This document shows, one piece after another, positions 1-64,000 of a stretch of 64,000 nucleotides of DNA (positions are counted from its first letter, which is position 1; every line of letters begins with the position of its first letter). A program made the position numbers and the translations under genes. The notes under the pieces were generated by a model. It was given only the letters and a program-made list of their open reading frames with translations, was not told the origin of the DNA and made no database searches. Source of the stretch: Candidatus Latescibacterota bacterium. GTDB lineage: Bacteria; Latescibacterota; UBA2968; UBA8231. The DNA is taken from positions 1,091,044 to 1,155,043 of the forward strand of contig CBDFJF010000002.1 of NCBI GenBank assembly GCA_965248265.1, given 5' to 3'.

Positions 1-418
<418 letters not shown>

Positions 419-431
419 GACTCCAATCCTC

Positions 432-1406
432 TCAAGAAATGGAGCCTCCGGCAACCCCGGGGCGATTCAGCGATCTGTCGTGCCCGACTGCGAGAGCAGG
501 GTCCATGCCGTGATACTTTACCGCCACCATGGCATAGAAAACCCCCGCATAGACCCCCACCTTTCTCACGCACTCGTACAGAATGTAGGCGCGGTACCGT
601 CCATCATTCTTGAGCACCCTCAAGAGATCGCGGAAATATTCCAGAAAAGACTGACGGCTCTTAGGAACTCCGTCATGGGGCATTTCATCCACCAGGTGGA
701 GAGCGAACCAGGACAGCGCCAGAAGCAGGATGCTGATCAGGTACACGGAGGCATAGTTGAGTGGAAAGGCGATTTGGGCCAGGAGCACTCCGACCACGGC
801 CGCCAGCGCCAACCCCATTCCGGCAGAGGCCGCGTGGCTGAAACCGAAAATCTGGCTGATGAGATTTTTCGGAACCGTCTCCGCGATCAGATCGAACTCG
901 GGGGCCATCATCAAGGTGATGGCGATGGAGCCGAAAAAACTCACGGCCGCGATGACGACAAGAGCTGTTGCCGGGCTTTCATGTCCGAAAAGAGCCAGGC
1001 TCGCGCAGACGAGCAGCAACGGTAGCCATTTGCACAGATCCAGATAGAGCAGCAGCCGTTTCTTCCGCCGCACCGTCTCGACCCTGTGTGCCGAGAATAG
1101 CTGCGCCAACTGGGCCAATCCCGGGACCATTGCGAGGATCCCCAGTACGGCAGGTTCGAATCCCAGGACCGTCACCAGCACGGCCAAAAAGTCGGTTCCA
1201 GTGATCACCCCGTAACCAGCGCCGCTAAAGCCGCTTCTGGTGATGTGACACCAGAAGTTGGCCCGGACAGGGTCGAGGCGCCGGTTGAGGTATTGTCGAA
1301 TTTTCCCGGTCATGGAATTCGAATATAGAGTGGTGGCACCCACCGCGGAGCTGTGAAAGCACACGCCAACAAGGGCAGCGATCGAACAGTTGGCCTTGAC
1401 GGGCAA
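432..1406 (-). CDS. MFS-type transporter (about 6-7 predicted TM helices). Its 3' end runs into the IS3 element, so the gene is probably disrupted.
   Basis: Hydrophobic helical segments such as [25 protein letters not shown] and [24 protein letters not shown]. The ORF's terminal residues lie inside the IS3 terminal region. Confidence 0.45.
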
Positions 1407-1444
1407 CGGCCTGTTAGCCTACTTGATTCCGCCCACTGCGTCTC

Positions 1445-1516
1445 GCGAACCGCGTCCCGAGATGCGAACCGCGTCCCGAGATGCGAACCGCGTCCCGAGA
1501 TGCGAACCGCGTCCTG
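1445..1516. repeat. Tandem direct repeat: a 19-bp unit (gcgaaccgcgtcccgagat) in about 3.8 copies
   Basis: Read directly from the sequence. The last copy is degenerate (gcgaaccgcgtcctgccct). The repeat is intergenic, between the MFS start and the start of the gene at 1562. Confidence 0.9.
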
Positions 1517-1561
1517 CCCTCTGGACGCGGACCTGATCGATGATCACGCCGGAGAGCACCA

Positions 1562-3109
1562 ATGATTCACGTTGACAGTGGCAGCCCCACCTTCTCCACG
1601 GACGAAGCCGTCCTCTTTCCCTTCGACGACTACAGCATCCCTTTTCGCAAGGACGTGCTGATGACGCTGGTGCCCGGCAGCAGGAAACCCGGCGATTACC
1701 GCGAGAACGCCAGCTACGAACCGAATCATCCAGGCGTACCAGTAATCGAGAACGGCCCGCCCGGTACGTGCGACTCGATGGAGATCGTCTTTCCGTCGAT
1801 CGCCCGCGTCGGCGATGAGCTGCGCATCTGGTACATGGCGCGCGGCAGTTCGGACGCGGATGCCGGGGACAACGAATGGGGCGGTGGAGGGGCGATCGAC
1901 CAGCACCGGCGCTACGCCTACGCCACCAGCAAGGACGGCGTCGAGTGGGAGAAACCCGATCTCGGCCTGGTTGAGTACAATGGCAACAAGCACAACAACC
2001 TCGTCGACGTCGATGGCGGCAACGCCTGGAGTGTCGCCTATGATCCCGATGATGAGGATCCGAAAAAGCGCTTCAAGATGATCAGCATGGGCGACGCGAT
2101 GCGGCTGCGCGTCCATTACAGCGCCGATGGTTTCACCTGGACGAACGGTCGCATCGTCGGCCACGGTATCGAACCGGCCGGTCCTCCGTTCAAGTTCAAC
2201 GGCTGCTGGTACGTCAACGGCCAGGGCGGGCCCGGTCCATGGAACAAGACGATCCCCCATCCCGTCGACGGGGCTTCGAAACGGGAAATGCTGACCTGGG
2301 CGAGTTACGACTTCGAAACCTGGACCCACGCAGCGGTGCCCAGCTTTCGCCGCGATCCGCAACCGCCGCGGCCGATACTGGATTTCGAGTGGCATCGCGG
2401 CGAGCAGGTGCACCAGGGCGCCCATCTGTGGGATCGGGGGAATGTCATCGTCGCCTTTTATGGTATGTACCACAACGACACCAATGACCGGTTGTTCGCC
2501 ACCATGGACCTGGGGCTGCTGGTCAGTCACGATGCCATGCACTTCCGCGAGCCGGTGCCGGACTTCAAGATCGTGCCCTGTTTCGAGGAGCGTGCGCTGC
2601 TGAACCCGGCCTTCGGGGACGGCCCAAAACTACTGCAAGCCGGCTACGCCAACATCGGCGAGCGCACCCTGCATTTTTATTCGACCTGGGAGTACCCGAT
2701 GCGTGGCATGGTGCGCATCGCGACCTGGCCCATCGACCGGCTCGGTTTCTTCTCGGCCGTGTCCAAACCGGTCTTTCAGGGCGAGGGCTACCGGGATGTA
2801 GCGGTGGAGCCCCATGTGATCTCCTGTCCGCTGCGTCCCGACAAAGCGGATGCGTGCATCTGGTTGAACGTCGACCGCCTCGGAGAGTACTGCCAGCTCC
2901 GGGTTGAGCTGCTCGATCTGGGATTTAACCCGATCCCCGGGTACTCAGGGGGTGATTGCATGGCGGTCGCTAAATCCGGGTTTCGACAGCGGGTTGCGTG
3001 GAAGCAGGGCGAGACCATTGGCCACTTCGATCACCCTGTGCGGCTGCGGGTCAACTGGGAAGGAATCCGGCCGGAGGATGCGCAGTTGTACGCGGCCTAT
3101 ATCGCCTAG
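1562..3109 (+). CDS. Beta-propeller glycosidase-like protein. It is paralog 1 of a four-member family in this window. The GH family is not assigned.
   Basis: Repeated blade-like motifs (DGVEWEKP, DGFTWTNG) and a C-terminal beta-sandwich-like tail. It shares about 50% identity with 8171-9658 (EAVLFPFDD / GDELRIWY / YATSKDGVEWEKPDLGLVEYNGNKHNNLV). Confidence 0.5.
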   Translation: MIHVDSGSPTFSTDEAVLFPFDDYSIPFRKDVLMTLVPGSRKPGDYRENASYEPNHPGVPVIENGPPGTCDSMEIVFPSIARVGDELRIWYMARGSSDADAGDNEWGGGGAIDQHRRYAYATSKDGVEWEKPDLGLVEYNGNKHNNLVDVDGGNAWSVAYDPDDEDPKKRFKMISMGDAMRLRVHYSADGFTWTNGRIVGHGIEPAGPPFKFNGCWYVNGQGGPGPWNKTIPHPVDGASKREMLTWASYDFETWTHAAVPSFRRDPQPPRPILDFEWHRGEQVHQGAHLWDRGNVIVAFYGMYHNDTNDRLFATMDLGLLVSHDAMHFREPVPDFKIVPCFEERALLNPAFGDGPKLLQAGYANIGERTLHFYSTWEYPMRGMVRIATWPIDRLGFFSAVSKPVFQGEGYRDVAVEPHVISCPLRPDKADACIWLNVDRLGEYCQLRVELLDLGFNPIPGYSGGDCMAVAKSGFRQRVAWKQGETIGHFDHPVRLRVNWEGIRPEDAQLYAAYIA

Positions 3110-3112
3110 CCC

Positions 3113-3850
3113 ATGCATCCCTTGCCCGCCGAGCACGAACTGGATGCCCACCTGCTGCGAATGCAGCTGCAGGGTTACACCCTGGTCCCCAGGGCTCTGG
3201 CGCCGGATCAACTCGCCCCCATTAGGGCCTGCTTCGACGAGCTGGTCGAACACCATCCGGACATCCCGACCGCAGTCTGCGACGAAGCCACCGGCATCGT
3301 CGACCTCAACCGCCTGTACGAACTCGATCCCGTCTTCGAGTGCCTGATGGACCTGCCCGCCGTTTTCTCGATCGCCCGTGCCGTCATGGACGATGATATC
3401 ACCTTGCTAGGCGGCTCCATCGGACAGTACGTACCCGCGAACACTCCCTCTCCCATGCACTGGCACGGAGACGGTGAGTACCTGCGGTTCACCTATATAC
3501 TTGACGACCTGGAGGAAAACGGCGGCGGCACTGCCCTGATCCCGGGGTCGCACCGCGTCGAGGGCCGCATCCCGGAGTGGTTCCACGCCCCGGGCGAGGA
3601 ACCACGTGAAATACCCGGCATGGTGTGCCTGGTCGCCCCGGCGGGATCATGTATGATCAACCATACCAGACTGTGGCACACCCGGTCCTCGAACCAGTCC
3701 GATCGCCCGCGCCGCACCATCTGGCAGGTCTTCAAACGCGCCGACCAGGCCTCAACCCAGAACGAGGCCCTGCGTCTCACCGAAGAGTACACGAAGTTGC
3801 AGACCGACCCCGGGCGCCGCGCTTTGATGGGGCTGGAGCCATTACCCTAG
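3113..3850 (+). CDS. PhyH-family Fe(II)/2-oxoglutarate-dependent dioxygenase
   Basis: Phytanoyl-CoA dioxygenase-like architecture. It has the HxD...H metal motif (WHGDGEY ... H at GSHR) and is about 245 aa. Confidence 0.6.
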   Translation: MHPLPAEHELDAHLLRMQLQGYTLVPRALAPDQLAPIRACFDELVEHHPDIPTAVCDEATGIVDLNRLYELDPVFECLMDLPAVFSIARAVMDDDITLLGGSIGQYVPANTPSPMHWHGDGEYLRFTYILDDLEENGGGTALIPGSHRVEGRIPEWFHAPGEEPREIPGMVCLVAPAGSCMINHTRLWHTRSSNQSDRPRRTIWQVFKRADQASTQNEALRLTEEYTKLQTDPGRRALMGLEPLP

Positions 3851-3871
3851 TTCGCCGCCGTTGGCGAAGCT

Positions 3872-4861
3872 TCACCGCATGCGGGATTCAGCCACCCACA
3901 TGTCAGCGTTGTCACCGATCGCCTCTTTGATCGGCTGGGTCAGGCGCTCCAGGTTGGCGGTGGTCTCAGCGCCCAGGTCCTGCGACAGCGAGGGAAGGTT
4001 GCCCTCGAGTTCCTCCGGAGTCCGTGCCCCGACCAGAAACGATGTCACTCCTGCCTGCTGTCTCACCCAGGCAAGGGCAACGCTTCCCATCGGCGCGCCA
4101 ATCTGCTCGCTCACTTCGCGAATGCCGGTGAGGGCGTGGAAGACGGCTTCTTCGCACCCGGACTCTCCGTGGTTCACCAACGGACGCGTAGTCGAATAAA
4201 ACCGAGTCCGCGCCAACCCTTCCGGCACCTCGTCGGCCGTGGCATATCGTCCCGTCAGCAGCCCCTGTGCCAGAGGGCTGTAGCAGATCAGCCCGATCTC
4301 CAGATCACGACAACGGGTCAGGATATCATACTCGATCGCCCGCCAGAGCAGGCTGTAGGGTAACTGGTTCGTCTGCACACGGCCCATCTTCAGATCGACC
4401 AGTTCGGCCAGATCATCGGAGCCGAAGTTGGAAACACCGAGGGCGCGCACCTTACCGTCCCTGACAAGATCTTCGAGTGCGCGCCACGAGGTCTCGATCG
4501 GGATTTTGTGATTCGGCCAATGGATCTGGTACAGGTCGATGTAGTCGGTCCGCAGATTCTTGAGGCTGGTCTCGCAGGAGGCGACGAGTCCGTCGGCCGT
4601 CAAGTCGCTCACCTTGGTAGCGATGATGGCCTGGTGACGCTTGCCTTCCAGGGCGCGTCCGAGAACCCGTTCGGAAGCACCCTCTTCGTAGCCTGGAGCC
4701 GTATCGAAGAAGTTGATGCCATGGTTCAGTGCCGTCTGCACCGTGGCAATGGACTGGACATCGTCCTGATCACCCCAGAATCCGCCACCGGCGAACGGCC
4801 AGCAACCCAAAGCCATCACCGAGACGTCGATATCGGTGCTTCCCAGTTTTCTGTACTCCAT
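3872..4861 (-). CDS. Aldo/keto reductase family oxidoreductase
   Basis: MEYRKLGSTDIDVSVMALGCW...GINFFDTAPGYEEGASERVLGRAL is a classic AKR N-terminus. Confidence 0.8.
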   Translation of the reverse strand: MEYRKLGSTDIDVSVMALGCWPFAGGGFWGDQDDVQSIATVQTALNHGINFFDTAPGYEEGASERVLGRALEGKRHQAIIATKVSDLTADGLVASCETSLKNLRTDYIDLYQIHWPNHKIPIETSWRALEDLVRDGKVRALGVSNFGSDDLAELVDLKMGRVQTNQLPYSLLWRAIEYDILTRCRDLEIGLICYSPLAQGLLTGRYATADEVPEGLARTRFYSTTRPLVNHGESGCEEAVFHALTGIREVSEQIGAPMGSVALAWVRQQAGVTSFLVGARTPEELEGNLPSLSQDLGAETTANLERLTQPIKEAIGDNADMWVAESRMR

Positions 4862-4932
4862 TATCGCATCTACGCCTATTGTATTTACGTCTTTGTATTT
4901 ACGTCTGTATTCGCCCTTATCGCATCTGCGCC

Positions 4933-5502
4933 TTACTGCATCTGCTCCTGGATCGCCTCGACGACGGCATCAGACAGGACTTCGTTGCCGAAGGCCGTCA
5001 TGTGGCATCCGTCGTTCTGTAGACACTTGGTGATGTCGTTGCGAACGATGACGTCGTGCAAGTCGTTTACGGGTACCCCTTCCCTCTGCACAATTTCGAG
5101 AGCGGCGGCATTGTACCTGTCGATTTCACTCGCCTCATCGATCGGCCACTGGGCCATGGGCAGGTCTGGATCACTGGTGTACAGGGGCGTGGTCGTAGCC
5201 CAGATCATTTTCGCTTTTGCGATATCCCTGACCTTGGCAATGAACCGCTGAACGCCGAGGCGGTACTGGGGGAGAAGAATCTGATGCTCTCCGTCAGACA
5301 GAAGCACGGCATCGTGGATGCCGAAGTTGACGTGGACCAGATCCGGCTCCTCGTCGACGACCCATTCCTTGCACCGGTCCAGCGCCCACACGCTGTGACG
5401 ACAATTCTGTACCGGTCCCCCCACATCGACGTCAGGGGTTTTTTTAATTACGAGAGACTGATACCCCATGCGGATGGAGTCACCAATCAAGACAACCTTC
5501 AT
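4933..5502 (-). CDS. SGNH/GDSL-family hydrolase (esterase)
   Basis: N-terminal GDSI motif (VVLIGDSIRMG) and a C-terminal DGCHMT motif (DxxH). Confidence 0.7.
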   Translation of the reverse strand: MKVVLIGDSIRMGYQSLVIKKTPDVDVGGPVQNCRHSVWALDRCKEWVVDEEPDLVHVNFGIHDAVLLSDGEHQILLPQYRLGVQRFIAKVRDIAKAKMIWATTTPLYTSDPDLPMAQWPIDEASEIDRYNAAALEIVQREGVPVNDLHDVIVRNDITKCLQNDGCHMTAFGNEVLSDAVVEAIQEQMQ

Positions 5503-5671
5503 GTCGACGAACTCCTCTCACTCTCAGGCCGATTGTGTTCAGCTCTATCATTGGTGAATGAGTATGGTTCGGCCATCGGGCCGTGTCGAGGGATGTCCTT
5601 GACTGCCGACCCGAGCGGCCCTTGTTTGTGACCCGAACCAGCAACCAGAGCGAGAAATGGAGAGAAGGCCT

Positions 5672-6496
5672 ATGCAACTGACCCAGCAACAGCTCAACCA
5701 CTTCGACACCTTCGGCTATCTCGCTTTCCCGGGGCTGCTCAAGGAAGAGATCGGCTGGATCTCGGAGGAGTTCGAGGACGTGATGGCGAACTTCGCCTCC
5801 GGCAAGGACCACGACGGCAGCACACGCACCATCATCATTCCCACGATCGATCACAGCGAACGATTATGCACGCTACTGGACGACGAGCGCATTCTCGGCA
5901 TCGCCGGTGCTCTGATCGGCGATGACTTCAACTACGGCTCCGGGGACGGCAATTTCTACAGCGGCAACACTCACTGGCATGCGGATGGCGGTTATCCCGA
6001 ACTGTTCGCCATCAAGCTGGCCTTCTATCTGGATCCGTTGACAGGGGGCAGTGGCAGCCTGAGGGTGATTCCCGGCAGCCACAAGGCCGACTCCATGTGG
6101 CGCACCGCCGGTCTTAACGCGAACGAGGCCGAAGAGCTGTGGGGTATCTCGCCGGCGGACATTCCGGGCAGTGTGCCGCTGCAGACTGACGCCGGAGACC
6201 TGGTGGTGTTCGATCACAGCCTCAAACACGCCTCCTTCGGCGGTGGTAAACGCCGGCGCATGTTCACGATGAACCTGCACAAGCGTGGCAAGACACCCGA
6301 AGAAATCGAACGCGTCGACACCTATCTGCAGCACCATTGTCCGGTCGCCGCCGGCTTCAAGATCGGCCACATGTACACGGACATCATGCTGGATACGGCG
6401 GGCCCGGGCCGGCTGGTGCATCTGGAACAGGCGTTCGAACGCCACGCCGTTGTACATCCCATCGATACCGTGCAGCGCCCGTTTCCCGGTCGCTGA
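5672..6496 (+). CDS. PhyH-family Fe(II)/2-oxoglutarate-dependent dioxygenase
   Basis: PhyH-like: HWHADGG...H. There is a good RBS (ggagagaagg) before the ATG at 5672. The ORF-track start at 5657 is an alternative. Confidence 0.6.
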   Translation: MQLTQQQLNHFDTFGYLAFPGLLKEEIGWISEEFEDVMANFASGKDHDGSTRTIIIPTIDHSERLCTLLDDERILGIAGALIGDDFNYGSGDGNFYSGNTHWHADGGYPELFAIKLAFYLDPLTGGSGSLRVIPGSHKADSMWRTAGLNANEAEELWGISPADIPGSVPLQTDAGDLVVFDHSLKHASFGGGKRRRMFTMNLHKRGKTPEEIERVDTYLQHHCPVAAGFKIGHMYTDIMLDTAGPGRLVHLEQAFERHAVVHPIDTVQRPFPGR

Positions 6497-6545
6497 AAGG
6501 GGAGTGGAACCGCTGGCGAATCTGCCGCAAGCGTTCGTCTAGCTT

Positions 6546-8168
6546 CTAGTAAGACCTCTTCGCGGTTATGGTAGCATCCCACCGGCGTGATATCAGATCA
6601 TCGATGACCGCCTGCCTGGCTGATTCCGTGCCAACCCGGTTGAGCGTCTGGACCGCGAAGAATCCCACTTGGCCAAAAGGGATCTGCAACGCATCGATGA
6701 GGGCCTCTTCGGAGGCCGCTGCCCCGTCGCCCAGCCTGGTGAGAGCCATGGCGGCGGTGACGTGGACGGCATCGGCGACGGTCCAACCCCAGTTCTTTTT
6801 CTCATCCCAGGCCGGGCGCTGTGCCCTCAGAAGACGGGCGAGCGCTTCGACCGGCGCATCTTTTTTTATAGCCCCCAGTGAATTTGCGGCCACGCGAATG
6901 ACGTAGTGCGACTCGTCCTGCAGCGAGGTTTCGAGCGCGGGCACGGCAGAAGCGGCCTCCGAATCCATTTCTCCCAGGGCGAACGCAGCATTCATGCGGG
7001 TCCATTCATGAGCAGAGCCGAGCAGCCCTATCAAAGGCTCGAGGGCCGGTGCACCTATGGTTCCCAGGGCGTAGGCGGCATCATGCAGCGTCATCCAGCG
7101 TGAATCAAAGTCGGGTGACTCCTCGCCACGGCTGGCGCGCTCACCGGATTGTTCCAGCAGACGGCACAGCGGATGGATCGCCGGCTCGCCGATGGATGCG
7201 AGGGCGTAGATGGCTGAAGTGCGCAGGGCCTGATGCGCCGTATTCAACAACGCCGAAAGCGCAGGAACCGCGGCCACCGCTTCAGGGCCCGCCGCCGCCA
7301 GCTCGGTCAAGGCGCGCAGCTTTTCTTCGACGGAGAGCTCGGCGTTGAGTGTTTCGACCAGAGCAGGGACGTTCGAAGACTCTGAGATGTCTGGGGGGAG
7401 TGAAACTGCTTTCTCACCGCAGTGCCAGTACCACATTGAGCGCCACGCCGGTTCCAGGTCGTATGGAGCGGTGATTTCTTCGGGCTGCTGCCATTCCGTG
7501 TCTTCGCAATCCCAGCTGGGCTGTCGCGGTTCTTGAGCCCGCATGAAGATGAATTTGATCATGTGGCGTGAACGATCCTGCATATTGACGCCGGCCGCAT
7601 GACCGATATCGAAGTGGGACAGGAAGACGAGCCCGGCTTTGCCGTCGACGGGAAGCACCCGGTTTCGATCTTCATCGGTGAGACGGTCGTGACACTGGGT
7701 GCCCGCCAACACATGGGTCGGTCCCATCTCGATTGGGGTGTCCTGAGAGTAATACATGATACGCGCGTAGCGGGTGCGGTGAGAGCGCGGTTGGCTACAG
7801 GGACTGTAGGAGTCCTGGTGGCACCCGCCGGAGACCGACTTTGCCACCTCGTCGCCAGATAGTGCGTCCTCGACGGGCTGCCGCATGTGCCAATAGCGGT
7901 GGGGGTGCCTGAAGTAATTCTCGCCCAGAACGCTGGTGAGCGCTCCTTGCACTTGCGGGCTGTTGAGGATCAGCTCCAGTTCCGGAATGCGAGGGATGAT
8001 GTTGTTGCCCGGATTGAACTCGTGCTCAACGATAAAATTGAATTTCTCATCGATGGTCCGATGGACTTCGTCAGGCACGCTGGGACGGAGAAGGAGGTAG
8101 CCGTTGGCGATGAACTGGCGCATCTGTTCGTCGCTGAGAAGGACGGGCTGTTGCGATTTGAGCCCCAC
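6546..8168 (-). CDS. Fusion protein: an N-terminal PhyH-family dioxygenase domain plus a C-terminal HEAT/PBS-lyase-type repeat domain
   Basis: N-terminal sequence LSDEQMRQFIANGYLLL...HQDSY...H (PhyH-like). The C-terminal half is made of repeated AxxALGxIG/AVPAL helical repeat units (AIYALASIGEPA, AAYALGTIGAPA, AAFALGEMDSEA, AANSLGAIKKDA). Confidence 0.55.
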   Translation of the reverse strand: MGLKSQQPVLLSDEQMRQFIANGYLLLRPSVPDEVHRTIDEKFNFIVEHEFNPGNNIIPRIPELELILNSPQVQGALTSVLGENYFRHPHRYWHMRQPVEDALSGDEVAKSVSGGCHQDSYSPCSQPRSHRTRYARIMYYSQDTPIEMGPTHVLAGTQCHDRLTDEDRNRVLPVDGKAGLVFLSHFDIGHAAGVNMQDRSRHMIKFIFMRAQEPRQPSWDCEDTEWQQPEEITAPYDLEPAWRSMWYWHCGEKAVSLPPDISESSNVPALVETLNAELSVEEKLRALTELAAAGPEAVAAVPALSALLNTAHQALRTSAIYALASIGEPAIHPLCRLLEQSGERASRGEESPDFDSRWMTLHDAAYALGTIGAPALEPLIGLLGSAHEWTRMNAAFALGEMDSEAASAVPALETSLQDESHYVIRVAANSLGAIKKDAPVEALARLLRAQRPAWDEKKNWGWTVADAVHVTAAMALTRLGDGAAASEEALIDALQIPFGQVGFFAVQTLNRVGTESARQAVIDDLISRRWDATITAKRSY

Positions 8169-8170
8169 GA

Positions 8171-9658
8171 TCAGCCTTCGTCGGCTACATACGCCGCGTA
8201 CAGAAACACATCATCCAGGCGCTCGCACTCGAGGTTGATACGCAACCGCAACGGGGCATCGATCCCCTCTACCTTCTGTTTTCCTTTCCAGGCAACGGGA
8301 GTGCGAAGGCCTTCCTCCGTCACCGGCAGACAGTCCTCCCTGCTATACCCGGGAAGCGGCCTCATCTGCTCATCCAGTATTTCCGCGCGCAGGGTGTTTT
8401 TCTCCGACAGTCCCTCGGCGTTGATGTAGACGGACCCTGATTTACCCTTCAGGTCGATGAGGCAGGAGATGAAGTGCGGGTCCGCGTACTCCGGTACCTT
8501 GTCGCCGATATGCTCCCGCCAGTACAACTGATGGGTATCCTCGCTCGGCTGCAGGTTGGGCTTGGGATCCGGCACTACTTCGAAGTACCCCAGACGGTCC
8601 CGGGGGAATCGCGCCACATTCAGATCGCCGCCGCGCCAGCTCGAGTACCAGAAGAGCGACTCGTCGCCGACGTTGGCGAAGCCCTGTCCCTGCTCCAGGG
8701 TCGGAAAATTCATCTCTCCACGCGCGATCTCGTAGGCCGGAATGAATCTGAAATCCGGGATCGGCTCGACGAAGTGCAGGGCGTCGTTGCTGACGACCAA
8801 CCCCAGATCCATGCTGATGAATTCACGATCATTCGACTCCCCGTGCCACATGCCATAGACGCCGATGATGACGTTGCCCCGGTCCCACAGACCGGCGCCC
8901 AGGTGAATCTGCTCGCCGGCGTGACAGCCGGGGATCTGCTTGTGGGGAGGCTGGTCGCGGCGCATGCCAAGGACGACGGCGTCACTCCAATTGTCGAAGT
9001 CGTATGAAACGAAGGTGACGAGGGCCCTCTTGGTGCCGACGTTGCCGCCCTGGCCGTTGAGGACATAACAACCATTGTATTTGATCAACCCCGTGGGCTC
9101 TACCGCATTGTGTTTGAGGATCGGGTTGTTCGGCCCCTCCTTCCAGTGCAGTCCATCCGGACTGTAGAGGACGGCGATGTAGTATGGGTGGAGCTCGATC
9201 ACCATCTTGAAACGACGCTCGGGATCCGGATCGTCCGCTTCGTACAGAACCGAACACGAGCCCGGATCACTGCCGAGATCGCAGTCGACGATGTTGTTGT
9301 GCTTTGAGCCGTTGAACTCGACCAAACCGAGGTCGGGTTTTTCCCAGTTGAGGCCGTCGGTGCTGACAGCGTAACAGATATGACCCTTCGCTCGCCCACC
9401 GGTCTCCACCCCATGACCCCTGTACCACACCCGCAGCTCATCCCCGACCTGGCAGACGGTACCGTAGTATGCGATGGCCTGCCCGTCAGGCGCTTCCGGC
9501 TCGCCCCGTTTCATGGCGATGAGGTGGCCCTTGTAGGGGTTGAGGCCCTCCACGAGACCGATCTGCAGTCGGTACCTGAACGGGATGGTACGGTCGTCAT
9601 ATGGGAACAACACCGCTTCGCTGACATCCACTGCTGGTCCACCGTTCAAAACGAGCAT
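8171..9658 (-). CDS. Beta-propeller glycosidase-like protein, paralog 2
   Basis: About 50% identical to 1562-3109. Shared motifs: YAVSTDGLNWEKPDLGLVEFNGSKHNNIV, GDELRVWY, C-terminal LYAAYVA. Confidence 0.5.
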   Translation of the reverse strand: MLVLNGGPAVDVSEAVLFPYDDRTIPFRYRLQIGLVEGLNPYKGHLIAMKRGEPEAPDGQAIAYYGTVCQVGDELRVWYRGHGVETGGRAKGHICYAVSTDGLNWEKPDLGLVEFNGSKHNNIVDCDLGSDPGSCSVLYEADDPDPERRFKMVIELHPYYIAVLYSPDGLHWKEGPNNPILKHNAVEPTGLIKYNGCYVLNGQGGNVGTKRALVTFVSYDFDNWSDAVVLGMRRDQPPHKQIPGCHAGEQIHLGAGLWDRGNVIIGVYGMWHGESNDREFISMDLGLVVSNDALHFVEPIPDFRFIPAYEIARGEMNFPTLEQGQGFANVGDESLFWYSSWRGGDLNVARFPRDRLGYFEVVPDPKPNLQPSEDTHQLYWREHIGDKVPEYADPHFISCLIDLKGKSGSVYINAEGLSEKNTLRAEILDEQMRPLPGYSREDCLPVTEEGLRTPVAWKGKQKVEGIDAPLRLRINLECERLDDVFLYAAYVADEG

Positions 9659-9888
9659 CTGTCTGTGACTCCTGGTTTCGCAGGTGTGCTGAGTTCGGGC
9701 AAACGGTTGCGTTTCGTCCTCTCACGAGCAGCAGAATAACCTTCTGCTCCGCAGCGGGGTCAACCATCCGGTTGCTACCCGCGCCACGCGTACTAGGCGG
9801 ACGGTGGGCGCGAATGCAGGGGAAATTAGCTACATTCCGCGCCGGAAAACGACCAGAACACAGGTGAGTTACGCGAAAGGGAAGGGCC

Positions 9889-11739
9889 ATGAAGACGATC
9901 GAGTTTGCCGGCCGAACCACGCCCCCCGAATGGGCGGTACGACAGCGCCATCTAATCGACCAGATGAATCGCGCCGCGCCCAGGTTTGTAGAGCGCTACA
10001 CCCGGCCCGACGGCACCCTCATCTGGCGCGATGAGTGGCCGGGGATGGATGGCTCCGACGACGGCTACGAGAGCTTCCTCACCTTTCCCCTGTTCTACAT
10101 GCTCGGCGGCAATGAGGAGATCCACACCATGGCGCGGCGCCTGTGGAGCGCGGTGACCTGGCAGTTCACCGAATACGGTACCGTGACCCGTGAGTTCGCC
10201 CGCCACTACGACTGGATGCACCACGGGGAGGCCTACACCTTTCTCCACTACTTCGGTCTGGCCGATCCCGATTGCCATGTCGATCGCCAGCGGGCCCTGA
10301 AGTTCGCGGCGATGTACATGGGTGAAGATCCGCAGGCACCCAACTGGGATCCGGAACACAAGATCATCCGCTCCCCGATCAACGGCGGTGCCGGCCCCTG
10401 CTTCGAGATGACGGCCGAGGACTGGCTGACCCACCGTATCAACCTGGCGCGCTACCTGTCGCCGTACGAAGATATTGAGGGCCTCGACAGCTCGGACCCC
10501 TTCGCCGCAGCCGACTGGGCGGACGACGCCATGTTTGCCAAGGTCCTCAAGCTGATGAACGAGCGCATGGTACCCGGCGACGTGCCGCTCAACCTCAACG
10601 CCACCAGCCTGATCGCCAACGCCTATCTGTATACCGGCGACGACAAGTACAAACAGTGGATCACCGACTACGTCCAGGCCTGGATGGATCGCGCCGAGGT
10701 CAACGGTGGTCTCATTCCCGACAACGTCGGTCCCACCGGCAAGATCGGCGAGCGCATGGGCGGCAAGTGGTGGGGGGGCTACTACGGCTGGCGCTGGCCC
10801 CACGGCGGCTGGGTCATGCTCGAGGCCATGTGCAACGCCGGCTGCAACGCCACCCTGTTGACTGGTGACCCCTCCTGGTTGGACCTGTTCCGCTCTCAGG
10901 CGGACAAGCTGTGGGAAATGCGGCGGGAGGAAGACGGACAAATCATGATCCCCAACAAGCACGGCGACCAGGGTTGGTTCGAATACACCCCGCACGCCGA
11001 GAGCCATACCCTGCGGCTGCTGATGTACGCCTACGCCGTCGGCCGCCAGCAGCAGGACCTCGACCGCATCGAAGAGCAGTACGGGGACCGGCCGCTGCCG
11101 CGGGATTTGCCCCTGCCCGGTTGCAGCAAAGCGGGCAACTTCCACATCCACGACTGGTTCGAGTACACTGTCGGTCGCAACCCGGAGTTTCCCGAGCGCG
11201 CTCTGGAAATCACCCAAGTCGAGATGCGCCAACGCCTGGAAGTCATCGATTCGGAGACCCTGGACTGGACAACCTGGCGCGACGTGCAAGACTGGCAGGA
11301 CGTCCACCACTGGCAGTCGATCAACCCGGTGGTTCCCGAGGGCATCATGCAGATGTCCATGGGCACGCCCACGGCGGTCTATCACGGCGGCATGGTGCAC
11401 GCCGCGCTGCGCTATTTCGACCCGGTAGATCGACGGCCGGGACTGCCTCCGCACCTGTCCGCTCTGGTCGATGAGGTTGAGACCGACCACATATGCGTGC
11501 ACCTGGTGAACACGGACATTCTTGAAACGCGGGAGGTGATCCTGCAGTCCGGGGGGGTTGCCGAGCACGAGTTCGGGGAAGTGCGCCGTGACGATGGCGC
11601 CGCCGCGCCGGTGGCCGTCGATGAGCGCCACCTACGGGTGCGCCTGGGACCAGCGACGCAGGTGCGGCTGCACATCGGCCTGAAACGGCTGGCGCACAAG
11701 CCGACCTACGCACGGCCGGACTTTGGGATTACCAAATAG
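9889..11739 (+). CDS. Conserved hypothetical 616-aa protein, possibly an alpha/alpha-barrel carbohydrate-active enzyme. A truncated, frameshifted paralog lies at 49503-50617.
   Basis: One long ORF with a good RBS. Paralogous fragments elsewhere in the window confirm it is a real gene family. Function is not assigned. Confidence 0.5.
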   Translation: MKTIEFAGRTTPPEWAVRQRHLIDQMNRAAPRFVERYTRPDGTLIWRDEWPGMDGSDDGYESFLTFPLFYMLGGNEEIHTMARRLWSAVTWQFTEYGTVTREFARHYDWMHHGEAYTFLHYFGLADPDCHVDRQRALKFAAMYMGEDPQAPNWDPEHKIIRSPINGGAGPCFEMTAEDWLTHRINLARYLSPYEDIEGLDSSDPFAAADWADDAMFAKVLKLMNERMVPGDVPLNLNATSLIANAYLYTGDDKYKQWITDYVQAWMDRAEVNGGLIPDNVGPTGKIGERMGGKWWGGYYGWRWPHGGWVMLEAMCNAGCNATLLTGDPSWLDLFRSQADKLWEMRREEDGQIMIPNKHGDQGWFEYTPHAESHTLRLLMYAYAVGRQQQDLDRIEEQYGDRPLPRDLPLPGCSKAGNFHIHDWFEYTVGRNPEFPERALEITQVEMRQRLEVIDSETLDWTTWRDVQDWQDVHHWQSINPVVPEGIMQMSMGTPTAVYHGGMVHAALRYFDPVDRRPGLPPHLSALVDEVETDHICVHLVNTDILETREVILQSGGVAEHEFGEVRRDDGAAAPVAVDERHLRVRLGPATQVRLHIGLKRLAHKPTYARPDFGITK

Positions 11740-12121
11740 ATGAAACGTGAGGGTAAGACAGGATCTTGTCGTCTGCCGTCAGGACCGACATGCGGTGTAA
11801 CCTCGCAGTAGCCGTGATGAAGCGGTCTGCCGGATCCCGGTGGTAACTGCCAGGAAGGGAGTACGCTTCCTGAATGATGGCCACTCCAATGTCGATGACC
11901 CACCATTGGTTCAGTCCAATTACATCGTCGAACCATACTTTCCAGTGTCTGTCCAGGATGATGCGTTGGCGCTCAGCAAGACAGGCGACCTCTGCGCAGC
12001 TGATGGCGGAGACGTGGACCTCGGTGGTGTCCGATTCCAACGCTTCGATCGCGGCGGGACTCAGCTTATCCGGATCGGACGCAGCCCAGATAACGCAGCA
12101 TGTGTCGAGCAGGATCTTCAT
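11729..12121 (-). CDS. vapC: PIN-domain toxin (VapC-like)
   Basis: MKILLDTCCVIWAASDPDKL... The N-terminal Asp of the PIN domain (ILLDTC) and a size of 130 aa fit VapC. An antitoxin gene lies immediately upstream. Confidence 0.7.
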   Translation of the reverse strand: MKILLDTCCVIWAASDPDKLSPAAIEALESDTTEVHVSAISCAEVACLAERQRIILDRHWKVWFDDVIGLNQWWVIDIGVAIIQEAYSLPGSYHRDPADRFITATARLHRMSVLTADDKILSYPHVSSIW

Positions 12122-12127
12122 TTCACC

Positions 12128-12373
12128 TCACACATCACTCCCAAGCATGTCCCAATCATCCTCGGGCATAGCGGGAGCGGTCAGATCGCCTTTGACCTTA
12201 ACGCTTCCCTTAAACGAGCCCAGTTGGGTCTTGTTGGTGGGCGCCTTGGGCAACGGTACAATGCGTGCAAATGGCACGTTCCGTTTGGCGACCTCAACCG
12301 TTTCTCCATTCTCAACCAGCCTCAAGTAATCGCTGAGGTGGTTCTTGAGCTCGGCGATGTTGGCGGACTTCAT
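12128..12373 (-). CDS. Type II antitoxin (Phd/YefM-like), partner of VapC
   Basis: MKSANIAELKNHLSDYLRLVENGETVEVAKRNVPFARIVP is a Phd/YefM-type N-terminus. It is 81 aa, with 6 bp between it and the toxin. Confidence 0.65.
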   Translation of the reverse strand: MKSANIAELKNHLSDYLRLVENGETVEVAKRNVPFARIVPLPKAPTNKTQLGSFKGSVKVKGDLTAPAMPEDDWDMLGSDV

Positions 12374-12414
12374 CGGCGGACTCTCCTCGCAAGGTGTTGG
12401 AATATAATATTGGC

Positions 12415-12455
12415 CAACTATATGGCCATATAGTAAGCCATAAATATGGCCATGT
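12415..12455. promoter_or_regulatory. Putative operator/promoter of the antitoxin-vapC operon. There are two copies of the ATATGGCCAT palindrome in an AT-rich stretch.
   Basis: tatatggccatatagtaagccataaatatggccatg lies just upstream of the antitoxin start at 12373. Confidence 0.4.
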
Positions 12456-12742
12456 CAATGCACCCAACTCAACGAGGCGTAAAAAGACCCTCAATAGTTC
12501 CTACGCCATTGTCCCAAAGCGGGCAGGAAGCCGATGCGCTTCTACCGACAAACAGCACAAGCACTCCTGCAGTGTTGATCTGCACACGCGCACGATGTAC
12601 GTGTGCATCCTGGACCCGTACGGACTCTCCAAATTGTTCATCGTCCATCGCAGCGCCGGCGCAACCCGTCCACCCTGACGCGTGGCGTCAAGGCCATTCC
12701 GTTAGATCGCCTCAAGGAACTCTGGCAGGACTGAGTTGGATT

Positions 12743-12784
12743 GGGCCCGAGAAGATGCCCAGACGCTGCAGGCCGGCCATGCGG
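12743..12784. repeat. Imperfect direct repeat (copy 1) flanking the AbiE module. It is homologous to 14330-14381.
   Basis: ggcccgagaagatgcccagacgctgc...aggccggccatgcgg matches ggccagagaggatgcccagacgctgc[11-bp indel]aggcctgccatgcgg. Confidence 0.6.
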
Positions 12785-13582
12785 TTATTCCAGGATCTGG
12801 GTCAGATGCTCGGTTGTCAGTAACTCGGCGTCGGATGGATGCTGCAGGAACGGCGCCACATCCTCGCGCAACCTGACGACATCGTGACCCGCCAACTTGG
12901 AACGCACCAGGTCGGGCCATCGGTGCGCCTCATGGTGGCCGACACCTTCCGTCTGATCCAGTGCTGCTTGCAGCAACTGGAGATTGGGCTCGACACGGGG
13001 CGAACGGGAACGGTACCACAGCAAATCGTACCAGTCCCTGCCCTTCGGGTACTCTCGCACGATCAGTGCGTGCACCTTACCAGCCATCAGTGACGGCAGG
13101 TCGTGATGGCGGAAGGCCACCAGGAAGTGTCGATTGACGACGCGGTTTTGGGTGACGGCCCCATCAGGGGGCACCGTGTCGATCTCGACTTTGACGGACA
13201 GCTTCTGATCCGCTAGAGGCGACAGCCCGCACTCTTCCAGCAGGCTGGCTATCCGCACCCAGCCCACGTGCACTGTTTTGCGGTCATTCCATGTGACGCT
13301 CACGTCAAAGCCGGCGCGAGTGAGATCCGTTTCAAGTCCGGTGCGCCACGACGCCGGGTCGTACGCCTGGGCGGACTCGACCGAGAAATCGAGATCCTCA
13401 GAGAATCGCTGTAAGTCGTACAGAAAGCGCAAGGCTGTGCCGCCGACAAAGGAGAGGGCTTGAAAGGCCTGTCCCTCGTGCAGGGATCGCAAGACGGATG
13501 CCTGGGCGTACTCGCGCAGCAGGTTGAGTCGCGTCACAGGGTCGTCCACGCTTCGGGCCAGTTCCAGTGCACGTGCCTTCAT
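12785..13582 (-). CDS. abiEii: AbiEii-family nucleotidyltransferase toxin (type IV TA, DUF1814)
   Basis: FVGGTALRFLYDLQRFSEDLDF motif (GG[T/S] ... DLD). It is 265 aa and overlaps the upstream AbiEi gene by 4 bp. Confidence 0.65.
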   Translation of the reverse strand: MKARALELARSVDDPVTRLNLLREYAQASVLRSLHEGQAFQALSFVGGTALRFLYDLQRFSEDLDFSVESAQAYDPASWRTGLETDLTRAGFDVSVTWNDRKTVHVGWVRIASLLEECGLSPLADQKLSVKVEIDTVPPDGAVTQNRVVNRHFLVAFRHHDLPSLMAGKVHALIVREYPKGRDWYDLLWYRSRSPRVEPNLQLLQAALDQTEGVGHHEAHRWPDLVRSKLAGHDVVRLREDVAPFLQHPSDAELLTTEHLTQILE

Positions 13583-14217
13583 GCGCTGTCCTCAAAGGCT
13601 TCGTCCTCAACCAACCGCAGCCAGCGTGCAGCGGCGCGGCCCAGTCGTGGCGATTGGCAACGCTCGACGTATTCGTCCAATCTCGAGGGGTTCACGAGTC
13701 CTACCTGCTGGAATCGCATTTCCAGCAGCCGGTCTTGGCTCCACTCTCCAGAGTTGAGGTGCCACAGATCCAGCAGGGCCTTCTCAGGCTCGGCGATAGA
13801 AAAGGCCACACCGTCAATGGTCCGAGTCACCGATCCCCAGAACAGACTCTGTTTGAGACTCGAATAGGTGAACATTCCGACCGCGTTTTCGAACTTGCGC
13901 GTGACGCGCGGGGTGACGCTCTGGTAGGCCGCAACGGCGTCGGGTAAGAGTCCGTAAAAGCTCAGGGCCCACAGACAACTCAGGTAGGACGGCCGGTACA
14001 TCTCATTGGCCACCTGGACGGGGGACAGGGCCGTCCTGCGATAGACATGACCGATCGAGTAGAGACCACGCCTCAAAGGAATGAGCTTACCACTACCGAT
14101 CCAGCGAGAAAGCTGAGCCCTTACCTGCGGTCGTGGAGCAGCCGACAGCTGCACAGCCGTGGCAAGGTCGAACAGGGCTTGGTCGCCAAGCTCCTCGAGT
14201 AAGGTGAGCCATTTCAT
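13579..14217 (-). CDS. abiEi: AbiEi-family antitoxin / transcriptional regulator (wHTH)
   Basis: Start MKWLTLLEELGDQALFDLATAVQLSA...RWIGSGKLIPLRRGLY, a winged-HTH N-terminus. It overlaps abiEii in an operon. The ORF-track start at 14361 is unlikely because it runs into AT-rich DNA. Confidence 0.55.
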   Translation of the reverse strand: MKWLTLLEELGDQALFDLATAVQLSAAPRPQVRAQLSRWIGSGKLIPLRRGLYSIGHVYRRTALSPVQVANEMYRPSYLSCLWALSFYGLLPDAVAAYQSVTPRVTRKFENAVGMFTYSSLKQSLFWGSVTRTIDGVAFSIAEPEKALLDLWHLNSGEWSQDRLLEMRFQQVGLVNPSRLDEYVERCQSPRLGRAAARWLRLVEDEAFEDSA

Positions 14218-14219
14218 TT

Positions 14220-14285
14220 CTTTTAATATACATAAATAATTTATAACTGAAACAATTACGTCGAATTCGATTTCCAAAACGAATG
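14220..14285. promoter_or_regulatory. AT-rich putative promoter/operator region of abiEi
   Basis: The base composition drops sharply (tcttttaatatacataaataatttataactgaaacaattacgtcgaattcgattt). There is a cgaattcg palindrome. Confidence 0.35.
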
Positions 14286-14286
14286 G

Positions 14287-14455
14287 CGAGCGCGGTTCCG
14301 AGCGCCAGACCCCCCATGAAGCTGGACAAGGCCAGAGAGGATGCCCAGACGCTGCTGCCAAAGGTCAGGCCTGCCATGCGGAAGAAAAGGGTCTCGAAAA
14401 TCAAACCCGCGGCGCCCGACAGGAAGAACGCCAGGCAAAGCAAGAGCTTCGTCAC
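14287..14455 (-). pseudogene. N-terminal fragment (about 55 codons) of a membrane protein gene. It is translationally coupled to the upstream metallophosphatase gene and truncated where the AbiE module begins.
   Basis: MTKLLLCLAFFLSGAAGLIFETLFFRMAGLTFGSSVWASSLALSSFMGGLALGTALA, then the frame runs into AT-rich non-coding DNA. The ATG at 14455 overlaps the stop of 14452-16410. Confidence 0.5.
14330..14381. repeat. Imperfect direct repeat (copy 2), inside the coding sequence of the truncated membrane-protein gene
   Basis: See copy 1. About 41 of 45 aligned bases are identical, plus an 11-bp indel. Confidence 0.6.
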
Positions 14456-16410
14456 TTCGGGATCTCTCCCAAAACCAACTCATCCTCCAACTCCAATCCA
14501 TGCTTGCCTACGGTTCCCGACGTCAGCCCGTAGTACGATTCAGCGCCCGCCACATCATCCGCTAGAACCAATCGTCGTTTTCCCGACTCGATCGTCCAGG
14601 GGTCGTCAGAGGCAAGCGACCAGCGCTCCCCGTGGGAGAACAGGATGGTCCCGAGGGTGCGGACCACCGTCATCGCCGGACGGGGGTTACACCGGGTGTC
14701 GATCAGGCCGTGCGTGATGTCGTTGGTCCGGTCGAGGTCGGTCAGCGGGTCGATGAACAGGCGCGCACCGGGAACGGTCGACAGAGTAAGGAGGGCCTGG
14801 GCCGCGCGTCGGGCGTTGTCGTCGTCGCTGACGCCGGGCAGGTCGATGGCGAAGTCGGCGCGCCCCGAGGTGGCCGCCGCACTGTTGTGCCAGACAAGGA
14901 GCGAATCGCCCGGCGCCACGCGGCAGAGGTTGCGGCCCCGGGAAAAGTTTTGAGTTGCCGCGTCGAGGCTCCAGCCGATGCTCGTGCGAGGTTGCTGCTT
15001 GCCGGCGACGACGAGGCCGGGGTCGATGGGACACAGGATCAGCGGCAGATCCATCTCGTCGATCGCCACGAAGGTGGCGGCATCCCGGGCTGCGAACTGG
15101 ACCTCGAGGGCATCACATCGGCCGGCTAGGTCCGATACGGCACCGGTGACGTCGTCTGTCGTGGGAAACATGTGGTAGGCCGTGACGGAGATGCCCTTCG
15201 ACCTGAGGATGTCAATCCGCTGGACCGGGTCCAGCGCCTCCTCGAGAGGAACTCGGACGTGGCGGATACCCATCTCGAGGCACGACAGAAGTGGGTAGTC
15301 GTTGCGGACGGGCTGCTGTATGACCGACGGGAAGGCGACGGGGACCTTGCCGGCCGGGGACACAGGCCCCCTCAGCGTGATGCCGATGGGGGAGTTGGGG
15401 AGGGCCGCACTGGTGCGCGTGAGCAGGCGCGACCGTCCGTCGACGGTTTCGGCGCCGCTCGTTCTTATCGTGTGGACGTCCGTTCGTTCACCGACCGTTC
15501 GAACGAGGGTGAACCCGCACTTGGGTGTGTCGTCGCGTCCGTGCTCGGGCGGCGCGGCTGACGAGAACAGGTGCGAGAAACCGGGTCGCACGAAAGAGGG
15601 CGACGGCAGGATGCGGTAGTCCGTCGGGCCGATCCGGTGGGCAAACGCGAAGTGAACGTGGCCGGCGAAGATGGTGTCGACCTCGCTGTTGCGGATCAGG
15701 TCGAGAAGCCAGGTTCGGTCGGGCTCGTCGATCACGTCGTAGTGACCGAGGCCCTGTTCCTTCCCGTCGAACAGGTACAGTGGGAGGTGAAGGCACACGA
15801 ACGTGCGCCCGTCGGTTCGTTCTGATAGCCGCTCGGTGATCCACGTTCGCTGCTGGGCAGCGTCGGGCAGGTCCGTGTTGAGGATCTGGGAATTCAGGAT
15901 CAGGATTCGGTGCGGACCGAGGTCGACGCGCTTCCAGGAGGGACCGCACCGGCCGTGGAACTTCCCGAGTGTTTCGCGAGTGACGTGATGGAACGGCATC
16001 GTCGGATCTGGCTTGTCGCCCACGTCGTGATTCCCAGCGACGTGGTGCGGAGCGAGGCCGGTGTCGCGGATCTGGCCAAGCGCCTCGTGGACCGCTCGGT
16101 CGAAGTCGGGCGTCTCGGGGTATTCCTGGACCAGGTCGCCCAGATGCACGACGGGATCCACGCCCAGGGCCGCGACCAGGCGGAGTGCAACCCCGGCCCG
16201 GGCCGTCTGCTTCCGACGTGATTCGAACTCGAGCGGCGCATCTCCGACGTCGAGCATGTAGTGCGTGTCGGAGATGACTACGAATTCGTGATCCGCCTCG
16301 GGCAGGTATCTTCGATCGAACAATCGACTCTCTTCCCGTAATCGAAAAGCGCCACCGATCATCTGCGTGAAGCTCAGGTGGGCAGCAGAGGGGATACAGA
16401 GGCGCGGCAC
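14452..16410 (-). CDS. Calcineurin-like metallophosphoesterase with a large (about 350 aa) uncharacterised C-terminal region
   Basis: N-terminal motifs VVISDTHY, GDLV, GNHD, AGHVH. The C-terminal half is not recognised. The start codon is uncertain: a GTG at 16410 or the ATG at 16362. Confidence 0.55.
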   Translation of the reverse strand: MPRLCIPSAAHLSFTQMIGGAFRLREESRLFDRRYLPEADHEFVVISDTHYMLDVGDAPLEFESRRKQTARAGVALRLVAALGVDPVVHLGDLVQEYPETPDFDRAVHEALGQIRDTGLAPHHVAGNHDVGDKPDPTMPFHHVTRETLGKFHGRCGPSWKRVDLGPHRILILNSQILNTDLPDAAQQRTWITERLSERTDGRTFVCLHLPLYLFDGKEQGLGHYDVIDEPDRTWLLDLIRNSEVDTIFAGHVHFAFAHRIGPTDYRILPSPSFVRPGFSHLFSSAAPPEHGRDDTPKCGFTLVRTVGERTDVHTIRTSGAETVDGRSRLLTRTSAALPNSPIGITLRGPVSPAGKVPVAFPSVIQQPVRNDYPLLSCLEMGIRHVRVPLEEALDPVQRIDILRSKGISVTAYHMFPTTDDVTGAVSDLAGRCDALEVQFAARDAATFVAIDEMDLPLILCPIDPGLVVAGKQQPRTSIGWSLDAATQNFSRGRNLCRVAPGDSLLVWHNSAAATSGRADFAIDLPGVSDDDNARRAAQALLTLSTVPGARLFIDPLTDLDRTNDITHGLIDTRCNPRPAMTVVRTLGTILFSHGERWSLASDDPWTIESGKRRLVLADDVAGAESYYGLTSGTVGKHGLELEDELVLGEIPK

Positions 16411-16546
16411 AACAAAATACGCACAGGATCCCCACGTCGGAAACCGTGGATGCGGACACGGCCTGACGGCACAGCTTGGAGATCACCGCGGCGTGCAATA
16501 CCCTTTTCGTGGTCGCCACTTCATGAATCTGAATCACGAGGGACGG

Positions 16547-18538
16547 ATGACCATGGGGCAGGAGCGAAAGCAATACATCACCCAGGACGACCTGTTCAAA
16601 TTCAACTACCTGTTGGGAGCACAGCTGTCTCCCGATGGCAGGAATGTCGTCTACGCACTCGGCCACGAGGGCGTGGATGAAGACCGGGAGTACGCCTCGA
16701 TCTGGGTGCTGGCGCTGGACACAGGTGCGACGCGCCGTCTGACCGATGGACGGGCGCATGACACGAATCCGCAGTGGTCACCCGACGGCACGCGCATCGC
16801 TTTCCAGTCCTGCCGGGATGGTGTGACCCAGCTGTACCTCATGGCCGCGGAAGGTGGCGAGCCGTGGGCTGTGACTTCGATGAAGCAGGGAGTCGGCACC
16901 GGTCCGGCCTGGTCACCGGACGGCACGCGCCTCGCTTTTACCGCCGGTCCGGATGTCGATCCTCCCATACTGGACAAGCCCTACCGCGTCACCCGCCATA
17001 TCTATCGCTTCTACCTGATGGGGTACCTGGAGGGCACCCTGCAGGATGTGTTCGTGATCGCCGCGGATGGGGGGGAACCCACGCGGCTGACTCATGACGA
17101 CTGGCACAACACGGGCCCGCAGTGGTCACCGGATGGACGCCAGATCCTGTTCAGCGCGACGATGGCCCCGGATGACCACCTGGCCTTTTACCCCAGGCTG
17201 AAGGCGGTCAGCCTGGAGGCTGAAGTCCGCGATATCACCTCCGATTGGGGCATCGTTTACTCCGCGAGCTGGTCGCCCGACAGCGCCCGCATCGTCTTCG
17301 TCGGTGTGCCCCGGGGACGGCCCATCAGCGCGAAGAGCGCGTTGTGGATCGTCGACCGTCAGGGAGGCGAGCCCGAGTGCCGCAGCGAAAACCTCACCTA
17401 TCAGGTGGGAGGCCAGGTGCAGCCGGACATGGTCGCTCTGCTGGGCAACTGGTTCGTGCCGAGAATCCTGGTGACGGACGACGGTGAGCAGGCCTACGTG
17501 CGGGTGCAGCGGGGCGGCGCGCTGTCAATCTACCGCATCGGTCTGACGGGACCCGAGTCCTGGGCTCCCGTGTTTGAAGGGGAGCGCTCGTGCTTCGCCC
17601 TGAATCTCCACGACGGACAGCTGCTCTTCGGCGCCAGCACCCTCAACAACCCCGCCGACCTGTACCTCGCCGCCGCCGACGGCTCGAACGAGCGGCGCCT
17701 CACCGATCTCAATGCCGAGCTGCTGGCCGAGAGGGATCTCCTCAAGGTCGAGCGGTTGTTGTACCCCAGCTCTGATGGAGTCCAGGTGGAGGGCTGGATC
17801 CTCACGCCGCCCACGGGCGAGGCCCCGTACCCGACCATTCTGTACGGTCACGGCGGTCCGCGCTCCGCCTGGGGTCACCTGTTCTCCTTCGACTTTCAGA
17901 TGCTGGCCGGTGCCGGTTACGCCGTGCTGATCATCAACCAGCGGGGATCGACGGGATACGGAGAGGAGTTCGGCCACCGACTGATCGGTGACTGGGGCCA
18001 TCTGGACTACGACGATTTGATGGCGGGTGTCGACTTCGTTATCGACAAGGGCATCGCCGATCCCGATCGCCTGGGGGTGTGCGGTCTCTCCGGTGGCGGT
18101 ATCCTGACCTGTTGGATCATCGGGCAGACCGATCGTTTCAAAGCGGCCGTCCCCGAGAACCCGATCACGAACATGACCAGCCACTACGGGACCAGCGACA
18201 TCGGCACGTGGTATGCCGTAGGGGAGATGGGGGGTCTGCCCTGGGAGATCCCGGAGGTGTACCGGCGCAGCTCGGCCATCACCTACGCCCACCGCTGCAA
18301 GACACCGACCCTGCTGATTCAGAGCGAAGCCGACTACCGCTGCCCGCTGGAGCAGGGCGAGCAGTTCTACACAGCTCTAAAGGCCAACGGCTGCACCGTC
18401 GAGATGCTGCGCATGCCGGGAGCCGACCACACCGCATCCATTCTGGGCCCGCCGGTTTATCGCCGCGCCCAGAATGAGGCCCTCCTGGACTGGATGAACC
18501 GCTACGTGCTGGGTGACAACGACGGAAGAGAACACTGA
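16547..18538 (+). CDS. S9-family serine peptidase (prolyl oligopeptidase / acylaminoacyl-peptidase type) with an N-terminal PD40/TolB-like propeller
   Basis: Repeated WSPDG blades. The C-terminal alpha/beta hydrolase domain has the GLSGGG nucleophile motif (CGLSGGGIL) and D...H. There is an RBS (gaggga) before the ATG at 16547. Confidence 0.75.
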   Translation: MTMGQERKQYITQDDLFKFNYLLGAQLSPDGRNVVYALGHEGVDEDREYASIWVLALDTGATRRLTDGRAHDTNPQWSPDGTRIAFQSCRDGVTQLYLMAAEGGEPWAVTSMKQGVGTGPAWSPDGTRLAFTAGPDVDPPILDKPYRVTRHIYRFYLMGYLEGTLQDVFVIAADGGEPTRLTHDDWHNTGPQWSPDGRQILFSATMAPDDHLAFYPRLKAVSLEAEVRDITSDWGIVYSASWSPDSARIVFVGVPRGRPISAKSALWIVDRQGGEPECRSENLTYQVGGQVQPDMVALLGNWFVPRILVTDDGEQAYVRVQRGGALSIYRIGLTGPESWAPVFEGERSCFALNLHDGQLLFGASTLNNPADLYLAAADGSNERRLTDLNAELLAERDLLKVERLLYPSSDGVQVEGWILTPPTGEAPYPTILYGHGGPRSAWGHLFSFDFQMLAGAGYAVLIINQRGSTGYGEEFGHRLIGDWGHLDYDDLMAGVDFVIDKGIADPDRLGVCGLSGGGILTCWIIGQTDRFKAAVPENPITNMTSHYGTSDIGTWYAVGEMGGLPWEIPEVYRRSSAITYAHRCKTPTLLIQSEADYRCPLEQGEQFYTALKANGCTVEMLRMPGADHTASILGPPVYRRAQNEALLDWMNRYVLGDNDGREH

Positions 18539-18552
18539 TCCAAGCGGCGCCG

Positions 18553-18891
18553 TCACGGCCGGACCCTGACGAGCCTCTGCAGAAGCACCTCCTCGATGTC
18601 CCGGCGGCCGTCGAAGACCGCGAGCACCGTGACGCGGTCATCATCGACACGATACATCATTCGGTAGGGTCGAACGACAAGCTCGCGGAATGTTTGGATC
18701 CCGAGCCCGGCCAACTCGGGGACAACACGGCCACGCTCCGGCGACTTTTCGAGTCGGGCAGCCCGCTCTCTGAGCTTGCGCAACACTTTCCTCGCGGTGA
18801 CCGGCGAGTCAGCAGCTACGTAGGCGACGAGCTCCTCCAGGTCATGGGCCGCAGCGCGTGCCCAGATCACGAGGTAGCGTCGCTCAGGCAT
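18553..18891 (-). CDS. ParE/RelE-family toxin
   Basis: 112 aa: MPERRYLVIWARAAAHDLEEL...RVTVLAVFDGRRD. The antitoxin gene overlaps its start. Confidence 0.6.
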   Translation of the reverse strand: MPERRYLVIWARAAAHDLEELVAYVAADSPVTARKVLRKLRERAARLEKSPERGRVVPELAGLGIQTFRELVVRPYRMMYRVDDDRVTVLAVFDGRRDIEEVLLQRLVRVRP

Positions 18892-19177
18892 CGTGATCCG
18901 CTCTCGTAATCGTCTCCTCGGCGGCGTCGAACGCCTCTTCCTGGGGAATGGTGTGGCCAGCGTCGACGTCGGCCTGAGCGTGCGCTGCCAACCTCAGCAA
19001 GGCCATTGCCTTGCGCCAGGCGTCGTAAGTCTCCACCCCCATCACGGCAACCTTGGCCTCCCCGTTCTGGGTGATTATCACGGTGTTGCCGCTCTCCGAA
19101 ACCTGGCTCACGAGATCGGCTGTCTTGTTCTTCAGATACGTAATCGGCTTGATCTGCGCCGTGAAATCCATGGACAC
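18884..19177 (-). CDS. Phd/YefM-family antitoxin
   Basis: NTVIITQNGEAKVAVMGVETYDAW fits the Phd/YefM family. It is 97 aa and overlaps the toxin by 8 bp. Confidence 0.6.
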   Translation of the reverse strand: MSMDFTAQIKPITYLKNKTADLVSQVSESGNTVIITQNGEAKVAVMGVETYDAWRKAMALLRLAAHAQADVDAGHTIPQEEAFDAAEETITRADHDA

Positions 19178-19190
19178 CTCCCTCGAGTAT

Positions 19191-19224
19191 ATAGGTCAGA
19201 ATATAGCACGTAATTATGACCTAT
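19191..19224. promoter_or_regulatory. Perfect 8-bp inverted repeat ATAGGTCA-N18-TGACCTAT next to a TATATA box. It is the putative operator of the parE/phd operon.
   Basis: Read directly from the sequence. It lies 14 bp upstream of the antitoxin start. Confidence 0.45.
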
Positions 19225-19446
19225 GCAAAACCGGCAACGTATCATCCGGCGCAGGACCCGATCACGAGGGGCGTGCTGTCGCAGCGGGCAAGACCCACGA
19301 GGTTTCCAAGAAAGAGTTTGCACAACACACGATGTTAAAAAGGCCAGGGACTCCACGGGAGATTGCCGCGTGAGTTCTGTTCCTGGCTTCTGACGAGGCG
19401 TCATTCGTCACCGGCTCCTGCCTGTTTGCCGACGGTGGCCAGACGG

Positions 19447-20457
19447 CTATGTAAAGAAAATTGGATTCGACCAGGCATATCCGTCTTCTCCATCCCAGAT
19501 TTCGACGCGGAAATACCGTCCCACCGGCATCTCCTCACTGATGCTGCCGTGTTCCCGCAATCCCGCGACGAGTCCCGCTGCCCGTTCCGGCGTTGCCACG
19601 CGTCCAAGCGACACGGTCGCCCCATCCAGCAGCTCCCCGGGTGGAGCCACCTGCCGAGTCCCCATCCACGGCAACGAGGCGAAGGTGATGGAGCGGACCG
19701 GCGACGTGGTCACGCGAATCTCTCCATCCGCGATGGTGACATCCTCGAATACTGGGCCGGTTGTTGAATAGAACATCCCTTTTTTCATGGCATCGAGGAT
19801 AGCGGGCCGGCTGCAGTCCGTGGCGCGGACGACAACCCAGGCTTTGAAACGGTCGAAATCCCGTTTGTCGGGCGCGCCCGGCAGGTCGCCGCTGTGGCGG
19901 TCGTCGGAGGCCAGACCCAGGACCCGCTGACCCACCGAGAGTAGGTCGTCCCAGTGCGTTTGCGCGAAACCGCGACGTCCCGAGCCGTGGCAATAGGCGT
20001 TGTAGACCTCTATTCCAGCAATGCCTTCCAACTCCATCATCTTGCCCGAATAGACCCCGCTCATGTGCGGATGAGAGATCACTGGCATCCCCCCTTTTTC
20101 CAGCACATCATCGATCACCTGCTGCGGATGCACATAGGAACGCCACACCTCGTCGATTCCCAGGCTGCAGACTTCCATGGCAAAGGTGCCGTCGCAACAG
20201 ACCGCGATCTCCGCTCCGGGGATAACCAGCATCGTGGCAGCCCGGCTCTGTGACACATCCGCCACCACATTGTGATCGGTGATGACCAGAAAGTCGTAGC
20301 CGCGGTCCTCATATTCCCGGGTCAATTCAGCGACGGACAGCTTGCCATCAGACGTTGTCGTGTGGGAATGCGTATTGCCGCGATACCAATCGCCCGTGGC
20401 TGAAAATGGGTTGCCTTCCATCCTATTTACGTGCCTGCCAGGCACGCACAAAGCCAT
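19447..20457 (-). CDS. PHP-domain metal-dependent phosphoesterase
   Basis: GNTHSHTTTSDG and ITDHN motifs. The start may be the ATG at 20418 (MEGNPF). Confidence 0.6.
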   Translation of the reverse strand: MALCVPGRHVNRMEGNPFSATGDWYRGNTHSHTTTSDGKLSVAELTREYEDRGYDFLVITDHNVVADVSQSRAATMLVIPGAEIAVCCDGTFAMEVCSLGIDEVWRSYVHPQQVIDDVLEKGGMPVISHPHMSGVYSGKMMELEGIAGIEVYNAYCHGSGRRGFAQTHWDDLLSVGQRVLGLASDDRHSGDLPGAPDKRDFDRFKAWVVVRATDCSRPAILDAMKKGMFYSTTGPVFEDVTIADGEIRVTTSPVRSITFASLPWMGTRQVAPPGELLDGATVSLGRVATPERAAGLVAGLREHGSISEEMPVGRYFRVEIWDGEDGYAWSNPIFFT

Positions 20458-21288
20458 CCTTTGCCCGTCGCACCATCGTCAGCGGATCGAGCTTCCAGAG
20501 GGAGTCGGGATAATTTGCTTCGAAGGTACCGTCGTCGGAGAAGATCTCAAGATCGTACCACCCGTCAAAACCGCCAGCTTCCAAGGCGCCAAGGAGTGCC
20601 GGCAAGTCCATGGCCCCTTCACCGGGCAGCGCTCGATCCGCCCAGCCGCGGGTAGGCTCACGCCAATCGTTGATATGGATGACACTGCCGAAGCGGCCCA
20701 CGTGCTCTCGAATCTGCCGCAGAATGTCCGGTTGGTCCCAATGATGGTAGAGGTCGAACAGGATGCTGACATTGGGTTGGTCAATCTGATCGATCAACTC
20801 GATCGTCTGCGCCAGGTTGGTGATGATGGTCTTGTCACCCAGCACCTTGGGATGTAGTGGCTCAACGGCGATTTGAATCCCCAATTCGCCCGCCGTCTGT
20901 GCCGCCTTGCGCAAGCCGTCAGCCGCGATGCGCCGCGCTTCATCGAGCGGCAACTTACCCTTCGACCCGGGCAGGCACCCGATCGCAAGCGGATCGAACG
21001 GAGCCAGGCGGCGAATCCCCGCGCACATCGCCTCGACTCTCCCATCCACATCTGTCGGCCCACCGAACCCGCTGGGAAGCACCTCGACTACCGATGGGCG
21101 CACAAGGTTGCCTGCAGGCCACTGGCGCGCAACTGGTCCAACGATTCGCCGTCGCGGCCTTCGGGTAGCTTGAACTCCCAGATCCCGACGCCGCCGGCTC
21201 CCGCTTCGCGGTAGACGGCCAGATCTTCCTGGAAGGTGAGGTGATAGGTAGTCACTTCTGAGACCGAAAATTTTGGTTCATTACACAT
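20423..21288 (-). pseudogene. Sugar-phosphate isomerase/epimerase (xylose-isomerase-like TIM barrel), split by a frameshift near 21095
   Basis: Two overlapping ORFs (21088-21288 and 20423-21103) together cover one TIM-barrel protein (EVTTYHLTF...GIWEF / ...LHPKVLGDKTIIT...HINDW). This is either a real frameshift or a sequencing error. Confidence 0.5.
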
Positions 21289-21334
21289 CAGGGCACCTCA
21301 AATCAAACACAGGGTTAGATGTGGCCTAATGGCA

Positions 21335-22168
21335 TCACGCGTTCCGGTCTGCCCGCAGCTGGTCGTAGATTTCCGGTCGGCGGAAATGTCTGAAGAAGCC
21401 GTCGGCGAAGGCGCGTGCGTTCGCCAGATCGTCCGCCTTGAGGTCGGTGACGACGATCTCTTCGCTGGTGGTGGAAGACTCGGCTATGACCTCGCCGCGA
21501 GGATTGCAGATGAAGGATCCACCGGAAAAGATCTTGCCCGTGCCGTTGTCTCCCACCTGGTTGCATACCGCTACGTAAACCGTGTTGTCGAGGGCGCGGG
21601 CCGGAATAAAGCGCAGCCATCCCGCTTTCTTGTCAGCCGCAGATGCCCCCACTCCGGATGAGTGCGGCAGAAAGAGGATCTCGGCACCGCGTTCGGCCAG
21701 GATGGAGCTGACCTCAGGGAAGTGAGCATCATAGCAGATTTCGATGCCGTAACGGACTTTGGGGTGCTCGAAGGCCGGTATATCGCTGCCGCAGCTCCAG
21801 GTGCTGATCTCACTGGTGGGAACGTGTGTCTTGCGGTAGTTGCCGACCATACCTTGCGGGCCGAAGACCACCTGGGTGTTGTAGACGATGCCGCTGACGT
21901 CCCGTTCCAGCAGGCCGGCCATGAAGGTGATGCCGAGGCGTCGGCCGATGCCGACCAGGGCTTCGGTAGACGGTCCGGGGATCGGTTCCGGGGTCGATGC
22001 GGCAGGGTCTCCGGCAGTGTAACCCTGAACCGAGAGCTCGGGGAAGCAGACCAGGTCGACCCGGTCGGCCGCCGCATCGCTCAGGAATTGCTCCATCCTG
22101 GCGATGTTTCCCTCCGCCTCGCCGACGCGGCAGGTCATCTGTACTACGGCAATACGTACATCCTGCAT
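21335..22168 (-). CDS. Carbon-nitrogen hydrolase (nitrilase/amidase superfamily)
   Basis: E-K-C triad context: VCFPELSV (E), YRKTH (K), the catalytic Cys in the EICYD motif. It is 277 aa. Confidence 0.75.
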   Translation of the reverse strand: MQDVRIAVVQMTCRVGEAEGNIARMEQFLSDAAADRVDLVCFPELSVQGYTAGDPAASTPEPIPGPSTEALVGIGRRLGITFMAGLLERDVSGIVYNTQVVFGPQGMVGNYRKTHVPTSEISTWSCGSDIPAFEHPKVRYGIEICYDAHFPEVSSILAERGAEILFLPHSSGVGASAADKKAGWLRFIPARALDNTVYVAVCNQVGDNGTGKIFSGGSFICNPRGEVIAESSTTSEEIVVTDLKADDLANARAFADGFFRHFRRPEIYDQLRADRNA

Positions 22169-22192
22169 GCGAATTTTCCTACCCAGGCCGGC

Positions 22193-23773
22193 TCAATGGG
22201 GCGGCGTCTCTTGCACAGCGCCAAACCAATAGGAGTATATGGAGGCGTCATTCAGGTTAAAGCGCAGCTGCACCGGTTGGTTGACCAGGGCCGCCAGGTC
22301 GCCGGTCCGCCACTGTACGGGATAGCGCCCACGATCTCCTTTGATGGGCCTTGACTCGGCAACCGTGCTGCCTGACTTATCCAGCACCTCCACCTGTACC
22401 GACCCACCGGCCGCATCGAGGTTGATGAACAACCATGGACTCTGCGGCAGAAATGATTCCGTCAGTAGTGCTCCCCCGTCGGGGCCGGCATCCAGCGAGA
22501 TGAAACCGTCCCGCCTGAGCACGGCCAAGCAGGCGGCGCTGCGCTTGGGTTCCGGGTCGGCAGGCTCCTGGCGATATCGCGAACCATTATAATAGAACCA
22601 CAGCTCCTCATTCTTCAGAATCGCATTGGAAGGCGGCATGATCCCGTTGCGATCGTATGCCCCTGATTCGATCGTGGACGGACCGATGAAGGCCTCGCGT
22701 TTGCCCAGTCGGTTCCAGTTGTGCAGATCACGGCTCGAGGTCAGCTGCACCAGGTGGAACCCATCGGAATTCTCGTCTACGTCACCGGTGTGATGGAAGA
22801 ATGCGGGCAATCCGATATAAAGGCCTTCGTAGCGGAATACCCCCATGTTGTAGACATCGACGAAATACTCCTCGGGCACATTGAAAATCGGCTGGTTGAG
22901 TGAAGGATCGTCCAGCCGCGCGGCGATCACCTCTCGATTGAGTTCCTGGTCCCGCTCATCCGCGTGAAAAACCAGCTCCGGATGTGTCCAGTGCTCGAAG
23001 TCCATGCCGGTGGCCAGGGCTATGGAACGGCCGTATGGGCCCATCTCCCCTTCTTTCAAGGTGGCGATGAAGGTCCCCGTCTCTTCGTCCAGACTGAAAT
23101 TACCCTCGTCACCACAGGGCAGTCCGGGGCAGTCCAGCAGGCGCCAGTGAATGCCGTCGGCACTCACGACCAGATCTCGTGTCTGATAACGGCCCATGCC
23201 TTCAAAGCGCTCGTTCTCCGGGGCGTCCTGCCGTTCGCTGACCCGGATCACCCAGCTCAGCTGGTACTGGCGCGGATTGTCGAGCACATGCCCCTGGGGA
23301 AATGCCAGGCGCCACGGGTTGTGAGTGAGCTTCCAGTGTTGGGAGATGGGGCTCACCATGCGCTCCGAGGATCCGCGCAAGTGGAGGGCCTTGTAACGCC
23401 GTGACGGATCCGGGTCGGTGGGATCGAAAACCACCTGCATGCCGCACGGGCCCGCCACCAGACCATTCTCCAGCGAGCCTTTGTGCTCCCGCACCCGCAG
23501 CACCGGACGTTCCCAGTTGACCCCGTCGGTGCTTTGCGCCAGCCCGATACCTCCCTCACACATGATCCAGAGTTTGTAGCAGCCGGCCTGAGCGTCCCAC
23601 GCCGGAGCGCCACGGATCTGAATGTAGCGTTCGTCGTCTTGCGGCTCGATCACCGCACCTTTCTTTTCGGGCTGGTGCATGGTGCGCTGGAGGCGTTGGG
23701 TCTCGGCGATACCGTGATCGTCCAGAAAGAGCTGTCGCTGACCGACCGGAACTTGGAAGGGCTTGCTAGTCAT
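22193..23773 (-). CDS. Beta-propeller glycosidase-like protein, paralog 3 (more divergent)
   Basis: Its LAQSTDGVNWERPVL blade aligns with the other paralogs (YAVS.DG..WEKP.L). It has a C-terminal beta-sandwich-like tail. Confidence 0.45.
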   Translation of the reverse strand: MTSKPFQVPVGQRQLFLDDHGIAETQRLQRTMHQPEKKGAVIEPQDDERYIQIRGAPAWDAQAGCYKLWIMCEGGIGLAQSTDGVNWERPVLRVREHKGSLENGLVAGPCGMQVVFDPTDPDPSRRYKALHLRGSSERMVSPISQHWKLTHNPWRLAFPQGHVLDNPRQYQLSWVIRVSERQDAPENERFEGMGRYQTRDLVVSADGIHWRLLDCPGLPCGDEGNFSLDEETGTFIATLKEGEMGPYGRSIALATGMDFEHWTHPELVFHADERDQELNREVIAARLDDPSLNQPIFNVPEEYFVDVYNMGVFRYEGLYIGLPAFFHHTGDVDENSDGFHLVQLTSSRDLHNWNRLGKREAFIGPSTIESGAYDRNGIMPPSNAILKNEELWFYYNGSRYRQEPADPEPKRSAACLAVLRRDGFISLDAGPDGGALLTESFLPQSPWLFINLDAAGGSVQVEVLDKSGSTVAESRPIKGDRGRYPVQWRTGDLAALVNQPVQLRFNLNDASIYSYWFGAVQETPPH

Positions 23774-23839
23774 GTGGGAATCTCCATGCGTTCAGGTACT
23801 GTCACGAATCGTGTCGGGCCGCTGCAGGATTCGCTTGCC

Positions 23840-24232
23840 TTACCGCACCTTCAGCCAGCTCGCCTGCTTCGATGCCCCACTCGGCGGAGGGCTGAAGATG
23901 TAGTAATAGACCAAATCTTCGTCACCGTTGTTGAAGGACTGATGATGCACGTTGGCGGGGATAAAGACCGTCATGCCCTGCCGAACTGTGTATTCTTCAT
24001 CCCCCAGTACCAGTTTTCCCTCACCGCTGACGACGTAGTAAATCTCGTCTGCAACAGGGTGTATGTCTGGTTCAGACTCATGGCCGGGATACAGCCGCCA
24101 CAGGCCGGTCACCATCACTTCGGACCCACAAGAATCGTGAGTAATCAGCGGCGTCACACAGCGGGACGCATTCTGCGCTTCCCACATTGGAAGGTGCTCG
24201 TGCTCAATAATGCAGTTGGCATACTTCGACAT
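23840..24232 (-). CDS. Cupin-domain protein
   Basis: 130 aa. Cupin motifs G(X)5HXH-like (GLWRLYPGHESEPDIHPVADEIYYVVSGEGKL) and PANVHHQ. Confidence 0.55.
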   Translation of the reverse strand: MSKYANCIIEHEHLPMWEAQNASRCVTPLITHDSCGSEVMVTGLWRLYPGHESEPDIHPVADEIYYVVSGEGKLVLGDEEYTVRQGMTVFIPANVHHQSFNNGDEDLVYYYIFSPPPSGASKQASWLKVR

Positions 24233-24371
24233 CGTGATTTCCTCGACCTCTTGCGGGCCAGTTAGTCAGATACTGATTGTATAGGAACGATACACGGCCA
24301 AAAGAGATAGTCTAGATTGCCTGGGGCCTGAAGTCGAGCGGAACTTGGGGCTGGTTGGGTGTTTCGCGGGG

Positions 24372-24406
24372 CTCAGCCGGCCCGTACCGGGTGTTTTCCG
24401 GCTGAG
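24372..24406. promoter_or_regulatory. 9-bp perfect inverted repeat CTCAGCCGG-N17-CCGGCTGAG in the divergent cupin/groEL intergenic region. It is a candidate operator and is not CIRCE-like.
   Basis: Read directly from the sequence. A TATAAT hexamer lies at about 24438. Confidence 0.3.
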
Positions 24407-24527
24407 TCATTCGATCGTGTTCCTGAAAAGGGGGGCTTTCTATAATGACGATGTGACGCTATTTTATACGGCTCGGCTCTAATCCGTTGTTCGCATACTT
24501 CTAAATCGGAAACAGGGGTATATCTGA

Positions 24528-26213
<1,686 letters not shown>

Positions 26214-26252
26214 GCCGGCCTGGTCTGAGAAATTCAGGCGAGTAAACAGAAC

Positions 26253-26291
26253 CTGGAGCTGCGGTGATCGCGGCTCCGGGTTTTTTTTTAG
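26253..26291 (+). terminator. Rho-independent terminator of groEL
   Basis: The GC stem ggagctgcggtgatcgcggctccgg is followed by a run of 9 T. Confidence 0.7.
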
Positions 26292-26472
26292 CCGGATTCA
26301 GCTCACCTTGGCGGCCATCGCGCTCTGCTCTTCCGCGAATCGTTTGCGCGTCATGAGATATCCTCCTGGCCTTAACCATAGCCGGTGAACTCTCACTAAC
26401 AATAGTCCAGTTTCTGGGGGCAAGGTCAGATGAATGATGGCGAGCCGTGTTGCGGTACTCGCCAGTGACCCT

Positions 26473-28140
26473 TCACTCTCCCGCTTGACCCGACAGCCTC
26501 ACTTCCTTGAAGACGTCGCCTCGGGCGTTGCTCTCTATCTCGAGCGTGGCTCGATGGGCGCCTCGCGCTGCCGGCCGAAACTCGATTTCGAGCTCCAGTG
26601 TCTTGCCGGGCTCGATGAGCGCGCGCTTGGGCGCGCCTTCCGCCAGAAAGAAAGGCGCCGCGAGGACAGCTATGCGTGACAACTCCAGATTCTCAGTCCC
26701 CAGATTAGCCACCCGCAGAGCCCTACGGTCGATCGATCCGACGGCGGTTTCGTCGAATGCGAGAAACGACGGGGTTATCTTGATCGCAGCGAAATCCTTC
26801 AGTGACAGAACGCGGTCCGTCATTTCGGACACGCTTGACTTCTGCAGGTCGAAATCTTCCTGAACCAGCTTCTGCGCCTCGGCGAAGCGTCCGGCCTCCG
26901 TCAGTGCCTTGCCCAGCAGATAGCGAACAGAGATATCGGTCGGAGCTGCCTGCTGTGCGGCAGTCAAAACCTCGATGGCCTCATCGCCACGACCCAAGGC
27001 GAGCAACAGATCGCCGTAATAGGGCGCGATATCCTTCAAGCGCGTCGGCCGCAGGCCTTCGTAAACCTGTAGGAGGCTCGCGATCTTGTCCTGATGCTGC
27101 TCGTATCCGGCGCCGAGTGGGATCGAACGTGTCAAATCGATGATATCTCTGTTTATCTGCGAAAACAGAATCGGGTGGAGCACTTTGAAGCGCTCGGCAA
27201 GGCGATACGTCCTGATCATGGGCTCCATGATGCACGCTTCCTGATCTACGTGGATGGCTCCCAGGACGTGGGCTATCTCATGGACGAAGCCATGGGCGTT
27301 CATGACCCTGTTGACGACGATGTTCGTGAGCACGCGAGCGTACCCGATCGCCGACACCCCCCGCCATGAGGTCGCTGGCGCCGGCGGCCCCACGCACACG
27401 AAGGTCATGTCGACCTTGTCCCTGCCGGGCACGGCGGCGGCGGCCTCGGCGATAGTGAAGATGCCAGCCTCGGGTGCTGACCAGCGCTTAATCCTCACCA
27501 CCTCGAGGGCGATGCCGAATTCGCGCGCCAGAACACGTGCCGTCAGATCGAGTTGCGACTGGAGGTACTCCTTCGTGCGCTTGCCCGGGCCCCTCAAACG
27601 CTGGTCCGTGAGCACGAGCAGCCGGATCGTAGTCGATGTGGGGTAGGTCTTGACCGGAATATCGACGAAGGCCTCATCGAGATTGCCGTACGGCTCGAGG
27701 TTCGTGTACGACGGCGGATCGAAATAGGGCGCTCTCAACTGTGCCTTCCAGGAAGCGAGCTTCTCACCACTGCCGGTCTCGAACAGACGCAGCTCTGCCT
27801 CAGCCCTATTTTCGTTCTCGTATTCTCCGAAGCCCTTCACGGTCGCCGCGAGTACGGCGTCGGCGCCCAGCTCCGCGGCCTTGTCGACCGCTTCCGCCTC
27901 AGTTTCTACGTAATACTGATCGAGGTTGTAGGCCCGATAGTTCTTGACGTTGTCCAGATAACCGGCCAGAAAAACACTGACGTCCGGTGCCAGGGCGTCA
28001 CCCTTTTCGATGACGGTGAACACTCCGATACTGCTGACGCCGTCCAGCCCCGCCGCGACCGGCGTCCCGACCGTCAGGCATGCGACAAGCACGGGCCAGC
28101 CCAGCTGTCTGGCGGAACAGGCATACCCTGCCCTCGACAT
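26473..28140 (-). CDS. Secreted zinc metalloprotease (HExxHxxGxxH metzincin-type motif) with helical repeat regions
   Basis: Signal-peptide-like N-terminus (LVACLTVGTPVAAG). Motif HEIAHVLGAIH. Confidence 0.6.
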   Translation of the reverse strand: MSRAGYACSARQLGWPVLVACLTVGTPVAAGLDGVSSIGVFTVIEKGDALAPDVSVFLAGYLDNVKNYRAYNLDQYYVETEAEAVDKAAELGADAVLAATVKGFGEYENENRAEAELRLFETGSGEKLASWKAQLRAPYFDPPSYTNLEPYGNLDEAFVDIPVKTYPTSTTIRLLVLTDQRLRGPGKRTKEYLQSQLDLTARVLAREFGIALEVVRIKRWSAPEAGIFTIAEAAAAVPGRDKVDMTFVCVGPPAPATSWRGVSAIGYARVLTNIVVNRVMNAHGFVHEIAHVLGAIHVDQEACIMEPMIRTYRLAERFKVLHPILFSQINRDIIDLTRSIPLGAGYEQHQDKIASLLQVYEGLRPTRLKDIAPYYGDLLLALGRGDEAIEVLTAAQQAAPTDISVRYLLGKALTEAGRFAEAQKLVQEDFDLQKSSVSEMTDRVLSLKDFAAIKITPSFLAFDETAVGSIDRRALRVANLGTENLELSRIAVLAAPFFLAEGAPKRALIEPGKTLELEIEFRPAARGAHRATLEIESNARGDVFKEVRLSGQAGE

Positions 28141-28149
28141 CGATCCTCG

Positions 28150-29304
28150 CTACCGCAGCCTGGTGAGGGTGGACCGGGTCTCGTTGGCAGTGGCTTCAAA
28201 GAGGCCGAACAACAAGCTGTTCCGTGGGATTTTGAATCCTCCCTTGATGATGAACATCTCATTCATATCTGACGACCCCAGCAGGTCATCGTGATAACGG
28301 ACCACCTGCTTTCGCGCGCTCCAGACTTCATTTCGCGCGGGCAAGAGCTCGATCGATTGCACGAGGTCGAAGGTCCACTGCAGCACCTTGGTGACTTCCT
28401 GCTTCTTCTTATAATGCAGGGTCGAAGCCAGCAGATCTTCCGATTTTCTGCTCTTGACTCTGGTGTCTTCCACGGTTTCCGCATCCAGGTTGTCGAGCCC
28501 GACGAGCATCACGTAATCAGCCAGCGTTCCCTTGAGCTCGCTCAAGCTGGGGCATGGGATTATGCGGCGAAACTTGCGCTTCAGGCTCATGGATCCGGCA
28601 AGCGTTTCTGACAGAAAGCTGGTGCCGGCGGCGGCAGCGTTATCGGGCCAGTAGCGGAATCTTGACATCGAGTTCGAGTTCATCTTTCTCTCTGTCTTGA
28701 AATGGACAGCGAGCACGTAGACGCCCCTGGGGATTGATTTCACATCCGCCGGCGGTGGGGGACGCAGCCTTCGAGCTGCGGTAGACAGCAGTACGATCGC
28801 GATGCCGCGCGCTCTGCTTTCGTCCAGTTCAATCGCATCCGCCGCCTCGCCGATCAATTCATCCAGAAAGATCTCCTCCTCCGACGGCAGAGACATCTGC
28901 AGCGTGGAGAGCAATTCGGAAACGTAAAGACCGATGGTATCGGGAGGTGCGCCCGTCAGCTTTGCCGTGCTGGCCTCTATCTCGCTTCGCTGCTGCTGAA
29001 TCTCGTCTTGCGGAGCTGCGGCCAGTACGCTGCTGGCGAGGGATGCCAGGGAATCGGGAGCCGCGCTGCGGGGGAACATGATCGATCCCGCCGCGTCGCC
29101 GATGACGGTGTTGAGGGTGACGTCTTTGTCGCCGTCGAGGGTTTCGTGAAGCATCTCGAGAGCCGAGAGCGTCAGCAACAGCGTTTTACCTGGCTTCGTA
29201 CCGGGCTCAGCGGAGCTCGCCTGTCGCGCTGTCGAGGCGCACAGCACGATGGCGGCGATTTTGATGACGTCGGAAAGGTTCATCGCATATCCTTTTTTCA
29301 TCAT
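28150..29304 (-). CDS. Secreted hypothetical protein, co-operonic with the metalloprotease
   Basis: The likely start is MMKKGYAMNLSDVIKIAAIVLCASTA (signal peptide), with an RBS aggtgg. The ORF-track start at 29571 is probably too far upstream. Confidence 0.4.
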   Translation of the reverse strand: MMKKGYAMNLSDVIKIAAIVLCASTARQASSAEPGTKPGKTLLLTLSALEMLHETLDGDKDVTLNTVIGDAAGSIMFPRSAAPDSLASLASSVLAAAPQDEIQQQRSEIEASTAKLTGAPPDTIGLYVSELLSTLQMSLPSEEEIFLDELIGEAADAIELDESRARGIAIVLLSTAARRLRPPPPADVKSIPRGVYVLAVHFKTERKMNSNSMSRFRYWPDNAAAAGTSFLSETLAGSMSLKRKFRRIIPCPSLSELKGTLADYVMLVGLDNLDAETVEDTRVKSRKSEDLLASTLHYKKKQEVTKVLQWTFDLVQSIELLPARNEVWSARKQVVRYHDDLLGSSDMNEMFIIKGGFKIPRNSLLFGLFEATANETRSTLTRLR

Positions 29305-29574
29305 AAGCAAAGCCACCTGGCCGGCGATAGGCCAGACGGGGGGATGCTCTGTATCGGCCTTCCACCGCGCTTTCCCCTCACGAAAATAGATGGCTCCGGG
29401 CAGGTGTCCGTTGTCCTGCTGTCCGGCAAGGTTGTTCTCGATCGGTGGCGCGCATGTTCGGCATCGAGTGGCAGGATATCCAGGATGGCATGCTTGCCGT
29501 GGAGATCCGCCACATAGTTCAGCATAATCGCCATTCTGCCTTGCCCAGCGCCTGCATCTTGCTGGTATCAATCT

Positions 29575-29829
29575 TCATTTGAACTTCAGCAAGGCCTTCA
29601 TGGCGGGCGCTCCGCTCTCCATCTGTTCGAACACGCTGGGAAGATCCTCCACGGCGACCTGACCCGTTATCATGCGCTCAAACGGATACCGGCCGTGGTA
29701 GATCGACAGATCCGAGCCGCAGACGCCGCCGTAAGCGACCTCGATGCGGACCTCCGACGCCCCCGGGGACCGGGGTTCGCAAGGACGAAATTCGAGTTGT
29801 CTTCTTCCGGTGTAAAAAGCCGCTGTCAT
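29575..29829 (-). pseudogene. Internally deleted remnant of a Zn-dependent alcohol dehydrogenase (MDR) gene
   Basis: The 84-aa ORF joins an ADH N-terminal motif (EVRIEVAYGGVCGSDLSIYHG) directly to a C-terminal tail (MKALLKF). Confidence 0.5.
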
Positions 29830-30319
29830 GAGAGCACCTGCGCGACATGGGTGTCAGGGGTGTGAGGGAAGGAAGTGGAAGGGTGTAGCGGGGTCAACCG
29901 AGTCATCTCGAGCACTCGCTCCATATCCGGGATATTGAGCCTGTCGTCCTCTGCTAAACTCTTAGATGCCAGGCGTTCGCGTTCAGATAGGCTGCCCCTC
30001 AAAAAACCTGTCTCTCGTCAGCGCCCCATGCTTCGCAGAACTCCCGGTCGACTTCCTCGATCAATCGGCCGAGCTGCTCATCGCCAATCAACGCACCGAT
30101 CTCCCCATAGATCCGGTCAAGCGCAAAGTCGCGGCGACGTAACTCACGTCCGCCATGGCAGAAATCGTGGTGCGTGGCGTGCCGGAGAGCCCAGCGCCCT
30201 TGACGTATCTGAAACCTTCTTGAGGTGCTCGACTCTGGTCTGTACCACACGATGCCAAGCCATCGCAGCATCTCCAGGCTTGCTGTTGTAACTCTTTGCA
30301 GAGATGAGAGTTACGCCTC

Positions 30320-31876
30320 TCACCCATGCAATTTCCCCCAGATCGGTTTCATCTGCCATACGTCCATGGAGCGCACGAAGGCCGATCCGCCCTCAGCGAA
30401 AAGGGCGAGCGCGGTGTCTTGCCGCGGTGGGTAAATGACGCGTGAGATGGATCTGAGGCCGCCGTTGGCAAAAATCTCCATCACGGATTTGTCCAGAAAC
30501 ACACGCAGTTCGAGCGCCCATGCTCCCGGATCTCGCTCCAGGGGAACTTCGTTGACCCTGCCCGCGTCGACGGCGACCACGCGCCCGTCGTAGCGGATCT
30601 CTACGCCCGTACCATCATCACCGCAGCGCACCCTGAGTCCGCAGGCACCGGCGTCGCCGGGCTCGATGACGACCCAGATCTCGATCGTGTCGCCGCCGAC
30701 GCCTTGCAGGACCTCCGTCCGAGAGTCCAGAGCCAGCGCCTCGAGCCTGAAGTGCTGGTGGCGCAGTACTTCCAGTTCCGGCACGGGCTGCTGTCGCGGG
30801 CTGCCGTCCTCCCCAATCGTGAGCACGCGCGGTAATCCCATGCAGCCATTCCATCCGCGCTGGATCTTGAATCCGCTCTGCCACCCCAGCAGCAGGCAGC
30901 GGCCCTGCTGGTCGTAGTTCATGCTGGAGCCCACAAAGCCGCGATCGTGACCACCGTCCGGCCGGCGATGGCCGGGCGCGCCGCCGTATTGCATGATGCC
31001 CTCGCCTGTCACCTCAAAGTCGAGCCGGTTCAGGTCGAATGTCCCTGCGTAGTACTGCATGCTTTCGATTTCCCAGCAGGTCGTCATCGCCCAGCGATCG
31101 TCGTCCCTGTACAGCATGGGACACTCGAAGTACGGCCTTTCGCCGGGAAGTTCCGTGTCGAAGATCAGTCCCAGGTAGTCCCAGCGCAGCATATCCGGGT
31201 CGGTGGTCTCATAGAGGGGCAGCAGACATCGGCCGTCGATGTAGCAACTGCTCAATATCATTAACGTCCGGCCCTGTTCCTGGAAGATGTACGGGGCGTC
31301 CCATTTCTCGTAGTCCGGTCCACCGTGTGTTCCCGGCATCATGATCGGGGCCTCCAGAAACTGCCACTCGATCAAGTCGTCATCGCCGATCGCGGCCCAT
31401 ATCTCTCGTGTCAGCCCCGGGCGGGCAAGGGCTCCTGTGGCATCAAAGACGGCGGGGACAAAGAGCATCGGGCGTCCGTGGTCGTTGACGGCCGCGCACC
31501 CGGAATTGATGCGGACGACCCCCGCAGGGGCGGTCAAGGCAACCGGCAGGTGTTCCCAATGCACGAGGTCCCTGCTGCGCGCATGGCCCCAGACCGTGCT
31601 GTGCACGCCAACCGTGTCGGAGTAGGGATTGAGCTGGTAGAAGGCGTGATAGAAGTCCCCATGGTGAATGAATCCGTTGGCATCATTCATCCAGCGGGCG
31701 GGACAGCGGAAGTGATACACCGGGCGATCGGGATCGGCAGCCACGCGCGGCATCTCATCATGGACCGCAAACATGGCATGGCGAACGAAGTGGTCGGTCG
31801 AAGCCTCGGCAAGCTCAAGCCAGTGCCGTGCCTCGTCCGCCGGTGTCACGGGCCATCTGCTCTCACTCATGCGCAC
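30320..31876 (-). CDS. Glycoside hydrolase family 32 (beta-fructofuranosidase/levanase/inulinase type)
   Basis: WMNDANG (the WMNDPNG nucleophile motif), the RDP-type WGHARSRDLVHW, and the EC motif FECP. Confidence 0.85.
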   Translation of the reverse strand: MRMSESRWPVTPADEARHWLELAEASTDHFVRHAMFAVHDEMPRVAADPDRPVYHFRCPARWMNDANGFIHHGDFYHAFYQLNPYSDTVGVHSTVWGHARSRDLVHWEHLPVALTAPAGVVRINSGCAAVNDHGRPMLFVPAVFDATGALARPGLTREIWAAIGDDDLIEWQFLEAPIMMPGTHGGPDYEKWDAPYIFQEQGRTLMILSSCYIDGRCLLPLYETTDPDMLRWDYLGLIFDTELPGERPYFECPMLYRDDDRWAMTTCWEIESMQYYAGTFDLNRLDFEVTGEGIMQYGGAPGHRRPDGGHDRGFVGSSMNYDQQGRCLLLGWQSGFKIQRGWNGCMGLPRVLTIGEDGSPRQQPVPELEVLRHQHFRLEALALDSRTEVLQGVGGDTIEIWVVIEPGDAGACGLRVRCGDDGTGVEIRYDGRVVAVDAGRVNEVPLERDPGAWALELRVFLDKSVMEIFANGGLRSISRVIYPPRQDTALALFAEGGSAFVRSMDVWQMKPIWGKLHG

Positions 31877-31879
31877 CTC

Positions 31880-33190
31880 TCAGGTCCGGATCCAACCGTC
31901 AGATGTCGCTGATTTGAGCCGACTCATGATCAGGGCGCTGGTCCCCAGCAGCGCAGTACCCAACAGAAAAACGGGTGTAAAGGAATCGACGGGCAGGATC
32001 AGCCAGTGCCCGGAAACACCGTCGAAGGTGTCCAGCAGTACCCCGGCTACAATCGGCCCGAGCCCTCCCAGTAATCCCATCCAGGCGTAGTAGACGGCGA
32101 GGTACTCCGTTTTCTTCTCGGCGGGAATGACGTTGACATACAAGAGGCGCTGCTCACTCACGGCCCACCCCGTATTGACGATGCCCCAGAAAAAGGCGAT
32201 CGCCACTCCCGCGGCGAAGCTCCAGACATCGTTACGAGGCATCGCCCACCAGCACAGGGGCAGGATGACCATGAGCCCGAGTGCCCACATGATCACCGGC
32301 TTGCTGCCGCAGCGGTCCGCTGCCCATCCCCAAAGGTAGCAGGAGAGCAGGCCGGCGCAGAAGCTGCTCAACTGCAGCAGCAGGATCTGACTGTCCGCCA
32401 GTCCCACCTGCTCCTTCATGAACAGGGGAACGAAGGCGAACACCATACTGTATCCGCCCATCACCGTCAGGCCGTTGGCGGCGAGATAGATCCGGAAGTC
32501 CCGATCCCTCAATGCCAGGCGCATAGCACGCCCGTGTGCGGTTTCCCTTTTGCGGCCCGGTCCTCCGCCCGGAATGGGCAGGGCGCAGAGTACGGAGATG
32601 AATCCGAAGAGGACGCCGGCCCCGATGAGGGCGACGTAGCCGACGATTCCCGGCCTGTGATCGAGGATGTAGCTGGCGGCAGCCAGAGTGACGCCGGTCC
32701 CGAGCATGCCGAAGAGATTGCTGACGCCGTTGAACCGCCCGCGGATTGGATCGGGAATCATCTCCCGGTGCCAGGGATAGTAGGCAGTCTCCCCGATGGC
32801 GCGGAGGATGGCGAAGGTCAGCACCAAGGCGACGACGAAAACGAAGGTTATGTCAACTCCGTGGCTGCTGATGAGGTACGGCACGGCAAAGAAGAGTGTC
32901 GTCACCGTCGTGCGCAGGGTCCAGCACATCAGGAACACGCGCTTGACACCGACCCGGGCAATGGCTGCTGCCAAGACGAGGGCCAGCGGGCTGCAGAAGG
33001 GGAGCAGAGAGAGCAGAAATCCGATGCGCGTCTTGGGCAGGCCCAGTTCGCTGAGAAACAACACGAAGACCGGACCGAAATACGTAAGCGAGGAGAACAC
33101 CTGGTTCAGGGTGTCGTGGCTTATTACCCACGGGAGATGACGGGGCCGGACTCCGAACAAGCCGGGAGCAGGTGCTTCGGTAGGTGCCAC
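31880..33190 (-). CDS. MFS sugar transporter (GPH/oligosaccharide symporter-like). It sits in an operon between the GH-like gene and GH32.
   Basis: 12-TM-like hydropathy. Its stop is 4 bp from the GH32 start. The start is uncertain because the track ORF overlaps the upstream gene. Confidence 0.6.
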   Translation of the reverse strand: MAPTEAPAPGLFGVRPRHLPWVISHDTLNQVFSSLTYFGPVFVLFLSELGLPKTRIGFLLSLLPFCSPLALVLAAAIARVGVKRVFLMCWTLRTTVTTLFFAVPYLISSHGVDITFVFVVALVLTFAILRAIGETAYYPWHREMIPDPIRGRFNGVSNLFGMLGTGVTLAAASYILDHRPGIVGYVALIGAGVLFGFISVLCALPIPGGGPGRKRETAHGRAMRLALRDRDFRIYLAANGLTVMGGYSMVFAFVPLFMKEQVGLADSQILLLQLSSFCAGLLSCYLWGWAADRCGSKPVIMWALGLMVILPLCWWAMPRNDVWSFAAGVAIAFFWGIVNTGWAVSEQRLLYVNVIPAEKKTEYLAVYYAWMGLLGGLGPIVAGVLLDTFDGVSGHWLILPVDSFTPVFLLGTALLGTSALIMSRLKSATSDGWIRT

Positions 33191-33203
33191 CGGAGACCTG
33201 AAG

Positions 33204-34655
33204 CTAGGAGGCGTAAAGCGCAAACAGCCTGGCGCGGTCGAGGTAGATCTTGACCTTGAATCCACCGCGGGTCTGCGAGACCATCTGTTCAAGCCGGGTG
33301 TTTTTCCACCGTACTCGGTGATCTGTTTCGTCCCCCGAGAATGGAACGCAGTCGTCTTTGCCGAAACCTGACAGGATGCGGTCGAACGGATCGACGAGCT
33401 CCACCCGTAGCGACCCGCCGGTGGCGTCGCCGTTGATGCGCAATGTGTCAGTACTCTGGACCTTCAAGGGCGCCGTGGTCACGACTCCCTGCGCCTCCGC
33501 CTTCAGGCAGACCAGCCGGTCCTTTCGGATCTTCGCCAGACTGATGCCCCTGTGAATGTTCTCGTCATGGCGCGGTGGTTTGCCGTGTAGGGTGTTGGCG
33601 CTGCGGTGGTAGAACCATATCTCATCGTCGCGTACGAAAGGGGCATGCGAAGGATAGACATTGCCGCAGTCATGGCTGCCAGGAGGGCCACATGGCAGGA
33701 TCGGTTCACGGTTCCCGGCGCGATGCCAGGTGCGGCCGTCCTTCGAATAGGTCAACTGAATGTCCATCTGGTTCATCCATTCGGGCATCCAGTCCTCGAT
33801 CTGATTTTGGGCGATCCACCCCTCGTGCTGGGTGTGGAATACGGAGAGGAAACCGATGCGGAAATCGCGATAGGCCATCGAGGTCATGCCGTAGAACTCG
33901 TGATCCTGCGGGGGATCCTCCTCATCCGGGGCGACGATGATTTGGCGCGGCGTCCAGTTTTCGAAATCGTCGCTCTCGGCCATGCAGATGACACGTACGT
34001 TGGGCCGTCCCCGCAGATAGACGACGTAGCGGTGGATGGTCGGATCCCAATGGGCGGCCAGGTGGGTATCCGAGCCTTGCGGAATGACCGGGTTGACCCA
34101 GTGTGGGGGTATGTTCCAGTGAATGCCATCGGCCGAATACGCCACGCAGACCGGCTGGACGATGCCGGCGAATATCATGTCCCCGGTCTGGAACATGAAG
34201 AGCATCTTGTAGCGCCTGGCGGGGTCTGCTTCGATCGGGTCTTTCATGACGCTAGTGCCAACGCCCCACCGGAAAAACGGAAAGACCAGGTTGTTCTCTG
34301 TGCTACCGCCGTCCTCGACGAGGTTGAGGACAGGCTTTTCCCAGTGAATCCCATCGTGCGACACCGCGTAGGCCACTCCGTCCGCACCCTCGCCGTCGAG
34401 CTCGCTGTCTAGCTCACTCCCTCTTTTGCTCACGCCGTACCACATCTTGAAGAGGTCTTCCTCGTCGTCGTGGAAGACATTGATGTAGCTGCCGAGTTCC
34501 CACTCATCTTCCCAGTCTCGATCTGTCTCGATCAACGGTTGTGGCGAAACCTTCTGTGCGGGAACGACCCCTTTGACGACGCCCTCGAGGTGTTCGATAT
34601 GGGCGTCATCGATGAACTGGAAGGCCGATTTGTCGTCTGTCATGTCCTCTGCCAT
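33204..34655 (-). CDS. Beta-propeller glycosidase-like protein, paralog 4
   Basis: YAVSHDGIHWEKPVLNLVE and YSADGIHW blades. It has a C-terminal beta-sandwich tail (FKVKIYLDRARLFALYAS). Confidence 0.45.
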   Translation of the reverse strand: MAEDMTDDKSAFQFIDDAHIEHLEGVVKGVVPAQKVSPQPLIETDRDWEDEWELGSYINVFHDDEEDLFKMWYGVSKRGSELDSELDGEGADGVAYAVSHDGIHWEKPVLNLVEDGGSTENNLVFPFFRWGVGTSVMKDPIEADPARRYKMLFMFQTGDMIFAGIVQPVCVAYSADGIHWNIPPHWVNPVIPQGSDTHLAAHWDPTIHRYVVYLRGRPNVRVICMAESDDFENWTPRQIIVAPDEEDPPQDHEFYGMTSMAYRDFRIGFLSVFHTQHEGWIAQNQIEDWMPEWMNQMDIQLTYSKDGRTWHRAGNREPILPCGPPGSHDCGNVYPSHAPFVRDDEIWFYHRSANTLHGKPPRHDENIHRGISLAKIRKDRLVCLKAEAQGVVTTAPLKVQSTDTLRINGDATGGSLRVELVDPFDRILSGFGKDDCVPFSGDETDHRVRWKNTRLEQMVSQTRGGFKVKIYLDRARLFALYAS

Positions 34656-34838
34656 ATGGTGTTATCCGGTGTTATCCAAAACTGTCGCGTGCGTATCAGA
34701 GTAGTCCGTCGATTGCTTTCGTCGAAGCGCTGCCAGATTATCGCTCCTTCTCGGCAGCATCGCCAGATGGCATATGACAGCGCCCTGCACGGGGATCCGA
34801 GTTTGACACGCACCTCTTGTTTTTGTTCGTTGACCGCC

Positions 34839-35687
34839 ATGACACAACTATATAACGGCGTAGATAACCGCGTAGATGACCGCGACTGGAGCCAGCTCTC
34901 CCTCGGCGATCGAATTCAGCAACTAGAGGTGGAGGGCTATGTCATGCTTCCCGACCGGTTGAGTGATGACGACATAAGAAAGCTCAAGGAGCAGGCCGCT
35001 CAATTCGAGACCACAGCCGCCGACTACAGCGTGAATCAGCGTGGCACGAACGCCATTCAGTTTGCCGGTGGCGCCATCACTGAGTTGATCGCCTATCCGC
35101 CGACGATCGAGTTCCTCGAGACCTTGTGCGGCGACATCGTCGCCATGTCATACGACTACACCCGTTCAGAGCCGGGGCACCCCGGTATCAGCCTCCACTG
35201 TGATGGCCAGCCCTGGGGGTCGACGATTTTCCCGGGTGAGTACACCTGTCCCAAGCTGATCCGGGTACTCTATTACCTCGACGACCTGACTCCCGAGGTC
35301 TCGCCTTTTCGCGTGGTACCGCGCACGCACCTGAGCTTTCACAACCAGGCCAACCCCTACCTGCGCTACGAGGAACATCCCGAAGAAGTGATGGTGACCT
35401 GCAAGGCAGGCTCGGTGCTGCTGTTCAACAACAACGTCTTTCACGGCAACTATCCCAACACGGGGTCGTACGCGCGCGCTTCGCTGCAACTCTCCTACCG
35501 CCCGGTATGGGCTGGACCGGCCGAACCTGTCGAACCGTGGGATGCCGGTGAGGTGGCCAAGCTCTCACGCGCGGTGCGTCGCCTCATGGGCGACCGCAGC
35601 TGCCGCACCTGGATTCCCGAGGGTGGCAACAAGCCGCCCGACATGCTCCGCGAAGCGCCAGGCATCAACCCGAGTCGCTGGAAATAG
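34839..35687 (+). CDS. PhyH-family Fe(II)/2-oxoglutarate-dependent dioxygenase
   Basis: PhyH-like: HCDGQPW...H. The ATG at 34839 gives about 282 aa. The ORF-track start at 34470 is unlikely. Confidence 0.55.
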   Translation: MTQLYNGVDNRVDDRDWSQLSLGDRIQQLEVEGYVMLPDRLSDDDIRKLKEQAAQFETTAADYSVNQRGTNAIQFAGGAITELIAYPPTIEFLETLCGDIVAMSYDYTRSEPGHPGISLHCDGQPWGSTIFPGEYTCPKLIRVLYYLDDLTPEVSPFRVVPRTHLSFHNQANPYLRYEEHPEEVMVTCKAGSVLLFNNNVFHGNYPNTGSYARASLQLSYRPVWAGPAEPVEPWDAGEVAKLSRAVRRLMGDRSCRTWIPEGGNKPPDMLREAPGINPSRWK

Positions 35688-35690
35688 CCA

Positions 35691-36611
35691 ATGAGTGAGC
35701 CGATTGAGCTTCAACAGACGGTCATTGACGGAACCGAATCAGGCCCCCATCTGGTGATCACGGGCGGTGTACACGGCGACGAGTTCGAGCCGATGGCTGC
35801 CTTGCGCAGGCTGAGCGCCCATTTCGACGACGATGAGGCTCGCGATGAACTGCGCGGCCGGCTCACTGTTGCTCCCGTCGTCAACGAGGCAGCGTACCTG
35901 CGGGGTGCCCGTACGGCGGAAGACGAGCTGGATCTGGCCCGCGTCTGCCCCGGCGACCCCGACGGGTCGATCACCGAGCGCACGGCCCATGCGTTCGCCG
36001 AATTGATCCGCTCGGGCGATTACTACATGGATCTACACACCGGCGGCACCAAGGCTTCCGTGTGGCCGATGACGGGATACTACCTGCACCCCGACCCGGC
36101 GATTCTCGAGCAGCAGCGCGCCATGGCGCGGGCCTTCAACCTGCCCGCCATATGGGGAACCAGGATGATGGGGGGCCGTTCGCTCTCGGTGTCCTGTGAG
36201 GCCGGCATACCGGGTATCTATGCCGAGTACCACGGCAGCGCCACGTGCGATGCCGAGGGGGTCGATGAGTATGTCCAGGGCTGCCTGAATCTCATGTCCC
36301 ATCTGCACATGATAGACCGCCCGGCGCCGCCTTCGAGAGTCCTTCATTTTGTAGAGGATGACCGCGATGATGCCGGCATCATGGATCTGCACAACCAATC
36401 ACCACTGACCGGTTATTTTGACTCCGCCGTGCAGCTCGGCGACTATGTGGAAGAGGGAAGTCCGCTGGGAACTGTCTGTGATGTGCTGGGAGGAGATGTG
36501 CAACAGGTATGTTCGGAGAGCTCCGGCTACGTGCTCACCCTGCGCACCTATCCCCGTATCCTCGCAGGCGACATGCTCGCCGTCATTCTGGAGGCGCCGC
36601 CAGCAGGCTGA
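35691..36611 (+). CDS. Succinylglutamate desuccinylase/aspartoacylase (AstE/AspA) family zinc deacylase
   Basis: VITGGVHGDEFEP motif. It is 306 aa. Confidence 0.65.
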   Translation: MSEPIELQQTVIDGTESGPHLVITGGVHGDEFEPMAALRRLSAHFDDDEARDELRGRLTVAPVVNEAAYLRGARTAEDELDLARVCPGDPDGSITERTAHAFAELIRSGDYYMDLHTGGTKASVWPMTGYYLHPDPAILEQQRAMARAFNLPAIWGTRMMGGRSLSVSCEAGIPGIYAEYHGSATCDAEGVDEYVQGCLNLMSHLHMIDRPAPPSRVLHFVEDDRDDAGIMDLHNQSPLTGYFDSAVQLGDYVEEGSPLGTVCDVLGGDVQQVCSESSGYVLTLRTYPRILAGDMLAVILEAPPAG

Positions 36612-36647
36612 ATTCCCCACACTCTCGAACAACGGAGGACTCCCTGT

Positions 36648-37632
36648 GAAAATCGCCCTCGGCCTCGGCCCCGAACCCGATGCCAAATCAACTTTCGGCA
36701 CCATGTGCGGCGTAGAACACGCCGTCGGTTTCTTCAGTCTCTCGCCCAAACCGGATCTGGGCATCGACCACGACGACCAGCCGTTCAGTCGTTCCTCATT
36801 GGCCGCTACAAAAGCGGCGTACGAGCGCAACGGCTACCAGCTTTCGGTGATCGAATCACGACCGCCGCGGGAGAAGACCATGCTGGGGCAGCCCGGGCGC
36901 GACGAGGAGATCGAGGTCGTGTGCGAGTTCATCCGCAACATGGGCGCCGTCGGCATCCCGGTGTGGTGCCCGGCCTGGATGCCCGTCCACTTCGTCATCC
37001 GCACGACCGAGGAGGCTCCGACCCGCGGGGGGGCGCAAGTGACCGCTTTCGATCTTCAAGAATTCGAAAAGACCGCGACACCGCACGAACACGGCGAGAT
37101 CAGCGAGGAGAGTCAGTGGGACAATCTGAAATACTTCCTCGAGCGGGTTGTGCCGGTCGCCGAAGAGGCCGGCGTCAAGCTCGGCATGCACCCGGACGAT
37201 CCGCCCCTGTCGCCGATTCAGGGCGTCGCCCGCATCATCAGCAGTGTAGACAACTACCAGAAGATGGTCGACCTGGTACCCAGTCCGGCCAACGGCATCG
37301 GTCTGTGCCAGGGCAACTTCGGTTTGATGACTGACGACCTGCCCGGCGTCATCCGCCATTTCGGAGAGCAACAGAAGATCAATTTCGTCCACTTTCGCGA
37401 CATCCGGGGCACACCCGAAAAATTCGATGAAGCCTTCCACGACGATGGAAAGCACGACATGGCCGAGTGTGTACGCGCCTACCGCGATGTCGGCTACGAG
37501 GGTGTGGCACGGCCGGATCACTTCCCGCGCATGACGCACCCCGGGTTCGAGGACGAACACGAAATCGAGCGCCTCTTCGCCATCGGTTACATGAAGGGGT
37601 TGGTCGAAGCCGTTTACAGCGAATCCAATTGA
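36648..37632 (+). CDS. uxuA: Mannonate dehydratase
   Basis: UxuA-like (xylose-isomerase-like TIM barrel) with the C-terminal motifs NFVHFRDIRG and GYEGVARPDHFP. The start is a GTG with an RBS. A 5'-truncated paralog lies at 53015-53555. Confidence 0.6.
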
Positions 37633-37643
37633 GGACAACACCC

Positions 37644-38402
37644 ATGACCGAAGATCTCGATCCCAGACGACATCTGGAACTGGAAGGCACCGTCAACACC
37701 AGGGACATCGGCGGATACGCCACCGCGGACGGGCGCAAGACCCGCTGGGGCAAACTGCTGCGCTCCGACTCCCTGCATCAACTCACGCCCAAGTCACAGC
37801 AGACCCTCATCGACTGGGGCCTGCATTCCGTTCTCGACTTGAGAAAAAGCAAGGAGATGCAGAAGACACGCAATGTGTTCTTCGACCACGATCGAGTGAC
37901 CTACTACCACCAGAACATGGTCGGCGACACACTGATTCGTGAACGCGAGACCATCCCCGAGGGATTGGAGTATGTCGAGCACATGCGCTGGTCCTACTCC
38001 GTGGTCCTGGATCGGCGCAAATCCCACATACACGACACGCTGTGCCTGCTGTCCCAGCCCGACACCATGCCGGCGCTCGTCCATTGCGCCGGCGGCACCG
38101 AACGGACGGGGCTCATCGTCGCCCTCGTCCTCGGGATCGCCGGTGTACCCGATGAGACCATCGCCGAAGACTTCGGACTTACCGCTCGCTTTTCCTACCA
38201 AAAATACCTCGAGATCCATCCGGAGGTGAGCGCTGAAAGCTACACGTTGGAAGATCACCAGGCCCAGGTGTGTCGACCCGATACCATGCTCGCCGTGCTG
38301 CGCACACTCGAAGAGCGCTATTGCGACGTTGTGGGTTATGCACGCAACATCGGCATGAGTGAGACGCAGATCGAAGCGCTACGGGAGGCCGTTGTCGAAT
38401 AG
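37644..38402 (+). CDS. Tyrosine/dual-specificity protein phosphatase-like protein
   Basis: The CX5R P-loop HCAGGTERTG. Confidence 0.65.
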   Translation: MTEDLDPRRHLELEGTVNTRDIGGYATADGRKTRWGKLLRSDSLHQLTPKSQQTLIDWGLHSVLDLRKSKEMQKTRNVFFDHDRVTYYHQNMVGDTLIRERETIPEGLEYVEHMRWSYSVVLDRRKSHIHDTLCLLSQPDTMPALVHCAGGTERTGLIVALVLGIAGVPDETIAEDFGLTARFSYQKYLEIHPEVSAESYTLEDHQAQVCRPDTMLAVLRTLEERYCDVVGYARNIGMSETQIEALREAVVE

Positions 38403-38434
38403 GTTAGTCTAATGCAACGTGGCTCTCTTTCTTC

Positions 38435-39067
38435 ATGTGGAATACCGGCGACGATCTCCGTCGTCCCTCCGGGGTCGTTATGAGCGCTCGTACTGATGAC
38501 CAATTCGTCGATAGGATGATCGACAAGCTGTTTGTCGCGCAGGACAGACGACCGGACGATCTCGGCGATATCGATGTCGCAGCTCTTCCGTCTTTCGAGC
38601 GCGGCCTGCTGGTGATAGTCGGGCTCGTAACCCAGTTCATCGAGGCCTACAAGATGGAGCCGGTTCAGGTGCACCAACTGACGCAGGAGTGCCGTCGGTT
38701 GAACCAGAGTGATCCCTGGCTAGACATGTCGGCTGGTCAAGAGGTCACGTCACGGCAGGTAATACTGAAGGGCGCAAAGAGTGGGACAGCGTACCTGAAT
38801 GGCGAGGCACTCATAGTGGCGGAACGACTTCCGGAGGGGGTGCAGCGTGACCTGCATGAGTCGGGCATGGGGCTGGGACAGATTCTGCGACATCGCCGAG
38901 TGGAGACGCACGGCGAGTTGCTGTGGTGTGGCACGGAGAGCGGGGAGCCAGAGTCGTCTGACGCCCGGCCAGTTAACCCGACTATCAACAAAACCTATCG
39001 ATTCATCTGCGACGGAAGCCCGATAATTTTGATCACGGAGAGATTTCCTCCACCGCAAGGAAGTTGA
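38435..39067 (+). CDS. Hypothetical protein (chorismate-lyase/UTRA-like fold suspected)
   Basis: An ORF with weak start signals. The C-terminal RFICDGSPIILITERF resembles DUF98-type proteins. Confidence 0.35.
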   Translation: MWNTGDDLRRPSGVVMSARTDDQFVDRMIDKLFVAQDRRPDDLGDIDVAALPSFERGLLVIVGLVTQFIEAYKMEPVQVHQLTQECRRLNQSDPWLDMSAGQEVTSRQVILKGAKSGTAYLNGEALIVAERLPEGVQRDLHESGMGLGQILRHRRVETHGELLWCGTESGEPESSDARPVNPTINKTYRFICDGSPIILITERFPPPQGS

Positions 39068-39212
39068 GTCGAACCATGTCTTGGCGATGCGCGATACACT
39101 CCATGTCGGCGCTGGCGGTGAGGTTTCTGATGGCGGACCCCGCTGTGACGATCTGGCACAAAACCTTGGACTACTGGACCAGCTCATACCCACATTCCCA
39201 GGAGATGACGAG

Positions 39213-40094
39213 ATGATCCAGAAACTACCATTCGGCAGGACCGGTCACGACAGCACACGGACCCTCTTCGGTGGTGCCGCATTCAAACAAACCACCGAGC
39301 AGGATGTGGCGGACCGCACCCTGGAGGTGTTGCTGGAATACGGCGTCAATCACATCGACACGGCCCGTGGTTACGGCCGCGGCAATTCGGAGACCCTGAT
39401 CGGCCCCTGGATGGGCACCCACCGTGACCAATTCTTCCTCGCGACCAAGACCGGCCAACGCACCAGAGAAGGTGCGGAGGAAGATCTCGCCATTTCCCTG
39501 GCGCAACTGCAGGTAGACCACGTCGATCTGATCCAGATGCACGCCCTTACCGATGAGGAAGAGTGGGAGACCGCGATGGGCTCCGGCGGCGCTCTGGAGG
39601 CGCTGGTAGCGGCACGCGATCGCGGCCAGGTGCGTTTCATCGGGGTGACGGGACATGGCCTGGTGGCACCCAGCATGCACTTGCGGAGTCTGGAACATTT
39701 TCCGTTCGACTCCGTGCTGTTTCCCTATAACTACGTGCTGGCACAGGACAGTGAGTATGATGCGGATGTCCAGCGGTTGGTGGAGGTTTGCGCCCAACGC
39801 CAGGTGGCCGTGCAGATCATCAAGTCCATCGCCCGGCGTCCGTGGGGGGAGCGCGAGAGAACCCGGGGTCCATGGTACGAACCTCTGGAGGAGCCGGAGG
39901 ATATCCAGAAGGCGGTAGACTTCGTGTTCAGCATGGGCGACGTGTTCATCAACATGGTGTCCGACGTGGATGTTCTCGAGCACGTGTTGAATGCGGCCAG
40001 TCAACCGGGCCCACGTCCGCCCGATGCTGACATGGCAGAGATGGCCCTGCGCATGGAGATGGCCTCTATTTTCCCAGAGCGCGAAACAGCATAG
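39213..40094 (+). CDS. Aldo/keto reductase
   Basis: GVNHIDTARGYGRGNSETLIG. RBS ggaga. Confidence 0.75.
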   Translation: MIQKLPFGRTGHDSTRTLFGGAAFKQTTEQDVADRTLEVLLEYGVNHIDTARGYGRGNSETLIGPWMGTHRDQFFLATKTGQRTREGAEEDLAISLAQLQVDHVDLIQMHALTDEEEWETAMGSGGALEALVAARDRGQVRFIGVTGHGLVAPSMHLRSLEHFPFDSVLFPYNYVLAQDSEYDADVQRLVEVCAQRQVAVQIIKSIARRPWGERERTRGPWYEPLEEPEDIQKAVDFVFSMGDVFINMVSDVDVLEHVLNAASQPGPRPPDADMAEMALRMEMASIFPERETA

Positions 40095-40111
40095 CACGGA
40101 AGGAGTGATCA

Positions 40112-41379
40112 TGAAACGCAGATTTCGGAATGGGTCACTCGCGAACGCAGTGACCGCGACGGTGCTGGTCTGGGGCTTCAGCGTCGACCTCACGAGCGCT
40201 GAGCCGGGCAGTGGATCGACGGCCGACTGGCCGCAGTGGCGTGGGCCGAACCGGGATGGGCTGGCGCCAACTTCTCATATCGCCAAGGCATGGACGGAAG
40301 CTGGTCCAAAGCAAGTCTGGCGGAGGCCGCTTGGTGAGGGGTTCTCCGGCATATCAGTCTCCGGGTCGCGAGCCTATACCATGTACGCCACCCAGAACAA
40401 CGAGTACGTCGTGTGCCTGAATACTACCGACGGCAGTGAGGTCTGGAGCCTGCGCACCGGAGCCAAATTCATGGAGGGCCATGGCAACGGACCGCGCTGC
40501 ACGCCGACCATCGACGGAGACCGAATCTACACGATGGGCGCCAGCGGTGAGCTACTGGCAGTGGAGGCGGAGACGGGACAGGTCATCTGGAAGCACAATC
40601 TGCGGAGGAAATTCAAAAGCCAGCGGCCTTCGTGGGGGTTTACGTCATCGCCTCTGATCGAGGGCAACATGGTCCTGGTGGAGGGGGGAGGATCGGGAGA
40701 GCGATCCCTGATGGCTTTCGACAAGGAGTCAGGAGACGTCGTGTGGACGGCGGGTAGTGACCCAATCGGGTATTCCTCACCGATTCCCGTCGACGTTCAC
40801 GGCGTGCGTCAGATTCTGTTTTTTACCGGATCCGCACTCGTTTCCGTGGCGCCATTGAACGGACAGATCTACTGGCGCTACGAATGGCCGAACGATCATC
40901 ACATCAATCCGGCGTCGCCCGTATTCATCGGTCCTGACCGGGTGTTCGTCTCATCCGGCTACGACACAGGCGGGGCAGTCGTGGAGATAACGAAGACCGA
41001 GGCAGGCCCGGGCGTCAGCGAAGTCTGGTTCAGCAAGGGGATGCAGAATCACTTCAATTCATCGATCCATCACGAGGGATTCCTCTACGGATTCGACGAC
41101 TCGATTTTCAAGTGTATTGCTGCCGACACCGGCGAGGAACAATGGAAGACACGAGGCTACGGCAAGGGCAGTCTGATGTTCGCCGACGGACACCTGATCG
41201 TGCTCAGTGACGATGGCAAGCTGGCTCTTGTGGAAGCGAATCCAACGACCCACGTCGAAGTGGCGCGCGCACAGGTACTGAGCGGCAGGTGCTGGACATC
41301 ACCCAGCCTGGCGCGTGGGCTGCTTTACCTGCGAAGCCTGGAAGAAATCGTCTGTCTCGACATGCGGGGACAAACGTAG
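40112..41379 (+). CDS. Secreted PQQ-like beta-propeller repeat protein
   Basis: Signal peptide. Repeated tryptophan-docking-type blades (DGSEVWSL, GQVIWKHNL, SGDVVWTAG, NGQIYWRYEW). Confidence 0.6.
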
Positions 41380-41409
41380 TCGTCGTCGCCACGATCAAGG
41401 AGCAAGCGC

Positions 41410-43116
41410 ATGGCATCCAACATGTACAAGGTCCTCCCGTTGGCATCGATCCTGGTGTTCCTGGTCTGTGCCGCCCAGGTGCCGCAGGAGGCAGCGGCTC
41501 AGACGAAGAAACTGGTTCAGTTCACGACCCACAGCACGCACGATTGGAACCCGGATTGGTCTCCTGACGGTGAGTGGATCGCTTTTGAATCGTTCCGCAC
41601 CGGCAATCGCGAAATCTATATCCAGCGTCTTGCCGGCGGTGAGGCAATCCAGATCACCGACCATCCCGAGACGGACGCCGTGGCAAGATGGTCTCCGGAC
41701 GGGAAGAAGCTGCTTTTCATCTCTACACGAAGCGGGTGCTTGAGACTCCACATCGTGGCGCCGTTTGAGGAAGGTATGCCGGTGTCGCTGCTGGGGACCG
41801 AGGCAGACTCCCTCGCATCCGACATCGTCAACTGGTCGCCCGATAGCAAAGAAGTCGTGTACTGCGCCGACACCGAGGGCAACCTGGGCATCTGGGCCAT
41901 GCCGGTCGCAGGCGGCCCTCCTCGCAGAATCATTGACCGGCCCCAACCCGATTATCACCCCGACTGGTCGCCCGATGGCCAGTGGATCGTCTTCGCCTCC
42001 GACACCACAGACGGCCCCGCCGATCTGTGGGTCGTTCCCGCAGCCGGTGGCGAGGCTCGTCAACTGACATTCGACCTGAACGGCAACACGGAGCCGGACT
42101 GGTCTCCGGACGGCAAGTGGATCGCCTTCTGGACGAACCGGGGTAATAACATAGCCATCGCGGTAATCCCGGCGGCGGGAGGAGAGCCGATCGCAGTGGG
42201 GGTGCCCGGTAATCGTCCGCGGTGGTCTCCCGACAGCAGACGTATCTGTTACCAGGGCTTTACTGAGTCGGGTGACCTGTTGGTGGTCTCGGCAGATGGC
42301 GGCGATCCTGTACCCCTGGCCGCCAACGCCGAGATGGGAGAGAGTGGCGGCGCCACCTGGTCTCCCGACGGTTCGAACGTTGCCTACGTCAGTGCCGATG
42401 GCGGCAGGAGAGAGATCTGGATCGTGAAAGCGGATGGCAGTGGGGCGGTGGCGCTGACCTCCGGCGCCTCGGCCGCCACGGGGGAGGCGACCGTGCGCTG
42501 GTCTCCGGATGGAGCGCACATCGCCTTCGTGTCGGATTCGGGAGGGCAAAAAAAGGTCTGGATCGTCCCGGCGGCCGGTGGCGAGCCCCGGTCGGTAAGC
42601 ACAACTCCCGGGGAAGATCAGCACATGGCGTGGTCACCGGACAGCAAGCAACTGGCCATCTCCAGCGGAACGTCGGCGGAGAGCGACCTGTGGGTCACGA
42701 CCGTTGCGGGAGGGACAGCACAACGGTTGATCGCGAGTCCAGGCGCTGATACAGACCCCGACTGGTCGCCCGACGGCGAGAGGATCGCCTTTGCCTCAAC
42801 CCGTTCTCATGGGGGCGAAGAAGGCCTGTGGAACCTATGGACCGTGGCGGCCTCGGGCGGGGAGCCGGTCTGGTTGGCTGAGGGCCGGTCTCCACACTGG
42901 TCGCCGGACGGCAGCCAGTTGCTGCACGTGTGGGACAACGACGTGTGGACGATACCGGTGGAAGGTGGCGAAGCGGAGACGCTGTTGGCCCTGAGTCAGG
43001 AATCCATGCGCCCCCGATGGGCCCCCGATGGGCAGTCGGTCCTCTACACGGGGGGGTTACACAGGCAGGGGGATGTGTGGATTGCCGATATCAGCGACGT
43101 CGTGGGCGGTGACTGA
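41410..43116 (+). CDS. Secreted PD40/TolB-like beta-propeller repeat protein
   Basis: Signal peptide plus more than 10 WSPDG repeats. Confidence 0.7.
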   Translation: MASNMYKVLPLASILVFLVCAAQVPQEAAAQTKKLVQFTTHSTHDWNPDWSPDGEWIAFESFRTGNREIYIQRLAGGEAIQITDHPETDAVARWSPDGKKLLFISTRSGCLRLHIVAPFEEGMPVSLLGTEADSLASDIVNWSPDSKEVVYCADTEGNLGIWAMPVAGGPPRRIIDRPQPDYHPDWSPDGQWIVFASDTTDGPADLWVVPAAGGEARQLTFDLNGNTEPDWSPDGKWIAFWTNRGNNIAIAVIPAAGGEPIAVGVPGNRPRWSPDSRRICYQGFTESGDLLVVSADGGDPVPLAANAEMGESGGATWSPDGSNVAYVSADGGRREIWIVKADGSGAVALTSGASAATGEATVRWSPDGAHIAFVSDSGGQKKVWIVPAAGGEPRSVSTTPGEDQHMAWSPDSKQLAISSGTSAESDLWVTTVAGGTAQRLIASPGADTDPDWSPDGERIAFASTRSHGGEEGLWNLWTVAASGGEPVWLAEGRSPHWSPDGSQLLHVWDNDVWTIPVEGGEAETLLALSQESMRPRWAPDGQSVLYTGGLHRQGDVWIADISDVVGGD

Positions 43117-43226
43117 AGGGCCTCCCCCGTTACCTGCCGGGGTGGACGGTGCGCTCGCGACGGGGGTCGGCCGCCACCTCGGAGTAGAACAGGCGCTGGG
43201 CCGGCGTCATCCGCTCCAGCGCTTCC

Positions 43227-43626
43227 GCGCTTAGTGAGGATAAGATAGGTTATCGTTACTAAGTCAGGCGGCGTTTTTTGCAATTTGCCGCATTTTGCCA
43301 GCATTGATGGCGGTTCTTTGTGGGGTGACGGTCGATCGACGAAAGCTGAGGCTTCGAACAGTGTCCTCGGAGCCGCTCTGAGCGAAACGGGCGTTCTCAG
43401 CGACAGATCAGGGCACAGCGGTGACGTTGCTGTGACCGCGAATCGATTTCAGGCGGCGAAATCCAGTTCAGGTTGGGGGTGGGGGCGTGCGGGTGCGATC
43501 GGCGGTGCCCGTGATGGCAGGCCGACGCCTTCCAGGTAGCGCGCAATGGAGCGGGGCTCGGTAAGGGCCGCAACTCCCTTCATCGGGCCGCCGCAGGCGG
43601 GGCATATGGTTACGTCGAATCGAAAA
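43227..43626 (-). mobile_element. IS91-family element end, copy 1. It consists of the 214-bp terminal (oriIS-like) module (43227-43440) plus a roughly 60-codon transposase 3' remnant.
   Basis: The module is identical to the other copies (gcgcttagtgaggataagataggttatcgttactaagtcagg...). The reverse frame ends ...FRFDVTICPACGGPMKGVAALTEPRSIARYLEGVGLPSRAPPIAPARPHPQPELDFAA*, typical of an IS91/ISCR TnpA C-terminus. Confidence 0.7.
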
Positions 43627-43627
43627 A

Positions 43628-44381
43628 ACAGATCGACATCGCAGACCAGAACCTCTTCCCGTCCCTCCCGATTCGCTCTCGCCAGGACCGAGCCGCTGGA
43701 CGAGTAGACTACACTGCCACCACTGCACGCATGGTCCCAGGACATACCCGTGCGGTTGCAGGCCAGCATGGGGGCGCCGATCTCCTGCGTGAGCGCACCG
43801 AGTTCGTCGAAGTCGGGCATGTTGCGACGGTTGTTGGGATAGAACACGACCTGGGGCCCCAATGCCCTGGCTCGCTCGATGCAGCGAGGCGCTTCCCCGT
43901 CGGAGCAGACGAAGCAGGTGGCCTTGATCCCATCGAACTCGAACAGCTCCGGACCCGTACCCGGATCGTATAGCGCCCATTCGTTGCGATATCCCGTATC
44001 CGTCGGGTCGGACCAGATCCAGGTCTTGCGGTATCCGTGCACCAGGCCCTGGGGGCCGACGAACACCTGTGAGATGTAGAACCGCTCGTCGTCGATTTCG
44101 GACAGGCCGAAGCTGATGAAGCAGTCTTGCTCTCGCGCCAGGGCGATAATGGACGAGGTCGAACGCCCCCCCGGCACAGGTTCGGCGTACTCCTGCAGAT
44201 GTTCCGTGTAGTCGCTTACCGTGCCTTCGTGAAAAATGATCCAGCGCGCGCCGCGATCCCGCGCCTGGCGCACGAAGGCGTGCATCTTGTCAAGATTGCC
44301 ATCGACATCTTCCGGCCGGGCGTCGAACTGTACCAGCGCTACGCGGATTCCAGGCACTCGAATGGCTCCAATGACTTCCAA
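43628..44381 (-). CDS. Carbon-nitrogen hydrolase family protein. Its last roughly 20 codons are replaced by an in-frame IS91 tnp remnant (the chimeric ORF extends to 43449).
   Basis: MEVIGAIRVPGIRVALVQFDARPEDVDGNL... with catalytic context FHEG (E), YRKTW (K), CSDGE (C). The ORF then reads through into transposase-derived sequence. Confidence 0.6.
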
Positions 44382-44422
44382 AACACCTGTTGATTGGCGC
44401 GGAAAACTTCAGCACGCGCGAC

Positions 44423-45151
44423 TCACCGCTTCTTGTGCCAGGCCTTCTCGAAGTGGTCGCGGGGGGCAAAGCCCAGGATTCGCTTGGCCTTCTCGTTGGA
44501 GAACTGACGGTGGGGCAGGTCGCCGAAGATGTTGAAGGCCTCGCAGCGGGAGGGCAACGTCGCCAGATCGACCTCGAGGGCGAGCCGGAAGGCCTCGCCG
44601 ACGTCCCGCCACGATGTGGTGAACGGGGTCAGATCCTCTCCCTCCCGCGCATCGTCGTCGTGGCGCAGGTGGAAGAAGAGCAGGGTCAGGACGTGGAGAT
44701 CGAAATTCTCGGTGAAGACCCTGCAGATCTCCTGCCCAAGCCCCTTGGTGATCGGGTACAGGCTGGTCGATGTCTGTGCCGGTACGTCGGGATGGATGTC
44801 GTAGTCGAAGTCGGTGTAGGGGAAGCCCTGGATGGTGAAATGGGGACCGCTGTTGACGACCCGCCCGATGCCGTGTTCCAACGCCGCGCGCATCGCGTTG
44901 TAGCAGCCGCGCGTGCTCACGTCGAAGGCGAGTTTTCTATCCTCCCGCAGCACCGACAGGTTGACGATCGCCTCCCTACCCTCGGCCGCCGCCACTACTT
45001 GATCGAGGTTCGCCACGTCCAGCTGCCGCGACTCGTGCTGCGTATCGATCGGCACGACGTCGGTCACCAGCAGCTCGTGGTGCTCACCGAGCGCCTTGAC
45101 CACCGACGGCCCCATGCGGCCACCGCCGCCGAGAATCAGGACCCGCATCAA
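44423..45151 (-). CDS. NAD(P)-binding epimerase/dehydratase-family (extended SDR) protein
   Basis: Rossmann fold, ILGGGGRMG. A tandem paralog lies upstream. Confidence 0.6.
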   Translation of the reverse strand: MMRVLILGGGGRMGPSVVKALGEHHELLVTDVVPIDTQHESRQLDVANLDQVVAAAEGREAIVNLSVLREDRKLAFDVSTRGCYNAMRAALEHGIGRVVNSGPHFTIQGFPYTDFDYDIHPDVPAQTSTSLYPITKGLGQEICRVFTENFDLHVLTLLFFHLRHDDDAREGEDLTPFTTSWRDVGEAFRLALEVDLATLPSRCEAFNIFGDLPHRQFSNEKAKRILGFAPRDHFEKAWHKKR

Positions 45152-45867
45152 CTGCCTCCTCCCGTGGCCGGCTGGAACACCGGCTCATAGCTCAGGTTGC
45201 TCCTGGCGCGGCCGATCAGGAATCGGGACCGGGCAAACTCCGACTGTATGTGATAGATCGCCCAGGTGTCGGCCGGCGATTCGAGGGAGCCGACAAACGC
45301 CTGCACGGCATCCTCGATCTCGAGCCAGCTGGTATCCAGCGGCTGGCCAGCAGCCTCCGCGGCGGTCACCAGGGTCCCGAGCCTGAGCAAAGTCACATTG
45401 ATCCGTCGTTCCCGGGCAAACTCGCGGACCGTGAACTCGCCGAGGTGTCTCGCCAGCACGTCCGCGTCAGTCGTGGGCGCCGGCCGCCACGATTCGGTCA
45501 CCGTCCAGTCTTCGTCGTGCCCCTCGAACAGGCGCAGGGTGCTGGTGTAGATCGCGTGCCCGATGCCGGCGTCAGAGGCGGCGTTGAAGAGGTTGTAGGT
45601 GCACCGCGTCTGGAAGTCGATCATCCGGCTCTCCGGCTGCAGCGACTCCGCAAGAACGGACGACGGCGGTTCAGCTACGTGGATGACCGCATCCATGCCG
45701 GCGACCAGGGTATCGGTCTCTTCCTCGTGACCGAGCTTGCACCTGACGAAATCGAAGTCGGTCTCAACCGGCACCAGGTCGGTGAGGCGCAGCTGGTGGT
45801 GCTCGCTCAATGCCGCGGCCAGCCGTTGCGCCAGTTGCGAAGCGGCCGAGGTGATCAGGATCTTCAT
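45148..45867 (-). CDS. NAD(P)-binding epimerase/dehydratase-family protein (tandem paralog)
   Basis: Similar to 44423-45151. Confidence 0.55.
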   Translation of the reverse strand: MKILITSAASQLAQRLAAALSEHHQLRLTDLVPVETDFDFVRCKLGHEEETDTLVAGMDAVIHVAEPPSSVLAESLQPESRMIDFQTRCTYNLFNAASDAGIGHAIYTSTLRLFEGHDEDWTVTESWRPAPTTDADVLARHLGEFTVREFARERRINVTLLRLGTLVTAAEAAGQPLDTSWLEIEDAVQAFVGSLESPADTWAIYHIQSEFARSRFLIGRARSNLSYEPVFQPATGGGS

Positions 45868-45901
45868 TCGCTGTTCCCCGTTATGGCGGGTACGTTGAGT
45901 T

Positions 45902-46477
45902 TCAGAACGACGCTTCTTTGGCCTTCACCAGCGCGGTAATCACCTCGTTGGTGGGCGCCGCCGTGCCGACTTCGCGGGCCACTACCGGGACCATGCCGTT
46001 GATGGCATCGATCTCGGTGCGCCGGCCCGCCAGGTAGTCGAGAAGCATGGAGGGCCGTGCATCGGGCATCTTCTCGGCAAAGGCCGTGATGTAGGCGGTG
46101 GCATCGTCGAACGAGAACCGCACGCCTTTTGCCACGCCGGCCTCGTAGGCCTCGAGACCGCAGCTCAGCGCCACGCCCCAGGCGTTCTCGTCGGCCATCA
46201 ATTCGCCAATGGTCTTCTCCAGCACCGTCGTAGGTCCGCTCAGGGCGACGTTGCAGATGAACTTCTCCCAGACCAGTTGCTGGATGTCGTCGTAGGTTCC
46301 GATGTTGAATCCAGCCTCTTTCCAGACGTCGGCCACCTTCTCGAGACGCTCGCTGATTTCACCGTTCATTTCGCCGAAGCGGATCAGCTGCATTCCGTTG
46401 TGATGGGCGTGACCGGGGCCCTTGATGGAGGCACCAAAGCCGCCGGCAACGCCGATCATAATTCTCTCGGCCGGCAG
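45902..46477 (-). pseudogene. 5'-truncated 2-dehydropantoate 2-reductase (ApbA/PanE) gene. Only the C-terminal roughly 190 codons are present, and it is cut exactly at the start of repeat copy 2.
   Basis: C-terminal ApbA_C-like sequence (...LLDYLAGRRTEIDAINGMVPVVAREVGTAAPTNEVITALVKAKE). The N-terminal Rossmann GxGxxG part is absent. The frame stays open up to the repeat boundary. Confidence 0.55.
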
Positions 46478-47757
46478 GGCGCTTAGTGAGGATAAGATAG
46501 GTTATCGTTACTAAGTCAGGCGGCGTTTTTTGCAATTTGCCGCATTTTGCCAGCATTGATGGCGGTTCTTTGTGGGGACGGTCGATCGACGAAAGCTGAG
46601 GCTTCGAACAGTGTCCTCGGAGCCGCTCTGAGCGAAACGGGCGTTTTCAGCGACAGATCAGGGCACAGCGGTGACGTTGCTGTGACCGCGCGGCTTTTGA
46701 GGTTTTTCGCGGGCGTTGAGGGCGATATGTGTGTTGCCCATCATTCGGTGAACTACGGGCCAGCGGATGGGGTGCCCTGATCAGCCTCTGCGGGCGCAGC
46801 GGCAGCTGTCAGCTAGAGATGGGGACGCAGCGGTGTCTGGCGTCGGTCTCAGGCGGCAAAGTCGAGCTCGTCTTGGGGATGAGGCCGTTCCGGGGCGATG
46901 GGCGGCGAGCGCGATGGCAAGCCGACACCCGCCAGATAGCATTGGATAGAACGTGGATCGGTGAGAGCAGCCACTATTTTCATGTGGCCACCGCAGGCGG
47001 GGCACACGGTAACGTCCACGCGAAAAACCCGTGCTAGCAAGGCGGCCCAGGCCAGTCGGTGCCGGCGTTGGGCGGGGGTGGGCTCCTCCGTATGCGCACA
47101 GGTCTCCGCTTCGGGGGCCTCTTCTTTGGGGCCCGGTACGATCTGTGCCCGATCGGCCGCATTGGGCGCCAACACGCCATGGTAGCGCACCAAGTTGAGG
47201 CGCCGTGGCGGCACCAGGGCGGCCAGTTTCTCTATCAATTCTTGCGGCGAGAGCTCAATTCGATAGGTGCCGTCCGACCAGACCGTTTTCAGGTCGAAAG
47301 CCACTCTTTCGGTATCCAGGATCTGCAGGCGTCCCGCTGCAAGCGGCGGTCTATTGACGTAGCGGCACAGTCTCTCCAGGCGGGTACGATCGGCGGCCGG
47401 CACGCGGGTGGCCGCATGCAGGGAGAAGCCGCGCGCGGCAAAGCACAACGGGCCGGTGCGGATGCCCTGCTGGGGATCGAGCAGGCGCCGGCGCACGGGC
47501 TGGCCAGCACGGTCGCCGGTGGCCACCCTGGACTGGATCGAGGCCGCAGTGATTGTTGCCAGCAGAGGCTCCTGCTCCATGAGCGGATCGGTACTGCCCT
47601 CTTCCAGCAGGCCGCGCCGTAGCAGCAGACGGACAACGCGTTGCGCCGTGGTCTCGACGATCTGTTGCATTGACGTTCGACGGGCGAGACACTCAAGACG
47701 CGTTTGCCAGGGCCGATCACATGGTTGAGAATAGCCGTGGGGCAAAGGAGAATTCAA
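46478..47757 (-). mobile_element. IS91-family element end, copy 2. It consists of the 214-bp module (46478-46690), a 160-bp unrelated spacer, and a divergent 302-codon 5'-truncated transposase remnant.
   Basis: The module is at least 98% identical to the other copies. The transposase remnant carries the Y2-region motif LERLCRYVNRPPLAAGRL and a C-terminal Zn-ribbon (CPACGG). It lacks the N-terminal HUH part. Confidence 0.7.
46849..47757 (-). pseudogene. IS91-family (HUH/Y2) transposase, 5'-truncated (C-terminal roughly 300 aa)
   Basis: ...RLCRYVNRPPLAAGRLQ...VDVTVCPACGGHMKIVAALTDPRSIQCYLAGVGLPSRSPPIAPERPHPQDELDFAA. It is about 85% identical over the C-terminal roughly 75 aa to the remnants in copies 1, 4 and 5. 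Confidence 0.65.
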
Positions 47758-48971
47758 TGAAAATCAAATCCGTCGAAGTCGTCAGCATCGAACGCCCAGG
47801 CGCCTCAAACGCATCCACAGGGTCTGGAACGACATTGGCAGCCTCAACCGCGTTCGTCCCTGAAACAGAAGGCCGTCGAAAAGCCTGGCCCACGCAAATC
47901 GAAGTCGCCAACCCCATGTCAAAATTCCCACGCTTCAAAACACGCCGCCAACTCTACAGCGCCAAGCAATGGCCGAGGTTCGGTGTCAAAGTCACCGCTG
48001 AAAACGGCACCTGGGGGTTGGGCACATCGGCCGGACGGCCAGCAGCCATGGTCGTCGAAGACGCATTTGCCCATATCCTTGAAGGTGAAGAATGCCTTGC
48101 GATTGAAAAGCTCTGGGACATGATGTTTCGTGTCTCCAAACCTTTCGGCACAGCTGGTATCGCCTCTCTCGCCATCAGCGCTGTAGATCTCGCCTTGTGG
48201 GATCTCGCTGGCAAACTGCAGAACAGACCTGTCTACGAACTCCTCGGCGGCCCCGTGCGTGACCGCCTGTTCACTTACGCCACTGGCGACGATGTCGATT
48301 GGTACAGGGAATTGGGATTTCGCGGTTTCAAACTCCCCTGCCAATACGGCCCCGTCGATGGTTTGCAGGGATTGCAGGCAAACGAAAAGCGCATCGCAGA
48401 AGTCCGCCAGCTCATCGGCGACGACAGCGAGCTCATGCTCGACTGTTACATGGCCTTCGATGTCGAATACGCCACCCGCCTTGCCGAACGTCTGCGTGCC
48501 TATGGCCTGCGCTGGATGGAGGAATGCCTGATCCCCGAAGACGTTCTCGGCCACATCGACCTCAGAAAGCGACTGCCCTGGATGGCCTTGGCCAGTGGTG
48601 AGCATTTCTACACACCTTATCCCTATCAAATCATCATCGAAAACCGTGCCCTCGATGTCCTTCAACCCGACATTCAATGGGTCGGCGGCATGACCGCCTG
48701 TGTCAAAATCGCCAACATGGCCGCCTCTGCCGGTTTGGAAGTCTGCCTTCACGGAGGTGGTCGCGATGCCTACGGCCAACACTTCAGCTGGGCCATGCCC
48801 AACACCCCGTGGGCCGAATACTACATCGGCTCAGATCCCGGCATTCCCCTCGAAGCAGTCGCCCAACCCGGCTCTGTCATTCCACGCGACAGCTATCTCG
48901 AATTCACGCAAACAGGCCCCGGTTTCGACCTCGGTGTCGAAGAAGAATGGCTTGTACCGTTTCAGCCATAG
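47758..48971 (+). CDS. Enolase-superfamily enzyme (mandelate racemase/muconate lactonizing-enzyme type, sugar-acid dehydratase-like)
   Basis: About 405 aa. The ATG at 47758 has an RBS aaggag. MR/MLE-like barrel motifs are present (KLWDMMFR...GIASLAISAVDLALWDLAGK). Confidence 0.65.
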
Positions 48972-48993
48972 TGATCATTTGCAAGGAGCTCAG

Positions 48994-49484
48994 ATGATAG
49001 TCGATTACCTCAGTAACGCACACAACTACTACGGCCTCGGGCCGCGGATAGAGGCTGCTCTGCGATATCTTCAGGATGACGATTTCGACGATTTGGAGGA
49101 GGGCAGCTTTGTGTTCGATCTGGAGCAGGAAGGGCTGCGGGCAGTCCGCAGCAACTTCGAGTCGCGGCCGATCGAGGACCCAAGTACGAGTTCCATCGGC
49201 GCTCCATCGACGTGCAGCATTTCATCGAGGGCGAGACGCTGTGCGGCTGGGCGCACATCAGTCAGCTGAAGCTGGAGGAATACCATGCCGAAGAGGACTA
49301 CCTGTTCGGCACGGGCGAAGGTGACCTGATCCGCGCCCGCCCCGGGACATTCTTCATCTTCGCCCCTCAGGACGGCCACATGGCCAACCTGCAGCCGCCG
49401 CAAGCTCCAGGACCGATCAAGATGAAGAAGTGCACGGTGAAGGTGGACCTCGACGACTCGAGTGCCTACTCCCGCGGTGCATGA
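48994..49484 (+). pseudogene. YhcH/YjgK/YiaL-family (DUF386) protein, with a frameshift near 49200
   Basis: MIVDYLSNAHNYYGLGPRIEAALRYLQDDDFDDLEEGSFVFDLEQEGL continues in another frame as HFIEGETLCGWAHISQLKLEEY...GTFFIFAPQDGH. Confidence 0.5.
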
Positions 49485-49502
49485 TTCGGGCGACCGGCCT
49501 CT

Positions 49503-50617
49503 CTACCCACTCACTTCAGCGGCCCAGGGCAGATCGTAGGAGGGGATATTGACGAAACGGTCCATGCCCAGATGCAGCCTGATCCTCGAACACGGCTTCA
49601 TCGCGACGCGGAAAAAAGAAGCCCCCACGGCGACTTCGTTCTCCTCGACCTCGCCGGCCATCTCCTCGTCGTAGCGTTCCTCTTCTTGCCAGTTGGTGCC
49701 TGAAAAAACGTCGTGACTGCGTCCGCTGGCCAGAGCCTGGTAACGGATGGTCGTGAATCGATGTTCGCCGAAGGCGCCGGCCTGCACCACCAGCTCCCGC
49801 CGGGTCGCCGCGCTCAGGTTGACCAGTGTCACGACTGCACCATCGGCGTCGATCGATTCGACCAGTGCCGCCACGTCCGGCGGCAGTCCCGGTCGCTTGC
49901 GGTCCCAGTCGTAGTAACGCAACCGCACCAGCAGCAGGCCGCCGTTGAAGCTGCCCGCCCATCGTCAGCTGCACCAGCCCCTCGGTGGTGATCGGATTGC
50001 GCACCTGCAGGTAGTGGTCGCCGTAGGTCGCCGGATCCTGCTCGTCGTGGGCCATGTAGGCCAGACGCTGGTAGACCTGACCGTGGTTGTAGTGCAGGAT
50101 CTGCTCCGGGTAGTCGGGGAACTCGCCCCGCAGATATCCCAGCCAGGTCGCCTCGTGACCTCCGCGGTCCTTGCCGCCTTTGACCTGTATCGTCTCCCAG
50201 TCTCGCGAGTTCGGGTCGCGCTGGCGCTCGATCCGTTCCATGTCGGCCGCCTCCATCGAGATAGACCAGACGTGGGCCATGAACCGGGCCTGTAACGGAC
50301 TGTAGCCGTCCCAGCCCTTGTCGTGGTGGTGATGGGGAACGAACAGGGCCCCGTCCCGGTCTTCCCCCGTTGGCCATCATCAGGTCGATCTGCGAGCGGG
50401 CTAAATCCATGTACTTCTGATCCCGGGAAACCAGCATGGCATTCTCGGCGCCGCTGAGCACCGCGTCGCCCATGGTGTGCCAGCCGTGCGGCCAGGTCCA
50501 ACCGTAGTACCCGCCGTACCACCGTCCGCCCAGGTACTCCCCGACCTGGCCTGACAGGCCCACGTTGTCGGGAAGAATGCCGTCGTTCGCTTCGACCCGG
50601 TCCATCCAGGCGCCCAC
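49503..50617 (-). pseudogene. Truncated and frameshifted paralog of the 616-aa gene at 9889-11739. It is cut at the start of repeat copy 3.
   Basis: Three frames carry homologous segments (MGAWMDRVEANDGILPDNVG...GGYYGWTWPHGW; RDWETIQV...; LRYYDWDRKRPGLPPDVAALVESID...). They align to the C-terminal roughly 370 aa of the 616-aa protein. Confidence 0.65.
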
Positions 50618-50618
50618 G

Positions 50619-50832
50619 GCGCTTAGTGAGGATAAGATAGGTTATCGTTACTAAGTCAGGCGGCGTTTTTTGCAATTTGCCGCATTTTGCCAGCATTGAT
50701 GGCGGTTCTTTGTGGGGTGACGGTCGATCGACGAAAGCTGAGGCTTCGAACAGTGTCCTCGGAGCCGCTCTGAGCGAAACGGGCGTTTTCAGCGACAGAT
50801 CAGGGCACAGCGGTGACGTTGCTGTGACCGCG
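50619..50832 (-). mobile_element. IS91-family terminal module, copy 3. Only the 214-bp module is present, with no transposase remnant.
   Basis: The module sequence is identical to the others. Unrelated sequence follows immediately after ...gctgtgaccgcg. Confidence 0.7.
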
Positions 50833-50975
50833 CCGTCGAAGGGGACTTTGTGATGATCGGGGTCTGCGCGTCGAGTAGATCTGGCGATTCAAAGGCCTTA
50901 AGGTCCTCTGCCGGCAGGGAGTCGTCGGAGTCTTCGGGGACCTCGAAGCGCGTGCTGTCGCAAGTCAGGCCGGTC

Positions 50976-52028
50976 CTACTCGTTGCCCCAGGGGTAGGAC
51001 GGGATGCGCAGTGATCGATCGGTGGCGGGCAAGTTCACCCGCGCGCCTGCATTGTTGCTGGAGAGGTGGATAGCGAAGCCGATCTCGGTAGCCCGGCGGG
51101 CGTGATCCACATCGCAGGCTGTGGTACCGCCAGTGCGTACTGCCTGTGCCAGATCACTCACTGCGGCTGGACCGGCAGGCCATCCCTCGGGCAGGATTGG
51201 CAGCTCCAGCGGGCGTGGTTGCAACTCTGCCCGCCCATCGCCGCTGGTCTCGGTCCACAGGTGCGCCTGGCGGGCATCGTTGAGGATCAGCAGCCGCCCG
51301 TGTTCGCCCAGTACCTCGAACCCGGCACCGGGGCCGCCCTCCGGTATCGCCACGGCTACCGCACCGTTGTCCAGACCGATCTGCGCCCTGCCAGTGGGAT
51401 CCATGCGACTTCGCGCGTCGGGCGGCTCGTCGGAAACGTCTTGCACGAAGCCGCTCACCCACACCGGTTCGGGATCGCCGGCCAGCGCCAGCATGGTGTC
51501 GTACCAATGGCAGCCGTGATTAATCAGGTTGGGCAGACCGTAACCGGTAACGCCGGTAACGGCGCCGATCGCACCATCGGCGATGACCTGGCGCAGGAAG
51601 CGGTAGGAGGAGTCCCAGCGTCGATCCAGTCCGAAGGCCAGCGGGACATTGGCGCGCCGGCATGCCTCCACAATGCGATCGGCCTCCTCCAGACTGGTCG
51701 CCAGCGGCTTATCGGAGAGAATGCCCCGCACTCCGGCCGCCAACGCCTGCTCGCATTGCTCCGCGTGCATCGTCTGGCGGACGGCGATACAGACGATGTC
51801 CGGCTGGGCCTCCTGGAGCATTTGTGGGTAGTCATCGTAGCTGGGGATGTCGCCCCAACATTCGACGAAGGCCGCCCTGGTTTCCGCTCCCAGATCGAAC
51901 ACCGCGACCATCTCTGTCCCGGTAACCGCAGCAAAAGCGCTGGCCCAGTTGTGGCCGGCCTGTGGGCGCGTCAACATGCGGTGACAGCCGGAAATCGCTA
52001 CGCGCAATGGCTTTTCAGTCTGTGTCAT
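50976..52028 (-). CDS. Gfo/Idh/MocA-family NAD(P)-dependent oxidoreductase
   Basis: LRVAISGCHRM ... ILSDKPLATSLEEADRIVEACRRANVPLAFGLDRRWDSSYRF. Confidence 0.6.
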   Translation of the reverse strand: MTQTEKPLRVAISGCHRMLTRPQAGHNWASAFAAVTGTEMVAVFDLGAETRAAFVECWGDIPSYDDYPQMLQEAQPDIVCIAVRQTMHAEQCEQALAAGVRGILSDKPLATSLEEADRIVEACRRANVPLAFGLDRRWDSSYRFLRQVIADGAIGAVTGVTGYGLPNLINHGCHWYDTMLALAGDPEPVWVSGFVQDVSDEPPDARSRMDPTGRAQIGLDNGAVAVAIPEGGPGAGFEVLGEHGRLLILNDARQAHLWTETSGDGRAELQPRPLELPILPEGWPAGPAAVSDLAQAVRTGGTTACDVDHARRATEIGFAIHLSSNNAGARVNLPATDRSLRIPSYPWGNE

Positions 52029-52031
52029 CTG

Positions 52032-52988
52032 CTATGGCCACAGGAACAACACACCCATCGCCTGGTCGGGGTGCTCGTAGAGAAAATCAAAGCCCTCCTT
52101 GGCCTGTTGCCCGTCGAATCGGTGGGTGATCAGCGGCTCGACCGCGACCTCCCTTGCGGACAGTGCCGTCATCGCCACCTGCCCGGCCTCGTTGCGGTCC
52201 GTGTCCGGCGGGTAGCCACCGATCAGGCGTTTGCCCATCATCTTCGAGGCATCCAGCGGCAGGGGGGCGTTGTGGTAGATGCCTATCAGTTGCAACAGGC
52301 CCCCGGGAGCGAGCATTTCCTGGGCCTGCGCAAACGACTCGATCCCGGCGCGACCGCCGACGCAGTCTATCACGATGGTGGCCAGGTCGCCGCCGGTGAG
52401 GCGCGAGACCGCTTCTACCGGATCTTCCTCGGCGGCGTTTACCACCTCCGGGGCGCCGACTTCGGCGGCCAATCGACAGCGCAACTCCAGGGCATCGACG
52501 GCGATCAGCTGCGCGGGCTGATAACGCCGTGCGCACTGCATCACCAGGTTGCCGACGATACCCTGGCCGAGCACGACAACGCGGTCCTGCGGGGTGATCC
52601 CGGCAACCCCGGTCCAGCCGACGCTGCTCGTAGTCAGGGGATGGAAAGTGCCCTCTTCGAGGGAGAGATCGGGATGCAGGGGGACGACCCGCTCGGTGAG
52701 GGAGTACTCGGCGTGGGGAGCGCTGGCGACGACGCGATCTCCCGGGGTCACCCGAGTCACACCTTCGCCCACGAGCTCGACAATTCCCGTCGTAGAGTAG
52801 CCCATTGCGCTGGGATCGACCGCCTCTTCCCGCTCGTAGCGGCGCCATAACTCCGAGCCGCGACTGATCAGGCTGACCTGCGTGCGACTCAGCACCTGGC
52901 CCGGACCCGGCTCGGGGATGGGCACCTGCTCCAATACGACGTTGCCAACGCCCTCGTGCTTGGCCGTCCGCCACATCATCTCAGCCAT
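52032..52988 (-). CDS. Zinc-binding alcohol dehydrogenase (MDR) family oxidoreductase
   Basis: GDRVV ... VVVLGQGIVGNLVMQCA Rossmann motif. It is 318 aa. Confidence 0.6.
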   Translation of the reverse strand: MAEMMWRTAKHEGVGNVVLEQVPIPEPGPGQVLSRTQVSLISRGSELWRRYEREEAVDPSAMGYSTTGIVELVGEGVTRVTPGDRVVASAPHAEYSLTERVVPLHPDLSLEEGTFHPLTTSSVGWTGVAGITPQDRVVVLGQGIVGNLVMQCARRYQPAQLIAVDALELRCRLAAEVGAPEVVNAAEEDPVEAVSRLTGGDLATIVIDCVGGRAGIESFAQAQEMLAPGGLLQLIGIYHNAPLPLDASKMMGKRLIGGYPPDTDRNEAGQVAMTALSAREVAVEPLITHRFDGQQAKEGFDFLYEHPDQAMGVLFLWP

Positions 52989-53014
52989 GGTGGTCCTCCT
53001 CTTTCTTTTTTGGC

Positions 53015-53555
53015 TCAGTCCAGCAGGTCCAGCGCCTGCATCGCGGCGCGGATGTAGCCGAGGGCGAATGCACGGCCCCGGTGACCGTAGGCCGAGTCGC
53101 CGATCACCCTCGGCGTGTGGTCCGGGGTGATCACGCCCTGGTAGCCGGCGTCACGGTAGGCCTTGAGCGCCGCGATCATGTTCACGTCGCCCTCGTCGAT
53201 GAAAACTTCGTCGAACTTGGGTACGCCCCCTTTTACGTTGCGGAAATGGACGTAGAAGATCTTGTCCTGGGAGGCGAATCGCTCGATCGCGTCGAGGGTG
53301 TCTGCCGGTCCCATTTCCGCCACAGTGCCCTGGCAGAACTCGAGCCCGTTGTTGGGACTGGGCACCAGGTCGATCAGTCGTTGCATGGCGTCGTGGCTGG
53401 TCAACAGGCGACCGGTCCCGAACAGGCTCTCCACCGGAGGATCATCCTGATGGGCCGCAAGCTGCACGCCGGCGCGCTCGGCCACGGGCACGATGCGCTT
53501 GAGCATGTAGGCCAGCCGCTCCCACATCTGATCGACCGACACCGGCGCGTCTTCA
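53015..53555 (-). pseudogene. 5'-truncated mannonate dehydratase (uxuA) paralog. Only the C-terminal roughly 178 codons are present, and it is cut at the start of repeat copy 4.
   Basis: It aligns to the C-terminal half of 36648-37632 (WERLAYMLKRIVPVAERAGVQLAAHQDDPP ... IFYVHFRNVKGGVPKFDEVFIDEGDVNM ... GYQGVITPDHTPR). Confidence 0.65.
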
Positions 53556-54090
53556 GCGCTTAGTGAGGATAAGATAGGTTATCGTTGCTAAGTCAGGCGG
53601 CGTTTTTTGCAATTTGCCGCATTTTGCCAGCATTGATGGCGGTTCTTTGTGGGGTGACGGTCGATCGACGAAAGCTGAGGCTTCGAACAGTGTCCTCGGA
53701 GCCGCTCTAAGCGAAACGGGCGTTTTCAGCGACAGATCAGGGCACAGCGGTGACGTTGCTGTGACCGCGAATCGATTTCAGGCGGCGAAATCCAGTTCAG
53801 GTTGGGGGTGGGGGCGTGCGGGTGCGATCGGCGGTGCCCGTGATGGCAGGCCGACGCCTTCTAGGTAGCGCGCAATGGAGCGGGGCTCGGTAAGGGCCGC
53901 AACTCCCTTCATCGGGCCGCCGCAGGCGGGGCATATGGTTACGTCGAATCGAAAAACGCGTGCCAATAAGGTCGACCAAGAAAGGCGATGACGGCGTTGG
54001 GCGGGCGTCGGCTCAGAACCTCGACCGGGGAGCGCTTGGGGGGCCTGCCTCTCTTCCTTTGGGGGGACGGGGTATCGGTGGTTGCCCACA
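53556..54090 (-). mobile_element. IS91-family element end, copy 4. It consists of the 214-bp module plus a roughly 100-codon transposase 3' remnant.
   Basis: The module is identical to the others. The reverse frame reads ...EPTPAQRRHRLSWSTLLARVFRFDVTICPACGGPMKGVAALTEPRSIARYLEGVGLPSRAPPIAPARPHPQPELDFAA*. Confidence 0.7.
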
Positions 54091-54468
54091 GCAATGGGCG
54101 TTGACGGGGATACAACAGTGGATTATGTATGGGACGAAGATAGTCAGGCAGCTAGAGCAGTGGGAAGCGGGAATCAGTCAAACGTGCGATGCTCTGCGAG
54201 CATCTCCGTGATATTCCGATGGGCGCCGGAGGACGAGGTCGCAGTCAGCCTGGACGGAAACGCACTCGGCTCTCCGGCCATCATCGATGTTGCCGAGAAC
54301 GACGACGCCCCACCGAGGGTGTCGGAGAACAAGTGGCTGGTCTGGGACCTTAAGCCCGATCAGATCGCCAAGGGAGCGCACACGATCAAAGTGGTTCTGG
54401 TCAATCGAGATTCCAGAATCAAGGTGCCCCTGACCATCGACCATGTCGATCTACACGTGAGATACTGA
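54082..54468 (+). CDS. Hypothetical small protein (128 aa, possibly a beta-sandwich domain). The start is uncertain.
   Basis: This is an ORF only. It overlaps the end of the tnp remnant. Confidence 0.25.
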   Translation: MPTAMGVDGDTTVDYVWDEDSQAARAVGSGNQSNVRCSASISVIFRWAPEDEVAVSLDGNALGSPAIIDVAENDDAPPRVSENKWLVWDLKPDQIAKGAHTIKVVLVNRDSRIKVPLTIDHVDLHVRY

Positions 54469-54515
54469 TAGAACCGTACCCCCTCCATACCGCTCGATCT
54501 CCCAGAGGAGCCGCG

Positions 54516-56342
54516 ATGAAATACGCAGGGTGTCTTTCACACAGGGTCTCGCGCCTCGCCCTTTCCTCGGGGTTGCCGGCGTGCCTGTTGTCGTGGGCTG
54601 TCGCTTCATCGGTACCGGCCGAACTTGTCGCCCAACTGGACCCTTCCGTTTCCCACAAGAAGATCATCTCTTTCCGCGGTCCCACCGCGCGTGGGCTGGC
54701 CCTGGACATCGAGAAGATGGAGAGGCTGCTGCCGGGAATCGACGGCGTCGCCATCTATCCGTCCACGTATCAGGGCGGGATATCAACCGAAGCCGTCGGG
54801 CGCATGTTCCGCAAGGATTGGCATCGGATCGAGCAGTTCGAGGATGCCATCGGCCACCTGCAGTCAGTCAAGGCCAGGGCCACGCGCTACAAACACAATT
54901 TCCTGCTGGGATACCTCACCCCCGGCGACAGGGCCATAGAAATCCCCGACTGGTTCGACGACGAATTCGAGGCCGTCATCAACAACTGGCAAGTGAGTGC
55001 CCTGTACTGTAAACGGAGCGGCCTCGACGGTATTCTCTTCGACGACGAGGTCTACTACGGCAGGAACCTGTGGTCCTACCGGGGCTCCAAGTACCAGGAC
55101 ACCAAATCAGCTCAGGAGTACGCGGATCAGGCATTCGAGCGCGGGGCACAGATCATGCGTGCGATCAACCGCGTTTTTCCCGACATCCACATCATTTCAC
55201 TGCACGGTCCGAGCCAGGCGACCCGCGAGGTCGAGCTGGGCGATCCGGCAGCAGGCTACGGCCTGATGGCCGCCTTTTTCGATGGCCTGCTATCTGAGAG
55301 CACCGGCGGAGCCAGGATCGTCGACGGGCACGAGTTGGCCTACGGCTACCGGGCGCCGGTGACGTATGCCAGGGCTCGGCAGGTGATGAAGCAGACAATG
55401 CGTGACCTCAGCAGGGTGCCGGAGCAATACGACCGGCACTGCCAGGCTGGATTCGCTTTCGTAATCGGAGCCTACGGTGAGATCGGCTTCAGCGAGGACC
55501 TCGCCACCAACTACTACACTCCAGACGAGCTGACGTGGTCATTGCACCAGGCGCTCAAGTACAGCGACGAGTATGTGTGGCTGTACCCGCCTCACTGTGA
55601 CCTGTGGGAAAAATCCGGCAAACCCGGCATCGTCGTCCCCCAGGCCTACAGAGAGGCGATCACCGCGGCGCGCCAGCAACAGGTTGCGCCGCCGGTGCTG
55701 CGCAACTTCGACGCGCACGTCGCCGCCTACCCCGGCAGCGCCAAGCCGCCGCGCAAGTTCGGGGCGCCGGTACCGGGGTTTCCGCAGGACGACGGACGTG
55801 GCGGCCTGGGTACGGTTCTGGGTTATGACGAGGACCAGACCTTCGGGGATCTATGGGACGACCACGTCCAGCTCGCGGAGCTGTCACACCACTGGCGATT
55901 CCGCATCGATCCGCTCGACGTCGGGGTCGAGGAGGGCTGGCACAGGCCGGATGTCGAGGAGCGTGACTGGTTCTGGATCACCGATCTGCTCCCGTGGGAC
56001 AACCACGGCTACCGGACCTACGACGGCCACGGATGGTACCGGCAGACGGTGGTAGTTCCGGAGCTGGAAAAAGATCGAAAGGTTTTTCTCGCTTTCGGGG
56101 CGGTCGCGCACGGCGCGGAGGTGTACGTGAATGGCGCTAGAGCCGGAAGCCACAACATGGACGGCTGGGCGTACACCTCCGGGGATCCCTGGAAGCGGCG
56201 CTTTCTCATAGACGTGAGCCCTCACCTGCACAAAGGCGCTGCAAACGTCATCACCGTCCGCGTCGTCGACTACGGACCGTGGGGCGGCGGCATCTGGAAA
56301 CCGGTCAAGTTGTTAACACCGGTTCCATCACTCCACGAATGA
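54516..56342 (+). CDS. Secreted 608-aa protein with a C-terminal GH2-type sugar-binding (jelly-roll) domain. It may be a glycoside hydrolase.
   Basis: Signal peptide. RBS gaggag. The C-terminus reads WRFRIDP...WHRPDVEERDWFWITDLLPWDNHGYRTYDGHGWYRQTVVVPE...KVFLAFGAVAHGAEVYVNGARAGSH, which resembles the GH2 N-terminal sugar-binding domain. The N-terminal roughly 400 aa are unassigned. Confidence 0.45.
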   Translation: MKYAGCLSHRVSRLALSSGLPACLLSWAVASSVPAELVAQLDPSVSHKKIISFRGPTARGLALDIEKMERLLPGIDGVAIYPSTYQGGISTEAVGRMFRKDWHRIEQFEDAIGHLQSVKARATRYKHNFLLGYLTPGDRAIEIPDWFDDEFEAVINNWQVSALYCKRSGLDGILFDDEVYYGRNLWSYRGSKYQDTKSAQEYADQAFERGAQIMRAINRVFPDIHIISLHGPSQATREVELGDPAAGYGLMAAFFDGLLSESTGGARIVDGHELAYGYRAPVTYARARQVMKQTMRDLSRVPEQYDRHCQAGFAFVIGAYGEIGFSEDLATNYYTPDELTWSLHQALKYSDEYVWLYPPHCDLWEKSGKPGIVVPQAYREAITAARQQQVAPPVLRNFDAHVAAYPGSAKPPRKFGAPVPGFPQDDGRGGLGTVLGYDEDQTFGDLWDDHVQLAELSHHWRFRIDPLDVGVEEGWHRPDVEERDWFWITDLLPWDNHGYRTYDGHGWYRQTVVVPELEKDRKVFLAFGAVAHGAEVYVNGARAGSHNMDGWAYTSGDPWKRRFLIDVSPHLHKGAANVITVRVVDYGPWGGGIWKPVKLLTPVPSLHE

Positions 56343-56609
56343 TTCCCGGATAGCCTGGATCTGTTGGGTCGTCAGGCCGATCTCGCGCACGTAGGCTTCG
56401 ACTCCGCCGTACGTGTCTGAGCGTAATCCGCATGGTTTCAGCCGGAGCCAGATAATCCATGCTCTGCGCCCGCCGCAGGTCGTCCGTGGACCATCCCGGA
56501 GGAGGCCCGTCGGTCGAATAGCGCTTGAACGGGGTTGGTGCCGTCAAAATACCGATGTTACCATCCCTCCTGGTCCGCTTCATGCACAAGAACAAGGATC
56601 CGAGGTGAT

Positions 56610-58049
56610 CTAGGTGTCAGATTCTGACAGCTCGATGTATCTCAATCGGCGCTGGTGCCTTAAGACATCTTCTCGAAGCGCTTGGGCATCCCACCCGTTC
56701 GAACGGGCCAGCTGGTGGAGATCCTCGAGGATGTCTCTGCATGAGTCCTCTCCACTGAGATCGTTCCACTCGTGCGGATCTTCCTCCAGGTCGAACAGGA
56801 GTGGGGGCAGTCCGGGTGCAAACCAGGCTTTCCATCGCCCCCGACGGATCATCCTCATCGGCACGCGTGTGCCCTCGCAGGCGTAGTCGGACAGGACAAC
56901 CCGGTCAGGCCAACCCTCGGATGGATCCTCGAGCAACGACACCAGGGAATGGCCGGGCAGCTCCTCGAATCCCCGATCCTGTCCGGTGAGCTCCAGGAAC
57001 GTCGTCATCCAATCGACGGTCGATACCGGGGCCTGGCATTGGGCGCCGGCCTTTGCACAGCGCGGAGGCACGACGATCATGGGAACCCGCACGCTGTCCT
57101 CGTAGAAATTCAGCTTCGACCAGAAACCGTGCTCTCCCATGTTGTCGCCGTGATCGGACAGGTAGACGACCCAGGTGTTGTCTGCGACACCGAGTCGATC
57201 GAGGTGAACCACGAGTCTGCCGATCTGTTCGTCCATGCAGGTGATCATGCCGTAGTAACACCGGCGCGCAGTCCGCACTTCCTTTTCTGATGCACCATCG
57301 CCGGTCAGTCCCTGCCATCGTCTGAGCCCCTCCAGCTGCGCCGGCACCGAGTCTTCGTAGCTGCGACCATCAGGCGGCGTCCGGGGCAAGGGAATATCTG
57401 CTCCGTCATATCTATCGTAGTACTCCTGGCTGACCGCATACCGGAGGTGTGGCAGATAGAGGCCGACCATGAGCGCCCACGGACGACCGCTCTCACCCGA
57501 TGTAAGGAAGGACAGCTCCTGCAATGCAGCCTCGGTGACGGCTTCGTCGAATCGTTGCACCTTCGTCGGCTCCGCCGTCGGGCCCGCGTTCTTGAGCGCA
57601 GAAAGCATGCGGTGGGCATCCTCCTGGGGCTTGTCCCAGTCTGCGTGGCAGTACGGAGTCGGCTTGTGAGCAAACTCGTCGTGCACCCGCCGCTCGAAAC
57701 CATGCATCTGGTCGTGGCCGACGAAGTGCATGCGGCCACTGATCGATGTGGTATACCCTGCGCGGCGAAGGACGTGCGCCCACGTCGGCAGATCCGACCT
57801 CAGCGGCGCGCCGAGCTCCCACACCCCGTGCTCGGGAGTCAAGAGGCCGGTCATGAAGCTGGCACGTGACGGGGTGCACATCGGGTAGCAGCAATAGGCG
57901 TTGCGGAATGAGACGCCTGCCGCCATGAGTTGATCCAGGGTAGGCGTCTGCACCGCCGGATGGCCCATGCCTCCGATCGTTTCCGGAGCATGCTGGTCCG
58001 ACATGATGATGAGGAAGTTTGGCGTCGAACTGTCGGATCGAGTGGTCAT
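56610..58049 (-). CDS. Formylglycine-dependent sulfatase (arylsulfatase family)
   Basis: LIIMSDQH ... CTPSRASFMTG (the C-x-P-x-R FGly motif). It is 479 aa. Confidence 0.85.
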   Translation of the reverse strand: MTTRSDSSTPNFLIIMSDQHAPETIGGMGHPAVQTPTLDQLMAAGVSFRNAYCCYPMCTPSRASFMTGLLTPEHGVWELGAPLRSDLPTWAHVLRRAGYTTSISGRMHFVGHDQMHGFERRVHDEFAHKPTPYCHADWDKPQEDAHRMLSALKNAGPTAEPTKVQRFDEAVTEAALQELSFLTSGESGRPWALMVGLYLPHLRYAVSQEYYDRYDGADIPLPRTPPDGRSYEDSVPAQLEGLRRWQGLTGDGASEKEVRTARRCYYGMITCMDEQIGRLVVHLDRLGVADNTWVVYLSDHGDNMGEHGFWSKLNFYEDSVRVPMIVVPPRCAKAGAQCQAPVSTVDWMTTFLELTGQDRGFEELPGHSLVSLLEDPSEGWPDRVVLSDYACEGTRVPMRMIRRGRWKAWFAPGLPPLLFDLEEDPHEWNDLSGEDSCRDILEDLHQLARSNGWDAQALREDVLRHQRRLRYIELSESDT

Positions 58050-58053
58050 GCTT

Positions 58054-58122
58054 CGTGGTGTTGGCCAAAGGCGATGGCGTGGCCGTCCGGATCGCGCACC
58101 GCAAACTCCTTCATATCGTAAT
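58054..58122 (-). pseudogene. 22-codon C-terminal remnant of a VOC/glyoxalase-family gene
   Basis: MKEFAVRDPDGHAIAFGQHHEA*. The preceding remainder of the gene is absent. Confidence 0.3.
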
Positions 58123-58168
58123 CATCCTAAATACAAGGGTGGCGATGCCAGTCGCTGCGGGCTCGACC

Positions 58169-59213
58169 TCAGTGCCCGGCCAGCTCCGTCAACGCCGCGA
58201 GTACCTGAATCCGCGCCTCGTCCGCCATTGTCCGGTCCACGTTCTCGTTCAGCCAGTCAAAGTCGTCGTCTTCGATGTCGTCCCCATGCCCCCCTGCCTC
58301 GCAGACACGGGTCGGTAGAGTCTCCAGCAACCGACGGGCGCGCTCCAATTCCGGACCTGTGATCCCCTGAGCAGAGGCTTCCTGGATCGCCCGGTCCAGC
58401 ATGGCTAAGTACTCGTAGTCCTGGATCCCTTCCCTCGTCGCCTCGAGGTGTTTGCCCGCCGTCACCGAGACCTCGTCGAGGAAGATGGGGGTGTAAGGCA
58501 ACTTGGTAGTCACATATTCGTTCCACGATGACGCGCCGCCCGTGTCGCCGAACGACCACACGTGGATGGCCTCCGCCCCGTAACGCCAGCACGTCCACGG
58601 CATAAGCCGGCCCATGTACGGATCCTTGGTCCGACCCATCCACGCATTCCAGTACTCGAGGGCGATCCCCTGATCGCGCTTGTTCCGGAAATAGTTGCGA
58701 TACGCCTCGCCCTGCTTCAGAAAGGATCCATAGTGGGGACTCAACACATGGCAAGCGTTGATCATGTCCTGGTTCGCGTCGTCCATGCTGCTGTGGATCA
58801 CATTCTCCCAGACGCGGATACCCGTGCCGGCCTCGCGGATCGGCTTCGCCCAGGCCAGGATGCGCGCGTCCGCGTCTGGGTTGGCAGGAGTATCTGCCAG
58901 CAGCGCGCGAACTGCTCCGGTGATATTCCCTTGGACCTTATGTGTTCCGCCCAGAAGGTCACCCACGCCTTCACCGCGGTATTGAATTCCGGTGTCCCCT
59001 TGGGCCATGACTCGAAATTCTCGGTCGCGTCTGCGAATACCATGTACTGGGCTGCATCCGGCCACCGCTCGATCCAGGCATCGAAGTGGTCGGTGGTGGG
59101 TGGCGCCGTCATCGCTCCCGTCTCATCGTGCGTGCCGCGCGGCAGGGCCAGCGGGTGGGCCCACGGCGAATCGACGCGGTGTTCGCGCAGATGCTCGATG
59201 AACGCCGGCAGGT
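58169..59213 (-). pseudogene. Hypothetical gene (possibly carbohydrate-active). It has a frameshift near 58980 and is 5'-truncated at the start of repeat copy 5.
   Basis: Two overlapping frames (58169-59065 and 58798-59112) continue as an open frame up to the repeat boundary at 59214. Confidence 0.45.
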
Positions 59214-59532
59214 GCGCTTAGTGAGGATAAGATAGGTTATCGTTACTAAGTCAGGCGGCGTTTTTTGCAATTTGCCGCATTTTGCCAGCATTGATGGCGG
59301 TTCTTTGTGGGGTGACGGTCGATCGACGAAAGCTGAGGCTACGAACAGTGTCCTCGGAGCCGCTCTGAGCGAAACGGGCGTTTTCAGCGACAGATCAGGG
59401 CACAGCGGTGACGTTGCTGTGACCGCGAATCGATTTCAGGCGGCGAAATCCAGTTCAGGTTGGGGGTGGGGGCGTGCGGGTGCGATCGGCGGTGCCCGTG
59501 ATGGCAGGCCGACGCCTTCCAGGTAGCGCGCA
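59214..59532 (-). mobile_element. IS91-family element end, copy 5. It consists of the 214-bp module plus a roughly 29-codon transposase 3' remnant.
   Basis: Module present. The reverse frame ends ...ARYLEGVGLPSRAPPIAPARPHPQPELDFAA*. Confidence 0.7.
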
Positions 59533-59746
59533 AGCGACTCCAGTGACGGGTCGCAGGCGTGGTAGACATCGCACTTCGAGCGTATGGCGAGAAGTTCCCC
59601 TCGCAAGGTCTGACCTCGAAGCGAACCGGCCCGCCACCTCGGCGAGATCATCGCCGCCCGGACTCTGGCTGGCGCTCGACCACTTCACCGGCCACGTCGG
59701 CAGCTTTCTCACCCAGGCGTAGCCTGCCGCGCGGGCGTCGACAGCG

Positions 59747-61504
59747 CTAACGCGGTGGGATCATCGGCAGCACGATGTGTGAAGGGCTCCCCGAGTTGTG
59801 CACGACCGTGTTCGCGGCCACCTTGCCCGACGCTTCCCGGTGAATCGGACCGCCCGTGTTGAGGTTGCGGTCGAAGCGGGGAAAGCTGCTGCTCGTGACC
59901 ACAATCCTCATGCGGTGCCCCTCGAGAAACACGTTGCTGGTGGCCCACAGGTCGATCTCGAAGCGATACACCTCTCCAGGTACCATCAGCTCCGGCTTTG
60001 CGAACGAGTCTCGGTACCGAGCCCGAAGGATGCCGTCGCACACGGGGCGTGAGTACCCGTCGGGGTGCACGTCGGTCACCCGTACGATCCAGTCGGTGTC
60101 GGGCGCCGAGGAGGTGGCGTAGAGGACGGCCTTCACCGGGCCGGTGACCTCCAGTTCCTCGGTGAGTGGCTCGCTCGTGTACGTGAGGCAGATCTCATCT
60201 ACGGGTCGCTGGTCTATCACGCCGTCGGAGATCCCCAGGGTGGCGCCGCCCAGACTGGGCACCGGTCTTTGCGGGTCGTACTCGAAGGTGTCCGCCCCTT
60301 CGGCCCCTGGAGGCGGCTCAGCCGACAGCAAGCCGTCGTTCAGCGACTCGATCGAACCGCTGCGTGGCGCGCGCAGGTAGTAGTTGACGTACGTCGTGTC
60401 GGGGAGCGGCCAGTCCTCCTCGTCGCGCCATTCGTTGCGGCCCATCACGAAGATGCGCACCGGCGGCTCGTCCATCACTCCGTTGTCGATCCCCTTGAGC
60501 CAGTAGTCGAACCAGGGCAGACGCATCTCGTTAAAGTCTCTGGCCGCGCTCTCTCCGAAGTCGAACTCGCCGACGACGTGTTCGGCGATGTTCGGGGAGC
60601 CGTGGATCCAGGGCCCGATGATGAGCTTCTGACTATTACGCGCCTCCTCGGTGCGCGCCTTCGCCTTCATGCCGAGGAAATTCTTCAGCGTGCCGGCCAG
60701 GAAGATGTCGAACCACGCCCCCTGGTGGTACGTCGGCGTCTCGATCTGGTCGTGGTGCGGCTCGATGCTGAGCCCTACCCAGTACGGCCCGGCCTCGGGG
60801 TGGTCGAGCCAGACATTGTGCCAGTCGCTCAGCCCTTCGAGGAAGGTGCACGGGTAGACAGGCAACCTGGCCAGCCAGTCGTCCATCTCCTCGCCCACCT
60901 TGCACAAGAGCTTCTTCTGGCGCTCGAGCTCTTCCCCTTCGACCAGATGCTCGAGATTCTTCTCGGTCACGGTGTGCGCCCAGTAGGTGTTGAAGCCGAG
61001 CTCGAAGGCGCCGTCGCGATAGACCCACTCGCGCTGGAAATCGGCCGACGATTCGCGTACGAATGTCGCCCGCAGGTGGGGCGGCCGGCTGAGCGCGGCG
61101 CGGTACTGGGTCGCGCCGGAATAGGAGCCACCGATCATGCCGACATTGCCGTCACACCACGACTGCGCGGCCAGCCACTCGATCGTGTCGTACCCGTCCT
61201 GATTGGCGCCGGCGCCGTCGTCTCTGAAAGGGTAGAATTCGCCGCTAGAGGCGAACCTGCCGCGCACGTCCTGGACGACGACGGCGTACCCCCGTTGCGC
61301 GAAGAATTCGGGAGAGCCCACTGCGTTCTCCGAAGCCCCGTCCTTGTTGTAGACGGTGCGCTCGAGCAGTACCGGGAACGCCCTCTCGGCGTCCGGGCGG
61401 GTCACGTCGGCGCGCAGGATCGTGCCGTCGCGCATCGGCATTTCCAGGTTCTTCTCGAAAACCGTTTCAAACTGGGGTTGTGACAGGACTGCAGTGTTGA
61501 TCAC
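59747..61504 (-). CDS. CocE/NonD-family hydrolase (X-Pro dipeptidyl-peptidase S15-like)
   Basis: N-terminal MPMRDGTILRADVTRPD ... VVVQDVRGRFASSGEF ... GMIGGSYSGATQ, typical of the CocE/NonD family. It is 585 aa. Confidence 0.7.
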   Translation of the reverse strand: MINTAVLSQPQFETVFEKNLEMPMRDGTILRADVTRPDAERAFPVLLERTVYNKDGASENAVGSPEFFAQRGYAVVVQDVRGRFASSGEFYPFRDDGAGANQDGYDTIEWLAAQSWCDGNVGMIGGSYSGATQYRAALSRPPHLRATFVRESSADFQREWVYRDGAFELGFNTYWAHTVTEKNLEHLVEGEELERQKKLLCKVGEEMDDWLARLPVYPCTFLEGLSDWHNVWLDHPEAGPYWVGLSIEPHHDQIETPTYHQGAWFDIFLAGTLKNFLGMKAKARTEEARNSQKLIIGPWIHGSPNIAEHVVGEFDFGESAARDFNEMRLPWFDYWLKGIDNGVMDEPPVRIFVMGRNEWRDEEDWPLPDTTYVNYYLRAPRSGSIESLNDGLLSAEPPPGAEGADTFEYDPQRPVPSLGGATLGISDGVIDQRPVDEICLTYTSEPLTEELEVTGPVKAVLYATSSAPDTDWIVRVTDVHPDGYSRPVCDGILRARYRDSFAKPELMVPGEVYRFEIDLWATSNVFLEGHRMRIVVTSSSFPRFDRNLNTGGPIHREASGKVAANTVVHNSGSPSHIVLPMIPPR

Positions 61505-61519
61505 GCGGTTCCTTCGATA

Positions 61520-62671
61520 TCAGGGCAGGGCCTCGAAAAGGCGATCGATGTCGTCGTGGTTGTTGTACACCGACGGTGACAGGCGCATCTTGTTGCCGAA
61601 GCGCATGGCGATGTGAACGTCGTTGTTGCGGCAGCTGGCCATGGCTCGATCTGGGTCGGGCGCCACAAAGGCGACAATCGGGCTCTCGTTTCCCCTGGGA
61701 GTGATCGATTCGTACCCGCGCTGCGGCAGCTCCTCCTGCAGGCGCCCGGTCAGCTCCCGCGCATGATTGCGGATGTTCTCGACTCCCAGGTTCAGGATGT
61801 ATTTCACGCTCTCCCGCGCGCAGATGACCCCTTCGTAGGAGGGGTAGCTGACCTCGTACGCGCCGATCCCGGACGACGGTGAAAACGAGATCTCATCGCC
61901 GTCCAGGCCGGAATTCTCGCTCCAGGGCGGGTAATTGTACGAAACCCCGCCGGTGGGCTGGGACGGCTTGAGCACGGTTCCCTGCAGGCCGGAACGCACG
62001 TACAGAAACCCGAAACCCTTCACACCCATCAGCCACTTGAAGGTCGAGCAGGCGGCGAAGTCGATGCCCATCGCTTTGACGTCGATCGGCACGCATCCAG
62101 CTGCTTGCATTATGTCGACGTAGATGTACGCGCCGTGGTCGTGGGCGAGCTTGCTCAGGGCACTCACGTCGGCGAGGTATCCGTTGATGTTGGAAACGAG
62201 GGCCACCGATATGAGCCGCGTGTTACCATCGACCGCCTGTCGCATCGCGTCCATGTCGATCTGCCAGTCGCGGTTCTTGACGACGCGCACGTCGAGGCCC
62301 TGCTGCGCGCGAAACTTGTAGTTGCCGACACAAGGGTTGAAGTTCAGATCGGAGATGACCACGTTTCCGCCCTGGAGGTGGTCATTCAGTCCATTCAGGA
62401 TGTTGCTCTCCGATTCCACCGTGCTGCGCGCGTGGGCGATCTCTGTGGGGTCGGCGTTGATGAGCTCGGCGAAAAGGATTTTCGCCTTGTCCCGCGGCTC
62501 GGCCCAGGCCGGCCACCAGGGCTCGCCGACATCGTGTGTGACCCACTCCACATAACGGTGCAGCGCCGCGGCCGAATGCATGCTGATCGGATGCGACGAG
62601 GCGTTGTCGAAGTAGGCCATCGTGCGCGCCCGCGGAAAATCCTCGCGGACCCTGTCGAATAGGTCGCTCAT
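61520..62671 (-). CDS. Class-V aminotransferase / PLP-dependent (cysteine desulfurase / isopenicillin-N-epimerase-like) enzyme
   Basis: AAT-V fold with a likely PLP lysine in ACSTFKWLMG. It is 383 aa. Confidence 0.6.
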   Translation of the reverse strand: MSDLFDRVREDFPRARTMAYFDNASSHPISMHSAAALHRYVEWVTHDVGEPWWPAWAEPRDKAKILFAELINADPTEIAHARSTVESESNILNGLNDHLQGGNVVISDLNFNPCVGNYKFRAQQGLDVRVVKNRDWQIDMDAMRQAVDGNTRLISVALVSNINGYLADVSALSKLAHDHGAYIYVDIMQAAGCVPIDVKAMGIDFAACSTFKWLMGVKGFGFLYVRSGLQGTVLKPSQPTGGVSYNYPPWSENSGLDGDEISFSPSSGIGAYEVSYPSYEGVICARESVKYILNLGVENIRNHARELTGRLQEELPQRGYESITPRGNESPIVAFVAPDPDRAMASCRNNDVHIAMRFGNKMRLSPSVYNNHDDIDRLFEALP

Positions 62672-62861
62672 ATTCGCCCCCCGTCGAAGTCCGGCTCCGC
62701 CCGAAACACTTGACTGCTCACGATAATATAGCTTCTATGGACAAACCCGAACGGATAGGAATGTGGAGTCATCGGTAGCTGCGCCTCGCCGGGCGGCCTG
62801 ACAGTGGAATCCATTCCTGCAATCGGCAGTTGAGCCCCATCCGGCTATTTTTCGATTACCA

Positions 62862-62896
62862 ACTTTCCACTACGTTATAATTATATTATAATTAAG
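62862..62896 (+). promoter_or_regulatory. AT-rich putative promoter/operator of brnTA. It has a direct repeat of TATAATTA.
   Basis: acgttataattatattataattaaggc lies immediately upstream of the BrnT start at 62899. Confidence 0.4.
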
Positions 62897-62898
62897 GC

Positions 62899-63186
62899 AT
62901 GGCAGATCTACAGTTTGAATGGGACGAAGCCAAAAACAAAGCGAACCAAAGGAAACACGGCGTTTCATTCGAGGAAGCCCAGACGGTTTTTTTCGACGAG
63001 CATGCTGTACAGTTCTTTGATGACGATGTGCTTGGAGAGGATCGCTTTCTGATGCTGGGATGCAGCGCCAGGCTCCGCGTTTTGATTGTCGTCCACTGCT
63101 TTCGAGATGAGGAGTCAGTAATCCGCATTATTTCTGCCCGCAAGCCCACGAGGACGGAGCGGTCCGAGTACCCGGAGGAGTCATGA
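62899..63186 (+). CDS. brnT: BrnT-family toxin (DUF497)
   Basis: MADLQFEWDEAKNKANQRKHGVSFEEAQTVFFDE...IISARKPTRTER is the characteristic BrnT sequence. Confidence 0.75.
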   Translation: MADLQFEWDEAKNKANQRKHGVSFEEAQTVFFDEHAVQFFDDDVLGEDRFLMLGCSARLRVLIVVHCFRDEESVIRIISARKPTRTERSEYPEES

Positions 63187-63407
63187 AAAAGGAATACGAT
63201 CTTTCCAGCATGAAGCGCCGCAAGAACCCCTTCGCCAGCCGACTCAAGAAACAGGTGACAATCCGCCTGGGAGTGGACGTAATCGAGTACTTCAAGGCGC
63301 TTGCTGATGAAACCGGCATGTCGTACCAGAACCTGATCAATCTCTATTTGCGCGACTGTGTATCCAGTAATCGCAAGCCGGTCCTGGAATGGGAAGAGGT
63401 CGGATAG
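63183..63407 (+). CDS. brnA: BrnA-family antitoxin (CopG/RHH-like)
   Basis: KRRKNPFASRLKKQVTIRLGVDVIEYFKALADETGMSYQNLINLYLRDC. It overlaps brnT by 4 bp. Confidence 0.7.
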   Translation: MKKEYDLSSMKRRKNPFASRLKKQVTIRLGVDVIEYFKALADETGMSYQNLINLYLRDCVSSNRKPVLEWEEVG

Positions 63408-63432
63408 ATCCGTGTCCCGGGGAGAGTCATCC

Positions 63433-63857
63433 ATGAAAACCGCTGTCGTTGCAGGAGTCGGACCGGGGCTCGGTGCCGCTCTGGTTCGCAAGTTCGTTGC
63501 TGAAGGTTGCCGGGTGGGCATGCTCGCCCGCTCGCCCGATTACCTGGAAGAGCTACAAGCTGAACTGGGCGAAGAGAACGCCCTGGCCGTTGCCGCTGAC
63601 ATCACGACGGATACCGCCGTAGTGTCCGCCTTCGCTCGAGTCAGGGATCGCTTCGGACCGGTCGACATTCTGGTCAACCACGCCAGCCTGTCGAACTGGA
63701 AAGGCCTCATGGACATAACACCGAAGGAGTTCGAGCGCGCCTGGCGCGTGACCGTTCTCGGAGCGCTGCATTGCAGCCGGGTGGCTGCAACCGACATGCT
63801 GGCCGACAATCGTGGTGGGACCATTCTCTTCACGGGAGCGACTTCATCCATTCGCGG
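63433..63857 (+). pseudogene. 3'-truncated short-chain dehydrogenase/reductase (SDR) gene. About 141 codons are present. It is cut where repeat copy 6 begins.
   Basis: MKTAVVAGVGPGLGAALVRKF (the TGxxxGxG Rossmann motif) ... FTGATSSIRG, after which the frame continues into repeat sequence. SDRs are normally about 250 aa. Confidence 0.6.
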
Positions 63858-63928
63858 GCGCTTAGTGAGGATAAGATAGGTTATCGTTACTAAGTCAGGC
63901 GGCGTTTTTTGCAATTTGCCGCATTTTG
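63858..63928 (-). mobile_element. IS91-family terminal module, copy 6. Only the first 71 bp of the module are present.
   Basis: gcgcttagtgaggataagataggttatcgttactaagtcaggcggcgttttttgcaatttgccgcattttg is followed by unrelated sequence to the window end. Confidence 0.6.
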
Positions 63929-64000
63929 GGCTCCGCTTCATCCGATTGTTAGCTGGATACTTTATACGGATTAAGTTCACGCAGGATCAAATTACGCATA

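Follow-up and report, generated by a model that had tools for sequence, protein, structure and literature searches.

PhyH-family dioxygenases beside genes of an unnamed five-bladed propeller family in a candidate glycoside-processing cluster of a Latescibacterota bacterium

A 10-kb cluster in a 64,000-nucleotide stretch of Candidatus Latescibacterota DNA (hereafter the window) combines two paralogous glycosidase-like genes of an unnamed propeller family, here called PROP, with three genes for PhyH-family Fe(II)/2-oxoglutarate (2OG) dioxygenases. We tentatively read it as a cluster for processing oligosaccharides or glycosides in the cytoplasm of a marine Latescibacterota-type heterotroph, where the PhyH enzymes would oxidise a decorated sugar substrate, and we give this reading a little under an even chance. 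It draws on the gene content, intact catalytic motifs, a glycoside hydrolase (GH)-like fold, carbohydrate-type domain fusions of PROP and a recurrent proximity of PROP and PhyH genes. The glycan cluster of the original prediction is thus kept in part: the GH-like PROP proteins, their linkage to PhyH and the glycan-type neighbours speak for it, whereas the cluster is not a polysaccharide-utilisation locus (PUL) and its richness in PhyH is shared by the whole lineage.

Gene content of the cluster

All nine genes named from the sequence alone were found at the coordinates given for them. The cluster and its flank read as follows:

483..1313, minus strand: what is left of an MFS transporter gene, coding for residues 1-277 of a 419-aa MFS_1 protein; the 3' part is replaced
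1562..3109, plus strand: PROP1, five-bladed beta-propeller with a C-terminal all-beta domain; unnamed family, glycosidase/phosphorylase-like; cytoplasmic
3113..3850, plus strand: PhyH-1, Fe(II)/2OG dioxygenase (PF05721, 46.7 bits)
3872..4861, minus strand: aldo/keto reductase (PF00248, 223.9 bits), same direction as the SGNH gene
4933..5502, minus strand: small cytoplasmic SGNH/GDSL esterase (PF13472, 40.3 bits); its GDS motif is N-terminal, at residues 7-9
5672..6496, plus strand: PhyH-2, Fe(II)/2OG dioxygenase (PF05721, 54.0 bits), a separate transcription unit
6546..8168, minus strand: PhyH-HEAT fusion (Pfam PhyH, 25.2 bits; HEAT_2, 79.4 bits)
8171..9658, minus strand: PROP2, paralog of PROP1, upstream of the fusion gene and translationally coupled to it
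9889..11739, plus strand: DUF8034 protein, 616 aa; a 96%-identical homolog carries PF26099 (DUF8034)

The three PhyH assignments all exceed the Pfam gathering score of 22 bits for PF05721, and PROP1 and PROP2 are indeed paralogous, with 39.9% identity across 537 aa (E 1e-118). Start codons in the window, that of PhyH-2 included, coincide with those called by JGI in a contig of 92% identity (L085), and every one of the cluster proteins is without signal peptide. The esterase is putatively a sugar O-deacylase, and the aldo/keto reductase has only sub-threshold, YdjG-like similarity in NCBIfam. For the DUF8034 protein no PDB relative was found by sequence or profile search, and its homologs occur in 0 of 79 PROP loci from other genomes; it is highly conserved, yet not a conserved partner of PROP.

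In its exact form the cluster is kept only by strains of ∼92% identity, and strain-specific indels make its region a mosaic. PhyH-1 is missing from L085 by a one-gene indel, in which window positions 3106-3863 replace 30 bp. The MFS gene is intact in L085, where the gene call gives MFS_1, and truncated in the window genome: the intact protein matches at 98% identity over residues 1-277 only (tblastn), DNA homology ends at window position ∼484, and the remnant reading frame gave zero matches in the Pfam scan.

Proximity of PROP and PhyH genes

PROP1 is followed by PhyH-1 after an operon-like gap of 3 bp, and PROP2 by the fusion gene after 2 bp. Three of the four PhyH genes in the window immediately adjoin one of its four PROP genes (p ∼0.005-0.01 against random gene orders of 50-65 genes). 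Across 79 PROP loci from other genomes no neighbour is commoner than PhyH, which is present in 38 of them (19 of 52 after dereplication), and in the ranking of neighbour families it occurs in at least 34 loci vs 16 for the next. PhyH density per 100 kb is 8.1 within 1 kb of PROP and 7.5 within 2.5 kb, and it falls to 1.9 at 5-10 kb, a decay of about fourfold between the last two. Junctions of 2-4 bp from PROP to PhyH recur in L008-L010, L025, L031 and L035, and gene orders differ among loci of Latescibacterota, Acidobacteriota, Lentisphaerales, Poribacteria and those labelled Gemmatimonadaceae. Other recurrent neighbours are sulfatases, BNR_2/sialidase-like proteins, GHL6/GHL10, MR_MLE, GFO_IDH_MocA, 2-Hacid_dh and Ldh_2, which by their family assignments fit glycan or sugar-acid genes, including dehydratases and dehydrogenases of sugar-acid type.

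The link is one of families and is not obligatory. No PhyH lies within 10 kb in about half of the PROP loci, among them almost every locus of Verrucomicrobiota and Planctomycetota, and the closest homologs of PROP1 (L003-L007, 70-74% identity) have no PhyH neighbours. Moreover, PhyH partners elsewhere share no more than 22-35% identity with the window PhyH proteins, and so these are not orthologous pairs. Of the earlier expectation that PhyH genes are conserved with the glycosidase-like ones, the top rank among neighbours and the decay with distance stand, while conservation of the cluster itself stops at close strains, where even PhyH-1 is lost.

These data bear on the strongest alternative, possible although in our judgement doubtful, namely that PhyH genes have expanded lineage-wide in flexible catabolic islands, act on small molecules other than carbohydrates (ectoine and similar osmolytes; amino acids, hydroxylated or N-acylated, that derive from collagen-like peptides; phosphonates; or branched lipids) and lie near PROP by co-abundance. 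The lineage as a whole is rich in PhyH, and PhyH islands without PROP are common: in 568 kb around homologs of the fusion gene there are 48 extra PhyH genes, and PROP occurs in only 2 of the 35 loci. Genes for Ldh_2, MR_MLE, DHDPS and FAD-oxidase are also present as neighbours; they fit hydroxyproline or amino-acid routes as well. The mosaic of indels, the prolyl-type peptidases of the window, the solved proteins closest to PhyH-2 and PhyH-4 and the deacylase gene that follows PhyH-4 (see below) point the same way. In Poribacteria, PhyH makes up >1.9% of genes, with one case assigned to phosphonate use (PhnY-like) (Kamke et al. 2014, PMC3909097). That expansion resembles the present case in that PhyH genes are very dense and varied in an uncultivated marine lineage that degrades glycans, and in Poribacteria homologs of PROP and of PhyH-HEAT also share a conserved neighbourhood, but the report describes abundance and the PhnY-like case, not linkage to GH-like genes or a HEAT fusion. 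Simple co-abundance, however, does not predict the fall of PhyH density with distance from PROP, and the short operon junctions, the wide lead of PhyH among PROP neighbours and the renewed pairing in several phyla with different gene orders argue against it too.

PhyH oxygenases

All four window PhyH proteins retain the HxD...H triad for iron and the Arg that binds 2OG, and by these motifs they look active. All are remote from characterised enzymes (best PDB E-values from 7.5e-5 to 0.19), and by PDB sequence comparison a characterised reaction could be assigned to none of the four. The nearest solved protein is ectoine hydroxylase for PhyH-2 (E 5e-4) and leucine hydroxylase for PhyH-4 (7.5e-5); for PhyH-1 these are SnoN/SnoK (E ∼0.008), which we take to tailor the sugar moiety of nogalamycin. 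A precedent for sugar O-demethylation exists within the family, since FJS/PHYHD1 enzymes, including a poribacterial one, remove the methyl group from the 2'-O-methylribose of nucleosides (Stonkus et al. 2025, PMC12709175). They share PF05721 and Fe(II)/2OG chemistry with the window proteins; however, their sole match in the window is the N-terminal domain of the fusion (E 0.19), their substrate is a free nucleoside rather than a glycan fragment, and a PROP partner is not described for them.

PhyH-HEAT fusion

The fusion protein has an N-terminal PhyH domain (residues ∼1-235) and a C-terminal HEAT/alphaRep-like solenoid (∼265-540), and H117, D119, H190 and R201 are invariant across 39 homologs. 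Its architecture, first taken to be uncommon, proved widespread in marine metagenomes, with 385 homolog clusters, nearly all of full length among the 120 listed; it is a conserved marine family, as yet undescribed. Structure modelling, as had been proposed, gave an AF2 model of pLDDT 92 and pTM 0.92, with Foldseek matches to alphaRep/armadillo proteins and to SptF/FtmOx1. From the pTM value, the predicted HEAT arm lies in a fixed position beside the catalytic domain.

A solenoid of this type is a typical protein-binding scaffold, and with its fixed position it suggests an unlikely but distinct alternative, that the fusion hydroxylates proteins or peptides, binds the protein substrate by its HEAT arm and has no functional tie to the adjoining glycan genes. 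The TPR arms of AspH and collagen prolyl 4-hydroxylase bind protein substrate; these enzymes likewise join a double-stranded beta-helix oxygenase to an alpha-solenoid able to present a large substrate. In the fusion, by contrast, the repeats are HEAT/alphaRep rather than TPR, the oxygenase is of the PhyH subfamily and the gene context indicates no protein substrate. Consistent with independence from glycan genes, the neighbourhood of the fusion is variable, in one Latescibacterota genome it lies among housekeeping genes, and members of the family stand in tandem with one another (L110, L130). Against this, the same gene pair as PROP2 and fusion, with its 2-bp coupling, is retained in L085/L086, PROP is again followed by the fusion in the distant locus L139, PROP follows the fusion array in L110, and in eight loci of Poribacteria a distance of ∼5.5 kb separates the fusion from a PROP gene. 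The genes met most often around the fusion are further PhyH genes, Ldh_2, SGSH-type sulfatases, 2-Hacid_dh and BNR_2; genes of protein modification are not among these commonest neighbours.

PROP family

PROP is a large, uncharacterised and unnamed family of 839 representatives at 50% identity (E<=1e-30). Neither PROP1 nor PROP2 belongs to a Pfam or NCBIfam family. The AF2 model of PROP1 (pLDDT 85.9, pTM 0.86) was compared with the PDB by Foldseek, and each of the top 50 matches was a five-bladed glycoside hydrolase or phosphorylase, from GH130, GH43, GH32 or GH137 (best E 5.5e-10); TM-scores to GH130 structures were ∼0.62-0.65, normalised to the GH130 targets, at 12-14% sequence identity. The family profile matched PDB chains of GH130/GH117/GH32 type only (GH130 at 2.3e-5), matches which depend mainly on the repeated blade motif. 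Members elsewhere are fused to CBM4_9, GH115_C, ConA-like or SGNH esterase domains (the last in P0405), and D22, D71, K172, E204, R241, H284, R292, R310, D316 and E330 are invariant among 36 diverse members. From the modelled fold and these carbohydrate-type fusions, PROP is very probably carbohydrate-active.

Because GH family models are unmatched, the description as propeller glycosidase-like paralogs is a statement about the fold only. Compared with the GH130 and GH117/GH43/GH32 propeller group, PROP has a predicted five-bladed propeller and weak GH130/GH117 profile matches, and with its C-terminal all-beta domain it is built much like the two-domain GH32/GH43 proteins, but it does not reach Pfam or NCBIfam GH models at threshold and has its own invariant residue set. 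Many GH130 and GH117 enzymes are cytoplasmic, as are the PROP copies in the window. Many PROP members carry Sec/TAT signal peptides; those directly adjoining PhyH are all without one. That PROP is a lectin-like binder or another enzyme class on a five-bladed propeller, with which the glycan reading would fail, is the least probable alternative and very unlikely, for although the unmatched GH models, the modest TM-scores and identities and the blade-driven profile matches allow it, the uniform structural matches, fusions typical of CAZymes, many invariant Asp, Glu, Arg and His residues and sulfatase, BNR and GHL neighbours argue against it.

Proposed function

In the route that we favour, a small glycan fragment would be imported, the MFS gene on the flank being a candidate transporter gene in the relative where it is intact. 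PROP1 and PROP2, as putative glycosidases or phosphorylases, would cleave the fragment, and the SGNH esterase would take off acyl groups. We infer that the PhyH dioxygenases, two of them predicted to be co-transcribed with PROP, oxidise the carbon bearing a blocking decoration, which may be an O-methyl ether, lost as formaldehyde, or an ester such as a sulfate, whose removal would leave an aldehyde. This would allow the glycosidase to act, or its product to enter central metabolism, and the aldo/keto reductase would reduce the resulting aldehyde or keto-sugar. The HEAT solenoid, as a fixed arm on the oxygenase, would probably either extend the surface that binds substrate, to suit a longer ligand, or dock a partner protein.

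Like Bacteroidota PULs, the region brings together genes for glycosidase-like proteins, an esterase and a transporter, and sulfatases occur close by, both in the window and in related loci. In contrast to these, it has no SusC/SusD pair, TonB-dependent receptor or secreted enzymes, its proteins all being cytoplasmic, and its gene order is not kept beyond close strains. SusC/D was absent from every Pfam-scanned reading frame of the window, and together with the absent signal peptides this rules out a PUL in the Bacteroidota sense.

Other PROP and PhyH genes in the window

Further genes of the two families, with their neighbours, lie downstream:

22193..23773, minus strand: PROP3, distant paralog (BLASTP to PROP4, E 8e-29), matched by the PROP HMM, with no adjacent PhyH
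30320..31876, minus strand: true GH32 (Pfam GH32N/GH32C), co-directional with PROP4
31880..33292, minus strand: MFS transporter (Pfam MFS_1), co-directional with PROP4
33204..34655, minus strand: PROP4, distant paralog of PROP1/PROP2 (25-32% identity, E 1e-14)
34839..35687, plus strand: PhyH-4 (PF05721, 47.6 bits), divergent from PROP4
35691..36611, plus strand: AstE/AspA-family deacylase (AstE_AspA_cat, 77.5 bits), 3 bp after PhyH-4, the pair divergent from PROP4

The predicted fourth PhyH gene thus adjoins a glycosidase-like paralog as described. PROP4 itself has a sub-threshold GH32N match (17.8 bits) and a weak match to a GH130 phosphorylase model (6e-6). The deacylase has a sub-threshold DoeB-like match, and its predicted co-transcription with PhyH-4 points to a substrate of amino-acid rather than sugar type for this oxygenase. 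The window also holds S9 and S15 prolyl-type peptidases, and sulfatases lie at 56610-58049.

Gene content and organization of the cluster

ORF listing together with Pfam/NCBIfam scans confirmed the gene list of the cluster at 1562-11739, which the original prediction had described as glycan-type and rich in PhyH genes, with oxidative tailoring of a carbohydrate as its proposed role. PF05721 lies above its gathering threshold (22 bits) in the three PhyH genes of the cluster and also in the predicted fourth copy, which stands beside a further glycosidase-like paralog. The unnamed glycosidase-like family is labeled PROP here. GC content is ~61% across the whole window, and the genes concerned are as follows.

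1562-3109, + strand: PROP1, 515 aa, without family match
3113-3850, + strand: PhyH-1, Pfam PF05721 at 46.7 bits
3872-4861, - strand: aldo/keto reductase (AKR), PF00248 at 223.9 bits, profile positions 2-288 of 291 (near full-length)
4933-5502, - strand: SGNH/GDSL esterase, Lipase_GDSL_2 at 40.3 bits against a threshold of 32.9; N-terminus MKVVLIGDSI with the GDS motif
5657/5672-6496, + strand: PhyH-2, PF05721 at 54.0 bits
6546-8168, - strand: PhyH-HEAT fusion, PhyH at 25.2 bits and HEAT_2 at 79.4 bits (threshold 27.7)
8171-9658, - strand: PROP2, 495 aa, without family match, 39.9% identical to PROP1
9889-11739, + strand: DUF8034 protein, 616 aa, PF26099 carried by its homologs
22193-23773, - strand: PROP3, a more distant PROP paralog
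33204-34655, - strand: PROP4, a more distant PROP paralog, on the same strand as the neighboring genes for an MFS transporter and a true GH32
34470/34839-35687, + strand: PhyH-4, PF05721 at 47.6 bits, divergent from PROP4

According to precomputed hits, PF26099 is present in a 96%-identical homolog of the DUF8034 protein (P0243) and in 120 of the 120 homologs listed; neither single-sequence phmmer nor a profile search found a PDB relative of this protein, and a literature search on DUF8034 returned nothing relevant. Gene spacing suggests five putative transcription units, i.e. PROP1 followed by PhyH-1 (gap of 3 bp), the SGNH esterase followed by the AKR, PhyH-2 alone, PROP2 followed by PhyH-HEAT (gap of 2 bp) and DUF8034 alone, and a scan for consensus promoters and terminators gave counts no better than chance. 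No signal peptide was found among the cluster proteins. Among the window ORFs scanned with Pfam, none encodes a SusC-like TonB-dependent transporter or a SusD-like lipoprotein, and in this respect the window differs from a Bacteroidota-type PUL with its adjacent SusC/SusD pair.

The predicted fold of PROP resembles five-bladed-propeller glycosidases

PROP1 and PROP2 had no match among Pfam/NCBIfam models, including Glyco_hydro_130 and phosphorylase models, and PROP4 scored 25.8 bits with an NCBIfam GH130-type phosphorylase model whose cut-off is 450 bits. A word-indexed search gave 453 homolog clusters for PROP1, every one 'hypothetical' and without a Pfam domain, and an exhaustive profile search gave 839 PROP representatives at 50% identity (E<=1e-30). 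The AlphaFold model of PROP1, computed from an alignment of 36 diverse members (pLDDT 85.9, pTM 0.86), shares the five-bladed beta-propeller of GH130. In Foldseek its best 50 PDB matches were all five-bladed-propeller glycoside hydrolases or phosphorylases, ranked with GH130 mannoside phosphorylases/hydrolases first and GH43, GH32 and GH137 behind them, and the GH130 matches (7fir, 7fip, 9gph, 5a7v and others) had probability 1.00, E of 5.5e-10 to 1e-8 and TM of ~0.62-0.65 on target. When PDB sequences were searched with the PROP profile, only GH130, GH117 and GH32-type chains were retrieved (2e-5 to 1e-3), chiefly via the repeated blade motif; single-sequence phmmer of PROP and DUF8034 proteins against the PDB gave nothing usable.

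Membership of PROP in GH32 was rejected, as hhalign of the PROP profile with the true GH32 of the window gave a probability of 0.3%. Glyco_hydro_32N appeared in PROP4 only, at 17.8 bits against a threshold of 22.1.

Invariant PROP residues include D71, E204, D316, R241, H284, R292, Y300 and R310, and the PROP-GH130 alignment spans blade motifs only; apart from Y300, these residues may build an acid/anion-binding site at the center. In the set of the 150 best representatives, longer proteins have additional domains (CBM4_9, GH115_C with ConA-like, SGNH esterase or alpha/beta-hydrolase), and a Rosetta-stone search of the same set found no PROP-PhyH fusion protein. Hydrophobic Sec/TAT-like N-termini occur in ~40% of the listed homologs. 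Fold matches, profile matches, domain fusions and N-termini together make a carbohydrate-active role of PROP very likely, so the first ground on which the original prediction would have fallen, paralogs with no carbohydrate activity, does not apply.

If its link to PhyH is functional, PROP is a candidate new CAZyme family, with hundreds of clusters at 50% identity, tandem arrays of up to six genes, and both secreted and cytoplasmic forms. Since it is missing from current family models, the glycan-degradation potential of these phyla would be under-counted. Arrays of five to six PROP paralogs per ~20 kb were seen in seven loci of Latescibacterota, Verrucomicrobiota and Tepidisphaeraceae (L010, L025, L031, L035, L041, L051 and L056), an expansion pattern akin to that of glycoside hydrolases and sulfatases.

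PhyH dioxygenases of the window

All four PhyH proteins have the HxD...H iron triad (motifs HGD, HAD, HCD and HQD), and the distal His and the 2OG-binding Arg are invariant in a four-way alignment. The nearest solved relatives are SnoN/SnoK for PhyH-1 (E 0.008), the ectoine hydroxylase EctD for PhyH-2 (E 5e-4), leucine hydroxylase for PhyH-4 (E 7.5e-5) and PHYHD1 for the N-terminal domain of the fusion (E 0.19), and at this remoteness (E 7.5e-5 to 0.19) no reaction or substrate can be transferred to the PhyH proteins of the window.

The expansion of PhyH in such lineages is already known: in Poribacteria it was reported to rank first among domain families, with >1.9% of genes vs <0.05% in other genomes and functions mostly unknown (Kamke et al. 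2014; PMC3909097). Recently, FJS, PHYHD1 and a poribacterial homolog were shown to O-demethylate the ribose of 2'-O-methyl nucleosides (Stonkus et al. 2025; PMC12709175), so that these enzymes are a direct precedent for removal of sugar decorations by PhyH-family enzymes. A literature search on PhyH in PULs or glycan loci found no paper linking them.

PhyH genes recur beside PROP genes

From a scan of one genome per species we collected 79 PROP loci with 10-kb flanks, hosted by Latescibacterota, Poribacteria, Acidobacteriota, Gemmatimonadaceae-labeled MAGs, Verrucomicrobiota, Planctomycetota and Lentisphaerota; Latescibacterota PROPs reach 74% identity, with many paralogs per genome. With its best homologs in Latescibacterota, the window itself most likely belongs to this phylum. 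To find PhyH neighbors we iterated an HMM to convergence (67 ORFs). The HMM agrees with precomputed Pfam calls in one locus (L001), and our counts rest on it because single-sequence phmmer under-detects them (8 loci). Later neighbor counts used HMM-defined PROP and PhyH ORFs, as the greedy gene caller sometimes chose long antisense ORFs at 60% GC.

PhyH is by far the commonest neighbor family of PROP, with ORFs in 38 of the 79 loci, or 19 of 52 after 90% dereplication. Its density falls with distance from PROP, from 8.1 per 100 kb within 0-1 kb and 7.5 at 1-2.5 kb to 2.4 at 2.5-5 kb and 1.9 at 5-10 kb. Within 2.5 kb of PROP there were 24 PhyH ORFs against 14.9 expected under random placement (p ~0.0005), a test that weakens with harsher dereplication, since the loci that remain after single linkage at 60-75% identity are too few to reach significance. 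Directly adjoining PROP>PhyH pairs with gaps of 0-4 bp occur in several gene orders (L008-L010, L019/L021, L025/L031/L035), and the PROPs that directly adjoin PhyH all lack a signal peptide. In the window itself, three of the four PhyH genes are immediate PROP neighbors (p ~0.006).

The prediction that PhyH would be kept with PROP elsewhere therefore holds at family level, from the locus counts and the distance decay, but it does not extend to orthologous pairs, and the exact cluster was found only in ~92%-identical relatives. PhyH partners in other genomes are 22-35% identical to those of the window, so the link is one between families. No PhyH was found near the nearest PROP1 homologs (L003-L007), and the PROP arrays of Verrucomicrobiota and Planctomycetota are mostly without it. 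Other recurrent PROP neighbors are 2-hydroxyacid dehydrogenase, sulfatase, MR_MLE, BNR_2, GHL6/GHL10, Ldh_2, GFO_IDH_MocA and MetE-like genes, a guild of sulfated-glycan and sugar-acid type.

PhyH-HEAT is a common architecture

The fusion, which the original prediction had called an uncommon architecture, is real: besides the PhyH and HEAT_2 matches, its AF2 model is confident, with paired helices from ~265 to 535 (pLDDT mostly >90). The whole-chain pTM of 0.92 implies that the modeled solenoid holds a fixed pose relative to the oxygenase domain. In Foldseek the C-terminal part resembles alphaRep/armadillo designs, as also in phmmer for the HEAT arm, and the N-terminal part resembles SptF/FtmOx1; neither method found a solved chain spanning both domains. 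H117, D119, H190 and R201 are invariant among 39 fusion homologs.

It is not uncommon, however. There are 385 homolog clusters, nearly all full length among the 120 listed (44-100% identity). Scanning metagenomes confirmed a further set of 181 coding stretches; many of them lie on contigs from the marine water column, a TARA scaffold among these. A literature search on PhyH-HEAT found nothing relevant. Thus the architecture is common in these lineages, undescribed in the literature searched, and only occasionally linked to PROP, which occurs in two of the 35 metagenome fusion loci longer than 8 kb: L139, where PROP precedes the fusion as in the window, and L110. Around the fusion homologs of these 35 loci there are 48 extra PhyH genes within 568 kb, and tandem fusion arrays occur. 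The commonest neighbors are PhyH, Ldh_2, SGSH-type sulfatase, 2-Hacid_dh, BNR_2, SDR, GH4 and MFS genes. In the two closest relatives the fusion is accompanied by a sulfatase, GFO_IDH_MocA, DHDPS, a PROP and further PhyH genes, and in one Latescibacterota genome its homolog is set among housekeeping genes. PhyH-HEAT is an abundant and confidently modeled 2OG-oxygenase architecture.

Three to four tandem PhyH-HEAT paralogs lie on two marine metagenome contigs (L110 771-7450 and L130 1-5374), the L110 array being directly followed by a PROP gene. PhyH islands with five to six separate PhyH genes in 8-10 kb stand upstream of the fusion gene in L098/L099 (1613-9925) and L139 (1-7946); the L098 island includes GH4 as well, and its fusion has an MFS gene on the downstream side.

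The cluster is a strain-level mosaic

Two JGI contigs of ~92% nucleotide identity (L085 and L086) share the cluster and differ by whole-gene indels. PhyH-1, located between the stop codon of PROP1 and the AKR 3' end, is present here and absent there as exactly one gene, with 30 bp of the relative (L085 4060-4089) in place of window 3106-3863, which exemplifies rapid PhyH gene flux. The flanking MFS gene encodes 419 aa intact in the relative, and the window encodes residues 1-277 only (1313 to 483, leftward); homology stops at ~484, and the 483 bp to its left show no relation to L085 and contain an ORF (23-409) without family match. Two stretches of the window are missing from the relative. The first, 11740-19453 (7.7 kb), looks like a strain-specific insertion and holds an AbiEii toxin/AbiEi antitoxin pair (12785-14361, - strand), a 652-aa metallophosphoesterase, an S9 prolyl-oligopeptidase-family protein with PD40 repeats and an orphan 197-aa ORF. 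The second strain-specific insertion, 26288-30334 (~4 kb), lies between an ordinary GroEL gene (24531-26213) and GH32, and encodes a 555-aa protein with metalloprotease-like, TPR and ASH/Ig-like domains (26473-28140, - strand) and a 473-aa orphan without family match (28150-29571, - strand). Conversely, the window lacks two L085 genes: one encodes a 670-aa protein of unknown function (11839-13851; 4-bp overlap with the DUF8034 stop), the other a GMC oxidoreductase (17320-18888) adjoining the PROP3 ortholog. No AKR, SGNH or DUF8034 gene was found beside PROP at <=70% identity. The cluster is a strain-level mosaic of recurrent family-level pairings and not a deeply conserved operon.

Proposed glycoside processing and its alternatives

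Two things are new here: PhyH oxygenases pair repeatedly with a GH-like family that has no name, and the PhyH-HEAT architecture is abundant. The glycan-cluster interpretation is supported in part: it gains from both the GH-like PROP and the recurrent PhyH proximity, but loses from the missing SusC/SusD and the shallow conservation. Its best-supported form, which we hold tentatively at just under an even chance, places glycoside processing in the cytoplasm: an oligosaccharide with decorations would be imported and cleaved by PROP enzymes, its decorations would be taken off by the SGNH esterase and the PhyH oxygenases, and the AKR would act on a resulting aldehyde or keto compound.

The main rival, somewhat unlikely in our judgment, sees the PhyH genes as part of an expansion across the lineage whose substrates are small molecules other than carbohydrates; PROP would then simply occupy the same catabolic islands. 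It is favored, for some copies at least, by the DoeB-like deacylase co-transcribed with PhyH-4, by the amino-acid and ectoine hydroxylases among the nearest solved relatives and by the prolyl-type peptidases in the window. The distance decay of PhyH and the PROP-PhyH operon junctions speak against this rival as a full explanation. If mere co-abundance were the cause, our finding would shrink to a flexible catabolic island of an ordinary kind, in a lineage rich in PhyH. That the fusion acts as a protein hydroxylase appears improbable. Least probable is a non-glycosidase PROP, such as a lectin-like binder, given the GH-type fold matches and CAZyme-type fusions.

Beyond glycoside processing in this cluster, a bolder extension, which we consider unlikely as a whole, would make PROP and its adjacent PhyH an unrecognised two-enzyme module in which PhyH oxidatively strips blocking O-methyl, sulfate or similar groups from a sugar that the new GH/phosphorylase family then cleaves. 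The PhyH expansions of marine Latescibacterota, Poribacteria and relatives would then largely be a glycan de-decorating toolkit, with the HEAT form serving longer or protein-bound substrates. Why PhyH is so abundant in Poribacteria and similar marine heterotrophs has been unexplained since 2014, and if the link is functional, a glycosidase-like partner makes this question testable.

Other features of the window

An AstE/AspA-family deacylase lies directly 3' of PhyH-4 (35691-37632 region), with sub-threshold similarity to DoeB of ectoine degradation. Next comes a UxuA-like mannonate dehydratase; its longest ORF and the deacylase share ~190 nt, so that the UxuA start is probably further downstream. 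The antisense ORFs 9952-11631 (- strand, 559 aa) and 1544-2542 (- strand, 332 aa), opposite the DUF8034 and PROP1 genes respectively, are high-GC artefacts. A second DUF8034-like sequence (49527-50617, - strand) is broken over three frames, its tblastn pieces corresponding to residues 262-339, 342-492 and 498-610; it is a pseudogene with frameshifts or else the product of faulty assembly, and near it lies a Y2-type transposase (46849-47757).

Follow-up and report, generated by a model that had tools for sequence, protein, structure and literature searches.

Seven co-oriented, defective ISCR-like copies in a 20-kb cluster of a Latescibacterota genome

The window analysed here (64,000 nt of contig CBDFJF010000002.1 from a Candidatus Latescibacterota bacterium, positions 1,091,044 to 1,155,043) contains a short module repeated several times in one orientation, each time with the same outer edge and each time against different DNA. 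What is this module, and how did it come to lie beside so many unrelated sequences? The ~20 kb cluster consists of seven defective ISCR-like (IS91-family) copies, all in one orientation and all retaining the oriIS end only. The array is a real environmental example of known mobile-DNA debris, not a new system. Apart from offering homology for recombination, and perhaps read-out transcription, it serves no function of its own.

Six of the copies belong to one kind, type A, and one to a related type B. The six type-A copies open with GCGCTTAGTGAGG at 43227, 46479, 50619, 53556, 59214 and 63858, giving copy-to-copy spacings of 3252, 4140, 2937, 5658 and 4644 bp. All six occurrences of the 31-nt boundary motif in the window are on the + strand and the - strand has none, against an expectation of 0 matches from shuffled windows; no inverted repeats were found. 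The initial annotation had described six co-oriented module copies with a shared outer boundary, and this stands; five of its start positions are correct as given, and copy 2 begins at 46479 rather than 46478. The outer boundary is sharp and identical in all six, and the bases adjoining it vary from copy to copy. Identity between copies is 97-100% across 212 nt or more; the copies carry private SNPs and indels and are joined to unique DNA at differing truncation points.

The stretch kept from the boundary differs in length. Copy c1 keeps 401 nt (43227..43627, - strand), the 214-nt type-A module followed by the last 59 transposase codons. The module is likewise followed by the last ~94 codons in c4 (508 nt, 53556..54063, - strand) and by the last ~33 in c5 (320 nt, 59214..59533, - strand), and stands alone with zero transposase codons in c3 (214 nt, 50619..50832, - strand). 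Only the outer 71 nt of the module, and nothing more of it, remain in c6 (63858..63928, - strand); past it lies diverged, unrelated, AT-richer sequence, whose tail has no match among the sequences compared, with 72 nt left to the window end. Copy 2, taken in the initial annotation as one module with its remnant, is a composite of two element types. Its c2A part (46479..46690, - strand) is a type-A module alone, 212 nt long with a 2-nt internal deletion, and its c2B part (46691..47669, - strand) is the type-B element, a separate kind, whose 3' untranslated region (46691-46848) lacks the outer ~46 nt. The join between them runs from a complete type-A module into a partial type-B module, with 3-nt microhomology. 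c2A and c3 stop at a common inner breakpoint, ...GTGACCGCG.

The transposase remnants identify the family. A tblastn search with the full-length relative P0001 as query maps them to aa 213-486 in c2 (274 codons, 46852-47673), aa 394-486 in c4 (53781-54062), aa 428-486 in c1 (43452-43628) and aa 454-486 in c5 (59439-59537), and finds none in c3; earlier estimates of 0, 29, ~60, ~100 and ~300 codons agree with this mapping. All matches of the remnants fall in the C-terminus of a ~486-aa transposase with a Zn ribbon and a Y2_Tnp domain. The c2B remnant, 90% identical to P0001, keeps the Tyr motif and lacks the HUH motif and the Zn ribbon. Since no remnant in the window begins before aa 213, none has the HUH motif, found as NPHVHV in the relatives P0001 and P0006, and all are therefore catalytically dead. 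[quoted passage not shown]

The remnant matches the Pfam family Y2_Tnp (PF04986) at 1.7e-19, and the full-length relatives (90% identity) have both the Zn ribbon (PF14319) and the Y2_Tnp HUH domain (PF04986). The best NCBIfam model is ISCR clade Ia (NF052416), which gives the remnant 184 bits and the full-length relatives 382-390 bits, against a curated cut-off of 925 bits; the transpos_IS91 model (NF033538) gives the full-length relatives 107 and 111 bits, under its 125-bit cut-off. With scores so far below the clade Ia cut-off, the element is related to that clade yet outside it. The search for a nearest IS91/ISCR relative, proposed earlier, returns ISVsa3/ISCR2 as the closest named relative of the full-length transposase (41% aa identity over 93% of the protein). 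By alignment inspection only, a single Tyr is invariant, Y317 within LERLCRYVNRPP, and the residue four upstream is Arg. ISCR elements have a single catalytic tyrosine (Y1) and IS91 has two (Y2) (PMC10288648); judged from its sequence, the element is ISCR-like with a predicted single catalytic Tyr, and not IS91 proper.

At the related locus L002, which holds a full-length relative, a homologous module lies 27 nt past the transposase stop codon, and the left end of the same copy has a sequence unlike that of the origin end. The layout seen is of the IS91 type: the two ends differ, they carry no terminal inverted repeats, and the origin end follows the gene. In the window type the distance from boundary to stop codon is 214 nt plus ~10 nt, in keeping with the origin region of ~230 bp in ISCR elements. 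Together with the Y2_Tnp match and the ISCR clade Ia affinity, this upholds the reading of the module as the terminus that follows the transposase gene in an IS91-family element, and the repeat very probably represents the 3' end, on the origin (oriIS) side, of an ISCR-like member of that family. A Helitron-like polarity, in which the module would be the terminator, was rejected because the end retained here is the one essential for initiation in IS91 experiments.

The module carries a terminal hairpin with an 8 + 5 bp stem (43230..43263, + strand), identical in all six copies, whose loop holds CCTATC, a motif akin to the oriIS core of ISCR elements. The canonical oriIS motif of these elements, of the TTCTTCCTATAC type, forms the very end in Latescibacterota relatives and in ISCR2. 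In the window type, AACCTATC lies in the hairpin loop, 15-17 nt inside the element end, and the type-A element would end at GCGCTTAGTG. No flanking bases are shared at 12 boundaries (window, L002 and L003), and an IS91-type target tetranucleotide does not appear at them. The module has no match in plasmids, in an exact-pattern search of representative genomes or among Rfam families; a JGI metagenome scan shows it in five short contigs only, and a sigma-70 scan of the module gives no outward promoter.

On its outer side the constant boundary mostly abuts a broken gene. At c2 it cuts a PanE/ApbA gene that has lost its N-terminal domain and keeps the C-terminal domain only (45902..46478, - strand); at c3, a frameshifted fragment of a 616-aa family, from ~aa 262 of the family (49516..50618, - strand); at c4, a uxuA gene reduced to its C-terminal half (profile positions 177-351 of 352; 53015..53555, - strand), with intact ADH and Gfo/Idh/MocA genes downstream; and at c6, an SDR gene without its C-terminal part (adh_short positions 1-139 of 195; 63358..63857, + strand). 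The c5 boundary is met by a + strand ORF that has high GC3 and no annotation. The initial annotation placed a different cut gene at every boundary, which holds for these and fails at c1, where the boundary falls in 110 bp of non-coding DNA past an intact PD40 gene and no gene is cut. The BrnT/BrnA pair that it listed is present at 62899-63407. In c1 the remnant and a CN_hydrolase gene, otherwise complete and with its stop codon at the junction, form one fused reading frame; c1 as a simple insertion was considered and rejected, as excising it does not restore the stop codon (the codon is TGG). c2, c3 and c4 are no simple insertions either: across each copy, the half that its cut gene lacks is not present. 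Junctions in the window fall in coding sequence at 4-5 of 6 origin sides versus 0 of 5 inner sides (the coding background at random positions is 68%). Other genomes show the reversed pattern, with coding sequence at 8/31 origin-side flanks versus 9/23 inner flanks, and the window asymmetry therefore rests on 5-6 junctions.

Loss of the element is strictly polar. The window, L002 and L003 have no 5' fragment and no sequence from the terIS side; 13 truncated copies keep 66 to 1090 nt counted from the origin, and across 78 loci of other genomes nearly all secondary fragments retain the C-terminus. Clusters in related genomes are co-oriented (~25 to 1), 5'-truncated only, and made locally. About 25 of 26 secondary fragments share the strand of the primary copy, and the origin-proximal 150 nt show a median identity of 94% within an array versus 83% between arrays of one genome (p = 3e-9). 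L003 has copies with 100% mutual identity, which speak for the arrays being real and are indirect evidence of mobility. No replichore-type orientation bias appears (GC skew 20 to 16, gene-strand bias 21 to 14). In the initial annotation the stepwise loss of the 5' side counted as unexplained, but it has a precedent: premature termination is known to let IS91-family elements transpose fragments of their origin end, and in IS801 such fragments, of 229, 360 and 679 nt, account for 26% of transposition events (PMC3189936). Two breakpoints recur just 3' of hairpins, at 212/214 (c2A and c3) and at 66-71 (c6 and locus L004).

It would appear, with a little better than even probability for the account as a whole, that the array arose by early termination and then by origin-anchored events (PMC3189936, PMC13181058, PMC6218425). 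By analogy with IS91 and IS801, a transposase acting from trans would nick at the constant boundary, and a strand would be peeled off from the origin toward the 5' end of the gene. In the first step, which has the experimental precedent of IS801, frequent early termination would leave products that keep the origin and lose a variable 5' part. In the second and weaker step, the origin junction would stay live as a cleavage and joining site, and later origin-anchored events would set arbitrary DNA, often mid-gene, against the constant boundary. The junction asymmetry in the window, the finding that c2, c3 and c4 are not simple insertions, and a 98-bp duplication in ISCR2 were counted in support of this second step. 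Two routes would serve for it, close to each other in probability and each somewhat less likely than not: insertion of read-through products at the origin junction (read-through accretion), slightly ahead, and origin-adjacent deletion or reorganisation in place. Several results count against the two-step account. No shared motif or tetranucleotide was found at truncation points, at unit ends or in the DNA beside the boundary, of the kind that IS91 and IS801 show; the hairpin-adjacent hot spots amount to two breakpoints each; the L002 subtype does not conserve the terminal hairpin; no ISCR element has been experimentally shown to transpose (PMC6218425); and no donor copy of any cargo was seen in the window or the sampled related loci.

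A stricter form of accretion, built on the model of the initial annotation, is less likely than not. Every 3-6-kb unit would have arisen in one step by one-ended read-through at a donor elsewhere, running from origin through remnant and cargo to a random end, and insertion exactly at the origin junction of a resident copy would have stacked the units head to tail. This stricter form would fit copies that are co-oriented and head to tail, units that begin at or beside gene ends and finish mid-gene, and the two frameshifted genes of unit 2, which could be redundant copies. The IS91-family origin end inserts beside a target tetranucleotide that is retained and re-targetable (PMC13181058, PMC10288648), IS801 mobilises adjacent DNA in 0.7% of events (PMC3189936), and an ISCR2 origin-end fragment has inserted directly at an origin boundary. 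Strict accretion is harder to reconcile with the cargo: none is duplicated in the window or among the sampled related-genome loci (what these loci or genomes share is other insertion sequences or orthologous regions only), and the genes across units look like one catabolic neighbourhood. Close ADH homologues (79-80% identity) have gene contexts that are not syntenic, which favours no reading. Unit ends share no termination motif. With a common truncation point and different cargo, c2A and c3 are not descendants of one donor; related-genome array members are mutually closest, which points to local origin and not to distant donors; origin boundaries in related genomes are mostly non-coding; and in c2 the type-A module meets the type-B origin region 46 nt in from the boundary of the latter.

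The resemblance to a single catabolic neighbourhood would also suit independent full or partial insertions followed by homologous recombination between co-oriented copies, with deletions leaving non-matching flanks. Identity of 97-100% over at least 212 nt would allow this, and most genomic IS801 fragments were concluded to result from reorganisations (PMC3189936). Recombination is nonetheless improbable: it cannot create truncations, it predicts like sites on both sides where the window has mid-gene origin sides and non-coding inner sides, and it cannot yield the complete type-A and partial type-B composite of c2 with its 3-nt microhomology. Least credible by far is a chimeric assembly, with false joins made by a repeat that was collapsed or wrongly joined. 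A repeat of 212-508 nt at such identity does have a length that confuses short-read assemblers. Against this, the copies differ by private SNPs and indels and join unique DNA at differing truncation points, the fused CN_hydrolase-remnant ORF at the c1 junction is on record on a 4,141,828-bp contig, and comparable arrays occur in complete long-read Latescibacterota chromosomes, which together make an artefact unlikely.

A bolder reading, and a long shot, is that origin ends are reusable joining sites, with origin-to-origin intervals as cassettes for a single-tyrosine HUH transposase acting in trans. If so, cassettes would be excised as single-stranded circles and re-inserted at another origin junction, an integron-like gene shuffling on rolling-circle chemistry, local and directional, at work in Latescibacterota as well as in several further environmental phyla.

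The assembly of multi-gene resistance regions is blamed on ISCR elements, and most examples come from clinical plasmids. Here environmental chromosomes show the ISCR architecture of a constant origin boundary, variable neighbours and co-oriented copies. Polar truncation, ~25 to 1 co-orientation and within-cluster kinship provide natural-history evidence for origin-anchored, local activity, and the recent, identical copies form a set from which a testable element can be chosen. For genome annotation, ~20 kb of gene fragments and fused ORFs are flagged.

Among known systems, ISCR2/ISVsa3 shares with the window type a single catalytic Tyr (predicted in the latter), an origin region of ~100-230 bp past the stop codon with a CCTAT-type motif at or near its end, and co-oriented copies that bracket unrelated genes; one ISCR2 copy has a tandem 98-bp origin-end duplication. 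It differs in ending at TTCTTCCTATAC, where the window type has AACCTATC in a terminal hairpin and 15 further nt, and the window relatives reach a clade Ia score of 382 against the 925 cut-off; unlike ISCR2, the window has an environmental host and a cargo of catabolic genes, not resistance genes. ISCR1, like the window, has a constant oriIS-side boundary, with a 232-bp region past the gene, that abuts many sequences (PMC6218425), but its copies are usually full length, whereas all those in the window are truncated, and it is tied to the integron 3' conserved segment (complex class 1 integrons), whereas the window has no integron. IS801 of Pseudomonas syringae likewise gives origin-end fragments of variable length from full elements, and its read-through occasionally captures neighbouring DNA (PMC3189936); the tetranucleotides at which its fragments stop are related to its left end, and none is seen in the window, and its transposase has two catalytic tyrosines, unlike the window type. 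By analogy only, 5'-truncated LINE copies show the same polar truncation anchored where copying starts and the same broad spread of retained lengths, produced by a wholly different enzyme through a different nucleic-acid intermediate.

Six copies of the 31-nt motif GCGCTTAGTGAGGATAAGATAGGTTATCGTT lie in the window, on the + strand only (43227, 46479, 50619, 53556, 59214 and 63858), against zero matches in shuffled versions of it. The six-copy, same-orientation array described in the initial annotation is confirmed. The outer boundary of the copies is sharp: the preceding bases differ in each of the six, and no bases are common to the boundary flanks among 12 copies compared. Lengths measured from the common boundary are 401 nt (c1), 212 nt (c2), 214 nt (c3), 508 nt (c4), 320 nt (c5) and 71 nt (c6). 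The window contains no further repeat copies elsewhere, and no inverted repeats.

Pfam recognises the 302-aa ORF at 46849-47757 (- strand) as Y2_Tnp (1.7e-19); among NCBIfam models it scores best against "ISCR element clade Ia" (3e-54, profile positions 211-485 of 509). Relatives in the database have 480-490 aa, with both Zn_Tnp_IS91 and Y2_Tnp domains; P0001, a full-length relative of 486 aa, shows 90% identity to this remnant. Searched by tblastn with P0001, the window yields four fragments, each of them C-terminal (aa 213-486, 394-486, 428-486 and 454-486), and no N-terminal transposase part; the 5' end of full-length elements, used as query, gives no match. In locus L002, a 235-kb contig, a full-length gene (10001-11446) is followed by a homologue of the module (11473-11678), so the module represents the approximately 225-nt region from stop codon to element end. 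Two more 5'-truncated copies lie downstream of that gene in the same orientation. The ISCR1 oriIS region, of 232 bp, occupies the same position after its gene (PMC6218425).

The array in the window is real. The fused ORF made by a CN_hydrolase gene and the c1 remnant is on record as protein P0241, in a contig of 4,141,828 bp. On the 4.13-Mb contig of locus L003, at least four co-oriented copies, mutually 100% identical, are packed into 20 kb, and the contig has additional truncated copies outside this locus; complete long-read Latescibacterota chromosomes contain arrays of 3-5 copies at a spacing of 2-7 kb. At 78 loci from other genomes, about 26 secondary transposase fragments lie within 10 kb of a primary copy, all but one on the same strand, and almost every one has the C-terminus but not the N-terminus. 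Identity over the origin-proximal 150 nt has a median of 94% within an array vs 83% between arrays of the same genome (p = 3e-9), so the clusters are made locally. These cross-genome regularities (co-orientation, polar truncation, local clusters) are the most useful by-product of the analysis. Copy orientation shows no link to replication, by GC skew (20 to 16) or gene-strand bias (21 to 14). The 4.13-Mb genome also has truncated ISCR remnants fused at the inner junction to other gene fragments (L090 10001-11188, L003 9435-10855); the partners include an IS4-like transposase and DegT, and the regions are dense with other insertion sequences.

Across thirteen copies the retained length varies between 66 and 1090 nt, and no motif marks the break points. 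With IS801, 26% of events give origin-end fragments and 0.7% give read-through products (PMC3189936). IS91 works through a bottom-strand single-stranded circle, and its termination fails in 1-10% of events (PMC13181058). Polar 5' truncation is therefore to be expected of an origin-initiated element; by analogy, the behaviour of these elements would account for the 5' truncation that the initial annotation had found unexplained by its simple model.

Truncation points recur after hairpins; the positions concerned are 43440, 46690, 50832 and 63928 in the window, and locus L004. The inner breakpoint common to c2A and c3 (...GTGACCGCG|) lies 6 nt past a 6-bp hairpin, and the breaks of c6 (at 71 nt) and L004 (at 66 nt) follow closely on the other hairpin. 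These points, at position 212/214 (c2A, c3) and 66-71 (c6, L004) and 6-7 nt after hairpins, may be pseudo-termination sites, with two cases each. Copy c2 is composite: a complete type-A module (c2A, 46479-46690) is followed by part of a related element, type B, comprising its 3' region and a gene remnant; type B has only about 70% nucleotide identity to type A. It matches locus L001 at 88%, and in c2 the outermost ~46 nt of the type-B part are missing. In L001 an IS110-family element (1763-3370) interrupts the type-B ISCR origin region within about 3 nt of the c2 A/B join (window 46690|46691), and the type-B outer terminus turns up again at the end of that contig. ISCR origin regions may be a target of IS110-type elements, or the site may be fragile.

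On the origin side, at the constant boundary, coding sequence reaches the junction in 4-5 of the six window copies, and on the inner side, at the truncation point, in 0 of 5; with 68% of random positions coding, the inner set has a probability of about 0.003. The five inner joins between remnant and cargo lie at 43627|43628, 47669|47670, 50832|50833, 54063|54064 and 59533|59534. CN_hydrolase homologues stop exactly at the c1 junction (...DLDL, then stop), and with c1 removed the codon reads TGG, with no stop. Two explanations, of roughly equal weight, predict the asymmetry. In one, plausible and close to the accretion originally proposed, read-through products would land at origin junctions, consistent with how IS91 inserts, its origin end adjoining a target that persists afterwards, and with a tandem 98-bp origin-end fragment on an ISCR2 copy. 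Strict accretion, however, is opposed by the lack of any cargo duplicate in the window or sampled related loci, by c2A and c3, which have one breakpoint in common yet different cargo, by the local origin of arrays, and by other genomes, where the asymmetry is reversed (coding in 8/31 origin-side vs 9/23 inner flanks). In the other, deletions would start at origin junctions. Homologous recombination between copies does not predict the flank asymmetry. Simple insertion is rejected for c2, c3 and c4, since the rest of panE, of the 616-aa-family gene and of uxuA does not lie on the far side of the copy.

Several neighbouring features were recorded. The CN_hydrolase gene (43449-44381, - strand) has lost its stop at the c1 junction and continues via 59 transposase codons; public gene calls list the chimera P0241 at 302 aa. 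A YhcH/DUF386-like gene (48990-49484) and the 616-aa-family fragment (49516-50617) are each split over two frames, either as pseudogenes or through indel errors. The BrnTA pair noted initially is intact (62899-63407, + strand) and lies within unit 5, with the cut SDR gene immediately downstream. An ALIL pseudoknot (IS3-family frameshift element) at 24-140 (- strand, 101 bits) indicates an IS3-type element at the window's left edge. The xylose-isomerase-like TIM barrel gene at 20423-21298 has 86% nucleotide identity to Latescibacterota locus L066 (8069-8945), a hint of host-lineage signal or gene transfer. A 43-nt direct-repeat family (41549-43052) represents no more than the PD40 beta-propeller repeats of the 568-aa gene.

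Relatives from Candidatus Latescibacterota terminate in ...ACCTATACTT or ...CTTCCTATAC. ISCR2 ends in TTTATTCTTCCTATAC, whereas in the window type the motif AACCTATC lies inside the end, followed by 15-17 extra nucleotides with which it closes a terminal hairpin (-11.6 kcal/mol, z-score -2.6, + strand); the outer stem is not kept in the L002 subtype. On plasmid LC807805.1 (L089, 2050-2250), an ISVsa3/ISCR2 copy carries its final 98 bp twice, as a perfect tandem duplicate, and so has two oriIS ends; the second ISCR2 copy there is without the origin motif. ISVsa3/ISCR2 is the closest named relative (41% identity). Full-length relatives score under both NCBIfam cut-offs, so the element belongs to a lineage that is ISCR-like but lies beyond the curated clade. 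Only one tyrosine is invariant in the transposases (LERLCRYVNRPP), with an Arg four residues upstream; a single tyrosine is reported for ISCR, in contrast to two in IS91 (PMC10288648), and judged by sequence the window type appears to share the ISCR state. With the Y2_Tnp match and the clade Ia model, this supports the proposed IS91-family assignment and refines it to ISCR-like. The window array is a new environmental example of an already known type of mobile DNA.

Follow-up and report, generated by a model that had tools for sequence, protein, structure and literature searches.

Same-orientation oriIS stumps of an ISCR/IS91-type insertion sequence heading unrelated gene blocks in a Candidatus Latescibacterota genome

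Introduction

Transposition in the IS91 family begins at the oriIS end, of which the last 82 bp suffice; circles with an ori-ter junction are formed, and termination fails in 1–14% of events, which leads to one-ended transposition (PMC13181058). In ISCR1, a 232-bp oriIS region lies downstream of the transposase gene and ends at an exact boundary with variable DNA beyond it (PMC6218425); the same 2018 paper on ISCR elements stated that no experimental evidence of transposition existed. For ISCR2, circular intermediates composed of cargo and ISCR2 as well as copy-number-polymorphic arrays have been reported (PMC7190383). The assembly of resistance-gene clusters is attributed to ISCR elements, whose capture of DNA has mostly been inferred from static clinical sequences.

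We analyzed a stretch of 64,000 nucleotides from a Candidatus Latescibacterota bacterium (the window), where an initial annotation had pointed out a repeated 214-bp module. It had regarded the module as far more conserved than the adjacent transposase sequence, and had suggested that it is an oriIS, a MITE-like derivative or a homologous-recombination hotspot that homogenizes the copies. Comparison with related loci (designated by L numbers) identified the module as the 3' non-coding end, including oriIS, of an uncharacterized rolling-circle insertion sequence of the ISCR/IS91 family. The six window copies are transposase-less, non-autonomous stumps, each heading a block of unrelated genes.

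Results

The 24-mer GCGGCGTTTTTTGCAATTTGCCGC was found six times on the + strand of the window against an expectation of 0, and the six module copies lie within 21 kb in the same orientation (Table 1). The initial annotation described all six as at least 98% identical. This holds for the five full modules, which share a sharp outer boundary (GCGCTTAGTGAGG...) and differ pairwise by 0–3 substitutions, copy 2 having in addition a 2-bp deletion, whereas copy 6 diverges past its outer 71 nt. The reported 8-bp gap corresponds to a spacer, AATCGATT, between the module and the transposase stop codon in copies 1, 4, and 5. Copy 3 was correctly recognized as the module alone, with a sharp inner end at ...CTGTGACCGCG, and the inverted repeat CTTAGTGA...TTACTAAG is also present as described. 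The 'GC hairpin followed by T's', on the other hand, has a stem of 5 bp (GCGGC/GCCGC), and its T-run forms part of the 14-nt loop, with no T-tract after it; it was not called by the terminator scan and is not kept even in a 95%-identical relative. Intact transposase is absent from the window, which contains only C-terminal remnants, all devoid of the HUH region; the source contig has just a 471-aa cluster member listed.

Table 1. Coordinates of the oriIS-anchored copies and adjoining features in the window
Feature	Position	Strand	Remarks
PD40-repeat gene tail	43065..43201	-	begins 26 nt beyond copy 1 outer end
Module copy 1, 214-nt oriIS-containing 3' region	43227..43440	-	outer end at 43227
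Copy 1, entire oriIS-anchored fragment, 401 nt	43227..43627	-	inner junction is the natural stop codon of a nitrilase-family gene
Copy 1, transposase C-terminal remnant, 179 nt	43449..43627	-	
Ketopantoate reductase (panE) gene, 5'-truncated	45902..46478	-	ApbA_C domain only; cut at outer end of copy 2
Module copy 2, solo module, 212 nt (2-bp deletion)	46479..46690	-	inner breakpoint same as copy 3
3' non-coding region of second ISCR lineage (class B), without terminal ~40 nt	46691..46848	-	
5'-truncated transposase of second ISCR lineage	46849..47673	-	Y2_Tnp match; aligns to residues 213–487 of 487-aa master protein
Module copy 3, solo module without transposase sequence	50619..50832	-	spacer ~140 nt downstream of GFO/Idh/MocA oxidoreductase gene
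uxuA, 5'-truncated	53015..53555	-	profile positions 177–351 of 352; cut at outer end of copy 4
Copy 4, oriIS-anchored fragment, 508 nt	53556..54063	-	module 53556–53769, 8-nt spacer, 286-nt transposase remnant 53778–54063
Copy 5, oriIS-anchored fragment, 320 nt	59214..59533	-	module 59214–59427, 8-nt spacer, 98-nt transposase remnant
Short-chain dehydrogenase (SDR) gene, 3'-truncated	63358..63857	+	profile positions 1–139 of 195; cut at outer end of copy 6
Copy 6, outer 71 nt of module only	63858..63928	-	both subterminal palindromes inside this stretch

The identity of the module became clear from four related assemblies (L014–L017), in which an intact gene for a 487-aa transposase is followed by 8 nt and then by a module 94–95% identical to that of the window. 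Their module ends at ...CACTAAGCGT, and right after this end the assemblies differ from each other (four strains, four sequences). The intact transposase contains the domains Zn_Tnp_IS91 and Y2_Tnp (72.6 and 99.9 bits, respectively, for the master copy, L014:6001-7464), as do its full-length relatives of 480–494 aa, in which an H-V-H motif (NPHVHVLMIDG) is visible. The window remnant at 46849–47757 matched Y2_Tnp at 70.9 bits and also ISCR_clade_Ia. Of the three identities initially suggested, oriIS was thus the right one, the module being the region downstream of an IS91/ISCR-family transposase.

The closest annotated relative of the master transposase is that of ISCR2 (ISVsa3), with 41% amino-acid identity over 95% of the protein. 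The scores were below the cut-offs both for ISCR_clade_Ia of NCBIfam (384 bits, cut-off 925) and for the transpos_IS91 equivalog (109 bits, cut-off 125); the element is related to ISCR clade Ia and to the IS91 equivalog, and is a member of neither curated group. We regard it as an additional, environmental representative of gene-capturing elements of a known kind, and not as a new kind of element.

A terminal core of approximately 30 nt, TAACGATAACCTATYTTAT...CACTAAGC, is kept across lineages in which the modules are only ~71% identical overall. All copies have the same boundary, after ...CACTAAGCRY, and directly beyond it their flanks differ. There was no conserved tetranucleotide beside the outer end in more than 20 outer flanks (the window and L001, L002, L004, and L010–L017). 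Upstream of the gene, palindromes were found ~100 nt from the start codon in L002, L003, and L005; a definition of terIS from L006–L009 was dropped, as the upstream context is common to these loci. Scans with exact 22-mers gave no match in the genome and metagenome contig collections, and the degenerate core pattern had no match in the genome or viral contig collections and matched four contigs in the metagenome collection.

The outer end is intact in all window copies, which retain 71, 213, 215, 320, 401, and 508 nt, and in the related loci, where 37, 66, 155, 176, 181, 244, 245, 331, 370, 428, 514, and 952 nt are retained. The inner cut point is variable, lying between 37 nt and ~1 kb from the exact outer end. 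This nested series of oriIS-anchored stumps argues for variable termination. Every partial transposase match reaches the last residue (487) and none is N-terminal only, in loci collected with C-terminal or module queries, a procedure that favours oriIS-containing fragments among the primary hits but not among the secondary flanking copies. The inner breakpoints have no conserved tetranucleotide, unlike those of IS91. A rule that retained pieces begin with a pyrimidine seemed to apply to the first 12 fragments and was broken by L017 copy 2, L010, and L014 copy 2.

Truncated genes adjoin at least four outer ends (panE, uxuA, the SDR gene, and the PD40 tail). The PD40 tail is 83% identical to the sequence ~280–415 nt upstream of the intact master transposase in L014–L017. 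The inner junctions are located at or after intact gene ends: one at the stop codon of the nitrilase gene, others past the ends of the GFO and S15 peptidase genes. Excision of copy 1 to rebuild a longer nitrilase was ruled out: the homologues end exactly at ...DLDL*, so that the junction of copy 1 is the stop codon. A match between the flank of copy 6 and that of L015, produced by BLAST extension, was judged to be due to chance.

The module of copy 2 had appeared to be separated from its transposase remnant by 160 bp of unrelated sequence. This spacer is really the 3' non-coding region of the lineage to which the copy-2 transposase belongs, since remnant and spacer form a single alignment to L003 with 88% nucleotide identity; the inner part of the module has 70% identity with one 53-nt stretch of the spacer (46691–46848). 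Copy 2 is a solo module lying against a fragment of a second ISCR lineage that has its own truncated 3' end. The missing outer ~40 nt make this fragment an exception to the rule that the outer end is always intact, and the model needs an extra step: a 215-nt stump may have been inserted ~40 nt inside the end of a second-lineage fragment and later mobilized from its own oriIS. The apparent location of an IS110 element of L003 exactly at the copy-2 breakpoint was judged to be an artefact of the point where BLAST stopped; alignment by eye to the intact 3' region of L002 suggests that the ISCR sequence of L003 runs on beyond this breakpoint.

The remnant of copy 2, previously given as ~85% identical in protein to the others, shows 75–80% protein and 70–73% nucleotide identity to them. 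In copies 1, 4, and 5, the modules are 98.6–99.1% and the transposase remnants 99–100% identical, and relative to the distant L002 lineage the module is ~71% and the transposase 79–88% identical. Between distant lineages, the module thus diverges faster than the transposase. The initial annotation had stated that its view would fail if module and transposase diverged at the same rate and copy 2 were a separate family member with its own end. Copy 2 is such a member, its end being truncated and adjoining a solo module, and the two parts diverge equally in copies 1, 4, and 5. For these reasons, together with the faster divergence of the module from L002, the claim that the module is far more conserved than the transposase fails both within and between lineages.

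Pairs of related strains differ by single units. L017 equals L016 plus one 5,153-bp unit, consisting of cargo and a 370-nt stump and placed exactly at the resident outer end, with flanks that are 100% identical. No duplicated bases were present at either junction of this unit, the single clean case, and target-site duplication is absent there. L002 and L004 differ by an analogous unit. Homologous recombination between direct repeats, with deletion of the unit, would explain both differences equally well; they would then represent the loss and not the gain of a unit. L004 is a recombinant of L002, with a hybrid transposase and the module type of the second copy of L002; the two copies of L002 have transposase sequences that are 95% identical and modules that are only 73% identical.

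Discussion

The anatomy of the stumps and the biology of IS91, on which we base the mechanism and direction of transfer, make it fairly probable that transfer begins at oriIS, with variable stopping points, and that the one-ended-transposition units produced in this way accrete. The transposase, a putative HUH Y2 enzyme supplied in trans, would nick exactly at the outer end, between the flank and GCGCTTAG on the + strand of the window. Strand transfer would run inward through the module and then the transposase gene to a loosely specified stopping point, an early stop leaving an oriIS-anchored stump of 37–950 nt. As such a stump has no terIS, a later round from its oriIS would read into neighbouring DNA and end arbitrarily, the product being a one-ended-transposition unit of oriIS stump and cargo. 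Units would join at the outer junction of a resident oriIS, either by homologous recombination of a circular intermediate with the resident module or by the action of the transposase. Repetition could have built the same-orientation array of six units (43227–46478, 46479–50618, 50619–53555, 53556–59213, 59214–63857, and 63858 onward), in which the truncated ketopantoate reductase and uxuA genes would represent the termination points of units 1 and 3, respectively.

The array might instead have arisen by decay in situ, six full-length ISCR copies having been inserted independently and then eroded by ordinary deletions, including deletions outward from the oriIS end. Adjacent deletions could account for the genes cut at the outer ends, numerous other IS elements able to drive deletions are present in the region and its relatives, and deletions by homologous recombination between copies do occur. 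We consider this history unlikely, as random erosion would be expected to spare N-terminal or internal parts of the transposase with about the same frequency as the C-terminal part, yet all partial matches are oriIS-anchored. It also leaves unexplained the uniform orientation (1 in 32 by chance), the tight clustering, and the presence of a unit precisely at a resident outer end in strains that are otherwise 100% identical. The 214/215-nt module could also be a discrete MITE-like, non-autonomous element that combines oriIS with a cryptic terminator (the hairpin CACAGC-N9-GCTGTG, 6 nt from the break) and is moved as a unit independently of the gene. In copies 2 and 3, the identical inner breakpoint, found in no other fragment, is accompanied by one shared non-parental base and by unrelated flanks on both sides, suggesting either that the piece was copied in one block on at least one occasion or that this is a hotspot of termination. 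A subterminal palindrome immediately precedes the breakpoint, an arrangement also described for terIS (PMC13181058). Another breakpoint, after ...CCAGTTC, recurs in two different lineages and ends in GTTC, the IS801/IS1294 cleavage tetranucleotide; ...GTGACCGCG and ...CCAGTTC are the candidate cryptic terminators. The features of a MITE are, however, absent, as the module is collinear with only one parent end and no duplication is found at the flanks of copies 2 and 3, and there are no inverted-repeat pairs of at least 40 nt in 40000–64000. This length occurs in only two of ~18 independent fragments, ~190 kb of related loci contain no 215-nt copy, and copies 1, 4, and 5 cross the boundary straight into transposase sequence. 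For the hairpin that follows the stop codon, RNAalifold analysis of the different lineages supported neither a consensus nor covariation. Such an explanation would account for no more than copies 2 and 3 and would leave the array aside, and we regard it as improbable.

The third initial suggestion, that gene conversion or homologous recombination at a hotspot keeps the module more uniform than the transposase, was correct in that recombination between copies is seen in related strains, both in the module swap of the L004 hybrid and in the single unit by which L016 and L017 differ; the identities in L002 (95% versus 73%) show that module and gene lineages can be reshuffled. None of this is specific to the module, since the remnants in copies 1, 4, and 5 are as uniform as the modules, and the discordance in copy 2 comes from the juxtaposition of two elements, not from conversion; homogenization is therefore a very unlikely explanation. 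That the repeat is not derived from a transposon, but is an integron attC-like site, a non-coding RNA gene or a repeated promoter/terminator cassette, is scarcely credible. The copies do lie regularly spaced, in one orientation, between gene blocks, and the module has palindromes. It is, however, collinear with the 3' end of an intact IS91/ISCR transposase gene, yielded no Rfam match at E<=1 and no tRNA, has a count of terminator-like sites within the shuffled expectation, and as a whole folds with ordinary energy relative to shuffles (z = -1.1 and -0.15). No sigma-70-like promoter was found in 43100–43700 on either strand, sigma-70 being possibly not the promoter type of the host. Integron attC sites are imperfect palindromes of 57–141 bp, whereas the repeat is 214 nt long and continuous with the transposase gene in the master copy, and a spacing of 2.9–5.7 kb with truncated genes is unlike integron cassettes.

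Starting from transfer at oriIS with variable termination, we tentatively propose a wider possibility, which we hold to be less than probable. ISCR-type transposases may stop loosely, one oriIS giving rise to anything from 37-nt stumps to units of several kb, and new units may preferentially join exactly at the outer junction of a resident oriIS, which would serve as a 'docking site' that grows as unrelated gene blocks are stacked on it in the same orientation. If so, the locus would be a rolling-circle counterpart of the integron platform, operating on ordinary metabolic genes of uncultured marine bacteria, and the strain pairs L016/L017 and L002/L004 would each record, in nature, the gain or loss of a single unit.

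The ISCR architecture, with its exact oriIS boundary, variable DNA beyond it, and same-orientation arrays, is found here outside the clinic and with metabolic cargo. Two testable additions are the clean nested series of oriIS-anchored stumps and the pairs of almost identical strains of which one has exactly one unit more than the other at a resident oriIS. As regards annotation, the results explain chimeric ORFs, such as a nitrilase-transposase fusion protein in public databases, and the truncation of genes beside these repeats.

The element resembles IS91, IS801, and IS1294 in its two-domain transposase, putatively of the HUH Y2 type, and may also have, as they do, ori and ter ends that differ in function; one-ended transposition of those elements takes adjacent DNA along, circles with an ori-ter junction also being known (PMC13181058). 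The oriIS with subterminal palindromes lies downstream of the gene in both cases. Those elements need a tetranucleotide of the GTTC/CTTG type beside oriIS, whereas none is conserved in the outer flanks analyzed here. Helitrons of eukaryotes are likewise HUH-driven, with asymmetric ends, gene capture through read-through of the terminator, and abundant truncated non-autonomous copies; they differ in their Rep/helicase fusion protein, hosts, and end signals.

As in the ISCR1 of complex class 1 integrons, variable DNA follows the oriIS region, which here measures 222 bp (8 + 214). ISCR1 is tied to the integron 3'-CS, and outward promoters have been mapped in its oriIS region, whereas the sigma-70 scan detected none here, although the promoter type of the host may differ. 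ISCR2, at 41% protein identity, differs in terminal sequence (...TTCTTCCTATACGT versus ...CCTATCTTATCCTCACTAAGCGC), and in place of resistance genes the present array, from uncultured marine-type bacteria, has ordinary sugar-acid, sulfatase, and peptidase genes as cargo, every window copy being a stump. The likeness to ISCR2 lies in its 235-nt non-coding region between the stop codon and a sharp oriIS boundary, in its same-orientation arrays of copies with different cargo between them, and in an E. coli plasmid that carries a 98-nt oriIS-anchored duplicate directly on the outer end of a full ISCR2.

The repeated module as an ISCR/IS91 3' end

A module-derived 24-mer matched the window six times against an expectation of 0, always on the + strand and between 43 and 64 kb, and the copy limits were obtained from an alignment of these six sites with exact boundary mapping. 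With five complete copies, the repeat described in the initial annotation is genuine, although its claim of six near-identical modules holds for the five 214-nt copies and fails for the sixth, which has the outer part only. Any pair of complete modules differed by 0–3 substitutions. All six copies open at an identical base (+ strand: GCGCTTAGTGAGG...), and their left flanks are unrelated. In copies 1, 4, and 5, the module is followed by an 8-nt spacer and then by the reverse-complemented transposase C-terminus (179, 286, and 98 nt, respectively). Copies 2 and 3 end at the identical base (...CTGTGACCGCG); to the right of copy 2 lie 158 nt and a different transposase remnant of ~825 nt.

Module copies, proposed units, and neighboring features in the window
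Feature	Position	Description	At outer end	Proposed unit
Copy 1	43227-43440	complete, 214 nt	tail of PD40-repeat gene	43227-46478
Copy 2	46479-46690	complete, 2-bp deletion	panE lacking N-terminal domain	46479-50618
Copy 3	50619-50832	complete, 214 nt		50619-53555
Copy 4	53556-53769	complete, 214 nt	uxuA lacking residues 1-176	53556-59213
Copy 5	59214-59427	complete, 214 nt		59214-63857
Copy 6	63858-63928	outer 71 nt only	short-chain dehydrogenase lacking C-terminus	63858 onward
Copy 6 inner flank	63929-64000	AT-rich, in contrast to the window elsewhere (61% GC); window ends here		
Nitrilase-family gene with its chimeric ORF	43449-44381	minus strand		
PD40-repeat tail	43065-43201	138 nt		
43-nt direct repeats	41549-43052	from repeat finder		
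PD40 beta-propeller gene	41410-43116	coding repeats ..PDWSPDG..IAF..		

The long copy-2 remnant matched Pfam Y2_Tnp and, in NCBIfam, ISCR_clade_Ia much more strongly than IS91. A database search yielded more than 2,000 relatives, the complete ones being 480–494 aa with Zn_Tnp_IS91 and Y2_Tnp domains. Four assemblies (L014–L017) encode an identical 487-aa protein (P0248). An 8-nt stretch separates its stop codon from a module 94–95% identical to that of the window, ending ...CACTAAGCGT; this intact gene plus module is termed the master copy. The layout is the same in loci L002 and L004, of a more distant lineage (modules ~71% identical). The module is thus the 3' non-coding end of a member of the ISCR/IS91 family. 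In such elements, that side bears oriIS, the start of rolling-circle transposition (PMC13181058, PMC6218425), and the early suggestion of an oriIS was correct, the module being collinear with the 3' end of such a transposase gene. The comparable 3' region is 232 bp in ISCR1 (PMC6218425) and 235 nt in ISCR2.

The best annotated relative of the 487-aa protein is ISCR2/ISVsa3 (41% identity), and the protein reaches the curated cut-off of neither the ISCR clade Ia model nor the IS91 model. It is a distinct lineage, to date known only from metagenome assemblies, and the element is a new environmental representative of the ISCR/IS91 kind. Sequence scans gave four matches among JGI metagenomes and none among viral contigs or the representative genomes of GTDB; a 471-aa transposase cluster member is listed for the window's source contig (4.14 Mb).

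In P0006 (L002:10001-11446), a transposase called as 'full-length' at 481 aa, the C-terminus (...TLPGRRRPATTGTADRPGTPPSPV) is unlike that of all relatives, which looks like a frameshift close to the 3' end. The ISCR copies of related genomes (L003:1999-3273; loci L001 and L014) lie amid many other IS elements (IS110, IS3/rve, IS256/Transposase_mut, ISL3, DDE_Tnp_1). In L003, an IS110-family gene is found no more than a few hundred nt from the 3' region of the ISCR; the L003 contig terminates in ...CGACTATCCTCAC, resembling the ISCR terminal core.

The two hairpins noticed at the outset match in position a pair of imperfect subterminal palindromes that IS91 and IS801 are described as having in their oriIS (PMC13181058). 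Folded as the + strand, the first forms an interrupted stem of 13 bp that lies 3 nt from the module end; the L002 lineage has kept neither. The GC hairpin had been taken to fit an origin-like or terminator-like element; a terminator scan called no terminator-like site there, and its stem is already degraded in a 95%-identical relative.

Conservation of module and transposase

Using exact coordinates, we compared module and transposase identities, which were, respectively, 98.6–99.1% and 99–100% among copies 1, 4, and 5, 93.5–94.9% and 88.8–90.8% between the window and the L014 master copy, ~71% and 79–88% between the window and the second copy of L002, and 71% and 86.5% between L014 and that L002 copy. 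The module is not systematically more conserved than the transposase, and at larger distances it evolves faster, except for a terminal ~30-nt core (TAACGATAACCTATYTTAT...CACTAAGC). The excess conservation proposed in the initial annotation was therefore not borne out, and independent mobility of the module survives only for the 215-nt form common to copies 2 and 3.

The single discordant case is copy 2 (module 98% identical to the others, transposase 70–73%), because its transposase comes from another lineage. One alignment spans both remnant and 158-nt spacer with 88% identity to L003; the spacer is the 3' region of that transposase's own lineage. A 53-nt stretch of it is 70% identical to the module's inner part, and its last ~40 nt are missing. 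Copy 2 is thus a solo module adjoining a fragment of a second ISCR. In essence, this is the case that the initial annotation had given as one that would refute its proposal, with copy 2 a separate family member that has its own end.

Nested fragments and breakpoints

Every fragment retains the exact outer end, and the inner cut point varies. The retained lengths are 71, 213, 215, 320, 401, and 508 nt in the window and 37, 66, 155, 176, 181, 244, 245, 331, 370, 428, 514, and 952 nt in related loci. When the 487-aa protein was compared by tblastn with the window and all loci, all partial matches reached residue 487 and none was N-terminal only, an asymmetry that would not be expected from random decay. 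In the IS91 model, strand transfer begins at oriIS, and a second cleavage, at terIS, sets the strand free; this cleavage fails in 1–14% of events, resulting in one-ended transposition (PMC13181058). The simplest reading of the nested series is a second cleavage that, in the present family, would be poorly specified and often early. We infer that the oriIS-anchored stumps arose by such early termination, not by deletion.

Two breakpoints recur: one after ...GTGACCGCG in copies 2 and 3, 6 nt past the hairpin CACAGC-N9-GCTGTG (which had no covariation support), and one after ...CCAGTTC in L014 copy 2 and L011, of different lineages, terminating in GTTC, the IS801/IS1294 cleavage tetranucleotide. 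These suggest cryptic terminators just within the module boundary; the remaining breakpoints shared no common motif.

Junctions of the array

The six copies have the same orientation within 21 kb, and truncated genes abut the outer ends in at least four cases. Copies 2 and 4 do not look like simple insertions, since inspection by eye of minus-strand translations of the far side of copy 4 showed nothing resembling uxuA, and the next recognized gene downstream of the copy-2 ISCR remnant is one of the enolase superfamily, on the + strand, and not a panE N-terminal domain. The inner junctions are located at, or past, the ends of intact genes: ~140 nt past the GFO gene in copy 3, ~210 nt past the S15 peptidase gene in copy 5, and at the nitrilase stop codon in copy 1, as homologues terminate exactly after ...DLDL. 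The nitrilase has lost this stop codon to copy 1, and its frame continues into what is left of the transposase; NCBI/ENA-derived collections contain this chimeric ORF of 302 aa as protein P0121.

The junctions fit units that would each consist of a stump and the adjoining genes up to an arbitrary stop, beginning at one outer end and finishing against that of the next stump. The cargo blocks were presumably moved by one-ended transposition, and we infer that resident oriIS junctions served as their points of attachment, whether recombination with a circle or the transposase did the joining.

The PD40-repeat tail starts 26 nt past the copy 1 outer end, encodes ...AQRLFYSEVAADPRRERTVHPGR followed by a stop, and is 83% identical to L014:5586-5719, a stretch preceding the intact L014–L017 transposase by ~280–415 nt. 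Perhaps a master-type unit was formerly joined to copy 1 and left this tail as a relic. The 43-nt repeats were ruled out as a non-coding feature, being coding repeats of the PD40 protein.

Related strains and the ISCR2 parallel

L017 equals L016 plus one 5,153-bp block (L017:7689-12841) with both flanks 100% identical. The block is inserted precisely where the outer end of the master copy meets its flank, and contains sulfotransferase, acetyltransferase, kinase-like, and HAD genes with a 370-nt oriIS-anchored stump. In the four master-copy assemblies, more than 6 kb upstream is 99.5–100% identical, and the sequence past the outer end is different in each. The unit polymorphisms, with an analogous one between L002 and L004, could also be recombinational deletions instead of gains. 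The difference between L002 (10001-16899) and L004 (10001-11676) is a recombination between direct ISCR repeats that swapped the 3' end: L004 lacks a ~5.2-kb block that in L002 separates a full copy from a 952-nt stump, and its hybrid, frameshifted transposase (P0052, 408 aa) has the module type of that stump. The nested series and single-unit strain differences bear on how ISCR/IS91 elements capture DNA and are of moderate interest.

For ISCR2, circular intermediates of cargo plus ISCR2 and polymorphic arrays have been reported (PMC7190383). The E. coli plasmid pHN13R-tetX4 (NZ_MZ054178.1) carries, as does the window, same-orientation ISCR copies with different cargo between them. Directly on the outer end of its full ISCR2/ISVsa3 copy lies a 98-nt oriIS-anchored duplicate (2142-2239), which repeats the final ~100 nt of this very end. 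Thus, the arrangement of a stump on a resident outer end, as in the window's relatives, is found here in a clinical element.
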